DNA of 64,000 nucleotides, from assembly GCA_964057225.1 (NCBI GenBank), contig OZ059898.1, positions 13,702,001-13,766,000 of the forward strand, given 5' to 3'. How positions within the stretch are numbered: the stretch's first letter is position 1; every line of letters begins with the position of its first letter. This stretch comes from Auanema rhodensis. Its lineage: Eukaryota > Animalia > Nematoda. The notes beneath the pieces were generated by a model. The model ran no database searches and was not told the origin of the DNA. It worked only from the letters and a program-made list of their open reading frames with translations. The translations under genes were made by a program, and so were the position numbers. This document shows positions 1 to 64,000 of the stretch, piece by piece.

Positions 1-461
1 CCATCACTATGCCCTCAAATATTGTATCATCAGTTACTGCTAAGATGCTTACATCCATCTGCCACAGCTCGACCAAGTTTTGCTCTGATTCATCTGAATC
101 TTCAATCATTTATCCATTCAAACAAAATCAATTTATAGTTAAACTTATATGATATATTTAGTGTAATTCATTATTCTAACGTGTTTGTTCTCTTTCATCC
201 AATTCAAATGTCTACAAAAATTTTATTGTTTTTTTAGTTAATTTCAATTTGCTAGCTAGCTTTCTTCCAAGATAAGCTCTCTATTCCAAATACGGTTCAA
301 ATCATCAGTGATCTAATTATCTATCCATGTCCGTTAAATATCTTTTAAGGACGTTTTCTATGTATTTATTTTTTTAATTATATATTGTATGTACATAATT
401 TGTAAACAAACTTTCATTTCAACTTTATAAGTTTCAAATATTAAAAAATAAAAATTTTATT

Positions 462-3213
462 TCAATCATGCTGTGTTGTATATGATCGAACAAGCTTAGA
501 CACTTTTTTATTTGACGAATCCGAACTTCGTCTCTCATGAACGTCATGCTCAAGCTGAAAAATCCTTTTCTTAGCATCCGTACCAAATTGCTGAAATATG
601 TTATAGAGAATACTATATGTATTATTAAATATTAGAAATACATTAATTCTTGCTTCTGTTTCTGTGAGGGAATTTTCAATTTTTTGAATAATCTTTTCTA
701 ATTGAACAAGTTGAAAATCAATATCAGCTTCAAGATCAACTTCATCTTCTTCAACAACATTTTCATCCAAAAGATTATCTTTAGCTAATAATTCTTTTCC
801 TGTAATATTAAAATAATTTTAAAATATTCAACGTTATGAACAAAACCTTTCAACATTAATGATTCCATAGCATCTGGATACTGTCGTAAAGATTCCCACA
901 GGGCATTCTTTGATAGAACATATAAATCTGAATATCCAACAGAGCGTACATTAGCTGTACGTCTATTTCCATTCTTATTTCCTGGAATATTGAGGATTGA
1001 TAGTTCACCAAACACAGTTCCTTCAGCAAGTTGAACAAAGACCTGAATATATTGCGATTGAAACATTTATTTGAATATTTCTACCTTGAGACCATCTTCT
1101 GATACAACTTCTACTGATCCTTTATTAACTATATACATTTCAGTTCCAACTTCACCTTTGTTACAAATATAGTCTTTAGGACTGTATATTCGACGCTCCA
1201 AGCGTAGGATAAGTTCGTAGAGTAAGCTCAAATTACAATCCTGTAGGCAGAAATAAAATATTTAAAATGAATAATTGAAGATACACCTCAAATAACTTGA
1301 CTTTTCGAAGTGTTTCCATGTGAATATGAACAGCTAATTGACCATAAAGTCTTGGAGGTAAGAACTCAGCAATTTCCTGTTTGAGTGGATTGATTCATGA
1401 AAAGAAAAAGAAGAGATGGAAATTACAGATTCATCAACTTGAGCTCCACCATGAGTCCACATATACGAGAAATAATCTATAGCTTTTCGTTGTAAAATTG
1501 GATGAACTTTTCTATAAAATAATTATAGAAACACTTGAAATTATATAAATGAAGTACCTGTATACCATAAACCTTTTACATCCATCTAAATCTTCTTCAA
1601 ATTGTGATCTTTTCAAATTCATATTATAAACCATATTACCTTTATAAGTTTTCATTGAACAGAAATAATTAATAAGAATCATACCAATATCTCCGACAAT
1701 CACAGCAAATATAACCAAACCAAGTAATGTATCTCCGATTTCAAAAGCATTTTGAAATGTTGTATTAGGCCACGGCTTCAAACAGCTTTTTAATTCAAAA
1801 CTTTTATAAAGTCAAATCAAAAAACCTGTTCTCCAAGTGTGACAAGAGTCAAGGCTGACCAATAAAAACTTAAACCATATTGCTTAGTAAAGTTACTGAA
1901 CTCAACAGCTTTCATTCTAAAAATAAAATATTTCTTTTAAATATTGAAAAATCAAAAGAAAATTCATACTTTGTACCCCAATACGATACGGATTTGTTGA
2001 TTTCGAATTCAAGTGAATCTTCATCGATCATACCTAATGGAAGTATTATACTAGCATTACAGTAATCTTCTTCACTAGGATCATGTATATTACATTGAAC
2101 AAATAATGGATTTGGTATTTTATCATATGAAAATATCCAATTATCAATATTAGCATCTGAAATTTATTTTATTTTTTATAAAATTAAAATATTTTTTTTT
2201 CATACTTTCAAAATCATATAATATTCCTAAAAAGAAATAAATGCATCCATTCCAATGAAATATAATGAAACATGTGATGATAAGCTTTATAACTCTCATC
2301 AAGTTTGGAAAATTTGTTCGAATTTCAGTTAAAGCATTGAATTCTGCTAATCGGTAGCACTGTAACTTTAGGTTAATTCAACGTATTACTTAATTTCTAT
2401 ACCTTCAGAAGCCTCCCAAGACGTGAAACTGCTAAATTAGGTTTCAAGATTAAAAATAAATCAAAAGGTATAACAGATATTATATCAAGAATAAAGAATT
2501 TTCTAAATATAATTTAAGTTTTTTTTATATTAAAAACTAAAAATAACTGTTTAATTCTGTGTTTGAACATATCTTCTGGTGTATTTATTCGAACTCCATT
2601 CTCAATAAGCTCTAAATATAAATCACGTTTAAATAATTTTTAAATCTATCAAACCTCTACGTGTTAATATAAATATATCTAATATAAATAATATATCAAA
2701 AAATATATTAAAATATATCCAATATGTATAATAATTAAAATAAACCTGAATATATAAGTTTTGAACTTAAAAGCTTTAAATAGTAGAAAACTAACTTCAT
2801 CAAAAAACATGACGATAATCATAATTAAATTATATAAACATCCAATAAATATGCAAAATGTCCAAACATAGAAGAAAGTACTAGTATCTTCATATGAGAA
2901 ATGTTTAATTTTACTGCAATAAATTCAAATATTTTACAGCATAAGTTCAAGTGTACTCACCTACAACCTGTAGTTTCTTCTTCTTGAACATCATCATTTT
3001 TGAAGATTTGTGCAATGGCTTCATCAGTAGAAGCATTTTCTGGTTGCGTCTTCTTCTTTCGATTAATATATTGTTTAATAACCTAAATAATATAGTTATT
3101 TAATATATACTTATAACATTAAATATAATTATTTAATTTAAACTTACTACAAGAACACGGACAACAAGACGAAAATCAATTTGTCTTGAAACAGTATCAC
3201 TTTCTAAAGTCAT
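462..3213 (-). CDS. che-6: Cyclic nucleotide-gated cation channel subunit (che-6/cng-4-like), multi-exon
   Basis: Spliced translation gives the pore region [49 protein letters not shown], a C-linker, and the cNMP-binding motif [37 protein letters not shown] introns can be traced from ATG 3213 to stop 462. The symbol rests on recalled similarity to C. elegans CHE-6. Confidence 0.85.
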
Positions 3214-3561
3214 TTGTAATTTTTAAGATGAGAAGAAAGCTTATATATGGTTAGAGGGTAAGTAAGAAGCTGTGAATACATACATTTCCGGATGACATTA
3301 ATGCATTACATTAATCATTTATCACACAATATTTCCATTAATCGATTTTCTTCACATGTTCTACCTTTTCAGAATATGATAATATCTTGAAAAATACATA
3401 TTATATTATATGTTTATGTGAAGCAGATAGAATATCTAAATTTTTACAAAAAAAGAAGATTTACCTTATAATAATAATAAGTTTTTGATGAAAGAATCAG
3501 AAAAAGTAGATAAGACATCTGAAAAGGAAATATTAAAAAATTATAAAAATTATAATTTGTA

Positions 3562-3630
3562 TACAACCGCATATTAATTATAAAAAATAAAAATGAATTG
3601 TTCTATGCTAATTAGTTAATATGCTAATTA
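3562..3630 (+). promoter_or_regulatory. Variant copy of dispersed element: TACAACCGC followed by 2x TATGCTAATTA (no ACGT pair)
   Basis: TACAACCGC at 3562-3570; TATGCTAATTA at 3604-3614 and 3620-3630. Confidence 0.45.
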
Positions 3631-6095
3631 CATACTAACTAATTACTAAATCATATAATTTTTATAATAAAATATAATAAATAGTTTATGTAAAAAATTT
3701 GAAAAATATATTTATTTAAAAAACATTTTTTTTATAAAATAGCTGAAATTGAGAAGAATTAAATTTATTTTTTTAGAACATTTGTTCTTCTTACAGGTTT
3801 AGTTGAGGAAAACCTATTTGTAAAGAACTTGATGACTTAATTACTTTCCTCTCAAATTCAATATATGGTAATAACTATATGTATAGTATATGTTATAGTT
3901 ATATTCTATATACGTTATATGTATGTATTCTAAACTAAACAACAATAATATTCTTCTATACGATCAAAAATCGTCATTTTCTTAAACATTTCTTTTATTT
4001 TTCTACTATATTAACTATACAAAAACCGTTTTTTTTTGATGAAATAACGTTTCTCAGGCAATCATTCCTCTTCGTTTCATCAAAAATTATTTCAATGATT
4101 CATATAACTTGATGTCTGGTAGATTATCATTTGCATAAAACCCGGTTCTTTGAATACAAAAAACTTAACATCGACCTTCTGTATATCTGAATATTCATCT
4201 CAAGCGAGAAAACATATGGAGAATATATCTTTTTATAAAAAAATAATAAAAAAGATTTAATATATTATATGTATAGTATAAATGTATTTAGATACTTATA
4301 TTTCCTATTTCATAACATGAATGCTCTAAAAATATCTCAAGTGGATGATCATTACTGCTATATCAAGAATCTTGTCAGGTGGATCATATATTCTTCTGTC
4401 TTGTTGTCATTCTATCATTGTATGAATGAGAGATCTCTCTTAGAACTAGTAGCTTTACAACTTTCTTACCAACAAAATCTTTAATTTCTTCTTAATGCTT
4501 ACGAGTATTTGTCACATCTTTCTGTCATGGGCCCTACTTCTTGACCACTTGGGAACTCCTCAAAATACTTTTGAGAGAGAGAATGAGTGAGAAACCGATA
4601 GAAGAAAGAGAGAGAGAGAGATCAACGATGACCATCCCTCCCACTTCTTATGATCATCTTGGCGTTTCTAATATTTCTTTCGTCATTGCCGCACATTAGC
4701 TTTATACTGATGACTTGTCATGATTCCAATGTTTGTCTTAAAACATTTACCTCCCTATAGTCAAAATAACGATTTGTTTAATATCTTAAACGATATGATG
4801 AATTAACTTCTCATAAACTTCAGTTGGGGCATTCATACCCATCTTCAGAAAACAACGTAACGTTTCTTTTCCGTGTATTTCATTTCATTTATACACCCAA
4901 TCTCATTTAAACTATAACCATATCTTCATTTTTTCAGATGAGTTTTGTTGATTGAATTGTTTCGGGCCCTGCTACTACATCATGACTGGCTGTGCGAATA
5001 TATCCGGACTGTCTTTCACTCTCTTATTTGCCGTTTTTTGACGTCAAGCCCATCATCTGATGCAGTTTCGATGGCCATTTATGGAAATGCATATAGAAAC
5101 TCGTCTTACCCACCTCTTTCTTCGTTTCATTCTCATGGTGTTGTCTATCTGGCCTAAAAATTAGTTTATTCCGAAGTTAGTGTAGTTGGATCCAATATCT
5201 GACTGTTGGCTGACCAGACGTCATTGTCGTTGTCTCTGTCGATTTGTACTTCATACTCAAAGTAGATGATTGAAAAAGCCACTTCATTCGTCCGGTTTTT
5301 TTATTCTTTTAGAATAAGGTTTGAGATACAAACTTCTTATGGGATGCACTTGTTGATGTATAATCAAATTACCTCCAATTTCACAAGAAAAAATATTTTA
5401 CATTTCATAAAATGTTCCGACGATGGTTTGTTGTGTGAAGAACTGAATTCGATAAACGACAAAGTAAAAGAAGGAGGTTTCTATTGTTTCTCATGATGGT
5501 AGACAACTGAAAAACGATTAAAACGGTCTTTGATGACTTAACAGTTCTCATTTGCCTCATGAAAATTTCATATTTTGTCATTTCACTTCGAAGAAAACGA
5601 GAATTATGAGATGATATAAAAAAAATCTTAATTATGATGTAATAGTTAAAGAGAGAATAGCAATCAAAGTATATTCAGCTTTTTGACTTTTGATTACCTA
5701 AAACCACCATGAGTGCTTTATGACGATCTACTATGACATGATGGCACATCATCCATATCAGGTTTTTGTTCCTGTATGTCCTTGTTAAAATGCCAGCTTG
5801 AACGGCTTATTAATTGCATCATTTCTGGTTTGCTCGACGGACAAAACCCATTAGTATACATTGAACAACCTCTATATAAGATCAATGTTTGTTAAGATTC
5901 CTCAATTCTTTCTTCTTTGACGAACACAAACTGAACAATTCCTTATGTATTATTTCGTTTTAAAATATATCTTCCGTTATTTGTTTTGTGAATATTTTTC
6001 CCTCACTTCAAATTTTCTGTTTCAAAATTTTTTATATTCATATTTTAAGTAATAAGCATCTGTTAGCATCATTTTAAAAAAATGCAAAATATTCT

Positions 6096-6167
6096 TGGAG
6101 ATATGGGGAATTGAACCCCAGCCCTCTCCCATGCTAAGGGAGCGCTCTACCACTGAGCTATATCCCC
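6096..6167 (-). tRNA. tRNA-Ala, anticodon AGC
   Basis: The reverse complement GGGGATATAGCTCAGTGGTAGAGCGCTCCCTTAGCATGGGAGAGGGCTGGGGTTCAATTCCCCATATCTCCA folds to a 72-nt cloverleaf with A/B boxes and anticodon loop TT-AGC-AT. T-runs (Pol III terminator) follow on the minus strand. Confidence 0.97.
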
Positions 6168-7611
6168 AGCTACCACAAATGTTGCTTCGTGCCCCGTGTA
6201 GACGAATATCAAAACGAAAGTGAATGTAATCGTTTAAATTTGTTTGAATCTTTTCTAATTTGAACAAAATTCGGTGATCCCCTTGAAGTCTGAAGGACTT
6301 TCATTTCATCTCGAACTTTGATTTCAGAAAAGTTCTAAAAATAATTGATTTTCTTGATATTTATACTTCTTTATAACTTTATTTTATGAAAAAGATTATG
6401 CTAAATATTTGAAGAATGAAGCAAAACGATTTATAAATCAAAAATGTGTATTTCTGATGTTTTTTGAGTTGACTGAAACTCTTATTTTGTTTGTAATCTA
6501 GTAATCTGACAGCTATTTTTGTCTTAAAAGGCAAGAAAATTAAACTTTTTCGTTTTTCTTTCTCTTCGTCTTTCCGTCTCTCTGTTATTTCAAACTTTTT
6601 TCATTCTCTCTATTACTTTCTTTTTCACTCTTCAATATTTCTTACAGGTTTTTTTTGAATTATACGACCTCAACAGAGGTTTTGCCAACAGACAATCTTT
6701 GATAGTTAAATTTCTATTATTCACAATACTTTACAACGTATTTCAAAACGCATTTCCTATATAATATCATTGAACATATAAAAATTATTTAAGAATTGTT
6801 GTCTGAAACGCTTCGTTATAGCCATTATCTGGTTTCGTTTGAGTGATTTATACAACTTTTATGGTTTATACATTGTATTTGGCAACTTGACTCTTTCTTT
6901 ACCAGTTTACCTTCTTTCGATTCTTACTTGTCATTCCTCTTTTTCTTCTTTCTTCTCCTGTAAACACATGAAATCAAATGAATTGACAGCAAGCGGATGA
7001 ACATATACATACAAGCGTTGTGAAAACAGGTTGCATTGGTCAGCTCAATCTCATCATAGCTTCAGGGTCTATACTTTGTTACATCCCTCACATCTGATTA
7101 TACTCAAAATCATATATTACGGTAGATGCGATTTGTGTTGAATATCCTTCGAATAAAAGAAGGCTGGGCCTATTTTATGAAAAAAATAGAAGACGCTAGT
7201 ATCTATTCTATTTCTTGTGTCTTCAGACTCGCTCGGTTTTTTTTCTTCTTCATCTTATATTCATCTTATATTGTCTAATCCTTCCCTCTTTATTCTTCCC
7301 CTCCTCTCATATCTCCCTTCTTCTTTTTTTAAGTTCAGCATTTATCTCGTTCTATCCTTGCTTCTATCCTTGCTTGACTTTCTAACTATCTATGCTTATT
7401 CCACTCACAATTCTACAAGGACATATAGTCACTTGAGAAGGTATGAAAAAGCAGTGGTTCATCCTGTCTAGTTCCCTCCCATAAGCTTCTAAGCTTATAT
7501 GATGCTACAGTTTTATAATCGGCTGTCTTCTCATCTACTTAAAGCTCTCAAGTTATTCCTCTTCCTTATTTCCTATCAAATACCCAGTAGTAATAATAAT
7601 ATTGTCTTCCT

Positions 7612-7677
7612 TACAACCGCTTCTTGCCGTCACAACAACGAAAATAATATAAATTATTTCACGTCATTCACGTGAAA
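7612..7677 (+). promoter_or_regulatory. Dispersed bipartite element copy
   Basis: TACAACCGC at 7612-7620; TTCACGTCATTCACGTGAAA with ACGT cores at 7661 and 7670. Confidence 0.65.
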
Positions 7678-8114
7678 TACTTATGTTGTTGTTGTTGTGT
7701 TTTTTAAGTAAATAAATTTCTCCAACTATCTTTATAAGCTACCAATTCAAAAAATTTAAGCCATTTAAGCAAATTTTTCCCAAGGCATTCAAATTAGTAT
7801 TATGAAAATTTGTTTCAAAAATGATTTAACAACGAAATCACTTATTGAAAACTTCTTCTTTTCTGAATACAATAGGAAAGTTTTGGTTTAATTTTTCTTT
7901 ATATGCTTTCATACTTATGAAGCATACTTGAAACTTTCTAACTTTCCAACTTGATGACGCCATTTCCTGTCTACAATCATTGTCTGTTCTTCAGCGCCGT
8001 CAGCCGGTCCTGTGAAGCTTTTCACACTTCACAGTAATAGCTTTCACTGAACTCGCTTATTATAACATCAGACTATAGTCTTTATTCGTCATAATGTTTC
8101 ATTTTATTTTCAGA

Positions 8115-9420
8115 ATGAGTGAAAAGCAGTCACTTGTTGATATGGAGAAGGAGGCTCATAACCTACGCAAGTAAGCCTTATCTTCCAATAGGACTGTATG
8201 AACAAGATTTTCAGGGTGGCTTTTCTAGGAGTTTCAATGGCTACCATGGCTACTGTATTATGTGTTATATCAGTTCCAATGCTTTATAACTATATGCAGC
8301 ATATGCAATCTATCATGCAAAGGTAAAATTACTTAAACAGTTCATATTACGATTTGTTTTCAGCGAAGTTGATTTCTGTAAGTCTAGATCTGGAAATATT
8401 TGGAAAGAAGTTTCCAGGACTCAAGTATGAAGAACAAAAAAAAATAATCTTAAACGTTTTATTTCCAGGTCTTAGCTAATGTTTATGGAAAATCGTCTAC
8501 TTCATCTCGTCATGCTCGTCAAGCTGGTTATGGGTAAGCATTCTCTTTGTTCATGTTTCTGGCAATAAAAGTCATGATTGCATTTGGATTTTGCCGACAT
8601 TAATGGCTATTTGTGGTAAAATTTTAGTTACAATAATCCTTCTCTGGCTGTTGAAAATTCATTCGGGGGTGGATGTTGTGGTTGTGGAGTTAGTCCACCG
8701 GGACCTCCTGGACTTCCTGGATTAGATGGAAATGATGGAGAAGACGGCAGCCCCGGTGATAATGGACGTGATGGTCCAGATGCACCACCACCAGCTCCTC
8801 CTCAACATGTTGTATGATTTTAGCCGAGTATTCCATACATACACGAGAAAATTTAAGGATTGGTGCTTTGATTGTCCAGATGGACCACAAGGACCACCAG
8901 GAGCTCCAGGACCAAAAGGACCTAATGGAAATCCTGGATCTTCAGGACAACCAGGCTCACAAGGATCTCGTGGACAACCAGGAATGCCAGGACCAATGGG
9001 ACCACCTGGAGAACCTGGTCTACCCGGAAGCTCAGGATCACCAGGAGCTCCTGGAACAGTCAAGGAAGTGCCAGGCCCAGACGGACCTCCAGGTCCAGCA
9101 GGACCAGCAGGACCTCCAGGACTTGATGGTAAGTTGAAGTTATTGAGCAAGCCAACCATTTTATTTTTACTTTATTTTATGTTTTGAATTAAATTTTCTT
9201 TGAATCTTCGCAATTTATTCATTCTAAAATAATTTCAGGACAAGCCGGAATCCCAGGATCTCCAGGAGCCGATGGGTCTCCAGGAGACGTGGGAGAACCA
9301 GGACAACCTGGACTTCCAGGAAATCCAGGATCAGGTGGCCCACCAGGTCCAGATGGTCTTCCAGGACCAAGTGGAGGATGTGATCACTGTCCACCACCAA
9401 GAACAGCTCCAGGCTATTAA
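8115..9420 (+). CDS. Nematode cuticle collagen
   Basis: Col_cuticle_N region ([32 protein letters not shown]...[16 protein letters not shown]), RxxR furin site, GGCCGCG cysteine cluster, Gly-X-Y blocks and C-terminal [13 protein letters not shown]. The ATG is preceded by TTTTCAG, a probable trans-splice acceptor. Confidence 0.95.
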
Positions 9421-9935
9421 TCTTCCCATTCATCTGAAATTATCTGAGCCTGCTTCAATATTTTCTGAATTAATGAGCTTTATATGCCAGCTCAATCTAA
9501 TTATTACATATAAATATACTTGTTTTATATTTTTTGAGTAGAAAACCTTGGTGTTCATTCATCAGGGTGTGGCTAGATAAAACAAAATTTCAGAACTGAT
9601 TCATCTACCTGTATAGTATGTATTGCTTGTCTTTCAATAAATAAACATTCCTATTTATATTTTTTTAACTTTCATCAACTTTTCAGCGAATATCAAAACA
9701 ATTATTTAATAGTTTGTAAAATTAAAAAAAAACTTTGTTATCTTATAAAGATAACTTTTTTTTCCAAAAAACCTACATTGCCGGGGTAGGTTTGGGTTAA
9801 GATCTAGAAAACTGGTTCAATCAATACGTATACATTTTCCTTCAGAAGGTCATTGAAGATGTCTCCAGAATGTCTAACATAGTCTTTCATTTATGATTTT
9901 CAAAGAATAAGTTTTAATATTTTAAGAGAAATATC

Positions 9936-12667
9936 ATGAAGGTAATTCCATTTCTTCTAATATCATATGGGTTATGCCAATTTCCCTTTGAGCCTGGTAA
10001 GTTGTAACTTATAAGCTTTTCCATGTCTTATGCTTCATGAACTTATGTTATTCCTTAGGACCACCACCTTTACATCCTCATGACTTTCCAATGTTTGGTA
10101 TGCATCATCATTGGCATCATCATGATCATCCACCATTTATGCCATGGTCACCATTTGATTTTCCTCCATCTCCTTTACTACCTCCTTTTCCACATTCACT
10201 ACCACCTCCTATCCCAATTTTACTACCAGTTGCACTACCTCCAGCTGTTTCTCCACCTTCTTCTCCACCCTCATCACCATACACATTACCTATGACCAAG
10301 GTTATTCGTTTGCAAAATTATCGACAATTGCATATAATTTGATTTTTTAGGTTATAAGCCATATAAACAAGGATTTCGATTACTTTTCACAGTCTGGACA
10401 GAGTTATGAAAACGTAGTGAGCGTTCTCAAAGATTTCTATAATCGTAAAAGTGGAAACCATTTTGTAAATCTATGTCAAAATTCAAGAAGAAATTGTTTT
10501 ATCTATAGGATTTTAATTCTTTCAAAGTACCGCAAGTTGGAACAAGGTCAGAGTTTTCTGCTAATCAACGTACGGCAGGAATTTTGTATGAGAATGATGT
10601 TGTTCTAACCCTAGGACAAGCTAGGGCTATTACCCAAAGTAATAGACGATCAAAGAGAAAGGTTTCTTTTGTTTCTTATATTTGAAAATATACTTTCCAA
10701 TAGGTCATTGCTGATTTAACTAAAAGGTGGACAACTACTATATCATATAAATTTGGGGAACACGATGGTATCAACTCATAACTTTTTTTCTCAAAGAAAA
10801 AACTGTTCAGATAGCTGGAAAACAGATATTCGGTCAGCGTTATCTATGTTTTCTTCTTCAACTTGTTTAAATTTCATTGAAAATGGGAATTCAAGAGATT
10901 ACATTTTATTCAGCAGAGGAGAAGGGTTAGATAGAACTTACTGTATTCGGTGAAAAAATTTCTACACAGATGCTATTCAGCTGTTGGTAAACTGGGTGGA
11001 GCTCAAGAAATATCGTTAGGTGAAGGATGTGATGGAGTCCGTTTACGATTTTTAGAGGGAAAAAATATTTTTAATAATTATAGGAAGGTGTTATTTCACA
11101 TGAAATAGCTCATGCTTTAGGCTTATGGCATGAGCAATCGAGACCAGATAGGAATAGTTATGTTCGGTAAAATAAAAATATTCTTATTATTAAATTATAA
11201 ATTTTAATAATTCAAGAATTAATGTGGAAAATGTTATTAATGGTGCTCAGGCTCAATTTGAATTATTAAACAGGAGTACGGTAGCGGATTACGGTATACC
11301 GTATGACTATGGATCAGTGATGCACTACCCCTCATATGTATGTTTCACTTTAAGTATACATTCAAATTTCAACTTAAGGCATTTTCAAGAGGGATTCAGT
11401 CAAAATCAATAGAAACATTAGATAAATCTTACATGTATACTATAGGCAGTAGAACAGCATTATCATTTTTAGATATTAAAGCTTTAAATAAAGCTTATTG
11501 CTCAAGTATTTTTGAGAAATTAAATTCAACTTATTTTAAAATTTTTTCAAGAATCATGTCCATATGCATTACCATGCCAGAATAATGGTTATCCTCATCC
11601 AAATGCTTGTAACCGATGCTTATGCCCTACAGGATTTGGAGGAAAATATTGTGAAAACTTAGAATATTCAGGTATAATGAACTTATAACCTGAAGAACTG
11701 GACTATTTAGCTCAAGGACAAGATATCATGGCTAGCTCAAATTGGAAAACAATCCAATTTTCCGGATCAACTGACGCTTTTTGGAGAATACGAGCTGTAA
11801 GTTAATAATTGAGTTCAATCATGTTTTTATGTTTCAAGCCATCTGGTGTCAAAATTGTTTTTGAAATTACAAGTGTATGGTTCAAATGTTCTCCAACCTG
11901 TGAAGAGTTTGTTGAAGTCAATCAATTATTTCAAAAATTTTAATGCATCTTAAGAATTTTCAGATAAAATATGGTAATAGAATGGATCAAGTAGGATCCA
12001 GACTATGTTGCAGAAAAGAATTTGGTCAACGAAAATCAAGTTCAAATCAAATTATAGTAATTGCTTCTGCAACAATTCAATCTAATTTTAGTTTAAGTTA
12101 TAAATTAGGTAAGCTCTTTGATGATATTTCCAAAAAATTTGATTCTCAATTTGGAGAACAGGGTTTTGTTCGTCAAACAACAACTCATCTTCCAACAACT
12201 AGGCATCATCATCCCATAGTCCCTGTGACACAGCCAAGTCTTATCAGTTCCTTGTGAAAAATGAAAATTGTATCCTTTTCAGGTTATTCATGGTCTGGTT
12301 GGACATCATGGACAGGCTGTACAGAGCTATGTGGAGCATGTGGAAAGCAAGAACGAACTCGACAATGCATAGGATCAACATGCGGGTATTTACTACTTGA
12401 ATTGCATGGCTGATTACAAGCATAACATATTTCAGATTAAATAATCGACAAATTCAAAAGAGAACATGTAATCTGAATGCTTGTCAAGCAGGTGCAACAA
12501 GAGGACGAGGAAAGCGTAGTATACTAATGAATAATAGTAATCCATTCATATATACATTCATATATTTAATGAAAAATATATTATTTTCAGTTCGAATTAA
12601 ACGTCAAAGTGCTTGGTGTTGTTCAGGTTATCATATTACATCAAATAATTGGTGTAGCCAGATGTGA
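9936..12667 (+). CDS. nas-33: Astacin metalloprotease (signal peptide, Pro/His-rich pro-region, astacin, EGF, CUB, TSP1); nas-33 orthologue
   Basis: Zinc motif HEIAHALGLWHEQSRPDR, Met-turn YDYGSVMHY, RSKRK pro-site, EGF cysteines, TSP1 WSGWTSWTGC. The pro-region SYENVVSVLKDFYNRKSG and the C-terminal RGKRSIL..RIKRQSAWCC match recalled NAS-33. Confidence 0.88.
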
Positions 12668-13241
12668 TGATGTTACTTCAATTAGAAATTGAAATTTTAA
12701 TGTAAATAAAATATTTTGCAAAAAAAAAGTTAACATTTCAAAAAAAAACTTATTAAAGCTATTAAAGAACTAAACATGATATACATAAATGAAAGTCTAT
12801 TTAAATGTAATTATATGACAAAATGAAATTAATTAAAGAAAAAAAACAAAAATTATGATATATACCCGAGAAAAATATCGAGCAAAACAGGTAAAACTCC
12901 TATAACAAAACCATCATTTTCTGTTTAAGAAGAATTTTTCAAAAATTCTTGAAAGAAAAAAAAACGAATACGAAATGGAAAATGATTAGAGGAAAAGAGC
13001 TAAACCTGTTCGACATCGGTACGGAGCACACATAAGAAGAGAAAAAAATGTTTTTTTTTCATCCAAACAAATGCTGAAATTTCCTAAAATGTTTAAAAGG
13101 CAGAAGAATTAATATCTAAAATACAATATAGAAAGGCAATCATAGATAGAATATAGAGCACATAATAAGATTTCTTCGTATTTATATAAACTATATTGTT
13201 TGAATTTGAAGCTTTTAAGGAGAGTGAGAGGGGTCACAAGA

Positions 13242-16172
13242 TTACTGCCTATGAGATGGGCTCATAGATTGCCTTCTTTGATTTTCTAAATCACGGTCTT
13301 TCAAACTATCAGAAATTCGTTTTTTCAATTCAGTTGGGAAACGATCATAGCATCGTTTACATGTTGGTTTCATATCAAACTCATAGAATTTAGTTCTGAA
13401 ATATTGTTATGAAGGACTTTTCATCAATTATTAGCTTACTTATGATCCATTTTCTTATCGCAGAATGAGCATGAGAAGCATTTGATGCACCAAGTCTTTT
13501 GAAGCGCTTGGAAAATTTCTCCACCACAAGCTTCTCCACATTTGAAGCAAAGATTTCCAAAAAGCTAAAGAAAAACAGAATAAAACTTAAACATAAAAAG
13601 ATTTTTAAATGATTCATACCTTATGATAATGTTGATCACAGTAAGCCAAGCCTTTGCGTTCATAATGACGATGACCGAGGAAAGGTTTCTCACACACAGA
13701 ACAAACGAAATGCTATAATAGAGTTTTTATTTTAATGAAATTTTTTTTTCTCAAATAGAACAAACCTCAACATGCCAGTGCTTTCCAAGAGCAGTAACAA
13801 CTCTCTCTTCAATTGGACGATGACAAGCTCCACAAATAGGAATACCCATTGTATCATGACAACGTAGACAATATAATTCTCCACCAACTTCACGTGAATC
13901 AACAGTAAGCTCACAACTACAATATTAGCATTTGATTTATATGTTTTGTATTTTATGTTATAAATAGTGATATACATATAAGTATGAATATATGTATAAT
14001 ATGCTAATTAGCTAATATCACGTGAAATTCACGTACATATGATGCGTGTAATAATATTTTTGCTACACTATTTTCAAAAACCGGTTGCATTTTATTAAAA
14101 ACAATGTATTTTAAAATGAATAAAGTTAGTTGTTTTCAGTTCATACCTGCATTTTTTACATTTGAAATGGTACGGATGGTATGAATCTCCTCGGAATTTA
14201 ATATGTTGACCCTCGTCAATCATTGCATTACACTTATGGCACACATAACGTCCTGTTCCAGCAGCCTTTTCATGCTCATTGCAATCACGACAAAGAGCTC
14301 TGAAGTATTTGTTTTTAATTATAATACATATAGTTATATATTAATATTATTTGTATAATAATATAATATTTTAAATAGTTTTTTTCTACAATAAAATCCA
14401 AATGTGCAATATCTACCTTCCAGCGTTTCTGAGAAATCCAATGTCAGCCAGTTCTTTACTACACAGCTCACAGCGGAAGCATTGTGGATGCCAGCTGGCA
14501 TTCATAGCTTTAATCACACGGCCAACAATGAATTCATCTATAAAGTGTTTATTTTTTTGGGAAATTAGTTTAAAAAAATGGAATAATCATGCTAATTTCA
14601 TTGATAATCCCTCAAAAAGTATATGTGTTATGAGAGAACTTGAATCAGAAAACTTACTGCATTTTCCGCAGCATGGAGCATAAAGAACATGAAAATCATG
14701 CTCACAGTACTTTCTACCCTCGAATTCGAAGTAAATACCATCGGGGAAAGGCTCAAAACATTGTGCACACCTAATAATATATAGATATAGTTAACATGTT
14801 TTCTATTAACTATTAGCAAAGATAAATGAGTGAGTGCTTAACCACTTACACAAAGCATTCCGAGTGCCATACTTGACCAGTTGAATTGACAATCTGGTCT
14901 TGTAACGAGAAGCCATCAGCACATCTAAATACTATTTTGTGAAAAAAAAAAACGAAATGATAAGTTATTCTTGCTTCGATAAACAATGCGAGAAAAATGG
15001 AATTTCTAATAAAACTGACCTAACACAAACCAAATTTTCAAAGCCATGTGCTAATTCTCCATTAATATGAGCATCCATTCCACCACACACCATCTGAGAA
15101 AAATGTAAATAAGAGAAATATTTAAAAAGAAATAATCAATAGATGAATGAATCATTATATTGTTTCAATAAATTGTATAAAATCAATAAAAATGGAAAAT
15201 TTTTGTTTTTTTTTGTTGGCGAAAATTGTCTTGAAAAATCAAAAATGTTAAGTTAAGAAAGAGCATATTGACTTGAAGATAATAGAGGTGGAATGGTAGA
15301 GGTTTAATGTGTAGGTGGTGGATATCAATAGCATAGAAGAAACGTTTTCAGTGTAAAGCTAGAGAGAGAAAGAGAGAGATGGAACAGAAAGGCATTCGAA
15401 TTGCCACAATGAACAGACGACGACATCATATAGCTCTTTGGACAGCCGGCAAAAATTTTTAAGCTGAAGCATCACCAGTAAATAAGTTAATGAATAAGAA
15501 TTTGAGAAGAAAAATCAGCAAAAAATATATTGAGAAAACGAATACGTTTATGATAATTTGAAAATTTAGTTTTAAATAAAATTAATATTTTTAGAAACAA
15601 ATTGTTAAACCTCAGCCCTCCTTTCCCTTTTTAAGTAAATGAAAACTTTCGAATAATTTTGAAACTAAAAGTATATCTAATCAACAAAATCGTGAGAATA
15701 TGAATGAATCAACAGAATTTAGGTTGAAACGATCGCAATGCGATTTTCGGGAAGAAAAAGAGCAACAATCTTGGCATTTCGCCAGAAAAAAATTGGGTTT
15801 AGAACTAAAGCGAAACGAGCCTTCAAACTGAGGCGTGGTCCACAAAAGCATTGATCCCCGAGAGAGAAAAGAAAAAGAAAAAAGAGAGTGAAAGAATATT
15901 TGAGAGAAATGATGGGAGGGTGCTAGACCGCAAACAACTTAGATATGTCCAGCACGGCTTGTACTACTAAACATCAGGAAAAATGGTGTTTCCATTTTGT
16001 ATTAAAACACAGGATGTGAGAAACAAAAACATTTTAAAAGAGTTTTTGAAAGAAAACATTCCAGAAATGAATAAAGTAGTAATAAATAGGTAATAGAATG
16101 AATATAATATGATATAAGAATGAGTTAGAGGTTAAGTCATTTGCATAAAAATAAAGACGAGGAAGGAGAGAA

Positions 16173-16209
<37 letters not shown>

Positions 16210-16282
16210 AGGAGAAGGGTTATTACTAAAAGAGAAAAGATAATTGAAAACTTACATTTGTAGTAGATCTTTGTACTTCCAT
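13242..16282 (-). CDS. unc-97: PINCH LIM-domain adaptor (5 LIM domains)
   Basis: [18 protein letters not shown]..., [25 protein letters not shown]-terminal [28 protein letters not shown]. The small upstream exon MEVQRSTTN (ATG 16282, GTAAGT donor) is inferred; an alternative start lies near 15093. Confidence 0.93.
14000..14089 (-). promoter_or_regulatory. Dispersed bipartite element copy (in unc-97 intron)
   Basis: On the minus strand: TGCAACCGG (14089-14081), TACGTGAATTTCACGTGA (ACGT at 14031 and 14020), then TAATTAGCATA. Confidence 0.65.
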
Positions 16283-16842
16283 ATAAATATTCTATTCTTC
16301 CTATTTGAATGATAATTGAACTAGACTGTTTTCATAGATTATAAGACTTATCTGTATAAAAATAGAAAATTAGGAAGAAACAAATAAGAAAAAGAAGTTG
16401 AAATACAAGAAAATATGAATTTATCAGTTAAGATAACTCTCTTATGCTATAACAGTTCGTAAGATCAATTCTTATACTATGTATAGAATATGTGTGTTCT
16501 TTTGATGAAATAGAGAAAGAGAGCTAAGATAGAAGGATAATGTCATCTGAAGAGATGATTTGGGTCAAATGTGTATATATGCTGGTAGAGACGGAGAGGA
16601 ACAGAAGAACATCGATCGATCACTATAGCATTCAGAAGAAAGACGAAGATAGAGAGAAAAAGAAAGATTGACAGCAGATGATGATGTTAGCAAGATAGTT
16701 GTGAGAGAGGAAGAGACAAACATATAAAGGAATACAGAGAGATTGAGTCAATGAATGGCATTGTAAGTAAAGATAAATCATGAAGAAACTTTAAGACAAA
16801 CTTACGAGAGGTTAAGAGAAAGAGAGAGATACAGAGAGGCAT

Positions 16843-16851
16843 AGAGAGAGA

Positions 16852-16920
<69 letters not shown>
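16843..16920. repeat. (GA)n microsatellite
   Basis: About 78 nt of near-perfect AG repeat. Shorter tracts lie at ~16175-16208 and, as (CT)n, at ~24486-24520. Confidence 0.95.
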
Positions 16921-16925
<5 letters not shown>

Positions 16926-19900
16926 TAGAGAAGTGGGGAAGATTAATAAAAATAGAAAAAGGATTTGGATTACTCATGTATTTTTGTTTTCATACACTCA
17001 TATTTCACTTTTAATTTCACAAACTTTTTAGAAGAAGAGAAGCATTTTTAGATATTTGATCAATGTTGTGGAAAGAAAATTAGAAAGTTGTTTCCTATGC
17101 ATTTCTACTGAGATAAATTCATCGAAAAGCTCCACATTCTCTATTCCCTCTTTAGTCCTCCTCTTTTATCTCTCTCTCCCTCTCTATCTTTCTCTCTCTT
17201 CATGAAGCTTTCACGCATTTCCATTTAAAACAGATGGTTGTACACCCATGAAACAGCTTCCATTATACTCAGTATCATCTTTTCCTGAAAGCTTAACGAT
17301 CATAGACAACACAATCAAGTTGTTTCGTAGCTAGCCAAGCCAATCAAAGCTTCCGGAATGGTAATATAATTCAAAATAAAGATTTGTAATGGATTTCGTT
17401 ACAACTTTATAGCAGCTTGATGATGTCCATTTTGTGTATCTCTGATAGATGTTTTTCCTGACCTCAACTTATATACTATGACCCCATACATCTACTTTCA
17501 GGTCAACGTAATCTAGGCCTAAGTTACAGCTTGTCATATAATACCGCCTGGTTAGGCAATCTTACTCTTACTCCACATACCAGATATGCTCAATATAAAG
17601 CTCAAAAAGTTCATAACACATATGAGTACGGATGTTTTATTAATTAAAAAAAATAAAAACAATACTGTTCAAAGCAATAGTTCAAACATTTTCGATTAAA
17701 AATAAGAGGTTTTGCCATAAAAAGCGATTAAACCTTTTGTATTTTTAATGATAAAAAGAAACCATAAGAAAAAGATTAACCTTCAACTATTTAAGCATAT
17801 CATATTATTAATAAAAAATAAATAATAAAGGTATATACACATATTTAATCATTTTTACAGGTCGTCTCATCAACATGATTTTATAATGACGTCAATAATA
17901 GTTATATTTAGATATTTTATACCTTTTTTTAAATTTTTTCCTAATCCCGATTAAACTTTCTACTTTTGTATATTTATAAATATACATTTATATATGTATG
18001 TATGTATGTCTGTAAGTATGTAAGTATCTTTGAATAGAAAAACAAACAAGTACAACTTTCCTTATAAAATGGTTCATTTTTCTTCATTTTGTCTCTTATT
18101 TGTTGTTTTTATATTTTGAATACATTTTTTCTTTTGTTGTTTAAAAAAATATATGACATCTTTTATTTTTTATTTTGGAAAGAAAAAATAACAATTTTAC
18201 TAGACAAATTTAAAAAAAAAGAAAGTTTGACTTGACAATTCATGTATGTATGTGTATGTGTATGAATTAATAAATTATATCTTATAAATCTAAATCTAAA
18301 TCTAAATATAGCATATATTTTATATTTTTGATATATATATATATATATATAGTCTATAATATATAAATATATATAGAAAGATGTTTATCTATAAAGAGTT
18401 TCATCTTCTATTCTATCTTAACACTAGTTTACAGACTTTGTTATTGAATATACATAAATTAGTTAACAAAAGGACAAAGAAATAAAATAAAATATATCTG
18501 ATTTTGCAAGAATATGAAATGAAAATTAAATGTGAATGATGAAGCTGTTTAATAATAATATTTTTAAATTAAACTGTTTGTACTTTTTTTTAATATTTTA
18601 TTTTCATTTTGGAAGAAATTATTTTACTATCACTCTTCTTTACAAAAAAAAACACAACAAACTTAACTACAATGTTATTGCAAATGCAAATCATTTATGA
18701 AGATTGTGAACAAATAAAAAAAAATAATTGAAAACTACTTATTGCATCAACAACATTAAATTTCCAAATCACGTACAACTGTTTGTCTATAGGTTTTCAC
18801 GTGTAAATTAGCATATTCTAATGATGGTTTTATAATTGAAAAATTTTAAATATCAAAAATTTCAAAAAAAAAAAGAAAAGAAATAAAAGATTTTAAAAAG
18901 ATTGATAAATAAAAGGATATGAAAAGAAAAAAGAAAGAGAAAGACAAAAAGAGAGAGAGAGATAGAGGATGAATTTCATGTAAAAGGCGGAGAATTTGTC
19001 AAACAACATCATGTCCAGAATTCAAAGAACAAATCTCTTGTAGAGAACAAGCTTTATATGGATAAAAATAGATTTCATGTCATCATCCTCATCATCCTTC
19101 TAATTCTATTTTTTGAATTTCAAATTTCAAATTATTCTGATAACCGTATGAGAAATGTTTTTTTTTTCGTCATTTATACTCTTATGGTTTGATCATTGAG
19201 TACATCGTTGTACTCCCAGTTCATCATCACATGTTCTTTCCAGTTTTCATAGCTTGAAGCCCAGCATGTGAAGTTTATTCAATACTTCCCTTTTAATATT
19301 TTAAAGCTATTATTTATTTTTTTGTTGTTGGATAAATACATTATTGTCATTTATTTTTGTTTATTAAACAAGGTTTCAAATAACGTTTACGAAGCCGAAT
19401 GATAATCCATGTGTTGAAAATGAAAAATTCAATTTGTGTTTATATTTTCATTTTTTAGATACCATAGTCACTATTTTTCACGATTTATTATATAATTAAA
19501 AGTATTTATATTCATTCTAATTTCTAAAATTAACATCTGAGAGGTTCAGAATTGAAACATTCTCATCGATGTAAAGGCGAAATTCTCCATATAATTCCCA
19601 GACACATTATCAAGAATGTAGATGATTAAGATCATGTATTTCTACTGGTAAAAGCTTACCTTCAAGCATTTTCTAGTAAATGCTATTTAATATTAATTTG
19701 TTTGCAGAAAATTGAAAAATATTCTGTATATACATGTATATAACTACTTGTTTTTTAGTTTAAATTGTTTAGATTGGCTTAACAGTTAAGTTTCAGTATA
19801 TTTTTTTCAAATATACATATACATCTATGTGATTAATCATATAAGCATTTTTTATTTCCATTTCTATAACTATATAATTTCTTTTTTTATATTTTTTACT

Positions 19901-21466
19901 TGTTCAAAAAACAATTCAAAAAACTGTTTCTTAATATATATTTATACATACATGTCTATTCAATAATAGTAAATAATTCAAAAATAGACGTAACGACATA
20001 ATGAACTGAAATAAGATATATTTATGTATATGTATGTACATCAATCTCTTTAATTTCTTTAATACTATCTCATCATAGTTTATGATTTAAACCATTTATT
20101 CTCTGTATATTGATGTCATTTATGATATTTTGGTTCTACTAACAGTCTATTTTTCAATTGTTTCAATACTCTCTTTACATTTAATCAACAAAAGTTAATA
20201 GTTGCAAGCAAAATGAAGAGATGTAGTTCATAAATCTCATCTCAATACACCTATCTATTGGGAAATACATATGCAGCTGTTGCTAAAAATTAAAAAAAAA
20301 TATTTTTTTTTTTCATTTTTCATTTTCTGCATTATCTTCTGTATCTAGATGTATACATCTATATAGTTTTCATATTTTAATTTTTTTTATTCTGTTAAAA
20401 TCGTTTGTTTGGACTATATTCTGCAAATAAAATTGATAATCATTCAACCATACCGGTCAAATACTAATAGTTGTTCATGAAATATCCTCCTCTCATATGA
20501 TTCTATTCATGTTCTACATTCAGTTTTGATATAAACACATCTCTTTTATAAATTTTCTTTTTAACTTTTTAAATTAAAAAAAATGTAATTAATAGGATAT
20601 ATGATGTATAGCTAGGAATATTAAGAATAATTAAGGGTAAATATATATATATATATATATTAATTAAATATAATAAGATTCATTTATTCAATATTTTAAA
20701 AAATATTTGAAAATAATAAAAAATTAGAATTAGAATTAATTTTGTAAAAGAGAAGGAAGAAAAGAATAAAAGAGGAGAAGAGAAATGATTGTAGTAGATA
20801 TACATATTTATATATAAAATACTATATATATTTATAATTGTTTATATAGTTATACTCATGCTATAAAACATTTCATATATTATCTTCTTCTTAACCTATC
20901 TTATATATAAAAGCTAAGGAGAAAAAATGATTTTTGATAATCTCTCTCTCTCTCTCTTTTTCCCTTATTCTCTCTATCTCCCTCTTTATTTTTATATTCT
21001 CTCAGAACATATTAGTTTTTTTTTCCTTTATGAAACCTTATGACGTTCTCATATTTCTAAGCAATATTGGTGAATTTCAATTATGTATAACTCACAAATA
21101 CCTGCATAGTATGCTCCAGGAAAAAAACGAATAGTGTTCTTATTCAAATTTCAAAATTAAAATGTATGGAAGATATATCTTCAAGATGATATTTGCATTC
21201 ATTATACGTGATATTGAATGTTTATATGTTCATTAACATGTTAAAAACATATTTTACTTTATTAGTACTATTTATATTTTTTAACTATATGCATGAATAC
21301 CAAGAATAATCTTTTTTTTTCTTTTGATTAGTTCTTTTCTTACTTCCTCTATATCTCTCTTTCTCTTTCTTTTTCTCTTCTTTTTTGTCTATTTCTTATA
21401 ATTTATATGTTCTACCTATACCTACGCAATATATTTTAAAAGAAAAATATTTTATAATTTCAATAG

Positions 21467-22750
21467 AATCGTTGTTCAACATACAACCAACTACTTACTG
21501 TCTATGAAATCGTGGAGGTCTGATCCAGTTTTAATAAAACCAACGTTATTTGATTTTTTGACCACATGGAATGACAATACTAAAAGTAATAGCATTGTTC
21601 TTTTATGAATGAAATATACTTTTAAATATTTTTTTCAGAAAGTTCTTCTATTTCATTTCATGTTCAATATACCATAGATGAGGTATAAGTTTTAATAAAA
21701 GTTTATAAGATAAATATTCAAATATTTCTAGTTCAAGACAACAATTCCAACTAATTTACCTCCAAACGAACAAAGACGGTTTGAGAGAAAGCTTGAAATG
21801 AAACTGCATCGACAACAGACCCTGTTCATAGCCAATACTAAAGATAGTTTAAGTGGTAAGTATCCGGAAGAAAGTTTGACAGACGACGTCAATTGCTGTT
21901 TTAGAGCCATTAAGAAGACAAGCATCTTTGCCTGAATTATCTTTATTGCCTTCTAATTTCTCATTCAAACGTGTTTCATTTCTATTTAAAGAAGATTGTT
22001 CTTTCTGGCTACCATCGTTAAAAAGATCTTCACAAATTAGTCAGCCAGTAAGTAAATTCAAATACTTTAGATTTTTCATATCTTCAATCAAAGTTTGTTT
22101 CTCTGAGAGCAAACTATCACTATATTCTCGGGGTAATTCTCACAAAGTCAAAGTAATTAAAATTCTTAGATAATTAGAATATCTCATGTTACCATTTCCA
22201 CGTATCTCACGTAATTTCAAAAAATGAAATAAATCATTCAACTTTTAACAATGTCATTAAGCGGTTGCATTTATTGTGTTATTTTCAAAAATATATAATT
22301 TTTTATATTTAAACTATAATTTATAATAATGTTATTTATAGGAATGGACATTATATTCTCCTAAACCTATTCTTGTTCGTAAACCGCGATGTTCATCTTT
22401 ACCTTTATGTCATATGGATTTCGATTCATTCAATGCTTGGAGAAGAGGATCACAAATTAGTGAAGAGGTTAATTATATATTTATTATAACTGCTATAGTT
22501 ATATATTATAATTTAATTAATTTTTTCACAAAATTATGTAATGATAATATTAAATTAATTAAATTGTATTTTAGCTCTATCAAACAAATGCTGCTGTAGC
22601 CCAGAGACTCAGGAAAAAGTTTAAAGATGCGGAAAATTCAGATATCTGGACGCGAACATGCGAATTTTTGAAATCATTTTTATTTCATTGTAAATCTCAA
22701 AATCGAACACAACCTCAAGAAGTAATATATTCAGATGATTATAAACAATA
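21467..22750 (+). CDS. Uncharacterised multi-exon protein (5' end uncertain)
   Basis: Six exons joined by phase-consistent GT-AG introns give a continuous frame (MKSWRSDPVLIKP...PLRRQASLPEL...RKPRCSSLPL...AWRRGSQISEELYQ...DDYKQ*). ATG at 21504, but the frame is open back to an acceptor at 21466. Confidence 0.7.
22198..22269 (-). promoter_or_regulatory. Dispersed bipartite element copy (intronic)
   Basis: On the minus strand: TGCAACCGC (22269-22261), then TTACGTGAGATACGTGG (ACGT at 22209 and 22200). Confidence 0.65.
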
Positions 22751-22903
22751 GACAAATTATATTTATAATAATCTTTATTTATTAATTTATGTTATAATGT
22801 TTTTTTATTTTAAAATCATAAAATGCCATATAATGTTTCATTTGCAAAATATTTTTTTTTGTTTTTATAACATAATATATTGTTTTTTTTTATTGAACTG
22901 TTA

Positions 22904-23980
22904 TTAATAAATAATATTAATTAAGAAAAGAATGAATAAAATAATAAATGAAGCTTGATAATGTGATGGTGATGAATTACAAAAATGATTATTCTTACAA
23001 TAACAATTTGTACGAGTTCTTGATGAATATGCTGTTTGACACACTGAAATAAACTAGAATTAGAACCAAAAATATAAATTATTGCAAAGATTTATGTGAA
23101 ATTATGGTTTTGAATCACAAGCAATAGAAGGAAGTTAGAGAGGCCATAAACGGAAATTGATAGGTGAAAAGGAAATAAACCAACTAACCAGCAGCTTTCG
23201 AATCTATCGGAGGCGCATCAATGCAACTCAACAGATATCCACTATCTACAATTTCATATATGGAGTTTGGTTTTGTATATTTCATGAAACTTACTAAGCT
23301 CATTCATTCCCTTATAACAATATTTTCCAGTGCAGTAATTGTCTTTGTTGCAATATCTTGAAAAACGAATTAAAAGATGAGATTTACAGAAAGAGTAAAA
23401 ATAGTATACTGCTAACAAAGAAAGAAAGAAAGATACAATGAAAACGAGAAAAAAGGAAGAGAAAGAGTTTATCAATTCTATACTTTGCCAATTCTTTTCT
23501 ATATACATACGTAATTCTTTAAAATGTTTGTTTTTCATGTTTATTTATCATTTAACAGACTTATGATCACCAAAAAAAGCTTCGTTCTTTTGCATTTGAA
23601 ACAAAAATTTGTTATTCCTCTTCGTTTTTGTTCTCTTTTCATATTTCTCTTTTTCTATTTTTATTTTTAGCCATTCTGCTATTGCTGATGCTTTTCATTA
23701 TGTTTTGATAATAAGGAAAAACATCATTCTGGAATACCTCGAGAAGGATGTAACGTCTTCAGGTACTATACATGAGTAGCAGTGTAGTCCAGATGCTATT
23801 CCTATATAATCTAGAACAACATCATCAACATTCAAATTGTTTTTATGTCTTTTATTTTAAATTATTTTACAAAAATATAAAAAATCTTTTTTGATATCAG
23901 AATATTATTATAGTTTTTATTATTATTTTTAGACAAAACTTACTTTGAAGAAGAAATAATACAACTACAGCTTTGAGCAT
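22904..23980 (-). CDS. Small secreted Cys-rich Ly6/three-finger-like protein with probable GPI anchor
   Basis: Signal peptide MLKAVVVLFLLQ; LHCYSC ... YCNKDNYCTGKYCYK ... SC ... CQ ... CYCKNNHFCN; hydrophobic C-terminal tail (SFIILFILFLINIIY*); five phase-consistent exons. Confidence 0.75.
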
Positions 23981-24031
23981 ATTCACTTCTATAGAATAAG
24001 GGAATCTCCTTATTCTCACACAGATTTATAT

Positions 24032-24044
24032 GTCTCTTGGTAAC
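24032..24044. promoter_or_regulatory. X-box (RFX/DAF-19)-like motif GTCTCTTGGTAAC
   Basis: 13-bp imperfect palindrome resembling GTNNCCATGGNAAC, ~50-65 bp upstream of the Ly6-like ATG. Confidence 0.3.
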
Positions 24045-24482
24045 CATATACATATATGAAACAACCGTCCATTTTTTAGAGAAAAAAAAAAGTTTTTTTT
24101 TTATTTGAAAATAGCCATGGTTTCAATATCTTTCTAGTATCTATCTGATCTTTGCTTATATTTTTCCTTTCATGATTTCATATGATAATCTAATAAAGTT
24201 GGAAAAATTATTTGAATAAAAGGGAATATTTTGCTCTAATTGACGCACGAAAAACTATTTATGATTCATTGATTCAAATATATATAAATAGATATTAATA
24301 AACTTATTAGATTCCTAATATTGATATCAAGACACTATTTATAATTGAATTAACTATAATACTTAACAAACCCTTCCTCCAATCAAATCATAATTGTATG
24401 ACGCACATGACACTTTCTTCTAACTTTCTACATGCTAGTTTCTACAATTAAGAAAAGGTTTATCTATCCATTTATTCCTCTT

Positions 24483-24522
<40 letters not shown>

Positions 24523-25125
24523 TTTCTATCATTGAAACATAATCTCATTTATTCTCTTTTTTTGGCTTCGCTCTCCTTCTTTCTTCTTCTCACCCTCTCT
24601 TCTTCTCTTTCTCTCCCTCTCCCTCCATGCTTTTTCTCTCTCACTTTGTTCAGCCTATGGTGTTTCTTTCTATATTTCTTATCAATCTGCATACTCAATT
24701 TAAAGCAATTGCTGCCGGCTTGTTCTGATTTGTTTGCTTAAATGTTACCTTGACAACCTATCACACCGTTCTTTGGCCAAATCCTATATAAGGCTTGAAC
24801 ACATATACTTCGAGCTAACTTATCAGAGTTAAACAGACCATTTGATGACGCCGACAACGAGGTTCTGTTCAAGATCACCACCAATTATTTTTTTTTTGAT
24901 TTCGTTCATTTCTCTCATTATTAGAACTGTCTACTATCTATTATCTTGTCGATTTAGATGAATTTTTTCAAGATTTTTTTTGGATTATCTCACCTTTTTT
25001 CCATATTTTTCCGATTGAAATTACATATTTTCTTTCTAGTTTTCTTATTACTCAATACGTTTAAGCTTATAGCTGTTCAAATATTTTAATCAAACTTTAT
25101 TTCTTGCTTCAGTTATTTTGTGAAA

Positions 25126-27177
25126 ATGGCTCAATCTGTTTGTGATAATATCAATGATCCAGTGCGATGTCAACTACAACAGCTCTATATGTATTCAGAT
25201 CCACTATTCCTTGGTAAATTAATTAAAATAATAATCAATTGAATATATCTAAAATATAATTTTGTTTAGAAAATACAACTTTATATGTTGTATATGGTTT
25301 GAATTTGGCTTTAGTTTTCTTATTCTGGATCTGTATATTCTTTCGAATTCGAAATGATTATGCATCTTACTATCTATTATCATCCTTGATACCATATACG
25401 TTCAGCTTGATTTCTGTAGTAGCACGGAAGATTATCACAGTATCAGCTGGTTTACCTGAATTGTTAGTTTATATTTCATCAGCTTATTCACGATATAACT
25501 ATGTATTTTCAGAACGTCATGGTTTTTCCGTATAGAAATGGTATTGGCTAACTGTGCTCGTATTGTATTTCCTTTAACAACACTTCTATTCATGTTGTTT
25601 ACTATTTATGTAGCTTGTTCAAGAAAATATATTTATCCAAGTATTGCATTGTAAGTTCCTTTTATATTCAATTTTTAAATATTTCATCAATTCTTCATAA
25701 ATTCTTTTGATTAGTTAGATCAAAATGATGACCGTCATACAGCAATTAACATCGAGATGTAAGATGTAGCTGTCGTCGTTGTTCATCTAATCCTCGAGGG
25801 CTTCATATCAAGAGTATGAGGTCTTCCCATCATATCATAATGTTATTCTTCAAAATTTTGAATATAAATCACGTTTTCCCCCTAGTTTTAGATGAAAAAG
25901 TCAACTGATTGTTTTTGTGAAACTCTGACGTAGTTTGTCACCTCAACATCATCACAAACGTTTTTTCCTTTTTTTTTTGTTTCAAAAATTAAAAAGTTTG
26001 CTAATATTTCGCAATAGAAGAATATGATGAAATAACCAAAATTAGCTCTGCTTAATACTAACTGCTAGGTTATAATTTCGTCGATTACAGCATTCTCAAT
26101 GAGATCATTGTCGGCTTGGTATTGGCAACTCTAGCATTAGCTGAGTTTGTTCCAACTCAAATATGGCGAGACATCGTTCAATGGATAAATTATGTTCCAC
26201 TTGTTGCCACTATAGGAACTGTCGTATTGCTGGCATTGGTTAGTTAATTAACTAAAATTACAAATTTTTGTTAATAAATTATAATTAAACATAATTATAA
26301 AATAAAAATATAGTTAAACTTAAAGTATATTCTTAAAAACATTTCCGATCTTTAACTGCTTTTCGCATCAACTGATTGATATGTTATATACTATATACTA
26401 TACATATGTATGAAACATGTATAGTATATATTTAAATTCTTTCAAGAATATGTCTCTTATACTCTCTACACATCATTCAAAATTCTATTATCTTTTTCTC
26501 ACTTACATTCATATAGAGCAATTGTAATTTTATGAGAGGAAATAGAATTATTTGAGACTTGAATTTCAAAAACCTTCAGCTGTATTGAAGAATTTATTCA
26601 AAGTTTTCGCAGATTGTCAGATAAATTTGAAAATTTTTCAGATCATTCTCACATTAATTTTCACCTGTTGCTGTTGTCGTAGCGATCATCATGATAATCC
26701 AGTTGTCTATAACTCCAAACGACGATTATTATGGACATTCATCTATGTAGTAGTTGTCTATGCGATCAACTTTGGTATTCCAATCTACATATCTCAAACA
26801 TACTACTTCCCACATATTGATCCATCTTATCAGATAACACTTGATAATATTCGACCATATTTAGTAGTCGTTCCATTGGCTATGAACTTGATGGGAATAT
26901 ATGTACTAATTCCAGCATTTCTTCTACTACCAACATTTAGGTGAGTTTCCCACCATTTTCTAAACTATTTATTGAAAGAAATGTTCAAAAATCTTCTAAA
27001 CTTCCCACCTTCGCTTTTTGTTTAGAACAGACATGAATGTTTTTTTTTCTCAAAAAAAGAAAACAATGAAAATGATCATCAAAATACATAAATTGTTGTT
27101 TCAGGACAGCATTATTCTGCATTAGCAACGGAAATCGAGCTACAGTTCTGCCAACTACAAATCCACCAAAAGCATAA
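25126..27177 (+). CDS. Multi-pass (probably 7TM) membrane protein, GPCR/serpentine-like
   Basis: Six phase-consistent exons with about seven hydrophobic segments (e.g. LYVVYGLNLALVFLFWICIFF; RRLLWTFIYVVVVYAINFGIP; LMGIYVLIPAFLLLPTFRTALF). Confidence 0.72.
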
Positions 27178-28555
27178 AAAGGAATAAAAAGAAAAGTTTC
27201 ACATTAGACGAAGTATTTCATAAACTTTTTATTGTTCAAAATGGTATAGACATGTGATTATATCAAACAGATTCTAAATTTTATTTCCTCAAAAAACTAC
27301 ATAGTAACTATATGTATAAGTAAGTGAGTTATGTGTTATATGTATGTAGATAGGCATTCTATTCTGATCTTCCAAACCAAAACAATTTCTTTCATTTTAC
27401 CTTGAACAAAATGATTTTATGAGCAATGTTAATATGATTGTTGTTCGAAATTCCATGAAAGACAGCAACATTTATTTTAACTTTAATAATAAATATTTAT
27501 TTGAAATAATTTGAATTAGAATAAGCTATATTAACTAAATATGATTATAAATCGTTGTTATAATGCATCAAACATGAAGCTTAGCATGAATCATAAGATT
27601 TGGAAGAATTAAATTGTATTTCATTATGAACCAGTTAAAAAACTGAATTACTACAAATTTCCTTCCAAAAATCATTGGTAGATTTGGGAAAAATTTGATT
27701 TCAACTAATATTCATTTGAATGATCATTGTGTTCTCAGATATGTACATAGAAGACTACATTCAAGAAACTCTGTTCCTGTTGCAATAGATGTGATTCTGC
27801 TACACTCAAACTCTTTTATTCAAGGGAAACACAATTATAATGAAAGTCATGTGATTACAGAAGAAATATTATTTTTTTTGCAAAAAAAAATATTTTATTG
27901 CAATTTTGATTGTTATATATATATAAATATAAATAAATTTAAATATACAATTATATCTGTTAAATTATTTAATTAAATAAGAAAACAAAATATTTAAATT
28001 TAGATATTTTATATTTGAATATTGAATATTCTGAAAAAAAAGAAATTATACCATATCCAGAAGATATTAACCATTTTTTTTCATCATTGAGAATTTTATT
28101 TATTAAAATCTCAAAAAAATAATATTTTTTTATTTAAAATAAATCAATATATATATTTCTTATTTTATAAATTTAATTAGCATAATTTTATATTCTTTTA
28201 AACTGAAATTTAAATTTATTTTAATAAAAAAATGAATTATATTTATATGATGTTGTTATATTATATATTTATGTATATATATAATTGAAATATTTAAAAA
28301 TTACTCTGAGACTATCATATAGAATTTTCGTTGAAAAATTAGGAAAAAACCAGCCAAATACATGTATGTATGTACATGTGTGTCCTTCATAAATACAATG
28401 TATGTACACATGCTTATCTAGTATATTATACTTGAATGAATCAAAGTTTCAGTCAACTACAAATCATTTTCTTATTTAAGTCTCTGAAATATATCTATTA
28501 TTTGACTTTAAAGTAGAGAAAAATATTTTTTTTTCTTCTATGAATATGTTTAGAA

Positions 28556-28618
28556 TACAACCGCTTATTGTGTCAAAACTGGATAAAATAATTCGAATTA
28601 CGTGAACGTGAACGTGAA
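28556..28618 (+). promoter_or_regulatory. Dispersed bipartite element copy
   Basis: TACAACCGC at 28556-28564; TTACGTGAACGTGAACGTGAA with three ACGT cores at 28600, 28606 and 28612. Confidence 0.65.
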
Positions 28619-30602
28619 GTTGTTCAAAACGCTCAATTTATGAAACTGTCACTTTTATTTAAATTTCATTTAAATTAATGTTTCTAAGCTTTGAAATATC
28701 AGTAAAATAAAAAAATATATTTATTATTATTATTTATTCATAATCATATATGATATTCTAAATGTTGTAGTTCAACTTTTAAAAAAAAATATTGAAGGAA
28801 AGAGAAAGATACATGAATGTATGTATGTATGTACGCTATGATGGTTATGACACTTTACTTAGTGTCGTTGAACATAACAGGCTTCACAATATATATTATA
28901 TGATATAATATTAAAAAATATTATTTATATTAAAAGAAGTTTTTGCCAATAATATTGCCAACGTAATACAAAATTAAAGAAATATACATAAGTTAAAAAT
29001 ATAATCTTTCGAAATAGTTACATGCTTTGCTAAGTTATGTATACATATGTGTGAAGCAGCTGATTTATAATATTAATTTAAAAGTAAAATTGCTTTTCAG
29101 ATTTACAAATTAATTATAATGTGTTAGATCACTTAGTTCAGACTATAGTATTAGGATCAAGTTTATTTAATTTCATCTACTCAGCTCTTTCACATGAATT
29201 TGCGTGAAAATTTTGCACTTTGTTTCCAGAATTTTAACTTGAAATCAAATTGCTCTCTTGATCAAATTAAAACTTTTGTTGTAAGTGTATTCGTTAAAGC
29301 ACTTAAACCTTTAATTTCAAAATTTCTCATCCAATTTTCAAATCAATGCTGATCATGGATGATCATGATAAAAGTCCATACATGATTCTAAGGAATAACG
29401 TCATTAATGAAATTTAGCAGAAGAAGGGCGTATGTGATTTGAAAAACGTGGCAGCTTGAATGACGACACCATCTGAGAATATGAAAGAAATAAGAAAAAG
29501 AAAGAGACAATAAAGATGGAGATGACGTTGATATTGGCAATGGACATTGATGAAGACACGAATGATGTCTCTCGATGGTCATACAATTGATAAGCTAAAT
29601 CTTAGCACAGAAATACAAAAATGAACAAACTTTTTCGTTTAAATTTCTGTGTTTCTAGATAAAATTAAAATTATTTTATCCATTTGGTATATGTATAGAA
29701 TTATCGATGTTTGGTCAGGGAATTGTGGATCTGACTAGAATTCGTCAAATACTGTCCTATAATTGGTATTCAGTTAGTCATTTAAACTTCTCGAAAACTT
29801 ATATTTCTTATTGTTTTCCACAACAATCTGATTGCTTTTTCAATTTTTATAAAACACTTGTTCTATGATAAATCATTTCTATAAATGGAATCATGGAAAG
29901 AATGTGATAATGTACTTTGAAAATTAATTTTTCTTTGAATTATCAGTTTAAAAAATTTTTTGTTTATTTTAACAAATTAAAAAAATTATTTAATTATAAT
30001 TCTTTTCATTTTTTTTAAAATTGAATTAATGTGTTTTGCAACATATTCTCGATTATTGATGAAAAGCATAGCTTCGAACTCGTTTGAAAAACTGTAATAT
30101 GACTGGTAGTAGGCATTTCGAAGGAGAATGAACCAGCAATAGAGAGAGACTAGATTACCTTTCTAGTCACTACTAACTATATATGTTATTTTCAATCAAA
30201 AAGAATAAATAATGCATTTTAATGCGAGAAACGTTCTTAAATAGACGACTTAGACAAGGAGGTGGGTGACAACAGTTTTCAGTTTTTCCCACCCACTTCT
30301 TCTCAAAAAGCATTTATCACCGTCAGTCCTTTTTTTTTCATCAAACCATCGTGTACATTGTATTCTTGTCAGGACAAAGTCTGCTTCACTTTTTCATTTG
30401 TAGCTCTCTAGCTGTTCATTCACTGACGATCCATAGAAATAGCTGAAATCCGGAATTTTCAAAGCTATTTGATGACTTCTTTCTTTCCGCACTTTCTCTA
30501 TTTAAATCACTTTCTTCATTATTTTTATGTTTAACTCTTGGTCGTTGTGTTTTACATTTTATTCCTATTTTCGCTTTCTATTTCAGGTATATTTCAAAAT
30601 AA

Positions 30603-32611
30603 ATGCAAAGCGTTGTCATGCCTGATAATTCGAAAGATTGTATGTTTTCTGGGCAATAATTCTAATTTCAAGTAAATCTTACAGTGGTTCTCGTAACTGG
30701 GGCCTCTGGATATGTGGCACTTCATTGTGTTCGTGAACTTCTAGAAAATGGCTATAAAGTTCGAGGAACCGTACGTGATAAGAAAAACAAGCAAAAGGTT
30801 TGTCATAAACTTAAAATCTCAAGGAAAGAAACAAAAATGAAAAGAAAAATCAATTAAAGATAAAATAAAATATTTAACATATCTCAGATTGCCCCTCTTC
30901 TTCGTCTACCATATGCTCAAGAACGTCTCGAATTAGTAGAAGCTGATCTTTTAGTTCCTGAACAATGGCCAGAGTGAGTTTAAACTTAACCATAAAGTTT
31001 TCTTCAATTTCCTCGTTGGTTGGCTAATTTCCAAGTTTTTTAAATTATTTCAAAACTATAAGAACACATTAAAATGAAGTAAAATGCAACCGCTGTAAGA
31101 TGAAGCGAAAATAGAAATAAAAAGTGAACAGTTTTACGTGAATTACGTGAATGATGTCATCTCACGCCATTGTTTTACACTTCTTGACCCTTAAACGGTT
31201 TTTCATTCTAATTTTTATTTCATGTAAAATATTCAAAAAAAACTAGTTTTACAGTGCATTATCCGGATGCGACTATATTCTACATGTAGCATCACCTTGG
31301 CCCATTGTAGCCGATGAATCAGTTATAAAAACCGCCGTTGAAGGTTAGTTGTTTAAACAAAATGTTGTCGATATTATTATAATAAGTATTATTACATTTC
31401 ATATTTTTCATCTATAAAAGTTTTAACTTTTTTTCTCAATTATGATGACTTTAGGAACTCTAAACGTTTTGCAAGCAGCATCGAAGCATCCCGAAATCAA
31501 GAAAGTTGTTTTGACTAGCAGTTGTGCTGCTGTAAACGGTTTGTTTTCATTGAATACAATCACGTCATCAAGGTCACTTGTAAGACGTCAAAGTTTATTG
31601 TTTAAAATCAGAAATATAAGAAAGAATTGTTACAGATGGCTATAAGAATAGCTCAAGAATTTTCGATGAAACTTGTTGGACCAACCTTAACAGTCCATCT
31701 GTTGAATACTATGCAAGATCAAAGACAATGGCTGAATCTGCAGCATGGAAGTATTGGAATAGCATTAACAGTAAGAGATTGCACAGCTAATTAAAACAAA
31801 TAATTTATATTTCGCTTATAGAACAACATAAGTTTGAATTAACAGTTTTGAATCCTACATTCGTTACTGGACCGGTTCTCTCAAATGTTGAACATGGAAG
31901 TGCTACAGTATAAAATATTTAAAGAGTTAAAACTATAAAGAATTGCTCTTTTAGATTATTGGAAGAATGATGGACATCCGTACTTACTTGGCAGCTCCAC
32001 GTGTTAGCTTGGGAATTGTGGATGTTAGAGATGTTGCTAAAGCCCATGTTTGTATGTTCAAACCATATTTAAGCATAATTCTAAATTAATTATGTTTAGT
32101 AGCCTTGAAAAACAAAAAATCAAATGGTGAACGCATTCTCATAACAAGTCAGCCATCAGTTTGGTTCAAGGATATGACCAAATGGCTAAGAAAAGAATTC
32201 CAAAAACAAGGTAAACTCTTGGAAAACATGGATGAAATTTTATTTTTAATTAATTAAGGATATTTCATTTCTCCAATAGAAACACCTACATTTTTATTAA
32301 AGTTATACGCAGCTACTAAGATAGATCCACAAGTTGCAGCTGTAATGCATCGAGTAGGACCCGAATTACAATTTGATAATTCCAAGGTAAATTGATTTTC
32401 GTATTTTTTTTTAAATTAAAAATTTGTTTTTAAGTCAAAGGAAATCTTCAATATTGAGTATATTGATCCTAGAACTTCAATTCTTGAAATGATATATAGT
32501 ATGATTAACTATGGCATGGTTAAGGCAACTAAGAAATATATCAAATATCAAGAAAAAAAATCTAAAAAACTTAATGAACCAATTAATACCATTTTAACAG
32601 AAAAAATGTAA
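30603..32611 (+). CDS. NAD(P)-dependent epimerase/dehydratase (extended SDR, dihydroflavonol-reductase-like; similar to C. elegans F13D11.4)
   Basis: Rossmann motif VLVTGASGYVALHCV, GYKVRGTVR, YILHVASP, KVVLTSSCAAV, catalytic YARSK, VLNPTFVTGP, VDVRDVAKAH. Confidence 0.92.
31085..31150 (+). promoter_or_regulatory. Dispersed bipartite element copy (intronic)
   Basis: TGCAACCGC at 31085-31093; TTACGTGAATTACGTGA with ACGT at 31136 and 31145. Confidence 0.65.
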
Positions 32612-33464
32612 AAAAATAAATAAAAAATAACACATGTACTTATGTATTTTACTTTTTATGAATCTGATTTGTTTCTTTTGGATCCAAACATTACTCAGGC
32701 ATTGCATCATTCTGAATTTTTTCAGAAATTCCATATTAATCATGTATTTACAATAAAATTGTTGTTAATAATAAAAAATTATTGTCCAGAATTATCTTAA
32801 TTTTAAAATTAAAATGGCTTTCATTTCAAGTGATAACACAAGACCAATCAAGTTTTTCATTTCACACCATGTTAGCTTCTGATACTTCAAGTTCAATAAT
32901 CAAAACTAACCGGTTTTATAATTCAGACATTTCAAAAGTTCAGATTTCTAAACATTGGATTTCTGTTATGAAAGTTCTGGAAAATTTTATCTGTTTTCAA
33001 CAAATTTCTTGACAATTTCATATACACAGTACTTGAGTGTATGTAAAGAAAACTGAATAAAGAACATAGTCAAAGTTTTTTTTGTGAAAGTTGTCGATAA
33101 CATGTCTGGTTTTTAAATTTTTTTGACTAACTCTACAACGTTTTTCAATCTAAAAATTTTGGTGGTGAGACAGACAAAATATTTTTTTCGATAAAAATGA
33201 CGTATAGCATAGTTAGCATAGTTAAGAGAACTGAATTATTTTTAACATATTTTTTTCTGAAAAAGATATTTCTCAATAATTCTATTTTAGAAGGGCTTAT
33301 TAAAAAATTTTAGTTTTGAACTTTTAAATAGTTTTTTGAAATGTATGAGCTTTTGGTTGGGGTGTGATTCATGAGTATACTGTGTTCAATAATTGTTTTT
33401 TCAATAAAAAATGACATGAAACATATTTATTTATTTTTAAAAATATTATTATATTTCAATATAT

Positions 33465-34776
33465 TTAAGTAATTTGGGTTGAAACCATATTTCTTACAAA
33501 CCTACGATATGGTTTAAAGAATAGTAATGTACAAATGGATGATATAAATCCATGAGATGCCAAACATAAAATTTGAATTGTATTAAAAACTTAATTATAT
33601 TTAAATTAAAAATTATTCTTCAAATATACTTACTTCCATTGAATTTATGTGGTAGTATACCTGAAAATACTGAATATGCCGACGGAATAGCTACAAAAAC
33701 TAAAGGAGTTAACATCTGAATGTTGGGATAATTATGAAAAAAAGTTGTAATCAGCTCATACTTGATACAGTATCATATAAGAATAACTAAGCTGCATACT
33801 CTTTGTTTTAGAACTTATAACTAGATTATTATTCAGTAGAATTCTGATACAAGCAACTGATGAAAATAAAAATATAAAAGTAGATACAACTATAACTATT
33901 ATTTATGTAAATCATATGATATAGTTAAACAAACGAATAACAATCATTAGTGTAGTTGTAAGCGTCGAATCCATGCTTTCAAATTTAACCGCATAGCTGT
34001 TTCCATGAAGTATGATAGGTAAACTCCAAGGTTCTTCCTGAAACATTGAAATTAGAAAAATATTTTTTCACAGCTTATTCTGTAAGATCTATTCTGTGAT
34101 GTTCAGAGAAATCTTAACTATAGAAGATGTATATAGATATACCTTCAGAAATTCTGTCTTAGAATCAATATTCAGGTAATAAAATGAAAATAATAAAGAA
34201 AATATAAAATGAATTAAAATAAAGAAGAAAGCAAAATATTTAAAATTTGATTCATGTATTTTGAAAAAATAATTTGCTGGTAAAAGTGAATTTAAACGAT
34301 AAATTATAATAAGCAATATAGATGAAGAATGAATACATATGATCGTAAGCATTAAAGTCTGAAAATAATTCAAAATTATTCAAAAAATGAAGAAAACCTC
34401 GTGAGTACAATTTGATAAAATGATGAAAGCCGTTCACCAAATATTCCTTCACATGTAATCAGAAGATATGGATAAAAAACAACAGGATGAACTAGAAAAT
34501 ACGATAAATCTAATAATAGAGAGGATATCTGAAGCATAAAATATTAATTTAAACTTTGGTTTATAATGAAAAACTTGAAAAACCTACTTGATGAAATAGT
34601 ATAAAGTCACGAATCTTTCCCATTACTATAGGTGTTGCTTTATAAATTACAAATAAAGTATAAATATCAAACATAAAAGCTGTAGGTGTTATGAATATTC
34701 TATATTTTCCAGTAATTTCATATATTTCGGGAAATAAAAGATCTTTAAGTTTAATAGTTTTATCATGTTCATTCAT
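33465..34776 (-). CDS. Serpentine chemoreceptor (Str/Srh/Sri superfamily)
   Basis: VIYKATPIVM (TM1 'TP' motif), LIQMLTPLVFVAIP (TM6 QxxxP), SHGFISSICTLLFFKPYRRFV (TM7 H..PYR). Confidence 0.85.
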
Positions 34777-35199
34777 AATTCTGATGAATAAAACACAAAA
34801 ACACTTTCAAAGATGTTGAAAGTAAAGTGTTTTTGTTTCCAAAAAAGAGGAGAAAAAAGTTTTTGTTGATAGCAAGAAGCCAAGCCAAAATAAGTATGAG
34901 AAGATAGATGAATAGTTATCATCCTTTAAGAATCTCTTTTATATAATTTATTTTCATCTAAATACTGATTATATATGTATGTGTGTATGTTCTTCCTTAT
35001 TGTTGTAACAGTTTTTCAATAAACACATTATTAAAGCTTGAAATATTTAATGTTAAACATGTGTTTGTTGGATGAAATTTCAAATTTATGAAAATTATCA
35101 TATGTTTCAAAAAGTAATTTTATTAAAATATTTATAAAAACAACATTTGAAATATGTACATATAAATATATAATATTCATTTATTTATTAAAATAATAT

Positions 35200-36902
35200 T
35201 CAAACATTAAGAAATTTTTGAAAATATATATATTGTCTTTTAATAAATATACGATAAGGTTTAAACATCATTAAATTTGATATTGAGGTTATAGTAGCAT
35301 GTGTTGCTACACTAAGTACTAAAACTGTATTTGTGACTGAAATTTAAAAATTAAATGAGAAATATTCAAATGAGTTTATGTACTTCCGCTATAATCTTTA
35401 AAAAAAAAAAAGTAAGAAATGTACATAAGCTTGGAAGAGCTAGGAATACCATTGGAGATATCATCTGAATAATCTTTTGAAACTTTATTCTTTTGATAAT
35501 TCACACCTGAGCTAATATCATATATGAATAAGTTAATTGAATTTGCTTTGTTCGTCGACTTGCAGACGATTGATTTCTAATTATCTTGAAACATGCTATT
35601 GAACTTAAAACAAAAATAAGTACAGCTATTACTAAAAATTTAAAATTAAATATAATTATAATTTTACGAATAAAAAATTACCAACTAATATTGAAGCAAG
35701 GAAAATCATGAAAATATGTTTAGCACGATATACGTCAGCATAGCATGATGGTCGTGTAACTATTGGTAGAGACCAAGGATTTTTCTGTAATTTCAAATTT
35801 TTGTATTAATTTAAATGAAAAATAATTCCATATTCTTACTTTTACAAATTCTGTTTTAGAATCATCTTTTAAATATAAATTTGGACCACCTATGATAATG
35901 AATGTAGCGACGAATACGGCAAAAATTGAAAGTTTTCCGAAATATTTAGCGAAATTATTAAAAAGCCAATTATCTGGAGATATTCGTTGAAATCGAAATA
36001 ATATAATTAATAATATAGATAATACATGTAGTACTATGAATAATACAATTATATTCTAAATTTTTATTATAATATTTAAATTAAAATAATTTATAGAATT
36101 CTTACAATTTGAAAAAATGCTGATAAAAACATTGATAATGGACCTTCACATGTACATAAAACATAAGGCAAAAATGGTACAGGTTCTATAGCATAAAAGA
36201 AAATATCAGCAAATACTGATGTTAACTGGAAAAAAAATTTAATATTTAAAAATCATAGAAAATTAATTTTTTATTATTTTTAATAATTTATTTTAAATAT
36301 TTTCTGTTATTAAACTTAAAAAAAAATATGTAGATCTAATAGCCTAAGGTTGCCCAACACCGCACACTTATTTTAAAAAATTTTTATAACTTTTTTTAAA
36401 AACAAATTTTGATGGTTTTTTTTTTAATTTTTCAATTGTATTTGTTTTTAGGAGAAACACAGAATTTGTTTCGATGTTTTGAATCAGCTTCAGAATAACT
36501 TGAAAACAATAATTTTGAGGATAAGAAATGAATTTGAAAGATATTATACATTATAAATGAATATTATTAACTATATTGTATATACAGAACTGATCAAACT
36601 ATTTTCTAAATTCTAGTTTTGAATTTCTACGCAAACATCAGTCATTTGTTGTTTTTTTTTTGAAAAGAAATTACTGAACTTTACTAGAATAAACTGAGAT
36701 TTTAATTGAATTTCATTACCTGTTGAAAGAGAATATAAGGCTTCAGTTCATGCATACTATCAGGAGTAGATTTATAAACAACAAACAAAGTAATTGTATC
36801 AATTAGAAAAATTATAGGAGTTACATATAATCGATAAGATCTTGTAATTGAGAATATTTGTGGATATAAAAGCACATCTAACTCAGTAGATGTAACACTC
36901 AT
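35200..36902 (-). CDS. Serpentine chemoreceptor, tandem paralogue of 33465-34776
   Basis: VVYKSTPDSM, LAQMISPMVFLALP, THATITSISNLMMFKPYRIFIK; similar intron layout to its neighbour. Confidence 0.85.
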
Positions 36903-37460
36903 ATTTGATTATATTTTAAACTTTAAACTGAAACAAAGTATAATAAGTAATAAATTATTTAATAATATAAGAAGAGAAAGATAAATAGATTTTTTGAAAT
37001 ATTTAAAAAACTTTTTTTTTTATATTATAAATTAGAAAATAGGAAGCAAATAATATTTATTCTTATATGAATATCTACAATATTACTTCAAATAGTTCAG
37101 ACATAATCGTACTATTTTAATAAAAATGTTTTACACAGATAACAGAGCAAAGGTATCTATTTAAATATTAATTTTTCACAAATGTTCATCGATTTAACAT
37201 GGTAATTTGATGTTATATAATTTATATATATATGTATATATATATATAGAATACTTTTAATTTTTGATGAAAAATATTCAGAAATTAATATCTAGGAGAT
37301 AAAAAAAGAGATATGTATAGTTAATGGCGGCAGTTAGAGAGAAAAAAAGAAAGAACTTTGAACTTTTCATTGAAGCTTCCTGCTTATTTCATGAAAACTT
37401 AATTTTCAATTTGATTTTTATAATATTCTGTCTATAACTAATTCGTGATCAAAATTCGGG

Positions 37461-40400
37461 CTATGCTTCAATTGTATTCTTCTCGTTTATCTTAGATGTT
37501 GACTTCATTATGGAACATCTGTACACTTCGGATTCTGTTTCTTCTGGAATAGCTTTCTGAAGAATTGATGTTCGAGGACGAGGGCGACGAGTCTCTGATG
37601 TAAAGGATTCTGATAACTCACGTACGCGACGTGATAACTCTTCCAACTCGATAGCTCTGAAAGTAATGTTAACTCATAGCAGCCTCTGAGCTGATGATCC
37701 CTTACCTCTGTCCTTGAGTTTGAGAATCTTTTTCTAAACTCTGAAGATTTTCGGCATCTCGAATGTCTCTTTCTGTTATTTCATCTTCTAAATTTCTAAT
37801 TTGAATATCTCGGCTGGCTAATTTGCTTTTCTGAGCTTCAACTTTCTCACTCAAAGCCATTTTCTCTTCTCTTAAAGCTTTATTTTCAGTAGATAATGAT
37901 CTGAACGAGAGGAAAATAAGTTAAAATTAGAAAAACACTTATTCAAACCTTGATAAAGCTTGTAATGCTTCAAGTTCTTTTTGTATTCGTGATCTTTCAT
38001 TGCGTAAATCACCATCAGATGTGGCTCTAGAATCCATCTAAAAATTAAGAAAAAAAGGTTTTTCTTTGAGCTAAACTATAATAAACCTCTTTTTCAAGAA
38101 CTTCATTTCGTGTTTGAGCTGCTTTTAATCTTTCTTCCAGAATATTTATTTGAGTTAGATGAGCTTTAACAGACAACCGAAGCTGAATAGTAAAAATCAA
38201 ATAAGTTGAAACTAAAGTTTAAGGTAACTATACCTCAATTATTTCTTCTTCATTAAAAGATTTATGAGATGTTCGATAACTTTCCTGTTTAATCTTTTCC
38301 ATATTATATTCAACTTTAGCCATATCTGTTGTTAAGCGTGAATTTTCACTGATCAGCTTAGTATTTTCCTTTTTTAACTGAAATCAAGCAAAGAAATTTT
38401 CAGATTTATTTAATCTTTTGGTACCTGATCTATGTGCTGTTGGTCATTTTTATGATGTAGCTGAACTTCCTTGATTCTTCGTTTTAAACCACTAATTTCA
38501 TCCTATAAAACATAAATATACATACAAATATTAAAAATATTAAGAATTATACTTGTAACTCATCATCTCGCTTTTGATTTTCGTTTATTTCAGAATTCAG
38601 ACGATCAATTTGGGTTTTCAAACGTAAAACTTCAGCTTTCGAGCTTTTTTCTTTTTCCACTTGAAGTTCGTCCTGTCGAACTCTTTCAGACAATTTCAAC
38701 TATAACATGGTTTTTACAATCATTCTCGGTTATGTGTCACCTTTAAATCTCCAATTTCTGAACTTAATGACCTAGTTTTCATTACTAAAGCCTCTTTCTC
38801 ATCTTCAACTCGAGCTATTCTACAAAATTAATTGGTTTTAGTCATCATTCGTCTCATCTTAGTTGGCATACCTAGCTTCCTTTTCAGCTAAAATTGGTGT
38901 TAGATCGTCAAGTCTCCTTTGTAATTCTAAGCCTTCTTCCATCAAAGCTCTTTTATCCCTTGTATCAGCTTCTAAAATTTGAATTTATTTTTTCGAAGAG
39001 AAGTTGAAGACACAAACCTGAGCGCGTACTCAGATCAGATTCAGCTTCTCGTAAACGAACTGATAACTGATTAATTCTTTCTTCCCGTTTTCGTATAACT
39101 TCATGTTGTTCCATTATTTGAACTTTCAAATCTTCAGCTTCCTTCAAAAAACAAATGTTTCTATTGAAATATTATGAACGTATACATACTCTAACTTTGT
39201 CTTCAAGCTCGTGAAGCAATTGAGTGTCAGGACTAACTGCTTTCACTGTTCGAAACGATAAATGCCCTTCGGGTGATTGAGTTGTCAACATTCGACTGCA
39301 AAACTGAACAATTAGTTTTCTTTCATAAACTCATATTTTTGATTCAAGCGACCGTAGAACGTAAAGAGGTTTTATGAGTTTCATCAGATAATACATAATA
39401 ATTAATTTTGAAAAAAAGACAAAAAACACAAGTTGGTTTTCAAGTTCAAGTTCAAGTTCACAACATATAATTGATATTTGAAAATTTCTGGTTATTATAT
39501 AGTATTTGATGTCTATAAATTTGGTTTCGTTGCTTTAGGCGTAACAAGCTTAATGGTTAATTCGCCCTCACATTTCAAATATATATGTTATATTTTGTAG
39601 AAAGAATTGAAATTATACCTATCGGATGCTATAACACGAGTGAGATCACGACTTGGTAAATTAGATATTGAAGTATCAAATGATTGTTCCTAAAATTCAG
39701 AAAGACGTATTTGTTTTGAAAATAGAAAAAACATACTTTATTAAGCTTGAAAGAACTTCCCGCATTTACAGCTTGATTTATTCGTTCTCCTAAAATCTTA
39801 TCGAGTGGTGGATGAAAGGAAGGTAATTTGCACCATTCCTTACCATTGATGGATAACTGAAATTTATAAAAAAAATAGTTAGAGCAGCTATTAATATGTG
39901 TATATAACCTCGTTGCCTCTACTCATAATATTGACAACTTTTGAATTTCCAGGCTCCTTTTTTTGTTTTCTTTAAAAAAATTCAGTTGGAATGAGCTGAT
40001 TAATTTATAAGATTCAACTCACAAATAATTATTTTCAAGTTCTAATAATTGAATTTGTTGCTCTAAGCTTCTCGCATACTGTTCTCGTAATAATTCCTGT
40101 GAAATTGCTAGAGTTTCATTCGATTGTGAGCATCCACATCCAGCATTCGTGACTTTGCTTAATTCAAGTTTTCAAATTTTTAAACTTTGGCAAATTGGAG
40201 ATAACTAAAACGTATAATTTGTATTATATTTAGTTACCTCTGTTGAGGAGGAATTGTAGCTCGTGGCAAATTCCCAATGCTGCCACTTCTCTTCATTGTA
40301 GAAGTTGTTGGTCGCTTTTGAGCATTTGAGCATGAAGGTTTTGGTTCTCGATAATAAGTACTTGATGTGCCTAAATTAAAGAATTGCTTTGTTTAATTGT

Positions 40401-40528
40401 TTCAAAACATCTTATGAATTAAAATTTTGAAAACAAAATTTGAAAAAGATAAAAGAAAAGAAAAAAATTGTTATACCTTGTACCATAAGTGGTGGCTGCT
40501 TCTTCGGATGACTTGATGGTTTCATCAT
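37461..40528 (-). CDS. Long coiled-coil protein, family not recognised
   Basis: About 18 phase-consistent exons; Ser/Pro-rich N-terminus, YARSLEQQIQLLELENNYLK segment, then extended heptad-rich E/K/R/Q sequence ending ...KINEKNTIEA*. Confidence 0.8.
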
Positions 40529-40701
40529 ATTCAATAGTATGAATAAGAAACAAAAAAAAACTTAAATGAATATGCTTAATGTGTTTTCCAGTAAACAATT
40601 GTTTATGAATGAAAGGGACGGGTTATAACAAGGGTTAAGCCGTATATGGTGTGTATGTATGGCTAAATGGATAGCCACCTGGTACCCAATTGAACGCACT
40701 G

Positions 40702-40714
40702 GTCACCTGGCAAC
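40702..40714 (-). promoter_or_regulatory. X-box (RFX/DAF-19)-like motif GTTGCCAGGTGAC
   Basis: Perfect GTTGCC half-site in a 13-bp imperfect palindrome ~175 bp upstream of the coiled-coil gene ATG. Confidence 0.4.
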
Positions 40715-41600
40715 AGCATCTATCGGTCACTCACTGTCTAATAGATGTTAGATGAGTAATCGAGAATTAGAGAGAAAAGAAAAATATTAAAAAGGAAAAC
40801 AAACAAGATATGCTTCTTTCCGATTATAATTAATATTATATATTATATATAATATTATATAAATAAATTTGTTATATGTGACCTTTTCTTTGACAAATTT
40901 AATCTCCGTGTTGTTGTACTGTTTTGAATATTTTCAGTTTTTTTTGGGATAATTATTAACTTTCTTTCCTTCATGATGTCATCATTTTCAGTTTTGAATT
41001 GAACTTCACGAACTATGATGACGTCGTCAGTAATGATTGTGACCTAGAAATACATAATCATCTAAAGATCAATGATTATAATTTTTTATCTTAATTATAA
41101 TTATTATATAGAACTAAATAATAATTTTATATACAATATACTATATACTAATGATGTATATACTCAATTAGTTTCATTTTTTACTTTTTTCTTACAAATT
41201 TTATCATTTTTTTTCATTAATAATATCTTAGTTGTAATTAAATTTTCTTTTAGTTCTCTTATCATTACAAATGAAACAAGTTTTCATTTTCATTCTTAAA
41301 TCAATTTATCAACTTGTTCTCAACTTTATTCAAGAATTATAATTTAATTTCTTTTTTTTTCTTTGGCAGAAATGCATTGTTTCTATTGTTTCGTTGAGTT
41401 TTCTTTGATAAATATGTATGTGTATGTGTGTGTGTGTTGTATTAATATGAAAAACAAAAGACGAATTTACTTCAAAAAATAAGAAATTTATTCATATAGG
41501 GCAAAATCATTATCACGAATTAGCACCTGAGTCTCAATGTACATAGTTATAATAGTATTTATGTTTTTTTCTCAGATTTTATGACGAGGTGAATCGATTC

Positions 41601-41950
41601 TTAATATCCTCCGTATCCACGAGGTCTTCCGTATGAAGAATGAATTGGCTGTGGTGGAAGTGGAAGCTAAAAAGCAATAAATTGAAACATCAAACGTCGA
41701 CGAACATGGAAAATTATGGAAATTGTTTAAAACTTACTGGTTCTGGTTCTGGTTCTGGCATTGGTGGTGGTGGTGGTGGAGGTGGTTGATATTGGTTACC
41801 TCCGTATCCTCCTCCTCCTTGGTATGGAGCTCCTCCAAATCCTCCGCCGCCATATCCTCCTCCTCCGTTGTTCATACCACCTTGGTATCCATATCCTCCG
41901 CAGAGGGCCAATTGAATGACAACAGCAAGAACGACGAGTTTGAACAACAT
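41601..41950 (-). CDS. Small secreted Gly/Tyr- and Pro-rich protein
   Basis: Signal peptide MLFKLVVLAVVIQLALC, GGYG repeats, poly-Pro/PEPEP, one GT-AG intron, C-terminus HSSYGRPRGYGGY*. Confidence 0.85.
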
Positions 41951-42944
41951 GGTTCTAAAGAAGAAATGAAATCATATAAGTAAAATCAGTAAAATCTTTA
42001 GTTTTATGAATAAGTCGATAGGTAAAGTACAACATATGAAATAAGATTTTTAAGATTAGAATGTAATAATACTTCCTAAAATATATGAGAAGTAATGAAG
42101 ATGTAATGAAGACATTCACCAAGTGACATCTATTTCGCCCATCATCACTGTCTTATATATGGAGTATCGCTCTATCTCTGTGTAATAGTGTAATCTGAAA
42201 AATAAATAAAAAAAATGATGGAACCGCCAACTCTCGAAGAACGGCTCTCAAATTCGACGACCACAGTGTCTTTGACGACGACTGCAACCTGACGACAAAG
42301 AAGAGAACAACAATAGCACCCAGATCGGAAATGATCTAAGATTACTGTATAAAGCATACATATCTATTGAAACATTCGGGTAATGATGATTCATACTTCC
42401 TTCTTATTTCATGAACATAACACACTTACACTTTCAAAATATTCGTCGAAAGCATACATATGATACACATAGATTCAAAAAAAAATTTTAAAAAAGCCGT
42501 TTTGTTCTCAATTAAGGAAATAGGTTGTCTTTTTGATTTCCCCCTACCACGCTATCATTTTGTTACATATCCCTTCATTTAATGTGATTTTAACGAAAAA
42601 TTCATTTTCTGATTCATTTCTCATTGAACGCATCGGGTTCGCTGTGACCGTCATGTACAAATTGAGCTTTATGCCAAAAAATATCGAACAAAGCCCACTG
42701 TCAGTTTCACAAAGTAACGCACATATACACATATACACAGACACACACATATATATTTATATATTTATATTTATATACTATATACTATATACTATATAAG
42801 TTCTGAATGCATTATATTTTTGTTAATTTACGTATGTGTTATATATTTTTTTTCGATAACGAAAGCTTCAAAATTGGCTGTAAACATATTTCAGGAGAAT
42901 GTTGTTTATTCCTCTTTTAGCAAACATTAAATTACATTATAGAC

Positions 42945-43043
42945 CAAACCGCTCTGTGTTATTGTAATTATAGAAATGATGTGTTCAGTGACAATTAGAT
43001 CACGTGGAAAATTAGAATTGCGTGAATATCAACATTTCACGTA
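42945..43043 (+). promoter_or_regulatory. Degenerate copy of dispersed element
   Basis: CAAACCGC at 42945-42952; TCACGTGG at 43000-43007, TGCGTGAA at 43019-43026, TTCACGTA at 43036-43043. Confidence 0.45.
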
Positions 43044-43251
43044 AACTTTGAAATATGTCGGAAGACTGATTAGTGTGTCATTGTCATTGATCTTTACTTT
43101 GTCTTCTCATAACTAAAGTTTTGTTGCAGAAGGAGAAGAAGAAAAACATTAAAAGAGAAGAAAAAAAAAGAAATTTTAAAATATTTATCTTCGAATAAAT
43201 TATACATTTTTTTGAATTGTACACGCGAAACAAAGAAGGCAGACTCATCTA

Positions 43252-44938
43252 TTAACTTTCTTTACCCTGCGCTTTCCTGAAATATATAAATATATTAAAT
43301 AAGATATATAAAAGAAAAGTAACAAACATCCTGCCCACGGGAGAGAAAAAATTCTGTATAAGTTCGATAGGAAATGGAAAAATGATAGTGGAGTTCTTCT
43401 CAGCACTGAAAAATGTAAATTTGAAATATGGATGTTGCCTTCAGCGAATACAAACCTTATACTATTTAGTGTTTGTAAATATCTCAACTGAATAGCACAA
43501 GGCGATGAGGCAATCTGGTAAAATGAGGAAAAATTATTATTTTCGCGACAAAAAGTTCAAATTACCACATCAGCAGCCTCCCTTAAAGCTCTTGATGCTT
43601 GCTGCTCTCCTTCTGCTGCTATAACCTGCAACACAAATTTTATGTTTTGTTCTATCAAGGTGTTTGATGATTCATATAAAAGAATTAGAAATAGTATAAA
43701 CCTTAGCTCCAGCTTCACGTGTAGCTTCAGCTTCTGCAGCCATTGCTCTTTGGAGTTGCAACGGAAGTCTGACATCTTTGACTTCAACCCTCTCTACTTT
43801 AACTCCCCATGGATCTGTAGCTTCATCCAATGTGCTCTTAAGAAAAAACAAATATGAATTATTTTCATTCAATCAAAATTTCAGGTGTTACCTGCATTTG
43901 ATGTGAAATATTTTCACGATCTGATAGCATTTCAGCCAATGTACGAGTACCCAGAATATTTCTTAAAGTTGTTTGAGCAAGTAATTTAGTGGATCGTGAA
44001 GCATCTTCAACGTTTGTGACCTGAAAATAAGTTTTAAAAATCAATTTCACATAATTATTCATCTAAATATCATTATTACTATATTTGATAAAACTAAAAA
44101 ATGTAATAAAATGAATAAAAAGTTTATTCTGAGACAAAAAACCTGTTATATACTTGTTTTGAATTGTAAAAAAAAGTTATTAAATCATGTACTTTACAGT
44201 CTCAGATCAAAAATTAATTAATAACTTACGGATATGGTAGCATTAGATATTCTGAAGTAGACAACAGCATCAACAGCGACAGTTACTGAATCTTTTGAAA
44301 GAATCTGAAAAAAAATAGATTAGAATAAATAGATTCAATAAATACTGAATGTTGGTAGAATTATGTGACTTCAAATAACATTTATCTTACTTCTTGTGGT
44401 GGAACATCGAATGAAACAACACGTAGATCGATTTTTTTATAGGAATCTATACAGGGCAGTACAAAGAAAATTCCTAAAATGGTTATATTTAACCTTTGGT
44501 CTTAGAACGACAGCTAATAAGAAACTAGCCTGGTCCTTTTGCGCCTCCAGGCATCAAACGTCCAAGACGGAATATGACAGCCCTCTCATATTCTTGAACA
44601 ACCTGGAGTTATTGTTCGATAATTAATAATGTAAAAAATAAAATAAAATAAAAAAAACTAACTTTAATACAAAAATATGCTGAAAGTGGTAGAGTAAAAA
44701 CTATCAAAATATAAGAAAATATAGTTAAGATCCAGCCACATATTGTGAATTCAACTATTTGATTTGCTGAAAATGAAAAATATAATTAAAGTTTGAAAGA
44801 ATTTCATAATAAAGAATATTATGAGCATTAATATTTGCTCATAAGCTGTCAAAATGAATTTTTATTAAAACTTTAAAACATACTATCTACGATTCTTGAG
44901 AGTGGACTTCTCCCACTGACCAACTTTCTAGTCTCCAT
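43252..44938 (-). CDS. sto-4: Stomatin/SPFH protein (sto-4-like)
   Basis: [123 protein letters not shown]. One intron requires a GC donor. Confidence 0.85.
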
Positions 44939-46234
44939 TGTTGGATATGGAGATTAGTTGAGTTAAGAAGTCAAACCTCTGAAACAAGTTCAAGTAAAGA
45001 ATAGAGTTTCATGAGCAATTAGAATAAAGCAGCGACGATTACGTTATACGAACGAAAGACAAATGACATCACGATTCTGTCGACAAGCAGTCAAAAGTAA
45101 CTTGAAGCTTGGTACATCATTGGTATGTTCACGGAATAAATAAGATTTTGAAGAAAAAATGAATGAAGACTAATACAAGATTCAATAACATTGTAAGGCT
45201 ATGATGCACATATTGATCCGAACTACGAAACACAAAAACAGCATTAAGGACTACGAAAGCAAAGAGACGTAAAGCCGATAAGGTGTGACGAATTGGTTTG
45301 GTCCAAAATTAAATGTATCAAGTTTATTTATTATGTAAAAACGAGATAGAATAACAATAACAGAGAGAAATACACCGAGATAGTTTGGTAATTTCTAGTA
45401 GTCTCACGATATTTTCACTATATTGGAAATCTTTGAAAACGAGCTTATTCAGGCACTAATGTGTTCGTGGTCGACACAACTTTCTGTTTTTTTTGGGGGG
45501 AGAGAGAGGGGAGGAATAAATTCCAAGCATGGGAGCTAGGAAAAAGCAATCACTAATATAAATTCAAAAAAGACTCAGAAAATGGAGCTTCTGAAGAGAT
45601 ATTCATGGATAAGACCGAGCCAAAGAGAAGCTGAAAGAAAGAGTACAAATGAACCGAATACTTCAAGGGCCAATTTTCATAGATGGCGTGATGTTGTCCC
45701 ATATATTATTGTATTAGCTGAAGTCCGCCGTATTTCAATGAGTTGCTGCGCCTCATGTTGTCTAAGAGAGATGACGACAGAAACGACTTGAACGGCTTAC
45801 AACAACGATGAAGAGAACGACGAGGATGGCAACATGGCCAACGACGAATGCCTCGGTGTCTGCGCGTTCAGCTCATCGTCTTCTTCTGTTCACAAAATTC
45901 ACTTTCGAATCTCTCTTCGCTTGTCGTATATATATAGAGAGAGAGATGCAGACATTTTCATTTCTGCATCTCTAACTAATCCTCTCGTGTTGCCGTATAT
46001 CTGAGATTGGTGTGGTCCTAAATGCGGGAGAACAACGACAAATGTGTCAGTAGTTCCTTGGCAATTAACTGAAAATCCGGAAACGAATGAGCGCTATGTA
46101 GCGTGTTAGAAAAAATCTTTTTGTTTCTTTTCGTATTGCTCAATCATCTAGAACAGTACCAAAAAGAAATTTTTAAATACCAAAATAGATTTAAAAAGTT
46201 AATGAGAGAAAAGGGAAGGAAGAAGAGAATGAGA

Positions 46235-46296
46235 TACAACCGTTTCGTATGTTAAATTTCAAAAAAAAAAAAGAATTTCACGTGAATGTTCACGTA
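46235..46296 (+). promoter_or_regulatory. Dispersed bipartite element copy
   Basis: TACAACCGT at 46235-46243; TTCACGTGAATGTTCACGTA with ACGT at 46280 and 46292. Confidence 0.65.
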
Positions 46297-46588
46297 CAAT
46301 TGAAATTCAATGTAATCTACTAAGTAATACGAATAAAGTATGAAATGACATATTTACATGGAATCTATTTACAAGAAAAAAATTGTTTAAATTGAAACCG
46401 ATGGATAGAACTTGCGAATGTTCCGATCCAAATGAACTATTCCTCTTTAACTGAGCCGCGACTGCAATGTTATCAAACCTTTTTTTTTGCCGTAAATTGA
46501 TATATAATTGGTTCAGAAAGGTCAAAAAAGGCCAAAAAAAGTTTCAAATTATGGCATTTTTTTATGAAAAAAAATTAAGAAAAACCTA

Positions 46589-49500
46589 CTACGAGTAGCT
46601 CTCGCAATAGTACTGAATTAATTCCATTGGAAACGGAAATATAATCGTAGAATTCTTTTCAGCGCTGCAAATAATAATTTTATGAAATTAAACTTTTGAA
46701 AGAAAATAATTAAATGGAAAAAAAAAACAAAAAAATAAAGAAATTAGGAAACCTAATACTATTGAGAGTTTGAAGATATCGAAGTTGTATGGCGCAAGGT
46801 GATTCAACAATCTGAAATTACTCATTACCTCTTTGAGCAGAATAACTCAACAATAAGTTAGTTTTCAAACAAAAAACGAAAGGTTTTTTGAGCTTTTTTA
46901 TGTTCTTGTGTCTGTCTTTATGCCACCTCGTACTTGTATCTTCTTTGTCTACCTATTCATACTCACCACGTCAGCTGCATCCTTGAGAACAGCAGAAGCC
47001 TTTTGTTCTCCTTGAGCAGCTATTACCTGAAAACGTAAATTTCAAATTTTGTTACTTGACAAATCTTCTTGGCTAAACTTGAATAACAAACCTTAGCTCC
47101 AGCTTCACGTGTTGCTTCAGCTTCAGCAGCCATCGCTCGTTGTAGTTGAAATGGCAGTCTGACATCTTTTACTTCAACCCGTTCCACTTTGACTCCCCAA
47201 GGTTCAGTAGCTTCATCCAGAGTAGCCTGAATCGGACAGTGAATAGTGAATATCCAGATATGAAATGCTTTCTAAGAATCAGATTGTTTACCTGCATCTG
47301 ATGCGAGATGTTGTCACGATCAGATAACATCTGAGACAAGGTACGGGTACCCAGAATATTTCTTAAAGTAGTCTGAGCCAAAAGTTTCGTTGAGCGAGCA
47401 GCATCTTCCACATTTGTCACCTAAACATGTAGAAAATGATAAATTTATCAAAAGAATGCTTATATACTGATATGGTGGCATTAGATATTCTGAAATACAC
47501 GACAGCATCAACAGCAACAGTTACTGAATCTTTTGATAAAAGCTGAAAAATATTTTAAAATTCTTTTTTTTTCTTAAAATTAGTTAGATGCCTCTTGAGG
47601 AGGCACTTCAAATGAGAGAACTCGCAAATCGACTTTCTGGTATGAATCAATGCAAGGCAAGACGAAAAATAATCCTGCAAAATAAAATAATAGAAGCTTT
47701 AGTTTTAGAAACGTCATTAAGAAAAGGAGAAAAGTTTCACTAACCGGGCCCTTTAGCTCCGCCAGGAAGCAGCCGTCCAAGTCGAAATATAACAGCTCTT
47801 TCATATTCTTGGACAACCTAAAAAAATTATTTTTAATATTCAAAAGATAAAGAAAACATTTAAAATAATAAGATTATTGTGCATAAATCATGTAATCAAT
47901 TTGCTTTGAAATGTTAAACTTACTTTAATACAGAAGCATGCCGAAATTGGAAATGTCAGAAAAGCCAGAAGATAACTGCATATAGTTAAAATCCATCCAC
48001 ATATAGTGAACTCAACAACTTGATTCACTAAAATGTAAAGTAATTAAAAATTTTTTTTTAATTTTAGAAAATGAAAAGAGAAAGTTAAAAACATTCTGTC
48101 GATCTTGAATGCTAACACTTGTTAATAGTTTCAAGAATCGGCATGTTGTTTGCTTAGCTTCAAATGAAATTATGGTCAAGCTTATCCTTTTTCAAGATCA
48201 ACAGCAACAACAACAAGCATCAAGTTCTATTTAAAGTTATATCGCATGTTCTCGAATGCTTGCCCGTTGAATTCCTGAATCATGCTATCGATCAAAGGTC
48301 GAAGGAAAGGAATATACTTATCAGTCGACTACTGAAACATTGCCACGAAGTCTGAACCTGTCTATTTCAGGCTTCTCACCAATACAGCGACACTAGTGCA
48401 TTAAACGAACAAGTTACATCTATCTTTCAAAGTAATTGTTTTAACTACTATAGTACTTCTTCAAGGAAACAATTCAATTTGAAGTTCCAAAAAAACTATC
48501 TGAGTGACCAATCTAATTAGCAATATCATGTTGTAAATGAATAAATAAACAAAAATCTTCTGGTACGTACTCTCTTCCGTTATCTATGACCAGTAGTTGT
48601 TCCAAATCTTACTTTGATAGATGAGCAACTAAAATCTACGATCGGATAATAGGGAGTAGGATCACGAATTGCTCTCCAGATAGTTGTTCTTAAGAAAAAT
48701 GGAATCTCCAAATTTGCTTCAATATCTCTGTCCCCCCCCCCCCCCCAATATCTTATCCAATTTAAACAACATTTTTTCAATTTGAAACCTTTTAAAAAAT
48801 GTTTTACATATAAACATAGATTAAGATATTAAAGCTCAATTAAAATTTTAAAAAAAATAATTAAATCTGTATATGCATACATATTGGAATACAAAATGAA
48901 AAACTCATACAATGAATATATAACTTATTTATCTTTATATTTTTCTTGTATATATACATATATATATAACATATTATATACATACTAATATATTATATAT
49001 AGTTATAGTTATAGATATATATATAAAGATATTACATATTATATCATATTATACATAACTCGCTAGGAATCTGTCATCCGTGTCGTGCTTTCTACTGGTC
49101 ATAGAAATTGCGCTGTTTGCCAACTTCATCTATATTTCATTACCTAAGGCAAATTTTTTTTTCGACTAAAAAAATCATTTCGTCTTTTACTTCAGAAAGT
49201 TGTTTAAACACAGTTACACATAATGTGTGAATATATTTACAAATTTCTATTGATAGGTAAGATGGATGAAGCTCATTTCATTGATACAACTAGATGATCT
49301 AGTTAGCCAAAGAATGTGTAAAGCTTTCTATTTGCATTATTTGAATAAGGTTAAGATACTGTTGAATTTGTAGTTAAGTAGAAAAGAAATGGAAATAAAT
49401 AATTGAAATGAAATAATTACCAAGGAAAAATACTTTTTCTTTTCTTTTCCACCGAAATTTTTTTTAGAAAATTTGGCAGATAAACAGCATTGAAGTGGCT

Positions 49501-49849
49501 TAGCCGAAAGAAAAGTAAAGAATTTTAAGTTACTAATATGTGTGCATGCTTCGTCTAAATATGTTAACAACTACTTCCTCAAGCAGCAACTTATGATCAT
49601 TGTATATTCCATTATTTCTTTGAAATAATTAGTGTAACATGAAATAATTATGATGAGTAAGACACTTTATAGATCTTTTTTTTGCGTTAACTGTCTTTGT
49701 ATAAGCTGTTTAAAGAGAATAATGACTAAAATATGTTTTTTTTACTTTAAAACAACTGAAATGCATAACTTACAATCGACTATTCGAGTTAAACGAGTTC
49801 GTCCTACAGCCGGTATGGATTTCTTCTGATGTAAGCTTCGCTCAGACAT
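46589..49849 (-). CDS. sto-6: Stomatin/SPFH protein (sto-6-like), tandem paralogue
   Basis: The first exon MSERSLHQKK...TRIVD (ATG 49849, after TTTCAG) splices in phase 1 to [12 protein letters not shown]; then [43 protein letters not shown]. One intron requires a GC donor. Orthology (sto-6 versus a lineage-specific duplicate) is uncertain. Confidence 0.78.
48583..49105. mobile_element. Possible MITE-like remnant bounded by a 14-bp perfect inverted repeat
   Basis: TCTATGACCAGTAG at 48583-48596 and CTACTGGTCATAGA at 49092-49105; AT-rich non-coding interior; lies in stomatin intron 1. Confidence 0.3.
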
Positions 49850-52036
49850 TTCCTGAAACGAAAAATTTGAAAAATGAAATCTGTTAAAGAGAACGAAGTG
49901 TATGCACAACCGGAAGAGTTATCTTAATTACGAAGCTAATCTATGGTAATTTCAGTCTAATAACAATGCGAAGCAATAGGAATAAGGAAAGGAGAGAGTA
50001 AGAGAGAGCAATAGAGTGGAAGAGGGAAAAAGTAAACGAGATAGTAAAGCAGAAGAGAAGAAAAAGAGAGAGAAGAAAGAGAAAAAGAGAGTTACAAGAT
50101 GATCCCTGTTTCTCTAGTTTTCTCATCATTTCTTGAAAATTTTATGCCTTTCCCTCATATCTCGCCTTGCTCCCTTTCTGCTTCTCTTATATCTCTCATA
50201 CTTAGTCGAATCTCTCACCCATTCTATGAGTGTAGTCAGAGATACATGGGGCACATATAGAGGAACACGAGAGACAGCAACAGAGGAAGGGGATAAGTAT
50301 GGATGTGTGTATCTGCGGCATTTACTAGAGATGCTTCAGAACTAATTATGTTAGATATAATTTGATCAGAAACAATACAAGATAATGAGAGAGATCAGAC
50401 AAGCAGATTAGGAGAGAGATAAAAGAATCGACATAGAGTTTTAAAGAAGGAGAAAGAATTAGAAAGAAATATAGAGAGAACGAAAAACAGAGAGAGATAG
50501 AGATAATTTACGTTTTTGGTGTGCTTTCTTGAGTGAGCATGAGTCAAATCATTACAATGTAGCTTTCACAATCACGCCTGAATTGTTAGAAAGAATGAGG
50601 GTGGCATTTAAAGAAAATAGAAGAAAAATAATGTAAAGGGCAGCAAGAAGTAATAAGTTTTCGAACTTATTCTATAAGTTATGCGAAATAGAACATTTGA
50701 AAAAGGGAGAACAAGTGAAAGAGTGAACGAGTCAGACAGAAAGGAAAAGTGAGAGAACAGGCAACAAAAGCAAAAGGAACTTTTGAATTTTCAAATTTAT
50801 AAGATTTTTCGTTCTCATTTTATATAAACGTATAAACTACTGAGTTTATCTAAATATACATATATAGTCGTTCAAATAATAATATTTATATGATTTTCTA
50901 TTTATTAAAAAGTTTGAAGCATGATTGAAACATAAAATTAGATATTCATTTCACAGATTTGATATTCATTGAGTTTTCAACATTCTTATTATACTTTGTA
51001 ATAGAATAATAATCAAAAGTTACAATGAATCTCCATTTTTCTCTTTCTCTTTTTCGTTCCCTCTCTATGCCTCCGTTTCATATATAATTTCTTTCTTTGG
51101 CATAAAAGGAGCTCGAATTACGCAGATAGAATTAGAAAACTACTCAAATGACATGATTCTTCATCTAGATCCTGAAGCTTTAGCCTATAGATTACGCATG
51201 AATTTACTTTTCTTGACGGAGGATCATAATTTGGACGCAATGAATGTATAATATCATTATGTACTACTTTAATAAATATTCTTAAATTAAGAGAGAAGGA
51301 GGATTATGAACGACGACGAATACCTAACTGACTGACTAACTGACTGGTTGACGGGCTGACTGACACAAAATGACAGTGAGGATAAGATGTGAGGAAAAGT
51401 AAAAAAGAAATAATAACATTCAAGAAAAGCACATAAAAAGTATGGAATACTCAAAGTTATAATTGAAGAAAAAATGAAAAACAACACAAAAACCATTTAT
51501 TTTGTTTCTTTTATTCATGTAGAAGACTTAATTGCTGATACATTGACGGGTATTGTGTATAGAAAAAGATGGATATTAGTTAAAAAAAGCATCAAAGCTA
51601 CAAAATAAAATGTTTTAAAGAATTATTCAACAAAACTGAGAAAACGAAAGCTCATGAAAATGAGAAGGACATAGAGGGAGAGAAAAAAACAAAAAAAAGG
51701 GAGGGTGAGGGATGGAGGGAATGTGTATAGAAAATAAGGAAGAAATAGAGAGAGAGAAAGAGAAAGAGAGAGAGAGAGACCAAAAAAATTGTGTTGAAAA
51801 CAACAAGTCGTATGTGTTTATAATTTTGAGGATAATTTTCGAAATTTCATGAAGCATATCGAGAAGAAATTATGAATTATTAGGCTGAATAGCAGAGAGG
51901 TTTGGACTGAAGAAAAAGAAGAAAACGGGAATAGATAGATTGACTGAAAAAGAGGTAGAGACTAAGAGTGACATAGAGAGAGGGATAAATAAGGAAGAGA
52001 GCATGATAGATAGAAGAGAAAAAGATATTTGTTATG

Positions 52037-52097
52037 TTCAACCGCTTCATGCGTTACGTACTTGAAAAAAGTTTTTTTACGTCAATTCCCTACGTAA
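52037..52097 (+). promoter_or_regulatory. Dispersed bipartite element copy
   Basis: TTCAACCGC at 52037-52045; ACGT cores at 52056, 52079 and 52092. Confidence 0.55.
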
Positions 52098-55000
52098 AAA
52101 AAATGGCGTTGTGAGACTAAAAAGAACATTTTAACCTCTGAAAGAAGATATTGAAAGGAAATCTGAGAAATGATCGACACACACCATGGAGGGCCATGTA
52201 TTGAGCTTGGGCCATTCCCATTTTCTCACTTCTATTTCTCTGTGTTGCCCCACGTCGGCTTTCTTCTATCTCGATTTGCTCACTCTTTCTCTATTTCCGT
52301 TTTTGCTTCTACTACTACTACCTCATCATTTTTCTGATTTTGGCTTCATTCAAAAAATAAGAAGTTTTTTTGATCTGAATAGAAAGAGCTGGATGTCTTT
52401 CATTTCTGTTTGCTTGTGGCCGAAATTCAGTACAACTGCAAAATATTAATATGCCTAAAGATTCATAAGAAAAATATTGTAAAACTTGTCACGAGATAGC
52501 ATTTTTTTGTCAAAAATGAGATGACTCGCAGTTCTTATTGAGAACTCGATGCTTTATTATCTCTGTGTCCGCAACTTTATTTGGACAAACAACTTCATGA
52601 TATCCTGAACGCTCAATAGCAAAAATAAAATAAAAAAGAGAAAGAATGTTATTTCTCTTGTGAAATCCGAAAAGAAAGATATCGAATTAGCTTGTTCATC
52701 TTTAGCGCTGGCCAATACATCTTATGGAAACGAACAAAACGAACTCGTAGTCACACTGCAATGCTCACAGCAGGACTTCAAGAAAGAAAATTGAACGAAA
52801 TAGAACCAAAAATGGCTGGAGAATGAGAAGGGAAAACGGACTGAAAACTGAAAAAAAATGAAGCTGTAAACGAAAAAAAGAAATTAAAATCGTGACGAAA
52901 TGAGAGTCAAGGGAGTTGAGCGATTGATGGTGGCGACCAAGTTGTGGTGCATGTTATTCCCCTGTCTAATTTGGACAGTTTTATCAGAAAAGGAGAAATA
53001 AGAAGATAGTACTGAAATGAGAAGATCAAAGAAAAACAAATCTTTCATATTTTGTATTCTTAATATTATGATAGAAAGGTATTAGATTAATATTCTTTTC
53101 TGTCTGTTCAGTGAGCGTCATTTTGACGCAGCTGAGTCCGTTTGGTGAAATAAAAAGTAAATAGTAGTTTGTATGAATATCAGTATTAGACAAAAAATAA
53201 TAATATGCTTTATAATATTTGGAGAAAAAGAAAAATGAGGAAGAAGAAGAAAAAGAAAAAGCAGAAGAATAAGAATAAGAAGAAAAAAACAAAGTAAATC
53301 ATAAAAGTTGTTGAAAGACTATACTTCAAATAGGAAATGAAGTACAAGATCATTAGTAGTTGATTCATCCATCGTAACTCAGCAGTAAAGATAGGCATGG
53401 AATAGCATCAAACATTTAAACTTATGGATGTATTCTTGTCTTCGGAAGACATTCACAATAGACGAGAAGAGATAGTATATCTAAGAAAAGTAAAATAGAA
53501 ATAGCCCCAGATACATTGAAAAGTTAGTGAAAATGTATTGAGTGAAGCTTGTCCGAATAGAATATTGAAGATAGAATGCTCAAATTAGCTCCAATGCTAA
53601 TCGTTGAAGCATATGTAAATTCTTCTTTCTTGACTTGTTTCTAGTCAAACAAGTAGTATGATAGATAGATAAGCATGTACTTAAAGATAGAATAAATCAT
53701 ATTTGCAATTACAGACACTGACGAAGTGATTTTAACTATCCGATTCAGGCATTTGGGTGGTTAAACTGCTTGAATAGAACTTCTAGTCTGATCGCTGGCG
53801 GAGAAATTTCCGCTTTCTCTCTCATATATCGGAATTTTGTGCGGGATTTAAGTGAACATGGGTAATTGTCAATTTCTCTTCAGTTGAAGTACTTGTAACC
53901 CATAGGGAATATATGGACTTATGGATATACTTATAACAAAAGAAAGTTGATAATAGTTTTCAAATTGTTTGAAAAGTAACAAAAAATTCCATTGATTTCT
54001 CAATTTCAACAAAGAATTTGAAAACATGCTCATGCTCTGAAAATAGAGTAAGATAAAGACAATAGAACTTTAAGAAATATGAAGGTGAAGGCTTTCTCAT
54101 AATCATGCAACACTTATTTTGTGAATAACTCAATCAACACTAATTGAAAACAAGAAAGAAAAACATTTTTTCAGCTAAATTTTCATTAAAATATTCTGTG
54201 ATATGCTGTGACATGTGAGATCAGATTATAATTTGCTGTGGTTTGTCATAACATTGTCTATGTGTTGAAATCTTTTGTTTTACTAATTATTTAAGTTAGG
54301 TTGACAAAAAGCTTGATGATAAGGAGGAAACTGTTGAATAATTCTGAAGACTTGAAGCAGTTTTCTACTAACTAATGTGGGACTGTTTGATTTTTATAGC
54401 AGATGAGGACTCTCAGTAAATGAGCAATAAAGAGTGGAGGGAATGTAGGAAAAAGATGAGTGATACTGAGATGACTTGCTTGAAGGTAAGTGATGGTTGT
54501 TATTGAATAAAGCCCTCGCTCACACTTAAAACTTTGGTCACAAACTTTGAAAATACTATTTTTGTTTATTTTTTCTCTTTTTTTTTTCATCAAAAAAAAA
54601 GTTTTTTTTCTGAATAAACGAATGAAAAAGGGAGAGAGTGTTATTATTTTGAAAATGAATGATAGGAGAAAATTGAAAAAATGAAACTAAACAGTTGGAA
54701 ATGAAAAGTATTTTATACAAGAAACTGCCAAATTCATTCACATACTGCATGTACATACATATATCTTTTGCCTTAACTAGGAATAATGTGTCCCCGTTTC
54801 GTCTTCAACACAATCTCTTCTAATCACAGTTTCTATTGAGCAGATTGTCAGACTCAGCTGCTAGCCTAATTAGGAACTAAAGGCCCATAGAGTGGCAAAA
54901 CGAGAAGAGAAAGAGGAAAATCATGAAAGAGCTATGCGATGGAACTATTTCCATCTGTATTCAGTAGATAAAGATCGAAAAAAAAGAAAGTAGGTTTGAA

Positions 55001-56299
55001 AGAATTTAATTTTCTTTCTCTCTTTCTCTCACTCTCCCTTTTCTCTATCTCATTTTGTATCTATCTCTCTTTCTCTTGTTGGAAGTGCTATGAACGAGCA
55101 TTCTCTTAAAAAAATTAACATCTGGTTATTTCGGATTACTTCTATTCTTCAAACAATAACTATAATAAAAATTTATTATTATTATTTTTATTTTTATTAT
55201 TATGAGAATATTCAATTTATATTATATTTAATGTAATATAAATATAGAGCATAGTTTAATAATTTCAGATGCAAGACAATTCGATAGTGAAATGCAAGAA
55301 TTGTTCACCACGGAGATCATAAAAGAATTTTCAAATTTCAATTGCTTTTACACTAAGAGCATGCAGAAGACTTATGACAATAGAAATGTTTTAAATGACG
55401 TGAAAAATGTCTTCAAAATGTAGGAAGTGGTTGTTGGATGGAAGACAATAAAATAGAAACTGAGGCACATGAATGAACTTGATCTTAGCTTCAACAGTAC
55501 AATCAGGGAATTTTTTTGGACGCCAGAATGAGAAAAGAAAACAGAATAAAGACAACAACAAATTGTCTTCTTCAGCTCTTCTCATATGCTTCATCTTCTT
55601 CTTCTTCTTATACATCATTGACTTAAAAATTCAGAAGAGATTGAATTCAAAGTACAGCTAGCTTGTCAATCGAAATAAGCAATTGCCATTTCGTTTTTGT
55701 GCTCTACAGAAAGAGCCGAACTGAGCCCAGCTTATAGAGACACAGAGAATTTCGCTATTTCATGAATGTCCTCCAACAGCAACTTCAATGTCTTCATGCA
55801 TGATGACGACTCAGCGGAAGACAACGGAGGCTCTAGACAGCTGAATCGAAAGGGATTATAACATGAGCAGCTACTATATTTAGTTTATGACAAGTCAATT
55901 GGTGATTTTTAAGTTGAATACTCTATTCTTTTATTGAAAATATTTGTAAAACGAATCTAATATTTATTGCTGAAAAAAAGAAAGTTCGCATAAAATAGAT
56001 GATGACAAATTAAAAATTTGCATTTTATGGATCATTGTTTGGTGACTGAACACATTTCAAGGGATTCAACAGACGAATAAAATAGGATTTTGTTGTTAAA
56101 TTGAAAACAAATGAAGAATACTAGTAAACATGAACTCAACGGTTTCTAAGAATTTTAATAAATTCAAATAAATTTAATTTTGCAGCGAAGGAAGTCTAGT
56201 AGCCAAGTAAATAATAATATTTACTAGTTTTTTTTAAAAAAAAAAAGAAGCAAAATATCTTCTTTATTAACATTTAATTTTGTAAGAATTCAATTTAAG

Positions 56300-56356
56300 T
56301 ACAACCGCTCATCTCATCTTTGAACTTAAAAATGATACGAATATAGTGACGTGAAA
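56300..56356 (+). promoter_or_regulatory. Dispersed bipartite element copy (single ACGT core)
   Basis: TACAACCGC at 56300-56308; TGACGTGAAA with ACGT at 56349. Confidence 0.55.
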
Positions 56357-58745
56357 TGAAAAAAAATTATATATCGTTGAAACTTAATCATCATTCTTGA
56401 AAATGAAGAGTGAAGATCTAGGTGACATAAGATAGAGACCAGATGTAATATTGAAGTTAGAACTAGATCAATTCAGAGAAAGACGACAATAAATAATAGG
56501 CGTAAGCCTTTTTGATAGGAAAAGGAGCTTATAGCATATATCTCAACTAGTATATGGAATAAATATATGCATATATTATATAATATATAAGTTCAATAGC
56601 TATGAAACAATTTTATAATTCTTAAATATTTTTATAAATTTATAACGTGGGGCTAAGCAAAAAACTATTTGAGTCGGAATTTTCTGAAAAAAAAAATAAA
56701 AGGCTAACGAATGCTTTTGTGGCTTAGAAGGTACGAGGAAACAAAAAAAAGTTGAAAAGAAAGAATTAAGTACTTTCGATTCATTCGAGCGATTTGAATA
56801 CAAATTTGGATTGTTCTGAGCAATAAGAACGAATAACACACAAGATATTTGGTTGAAATTAGTTACTTGGATATATATAAAGAAATGACAAGAAATGAAA
56901 CCTAAAAAGAACGACAGAGAATGAGTAGAAAAAACAGAGAGAGAGAGGGAGAAAAGAATAAAAGATATATTTATATATAGAAAAGGAGGGGGCTATTTGA
57001 AGAGGGCTGATGCAAAAAACAGCTTGTCAAATCATTATAAAAAAGTTGAAAAGCAGCAAGGACTGGGCAAATGAAGGACTGGGCAAAGGCAATTCTTGGA
57101 GAAAACTAAAGTAAAGTTATATCAGAGTTATTAAACTTTAAATGTGATCTTTGCTTTGAAAAGTTTCGATGTATTAATTTAACAGCTAAATAGCATATAT
57201 AGCTTCTTAATCGGAAAGCCTTATATACAAAGGTTTCACAAAGTCAATAACTATGGGCATGTTCTGAACAAGAAAGTTGAGATAAAGTAGTTGGACTACG
57301 CTCCAAAGTATACAAGCGTGACAAACTTCCAGAAACGGCCTGAGAAATAAAGCAATTAAATAAATGGATGGTTCACAAGCATAGCTGTGGTGCCCAATTG
57401 TGGAGGGGTGGGAGTTGAATGTCCGAAAACGGAAGACAGCGTCGATGAGTCAAAGAGTCAAATAGAGACAGAAGACGAGGTGTATGTCAGTCACTTTAGC
57501 CACTCTTTAAAGAAAAGCGACAAGCAGCTGGCTTTTAGTTTCTGACGGTTTCATGATAATTGCAAAGGAATAACCACACAAGAGTTACTAGTTAATTTGC
57601 TAAAGAAGATACTTTGTTGGAAAAATTGCTACGATCAATGGGCACAACAGAACTAAAAAGAAGAACAGCTGCGAAGTTCTGAGCTCGTTATATGAGACAC
57701 TGTTAATGACCTTTCGCATTTTTTATTAAATATTAAAATAAGAACTAGTATATATGCATATCTAAGCTATAACCATACATATGCATATATACTATGTGAG
57801 AACTAAAAGAGAAAGGATGCTTTTTAGTGAAGCATTTCTCCTCTTTGCCTCATGACAAGAGCCTGGAACCTCATTGGTCCCTTGAGGATGAAACCCCGGA
57901 CATCGAGCCGTTGCCGACGAATCACACAACAAGCCTTTAGACTGCCTCTTCTTATTTCTGGTGTGAATTGCTATTGACTTGAAAAAAAAGGCGGTAAGAT
58001 TAATCTGGTTCTCAGTCCTATTTTCAAAAATTAGAGAAGGTAGCGCCGTAGACTGACATAAAGATATCTTATTCACTCTTCTCGGTTTCACTTTCTCAAA
58101 ACAATCTCATTGTGTGCTTTCACTGGCTAGGAATTATAAGATGACTGGTAACTTACTAGTCGTTTTCGTAACTCATCGAATCTAAATCAAAGCCTATGAT
58201 CTTTGCTTTTCAATTAAAAATGCATTGTTATTCAGAATTTGAAAACCTCTCCATCCAATGAATTTTAGTGAAAGAAGCTGCCAGACTACACGACGAGTTT
58301 CCAATTAAATGGAAAATTGTACTATTACTAGTACTAAGAGTATTTTTCTGCAACGAGAATGGAAATCATGAGAATGACGTTGCCAGACATAAACTATAAC
58401 TTGTGTTTCCTATATCGATGAGAATTAACTCTGTCCAGAAAATAGCATCCTCTATCTTCCTGGTCTGACATTGCTTGGGATCGTTGGTCACAGCTGTTGC
58501 TGAACGCTTCAATAGAATTTATATCCACCCAGCAATCATGGCGCACAAAATAAACGTTCAGAAAATACTAATAAGAAGAATTCTTCAATGAATTTGACGC
58601 ACTAATGCCAGCCACAATTAGAATTGTTACAGAAATGTATATAAGGAAAGAAATTGCATTAATTTATAAACTATATTTCAATAAATTATACAAACAAGTA
58701 CAATCTAAAATTTCATATACAACCTGTTCAGCACTCGTAAATCGA

Positions 58746-59974
58746 TTAATATTTGTAGAATCCTTCACCAGACTTTCTTCCGAGTTTACCTTCAGAAACC
58801 AACTTGTCTAAAGTATCGCTGGGCTTGAAGCTGGGTTCATTAGGATATTGCTGATGCCATCCTATGAATTTACGAGTTTATAAGATTAATCTCAAGAATT
58901 TAGCTTACCATCCATAATGAACTTCAGGGTATCAAGCCCGACGTAATCAGCCAATTCGAATGGTCCCATTGGATATCCAGCTCCTAACTTCATAGCAACA
59001 TCAACATCCTAAAATGAACTATACGATAAGATATATCCCATCCAAAACTTACTTGCTTGGAGGCATCTCCACGCTCATGAAGTCTCAAGGCTTCCAACAT
59101 GTATGGAACAAGAAGTCTGTTCACAATAAATCCGGGAGTGTCCTATAATACCAAAATCATTAAATTAAATCATTAAAACATTTTGTATACCTTGCAAGCA
59201 ACTGTGACCTTTCCGATTTGTTTTCCGTACTCCATCAAAGTACTGAAAGTCTGATCAGAAGTTTCTTTGTGACGAACAACCTAAAAATGTTATTCAAATC
59301 AGGTTCCAGTACAATTCCCCACCTCCAAAAGTTTCATCATTGGAACTGGGTTGAAGAAGTGGAGTCCTCCAAACTGCGATTTGTTGGAAAGGTTGGCACC
59401 AATGTCTTCTAGACGAAGAGAAGAAGTGTTGGTAGTGAGGATAGCAGAGCTATAAATGATAACTGTATTGCATTCAACGAATTGATCATGGAACCTTTTG
59501 GCAGCCTGTTCAACTTCAGAGAATAGTTTTCTCTTAATTCCGATATTTTCAACAATGGCTTCGATGACGAGGTCAGCATCTTTAACGGCATCAGCCACAA
59601 CAGTGGTAGTTTTAAGATGAGATAGAGTAGAAGATACAAGACCGTCAGCTTTCTACAACAAAACATGAGCTTCTGTTAGAGTAAACACAAACCTGTTGAT
59701 CATCAGCAAACTTTTTCTTGGCGATTCTTTTAAGGGAGGTTTCAATAGACTTCTCTGCCTTCTTCAAAGCATCTTGAGACTGGTCGACAAGAACTACATT
59801 GATCTTAGCGTTAGCAGTAACCTAAAAAACATAACTTGGGATTTCAAAATATTGATGTTGTACCTGGGCAATTCCTGATCCCATAAGACCAGCTCCGATA
59901 ATAGCAACATTGCTAATTTTGTTCATAGAAGAACTAGTAGACAACTGACGAGCAGCACTTACAGCGGCCAACAT
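58746..59974 (-). CDS. Mitochondrial 3-hydroxyacyl-CoA dehydrogenase (HADH/SCHAD; similar to C. elegans B0272.3)
   Basis: Presequence [104 protein letters not shown]-type C-terminus. Confidence 0.95.
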
Positions 59975-60209
59975 ATCTTCAATACTATTCAATATAGAAA
60001 AGAAACTCAAATCAAAATAATGAAGTAAAACCGAAATCAACGGTTGCTGGGGTACAAAGTACAGTACGCAAAATGTATGATATGACCGTGATTGTTTATG
60101 GAAGAAAATTTTTTTATATGAACGATAAAACAGATATAAAACATTTGAATTAAATACCAGTAACGCAAAAAACACCGAATAAACAAGCCAGAAGGAAATT
60201 AAAACCAAA

Positions 60210-63200
60210 TTAGCAGATTGCTTCCAAAAGTTTTTTACGATCTTCCGTATTCATGAAAATTGCTTTAACTAATGATCGAACTTCATTTGGTGTTAGCCAT
60301 TGAGCTAAAGGTCCTTTTCCATCACACCACCTGTCGTCAACGCCCTGTTGCGGATACGTATAATAGATATAACAATAGTTTAATTAAACCTTTAAAGATC
60401 CATTCAGGCAAAATATGATTTCTTTAGACCTGAAATATGGAGCTTCACAAACCATACTAATACAGGTGGATCCCCGAACCTTCAAGAAAATATATTTAAC
60501 TATTTGATGAAGAAAAGATAAAAGTTACCACAAAGATAGCTTCGAGTTCTTTCAAAATATTCTGAAGAATTGGAGCCGCAGTCTCTGCATCATTACTTCT
60601 AATATCTTCTAACTCCAAAAATATGGAACAGATATCACTTAAAAAGAAGCCAACTACATTTCCCAAAGCTTTACAGAATACAGCCTCGGAAAGAACCTGT
60701 AACAGAAAAAACAAAGAAGTTACAAAGAATAAATAAAAAACTGGCGTACCTCCTTCCAAACAACAGCTACAGATTTGATAAGCATAAGACAAGAATCTAT
60801 TGTTCTTTGACACTCCTTTAAACGGTCGTATTCATGCAAATTATTAAAAACTGAATATAAAATTATTTTTGTTTTAAAAGGGTGAACATACTATCACGAT
60901 CAGCTAGAATAGTGCTAATCTGGCGTCTACACTGAGCTAACATTTGCTCCATAGAATCAGCAGCAATTTCCCTTAGTCCCCATACAGATTTTATACCAAT
61001 AGGGCGAAAATGATCGTACTATAAGCATAAATATGAGTAAATATGAGTAAATTTGATCAATTTGTCGTACTTTTGTCGAATCTTTCTTAACATTCTTGAG
61101 GATTCCGAAAGGTAACATCAAAATTCTGTGGCAAATATAGTAGGCATTATTATAAAAAACAGCTGAAAAAAGTTTTCAATAATAACAAATATCTAAAGAA
61201 AACAATAACCAGCAGCTTCAGGAACTGAGCTGATAGTAGGGCAATGATGTTTCGGGGCTACAATTAAATAATATTGAAGCATATTCGAAGCAGTTACAGC
61301 TAGACGGGCACATAAGCTCTAAACAAAGTTTAAAAAAAAGAAGAAAAAAATGTAATTACTTCATTATCAGCATTAACTGCATCAGTCAAAGTCTTTTCTA
61401 GTAAGAAAACAAAATCTTCAGCAGATTTACTGTAAACTGCTTATTACAAAAAAAAATAATAACTTCATACCTGATTTTGCACTTCAATAGCTGCATTAGT
61501 TTGGGATAAGTTTGATCACAATTTGTTAAGTTTGGCATAGGCTGACCAAAGGCAGACAGAAAATCGGTTATCGTTTCTTCTTGAAACTCTTCAACACCAC
61601 CAACCTGGAATGTGAACAAAATAACACCGAAGCTCCAAATCGACTTACTGTTTTCAACTCAATATATGGTTGGCGAACAAGCTCCTTAGCTTGGGTAAGT
61701 ATGGAAAGGCAACGACGAGAAATAAATACAGTTTCGTTAGCTTCAGCAAAAACACTGAATTTTGGAGTGATCTCATTCCAGATGTTTAATTCCTTAAAAA
61801 CATATAACATAACCACATAAAAGATATATTTTACAATCATTTTCTTTCTGAAATTTTCAGCAAGCTTCATAACTTCATCAAACTTGGGATCTTTTTGATC
61901 GCAGAAAGGAACAGCGATAGAGATACATTCCTATTAAAATAAAAATAAAAATTGATCATGAGAAAGGAAACACCTTGATAATCATAGTCATCAATGGTTC
62001 TTCCATATATTTGCCTATATATCTAGTCAAAATATCTCCATTAACATCAATATCCTGAAGTGATGCACTCAAGTTAGTAAAAAACTCAGTAAGCGCACTG
62101 AAAACAAAACCATAATTTAAAATCTAAGAAAAAACAAAAAGATAAACAATATAAACGAATAAACATTACATAGTTTTGCAATGAAATAACAAGGGCAGAA
62201 AAGTCAAACTTACTTTAAAACACCATTAACATCAACATCTTTATTAGCAACTTTTCCTTTGCTTCGGACTTTGAAAGAACATATTCCTGGCTGAAAGAAA
62301 TAGATTACATCCCCTGTAAGTTTTTTTATAAACCTTGATAACATCACAGTCAAACACATCAACACCATCACGGCTATCAATCGCAGCTTTGCAAAAATGT
62401 TGAAGAATATCTTTAGTCCATTTAATCAGCTTTGGATCCAAATAACATAAAATTTGCATGGCAGTTAAATTCTATAGTAATAGACAATAAAGATATAAAA
62501 TGATACACCTACCAATGAAGTATTCGAAGAACTTTCGTTACATATGTTCAAGATAGTTACACCTTTAGTACTACATTGAGGAAATGAAATAAGTTTTTTG
62601 AACTCTTCACCAAGACTTAAAAATATTAAGATGTTTAGAAAAATAGATATAACTTGCCAGCAACGAAGAGAAGTGGCGTAATCATTAACTTCCTGTTTTA
62701 ATAATTTTCTGATTCTTTCGGTTAGCACAGAAGGATTCTCACTCTGCAAATTATTATTAAAATAGAACAGTTTATTCTACTAACCGCAATTTCATTCAAG
62801 TAGTCTATACATTCTGCTACTAGATTAGCATTAGTCAAAACGTTTGAAGAAGTAGTCCCTAGATTAACCATATTCGTTTCGATCAAGCACAATTTGTCAA
62901 TTAAATCCCTGCATTCTTTTACTTCAGACACCTCTTTTTGAAGAGATTTCTCCTTAAAATGGGGAGCCTTACTTATGATAAGGAGTAAAATATCCTACTG
63001 ATTCCCCGAGATTAATTATTTCATTTGAAGATACAATATTTTCGGCCACAGACAATTTATCAGTCACTTTTTTGCTTAACTCTTCTAACTGCACTCCAAT
63101 ATCTCCAAATGAAGCGGAAAAGCAAGGTACTCCAAGGCTATACTTAGTTTCTAAGTTCTTAGCCATTACCTCAAGATCTGCAGCAAATATTCATGAGGAT

Positions 63201-63265
63201 TAAACTTTTATCACATGCAAACCTCGCCCAATATCTCTTCTTAAAGAAGCAATTGTGTCTGCCAT
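60210..63265 (-). CDS. czw-1: ZW10 kinetochore/RZZ and NRZ tethering subunit
   Basis: C-terminal ZW10 signature VFYNNAYYICH ... EDIRSNDA ... RWCDGKGPLAQWLTPNEVRSLVKAIFMNTEDRKKLLEAIC*; exons traceable to ATG 63265. Confidence 0.9.
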
Positions 63266-63503
63266 CGTCTAGTCTTTAAACAAAAAGCTGCTAGTGAATG
63301 AATTATACAGAAACAGTTTAAAATTTTACGGACAATTCTGAAGTTTTAGAAAATATAAATACCCTCAAAACAGATTTGCATTAGCTTATTTCCAAACAAA
63401 ATTGAAATAATGAAACATATGTTCAAAAAAATGGCGCGAACATCAAAAAACGATAGAGCACGGATCAGTCCAAATTGAAGATTTGAAATGTATAACAAAC
63501 GAG

Positions 63504-63620
63504 AAAATTAAAAATATAACAATTTATTGAAGAAAAAATTAAAAATATAACAATTTATTGAAGAAAAAATTAATAATATAACAATTTATTTATTGAAGAA
63601 AAAATTAATAATAATAACAA
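63504..63620. repeat. ~31-bp tandem repeat (3+ copies) in the rhomboid 3' UTR
   Basis: Unit AAAATTAAAAATATAACAATTTATTGAAGAA: two identical copies, a third with small insertions and a partial fourth. Confidence 0.9.
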
Positions 63621-63636
63621 CAGACAATAATTCCTT

Positions 63637-64000
63637 CTAGAACTTAATATACACTTCTCTTTGAATTAATTAATCGGTGATCGGTAAAATCGTTCTACTA
63701 ATTTTCCGTATTTCTCCCAAATCAATCGTTCACCATAATGTGCATAGAATCTAGAATACAATGAAAGCAATAACTAATAAGAACTAAACTTACATTCCAA
63801 ATAATGTTCCTCCTAAATGAGCAGCATGATCAAACAACCGGAATCTAAATTAATTATAAATTTTAATAAAGTTAGAAAAGCATAATTCTAACCTGAATAA
63901 AAGTCCTGCCAGATCAAATAATAGAATACCCAATATAGCATTCTCCGCAGAAACTGTATAGCTTGGAAGAAATATTAAGCTAAGTTTCGCATCAGGAACT
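63637..64000 (-). CDS. rom-5: PARL-type mitochondrial rhomboid protease, 3' exons only (gene runs off the window)
   Basis: VPDAKLSLIFLPSYTVSAENAILGILLFDLAGLLFRFRLFDHAAHLGGTLFG...YAHYGERLIW; DHAAHLGG is the rhomboid catalytic-His motif. Confidence 0.85.

What the first reader, a model, noticed from the sequence alone, without database searches (positions are those of the whole stretch)
3562..56356. Dispersed, orientation-independent bipartite DNA element: TRCAACCG + AT-rich spacer (~35-50 nt) + paired ACGT/CACGTG
SEEN: by eye I find eight T(A/G)CAACCG sites, all non-coding: 3562+, 7612+, 14089-, 22269-, 28556+, 31085+, 46235+ and 56300+. Seven have an ACGT core 37-59 nt 3' of the anchor, and six have two or three cores 6-12 nt apart (e.g. 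TTCACGTCATTCACGTGA, TACGTGAATTTCACGTGA, TTACGTGAATTACGTGA, TCACGTGAATGTTCACGTA). Near-matches at 52037+ and 42945+ follow the same rule. Four of the five non-coding CACGTG palindromes I noticed sit in such elements. The spacers share no sequence, and the copies have no TIRs or TSDs, so this does not look like a transposon family. Copies lie in introns of unrelated genes and in intergenic DNA, on either strand and at no fixed distance from an ATG, roughly one per 6-7 kb. Rough estimate at an eyeballed ~30% GC: only 1-2 TRCAACCG sites are expected by chance, and a paired ACGT at fixed polarity should be rare. KNOWN: CACGTG/RCGTG are bHLH-type sites and YAACNG is Myb-like. Budding-yeast point centromeres are RTCACRTG (CDEI) + AT-rich spacer + CCG-containing CDEIII. 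Caenorhabditis uses lineage-specific clustered motifs for dosage-compensation recruitment (rex/MEX) and pairing centres. INFERENCE: a two-protein, spacing-constrained chromosomal address, for example an X-recognition site for dosage compensation, a holocentromere or replication landmark, or a pairing or DNA-elimination signal. The mundane alternative is a composite enhancer. I do not recognise it as a described nematode motif.
Basis: partly seen in the sequence, partly recalled or inferred. Interest (0 to 1): 0.88.

Follow-up and report, generated by a model that had tools for sequence, protein, structure and literature searches.

The report
Fly-type start-site cassette in a nematode
The repeated two-part motif is real and, read on the opposite strand, looks like a compact 80-base gene-start signal of the fruit-fly type (start box plus a second box exactly 28 letters downstream); a sister worm species keeps it at the same places, but no RNA has yet been seen starting at it.

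Summary
All eight TRCAACCG sites and both near-matches exist as described (8 found, 0.8 expected). Seven of eight have an oriented ACGTGA at +30 to +70, against about 1% at random positions.

The rigid part is on the other strand. There, a T-Y-A-T-T-T block lies exactly 27 nt upstream of (A/G)GCGGTTGY. This matches the Drosophila initiator plus DPE rule (RGWYV at +28; motif KCGGTTSK). One to three TTCACGTGAA-type boxes lie upstream, at -65 to -9.

The window comes from an Auanema-like rhabditid. In the orthologous contig of Auanema sp. JU1783, seven of the eight cassettes I could test recur in the same place and orientation, although the flanking DNA does not align. I found none in 13-27 kb samples of Mesorhabditis, Caenorhabditis, Nippostrongylus or Diploscapter.

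Several cassettes lie 75-1,500 nt upstream of co-oriented genes. Others lie antisense in introns. RNA contigs show no stable transcript from the two copies I could examine.

Best reading (confidence about 0.6): a lineage-restricted, TATA-less RNA polymerase II initiation cassette. It is not a chromosome address. Follow-ups on other windows of this genome reached the same Inr-DPE reading. The cross-species conservation and the RNA check are new here.

The parts
3560..3640 (-). Cassette 1. Predicted A+1 is at 3595 on the - strand, with TTCATTT, then N24, then ATGCGGTTGTA. It has no ACGT box; two TAATTAGCATA repeats lie upstream instead. It points toward the CNG-channel gene (- strand, exons at 3046 and below).
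   Evidence: (PWM 19.1)
7610..7690 (-). Cassette 2. A+1 is at 7645 (-). The boxes TTCACGTGAA and ATGACGTGAA start at -28 and -19, and the anchor is AAGCGGTTGTA. It lies about 470 nt upstream of the collagen gene's trans-splice acceptor and ATG (8114/8115, + strand) but points away from that gene.
   Evidence: PWM 26.1
14011..14091 (+). Cassette 3. A+1 is at 14056 (+), with boxes at -36 and -25 and anchor AACCGGTTGCA. It lies antisense in an intron of the LIM-domain gene (- strand, 13242-15096). JU1783 has a counterpart at L007 TSS 1971 (+).
22191..22271 (+). Cassette 4. A+1 is at 22236 (+), with TCATT, boxes at -36 and -27, and anchor AAGCGGTTGCA. It lies in sense orientation in an intron of the gene orthologous to JU1783's 257-aa gene. 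This is the only testable copy without an intact JU1783 counterpart; only a decayed relic is visible there.
28554..28634 (-). Cassette 5. A+1 is at 28589 (-), with three TTCACGT boxes at -26, -20 and -14 and anchor AAGCGGTTGTA. It lies between two + strand genes and points away from the reductase gene. JU1783 has a counterpart at L007 TSS 9099 (-). No RNA contig covers 27497-30451 in the four RNA runs.
31083..31163 (-). Cassette 6. A+1 is at 31118 (-), with two TTCACGTAA boxes at -30 and -21 and anchor CAGCGGTTGCA. It lies antisense in the 281-nt intron 3 of the expressed reductase gene. JU1783 has a counterpart in the same intron (L007 TSS 10367 -) with the anchor variant GGTCA.
42942..43046 (-). 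A+1 is at 42977 (-), with TCATT, boxes at -65 and -28, and anchor GAGCGGTTTGG. It lies about 1 kb upstream of the co-oriented glycine-rich secreted-protein gene (ATG at 41950). JU1783 has a counterpart at L007 TSS 17389 (-).
46233..46313 (-). Cassette 8. A+1 is at 46268 (-), with boxes at -27 and -15 and anchor AAACGGTTGTA. It lies between the two stomatin paralogs, co-oriented with them, about 180 nt upstream of a block conserved in JU1783 (45996-46088). The JU1783 counterpart (L007 TSS 20180 -) shares the unusual AACGGTTGT variant.
52035..52115 (-). A+1 is at 52070 (-), with boxes at -25 and -12 and anchor AAGCGGTTGAA. It lies 2.2 kb upstream of the acceptor and ATG of stomatin paralog 2 (49852). 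The JU1783 counterpart (L005 TSS 15448 +) matches at 16 of 17 positions from +17 to +32.
56298..56378 (-). Cassette 10. A+1 is at 56333 (-), with TCATT, one box at -19 and anchor GAGCGGTTGTA. It lies 2.4 kb downstream of the end of the HADH gene, co-oriented with the run of - strand genes. JU1783 has a counterpart at L005 TSS 12631 (+).

Best explanation
Each copy is a compact (about 80 bp), TATA-less RNA polymerase II initiation cassette.

Proposed mechanism (inferred):
1. One to three E-box/G-box-like sites (consensus TTCACGTGAA, usually 6-13 nt apart) between -65 and -9 bind a bHLH-ZIP or bZIP activator.
2. TFIID is positioned by an initiator-like T-Y-A(+1)-T-T-T and by a downstream element R-A-G-C-G-G-T-T-G-Y at +24 to +33. 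That element has the sequence (KCGGTTSK; RGWYV) and the exact +28 register of the Drosophila DPE.
3. Transcription then starts at the A and runs away from the ACGT boxes.

Shown here:
- the motif blocks;
- their single-nucleotide spacing;
- their conservation at orthologous sites in a second Auanema species;
- their absence from small samples of other rhabditids;
- several copies 75-1,500 nt upstream of co-oriented genes.

Inferred: that TFIID binds and that transcription starts at A+1. What the intronic-antisense and gene-distant copies transcribe is unknown.
For: **Spacing**
- In the window, TYATT-N(k)-GGTTG peaks at k=24 (5 matches, against 0-2 at the other spacings from 14 to 35).
- Over 22 cassettes from two species, the A of YATT lies exactly 27 nt upstream of the first G of GGTTG in 15 cases. 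No other offset from -12 to +12 has more than 2. TCA is at that offset in 8 of 22.

**Sequence**
- Positions +27 to +31 are invariant (CGGTT) in the 15 aligned copies. Positions +24 to +26 are R-A-G.
- In the window, 4 of 10 anchors match KCGGTTSK exactly, 5 have one mismatch and 1 has two.
- Literature: the fly DPE is RGWYV at +28 to +32 with strict spacing (PMC5580651). KCGGTTSK is a precisely positioned DPE-like fly motif and TCATTCG is an Inr variant (PMC1779564). The Ohler DPE consensus is CRWMGCGWKCGGTTS (PMC4803293). TCAKTY and KCGGTTSK are used as Inr and DPE consensus motifs (PMC6483594).

**Upstream boxes**
- The ACGT boxes fall where a TATA box would: -36 to -12 in the window, and -65 to -9 over 49 boxes.

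**Conservation**
- The window's HADH and reductase are 86-90% identical to those of Auanema sp. JU1783, and gene order is the same.
- Seven of eight testable cassettes have a JU1783 counterpart in the same gene-relative place and orientation.
- In the pairwise alignments only the boxes, the Inr block and the anchor survive.
- PWMs trained on one species find the other species' cassettes.

**Relation to genes in the annotated JU1783 DNA**
- Predicted starts lie 81 nt upstream of the C2-domain gene's ATG, with a TTTCAG acceptor 7 nt before that ATG.
- They also lie 182 nt upstream of Rad21/Rec8, and 1.0, 1.2 and 1.5 kb upstream of two stomatins and a 621-aa gene. All are co-oriented.
- Six cassettes have a co-oriented gene start within 2.5 kb only in this orientation. 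None has one only in the flipped orientation.

**Lineage restriction**
- PWM plus ACGT-box hits: 9 in the window and 13 in the two overlapping JU1783 loci, against 0 in M. belari (25.8 kb), N. brasiliensis (27.5 kb), C. bovis (21 kb), D. pachys (13.5 kb) and a syntenic metagenome nematode contig. Shuffled sequences give about 0.
Against: **No transcript start has been seen.** RNA contigs from four runs over 27300-33200 show the spliced reductase mRNA. They show nothing over 27497-30451, downstream of cassette 5, and nothing in the intron holding cassette 6. Contigs cannot show rare, short or unstable RNAs.

**Orientation is not uniformly gene-friendly.**
- Among intronic copies, 3 are antisense and 2 are sense in JU1783. 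In the window, 2 are antisense and 1 is sense.
- Cassette 5 and its JU1783 counterpart lie upstream of the reductase gene but point away from it.
- Cassette 2 points away from the collagen gene 470 nt away.

**Other reservations.**
- Some distances from predicted start to gene are long for nematode outrons (1-2.2 kb).
- The initiator block is AT-rich in an AT-rich genome. It has C at -1 in only about a third of copies.
- At least one neighbouring gene uses a conserved conventional TATA promoter instead. An independent 21.5-kb JU1783 locus holds only two strong cassettes for seven genes.
- The PWM was trained on the same Auanema copies that it counts.
Confidence: 0.6

Rival explanations
1. The module is an oriented composite cis-regulatory element, such as an enhancer, boundary or tethering element. 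Sequence-specific factors bind it: a bHLH/bZIP protein on the ACGT boxes, plus a multi-domain protein (for example a multi-zinc-finger protein) that reads both TYATTT and AGCGGTTGY. It is not itself a transcription start.
For: - Intronic copies occur in both orientations relative to the host gene, and some conserved copies point away from the nearest gene.
- No RNA is seen from the two copies examined.
- Other recurrent factor-type motifs (TAATTAGCATA) accompany some copies.
- Block-wise conservation with free spacers is typical of regulatory modules.
Against: - A single-nucleotide-rigid 24-nt gap with unconserved filling is unusual for pairs of transcription factor sites, but it is the hallmark of Inr-DPE recognition (PMC5580651).
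- The anchor equals the fly DPE motif KCGGTTSK and sits in the fly register.
- Two copies sit 81 and 182 nt upstream of ATGs, with acceptor sites in between.
Confidence: 0.22
2. The cassettes are autonomous units for short capped RNAs: piRNA-type or paused-polymerase products of about 28-35 nt. Polymerase II starts at a YRNT initiator and stops or pauses at the GC-rich anchor.
For: - Y-A-T-T fits the YRNT initiator. The anchor begins at +27/+28, and in flies DPE-type motifs are classed as pausing elements (PMC6483594).
- Many copies are 'orphans', with no stable RNA and no nearby co-oriented gene.
- Density is high and copies occur in introns.
Against: - The canonical nematode piRNA upstream motif CTGTTTCA is at chance level (3 found, 2.97 expected) and is not next to cassettes.
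- The copies are conserved by position between species. From general knowledge, not tested here, piRNA loci are generally not so conserved.
- Positions +20 to +27 are constrained, which a free small-RNA sequence would not be.
- No small-RNA data could be examined.
Confidence: 0.1
3. The element is a chromosome-level address: X recognition for dosage compensation, a holocentromere or replication landmark, or a pairing or DNA-elimination signal.
For: - It is dispersed at multi-kilobase spacing, it is restricted to one lineage and it has more than one part.
- I did not test chromosome-scale distribution.
Against: - Density is about one per gene, and copies sit at conserved gene-relative positions and orientations in a second species.
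- The rigid half matches a core-promoter architecture.
- Unverified notes from this scan report the same element on many other pieces of the genome, which argues against X-specificity.
Confidence: 0.03
4. The copies are decayed members of a short transposon, SINE or MITE family.
For: There are many copies of similar length in introns and intergenic DNA.
Against: - Flanks and spacers do not align among copies.
- Only discrete blocks are conserved, and they are kept in register.
- Copies occupy orthologous sites in two species whose other non-coding DNA does not align. This means old insertions under selection, not neutral decay.
I did not search for them separately.
Confidence: 0.02

Closest known systems
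Drosophila TATA-less Inr + DPE core promoters (Inr TCAKTY; DPE RGWYV(T) at +28 to +33; positional motif KCGGTTSK, also called DPE2; Ohler motif 9, CRWMGCGWKCGGTTS)
   Same: - The downstream element matches (GCGGTTGT = KCGGTTSK; GGTTG, GGTTT and GGTCA all fit RGWYV).
- The register relative to an A in a T-Y-A-T-T-T block is the same, with G at +28.
- The spacing is strict to the nucleotide.
- There is no TATA box.
   Different: - The host is a rhabditid nematode. DPE was reported as not enriched in C. elegans promoters (PMC3730108).
- The initiator has T more often than C at -1.
- The cassette is stereotyped, with tandem TCACGTGA-type boxes at -65 to -9.
- Many copies are intronic or distant from annotated starts.
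- Initiation and TFIID binding have not been demonstrated.
CLEAR / E-box (TCACGTGA) sites of MiT/TFE, Max and USF-type bHLH-ZIP factors, and ACGT-core bZIP sites
   Same: The upstream box consensus is TTCACGTGAA. The commonest 6-mers are TCACGT (20 of 49) and CCACGT (9 of 49).
   Different: - Here the boxes are tandem and oriented.
- They are confined to the core-promoter window and tied to one downstream architecture.
- The binding factor is unknown.
C. elegans piRNA (21U-RNA) transcription units (Ruby motif + YRNT initiator + pausing)
   Same: - They are small autonomous polymerase II units.
- They use a YRNT-type initiator.
- A signal lies near +28.
- In some nematodes they are dispersed in introns.
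   Different: - There is no Ruby motif.
- Position is conserved between species.
- Positions +20 to +33 are constrained.
- There is no small-RNA evidence.
Budding-yeast point centromere (CDEI RTCACRTG, AT-rich CDEII, CDEIII with CCG)
   Same: There is a superficial resemblance: a CACGTG-like box, an AT-rich spacer and a CCG-containing box.
   Different: - There are ten copies in 64 kb.
- The spacer is 35-50 nt and contains a fixed internal block.
- Placement is gene-proximal and conserved.
- Nematodes are holocentric.

Membership tests
Inr + DPE core promoter (Drosophila type) | DPE consensus RGWYV(T) at +28 to +32(33) relative to A+1 | tested here: met
   All 22 cassettes have GGTTG (19), GGTTT (2) or GGTCA (1) starting 27 nt after the A of the TYATTT block. 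The consensus is taken from PMC5580651.
Inr + DPE core promoter (Drosophila type) | Strict, single-nucleotide Inr-DPE spacing | tested here: met
   YATT is at the exact offset in 15 of 22 cassettes, and no other offset from -12 to +12 has more than 2. In the window, the spacing scan peaks at k=24.
Inr + DPE core promoter (Drosophila type) | Initiator consensus TCAKTY around +1 | tested here: inconclusive
   The consensus here is T-Y-A-T-T-T. TCA is at the exact offset in 8 of 22; most of the others have TTA. The block carries little information in a genome with 30% GC.
Inr + DPE core promoter (Drosophila type) | Extended fly DPE motif KCGGTTSK / GCGWKCGGTTS | tested here: met
   In the window, 4 of 10 anchors match KCGGTTSK exactly, 5 have one mismatch and 1 has two. 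Positions +24 to +26 (R-A-G) fit G-W-K. The motifs are taken from PMC1779564 and PMC4803293.
Inr + DPE core promoter (Drosophila type) | Transcription initiates at A+1 | tested here: inconclusive
   RNA contigs show no stable RNA from cassettes 5 and 6. Contigs cannot show starts or rare RNAs. Indirect support: acceptor-plus-ATG sites lie 75-180 nt downstream of two JU1783 cassettes.
Inr + DPE core promoter (Drosophila type) | TFIID (TAF6/TAF9, TAF1/TAF2) contacts on the Inr and DPE | not testable with these tools
   This needs footprinting or ChIP.
Nematode piRNA loci | Ruby motif CTGTTTCA about 40 nt upstream of the small RNA | tested here: not met
   There are 3 matches against 2.97 expected, and none is next to a cassette.
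   Rfam gathering thresholds give only tRNA-Ala in the window and nothing in L005 or L007. I could not compare the anchor with this genome's own PSE.
Transposon / MITE / SINE | Alignable body and flanks, with termini or target duplications | tested here: not met
   The multiple alignment shows only motif blocks. Copies are at orthologous sites in two species.
Point centromere (CDEI-II-III) | One per chromosome, with a CDEII of about 80 bp that is over 90% A+T | tested here: not met
   There are ten copies in 64 kb, with 35-50 nt between the boxes and the anchor.
X-recruitment (rex/MEX-type) sites | Enrichment on the X chromosome | not testable with these tools
   The chromosome identity of the window is unknown. 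Unverified scan notes place the element on many pieces of the genome.

The most novel reading that the evidence does not exclude
Auanema carries a genome-wide class of autonomous 80-bp polymerase II loading or initiation cassettes of the fly Inr-DPE type. A large fraction of them are 'orphans': antisense in introns, or pointing away from the nearest gene, yet conserved between species. These orphans would make a new class of short or unstable regulatory transcripts, or act as paused-polymerase or boundary sites, and not as mRNA promoters.
Probability: 0.2. Interest if true: 0.8.

Novelty: new variant of a known kind. Interest (0 to 1): 0.6.

Why it matters
If transcription does start at these cassettes:

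- A nematode genus would use, at roughly gene density, a stereotyped promoter with the same downstream element and spacing as Drosophila DPE promoters. That architecture was reported as not enriched in C. elegans, and I did not find it in small samples of four other rhabditid genera. This bears on whether DPE recognition by TFIID is ancestral and latent across Ecdysozoa, or was re-invented.
- Start sites would become predictable from sequence in a trans-splicing genome, where mRNA 5' ends are erased.
- It would give a minimal 80-bp promoter for Auanema transgenesis.
- The conserved antisense-intronic and gene-divergent copies would become a testable set of candidate regulatory transcripts.

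Tried and rejected
- **Literature, exact anchor strings.** A search for the exact anchor 8-mers found no paper. A search for Auanema with promoter and motif found nothing that describes this element.
- **Known RNA genes.** Rfam and tRNA scans found only tRNA-Ala at 6095-6168, and nothing in the JU1783 loci.
In runs of same-strand genes every cassette would then point backwards.
- **Runx or Myb site for the anchor.** Neither consensus fits all copies. The first position is A or G where Y is needed for Runx, and the anchor reads CAACCG where Myb needs YAACKG. This rests on consensus sequences recalled from memory.
- **piRNA Ruby motif.** It is at chance level.
- **Exact-protein look-up of the 78-aa glycine-rich ORF.** It is not on record.
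- **First homolog search with a single-exon ORF.** It found only distant fragments. Species identification needed an alignment query.
- **Distant syntenic contigs.** L001-L004, M. belari (L006), N. brasiliensis (L008), C. bovis (L009) and D. pachys (L010) have no cassettes.
- **JU1783 cassette at L007 7044 as the counterpart of window cassette 4.** I rejected this after the synteny map. That gene has a conserved TATA promoter instead.
- **Conserved 110-nt block downstream of cassette 10 as a miRNA or other ncRNA.** The fold is weak (-13 kcal/mol) and no Rfam hit is credible.
- **Steps not taken.** I could not look up the full spliced reductase protein, because it has no single reference and I did not type it. 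Read laying was used once, with 5,901 letters.

Full report
**1. Checking the observation**

Dinucleotide shuffles give 0.77 on average and never more than 4. I oriented each site on its own strand and counted downstream cores. Seven of eight carry ACGT, ACGTG and ACGTGA within +30 to +70, and six of eight carry two or more ACGT cores. A random position and strand in this window has one or more ACGTGA in such a span with probability 0.0099.

The two near-matches (52037, 42945) have the same layout, and 3562 lacks ACGT. CACGTG is over-represented (9 against 2.65). Four of the five non-coding CACGTG copies lie in elements. The fifth (18798) is an ACGT cluster without an anchor. GC content is 25-36%.

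**2. Anatomy**

A MAFFT alignment of the ten copies shows two things. A third block, AAAAT(A/G)A, sits at a fixed distance from it.

Earlier notes of this scan on other windows of the same genome gave me the lead to read the opposite strand as ACGT boxes, then TCATT, then N24, then GGTTG. I tested that lead here:

- **Spacing in the window.** TYATT-N(k)-GGTTG has 5 matches at k=24, against 0-2 at each other spacing from 14 to 35.
- **Block positions.** With all copies aligned on GGTTG, the block T-Y-A-T-T-T ends 24 nt before GGTTG in nine of ten copies.
- **Conserved positions.** Over 15 cassettes, positions +27 to +31 are invariant (CGGTT), +32 is G in 14 of 15, +24 to +26 are R-A-G, +20 is C in 10 of 15, and -2 to +4 read T-Y-A-T-T-T.
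- **Spacing over two species.** Over 22 cassettes, the A of YATT is exactly 27 nt upstream of the first G in 15. No other offset from -12 to +12 has more than 2.
- **Upstream boxes.** The ACGT boxes start at -36 to -12 in the window. Over 49 boxes in both species they lie at -65 to -9. Their consensus is TTCACGTGAA, and neighbouring boxes are mostly 6-13 nt apart.
- **Copy count.** A PWM separates ten cassettes in the window (scores 19-30) from everything else (12 or below, with no ACGT box).

**3. Species and genes**

RNA contigs from four runs laid on 27300-33200 define a spliced 380-codon reductase gene on the + strand (exons from 30576 to 32737). Cassette 6 lies antisense in its 281-nt third intron.

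Codon-usage scoring and cross-species tblastx give the rest of the map:

| Gene | Strand | Approximate position |
|---|---|---|
| CNG channel | - | 465-3046 |
| tRNA-Ala | - | 6095-6168 |
| Collagen | + | from 8115 |
| Astacin | + | 10.5-12.7 kb |
| LIM-domain gene | - | 13242-15096 |
| Ortholog of JU1783 257-aa gene | + | 21.5-22.8 kb |
| Ortholog of JU1783 120-aa gene | - | 22.97-23.8 kb |
| Ortholog of JU1783 309-aa gene | + | 25144-27177 |
| Reductase | + | 30576-32737 |
| Coiled-coil gene | - | 37.5-40.3 kb |
| Glycine-rich secreted protein | - | ATG at 41950 |
| Stomatin paralog 1 | - | 43.2-46.1 kb |
| Stomatin paralog 2 | - | 46.5-49.9 kb |
| HADH | - | 58.7-60.0 kb |
| ZW10 | - | from 60.2 kb |

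HADH is about 90% identical, and the reductase 86% identical, to proteins of Auanema sp. JU1783. No closer protein is in the collection. The window is therefore from an Auanema-like rhabditid. This agrees with the published A. rhodensis GC content of 32.2% and a density of about one gene per 5 kb (PMC6469403).

**4. Conservation**

Both JU1783 proteins lie on one 106-kb contig. I fetched two stretches of it (L005 and L007), which show the same gene order as window positions 10-64 kb.

Cassettes recur there at matching positions and orientations:

| Window cassette | JU1783 counterpart | Place |
|---|---|---|
| 3 | L007 1971 (+) | antisense in the same LIM-gene intron |
| 5 | L007 9099 (-) | between the 309-aa gene and the reductase |
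| 6 | L007 10367 (-) | same reductase intron, antisense; anchor GGTCA, which still fits RGWYV |
| 7 | L007 17389 (-) | downstream of stomatin 1, upstream of the glycine-rich gene |
| 8 | L007 20180 (-) | between the stomatins; shares the AACGGTTGT variant |
| 9 | L005 15448 (+) | upstream of stomatin 2; 16 of 17 identical from +17 to +32 |
| 10 | L005 12631 (+) | downstream of HADH |

Cassette 4 has only a decayed relic in the JU1783 intron. Cassettes 1 and 2 lie outside the DNA I fetched. That makes seven of the eight testable cassettes conserved.

Pairwise alignments of the surrounding DNA, including the two orthologous introns, conserve little except the boxes, the Inr block and the anchor. 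PWMs trained on one species recover the other species' cassettes. This is block-wise purifying selection, not repeat decay.

**5. Phylogenetic reach**

| Source | Length | PWM + ACGT-box hits |
|---|---|---|
| Window | 64 kb | 9 |
| JU1783 (L005 + L007, overlapping) | 43 kb | 13 |
| M. belari | 25.8 kb | 0 |
| N. brasiliensis | 27.5 kb | 0 |
| C. bovis | 21 kb | 0 |
| D. pachys | 13.5 kb | 0 |
| Metagenome nematode contig with HADH-stomatin synteny | 14 kb | 0 |
| Metagenome contig L003 | 11.2 kb | 1 (borderline) |
| Logan contig L004 | 9.3 kb | 0 |

Shuffled sequences give about 0. The samples are small, and the PWM was trained on the Auanema copies. This supports lineage restriction but does not prove it.

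**6. Relation to genes**

In the annotated JU1783 DNA, predicted starts lie:

- 182 nt upstream of the Rad21/Rec8 ATG, with a TTTCTAG acceptor in between;
- 1.0 kb and 1.2 kb upstream of the two stomatins;
- 1.5 kb upstream of the 621-aa gene. The unannotated glycine-rich gene is closer still.

All of these are co-oriented with the gene. In an independent JU1783 locus (L011), a strong cassette starts 81 nt upstream of the C2-domain gene's ATG, and a TTTCAG acceptor lies 7 nt before that ATG. This is the classic layout of promoter, short outron, trans-splice site and ATG.

Six cassettes have a co-oriented gene start within 2.5 kb only in the GGTTG orientation. None has one only in the flipped orientation.

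The picture is not clean:

- The reductase-proximal pair (cassettes 5 and 6, and their JU1783 counterparts) point away from or against that gene.
- Intronic copies are sense or antisense with no preference.
- Cassette 2 points away from the collagen gene 470 nt away.
- Four RNA runs show no contig over 27497-30451.
- The 309-aa gene has a conserved conventional TATA promoter.
- L011 has only two strong cassettes for seven genes.

The cassette is therefore one class of promoter-like element, not the universal one. Some copies have no identified product.

**7. Comparison with known systems**

The Drosophila DPE is RGWYV(T) at +28 to +33 relative to A+1 of the Inr. A one-nucleotide change in spacing gives a several-fold loss of activity (PMC5580651). 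The positionally precise fly motifs include KCGGTTSK (DPE-like) and TCATTCG (an Inr variant) (PMC1779564). The Ohler DPE consensus is CRWMGCGWKCGGTTS (PMC4803293). Current work uses TCAKTY and KCGGTTSK as Inr and DPE consensus motifs (PMC6483594).

The nematode anchor GCGGTTGT is an exact KCGGTTSK. It sits with G at +28 from the only A of the fixed TYATTT block, and +24 to +26 (R-A-G) fit G-W-K. DPE and MTE were reported as not enriched in C. elegans promoters (PMC3730108).

I found no paper that describes this module in nematodes.

A match in both an 8-mer and a single-nucleotide register is unlikely to be a coincidence. This is why I prefer the initiation-cassette reading (0.6) to a generic composite regulatory element (0.22), a short-RNA unit (0.1), a chromosome address (0.03) or a transposon relic (0.02).

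**8. Relation to earlier notes of this scan**

Several follow-ups on other windows of this genome reached the same Inr-DPE reading, without RNA data. New here:

- conservation of position and orientation in Auanema sp. JU1783;
- absence from samples of other genera;
- the two cases of promoter, outron and acceptor;
- laid RNA contigs that show two copies are not starts of stable RNAs;
- the finding that conserved copies include antisense-intronic and gene-divergent ones.

**9. Verdict**

The chromosome-address interpretation is not supported. The module is most likely a lineage-restricted, TATA-less, fly-type Inr + DPE initiation cassette driven by E-box-like sites. Initiation itself remains to be shown.

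Noticed in passing
window 3600-3640, 14005-14030, 18805-18820; L007 about 17400-17420; L011 about 19730-19790: A second motif, TAATTAGCATA(T), recurs just upstream of or beside cassettes and ACGT clusters. It looks like a homeodomain or POU-type site. In cassette 1 two copies take the place of the ACGT boxes.
   Followed up: partly
window 54775-54885 (- strand) and L005 13510-13621: A block of about 110 nt is roughly 92% identical between the two species, inside DNA that otherwise does not align, downstream of cassette 10. It contains TAATTAGG and CAGCTG. It folds weakly and has no credible Rfam match, so it is probably an enhancer.
   Followed up: partly
window 24690-24810 and L007 7140-7265: A conserved non-coding block ends in CCTATATAAGGCTTGAA, about 330 nt upstream of the 309-aa gene's start. 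This is a conventional TATA promoter conserved between the species, next to the cassette-type elements.
   Followed up: partly
L007 12805-13060: A minisatellite of about eight 29-30-nt units lies just downstream of the JU1783 reductase gene. Each unit carries the anchor-like GAACGGTTGCATT.
   Followed up: no
L005 7680-7800: About ten ACGT/ACGTG boxes are packed into 110 nt of a ZW10 intron in JU1783. They are followed by a sense-oriented cassette 2.2 kb upstream of the HADH start, which may be an internal promoter.
   Followed up: no
window 18770-18805: An orphan pair of TCACGT boxes (one is the palindrome TCACGTG) plus TAATTAGCATAT lies here with no GGTTG anchor downstream.
   Followed up: partly
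window 6095-6168 (- strand): A tRNA-Ala (AGC) gene, at 69.5 bits, is the only Rfam gathering-level hit in the window.
   Followed up: yes
L001/L002 (ENA metagenome scaffolds): A metagenome contig from an unidentified nematode keeps the HADH-then-stomatin gene order seen in the window and in JU1783. It has no cassettes.
   Followed up: partly
protein P0001: A UniRef entry labelled Biomphalaria glabrata HADH is 90% identical to the Trichostrongylus colubriformis HADH. It is probably nematode contamination in the snail data.
   Followed up: no
window 27461-27467: RNA contigs of three runs end here, about 290 nt after the last conserved exon of the 309-aa gene (+ strand). This is probably its poly(A) site, although no canonical AATAAA lies upstream.
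   Followed up: partly
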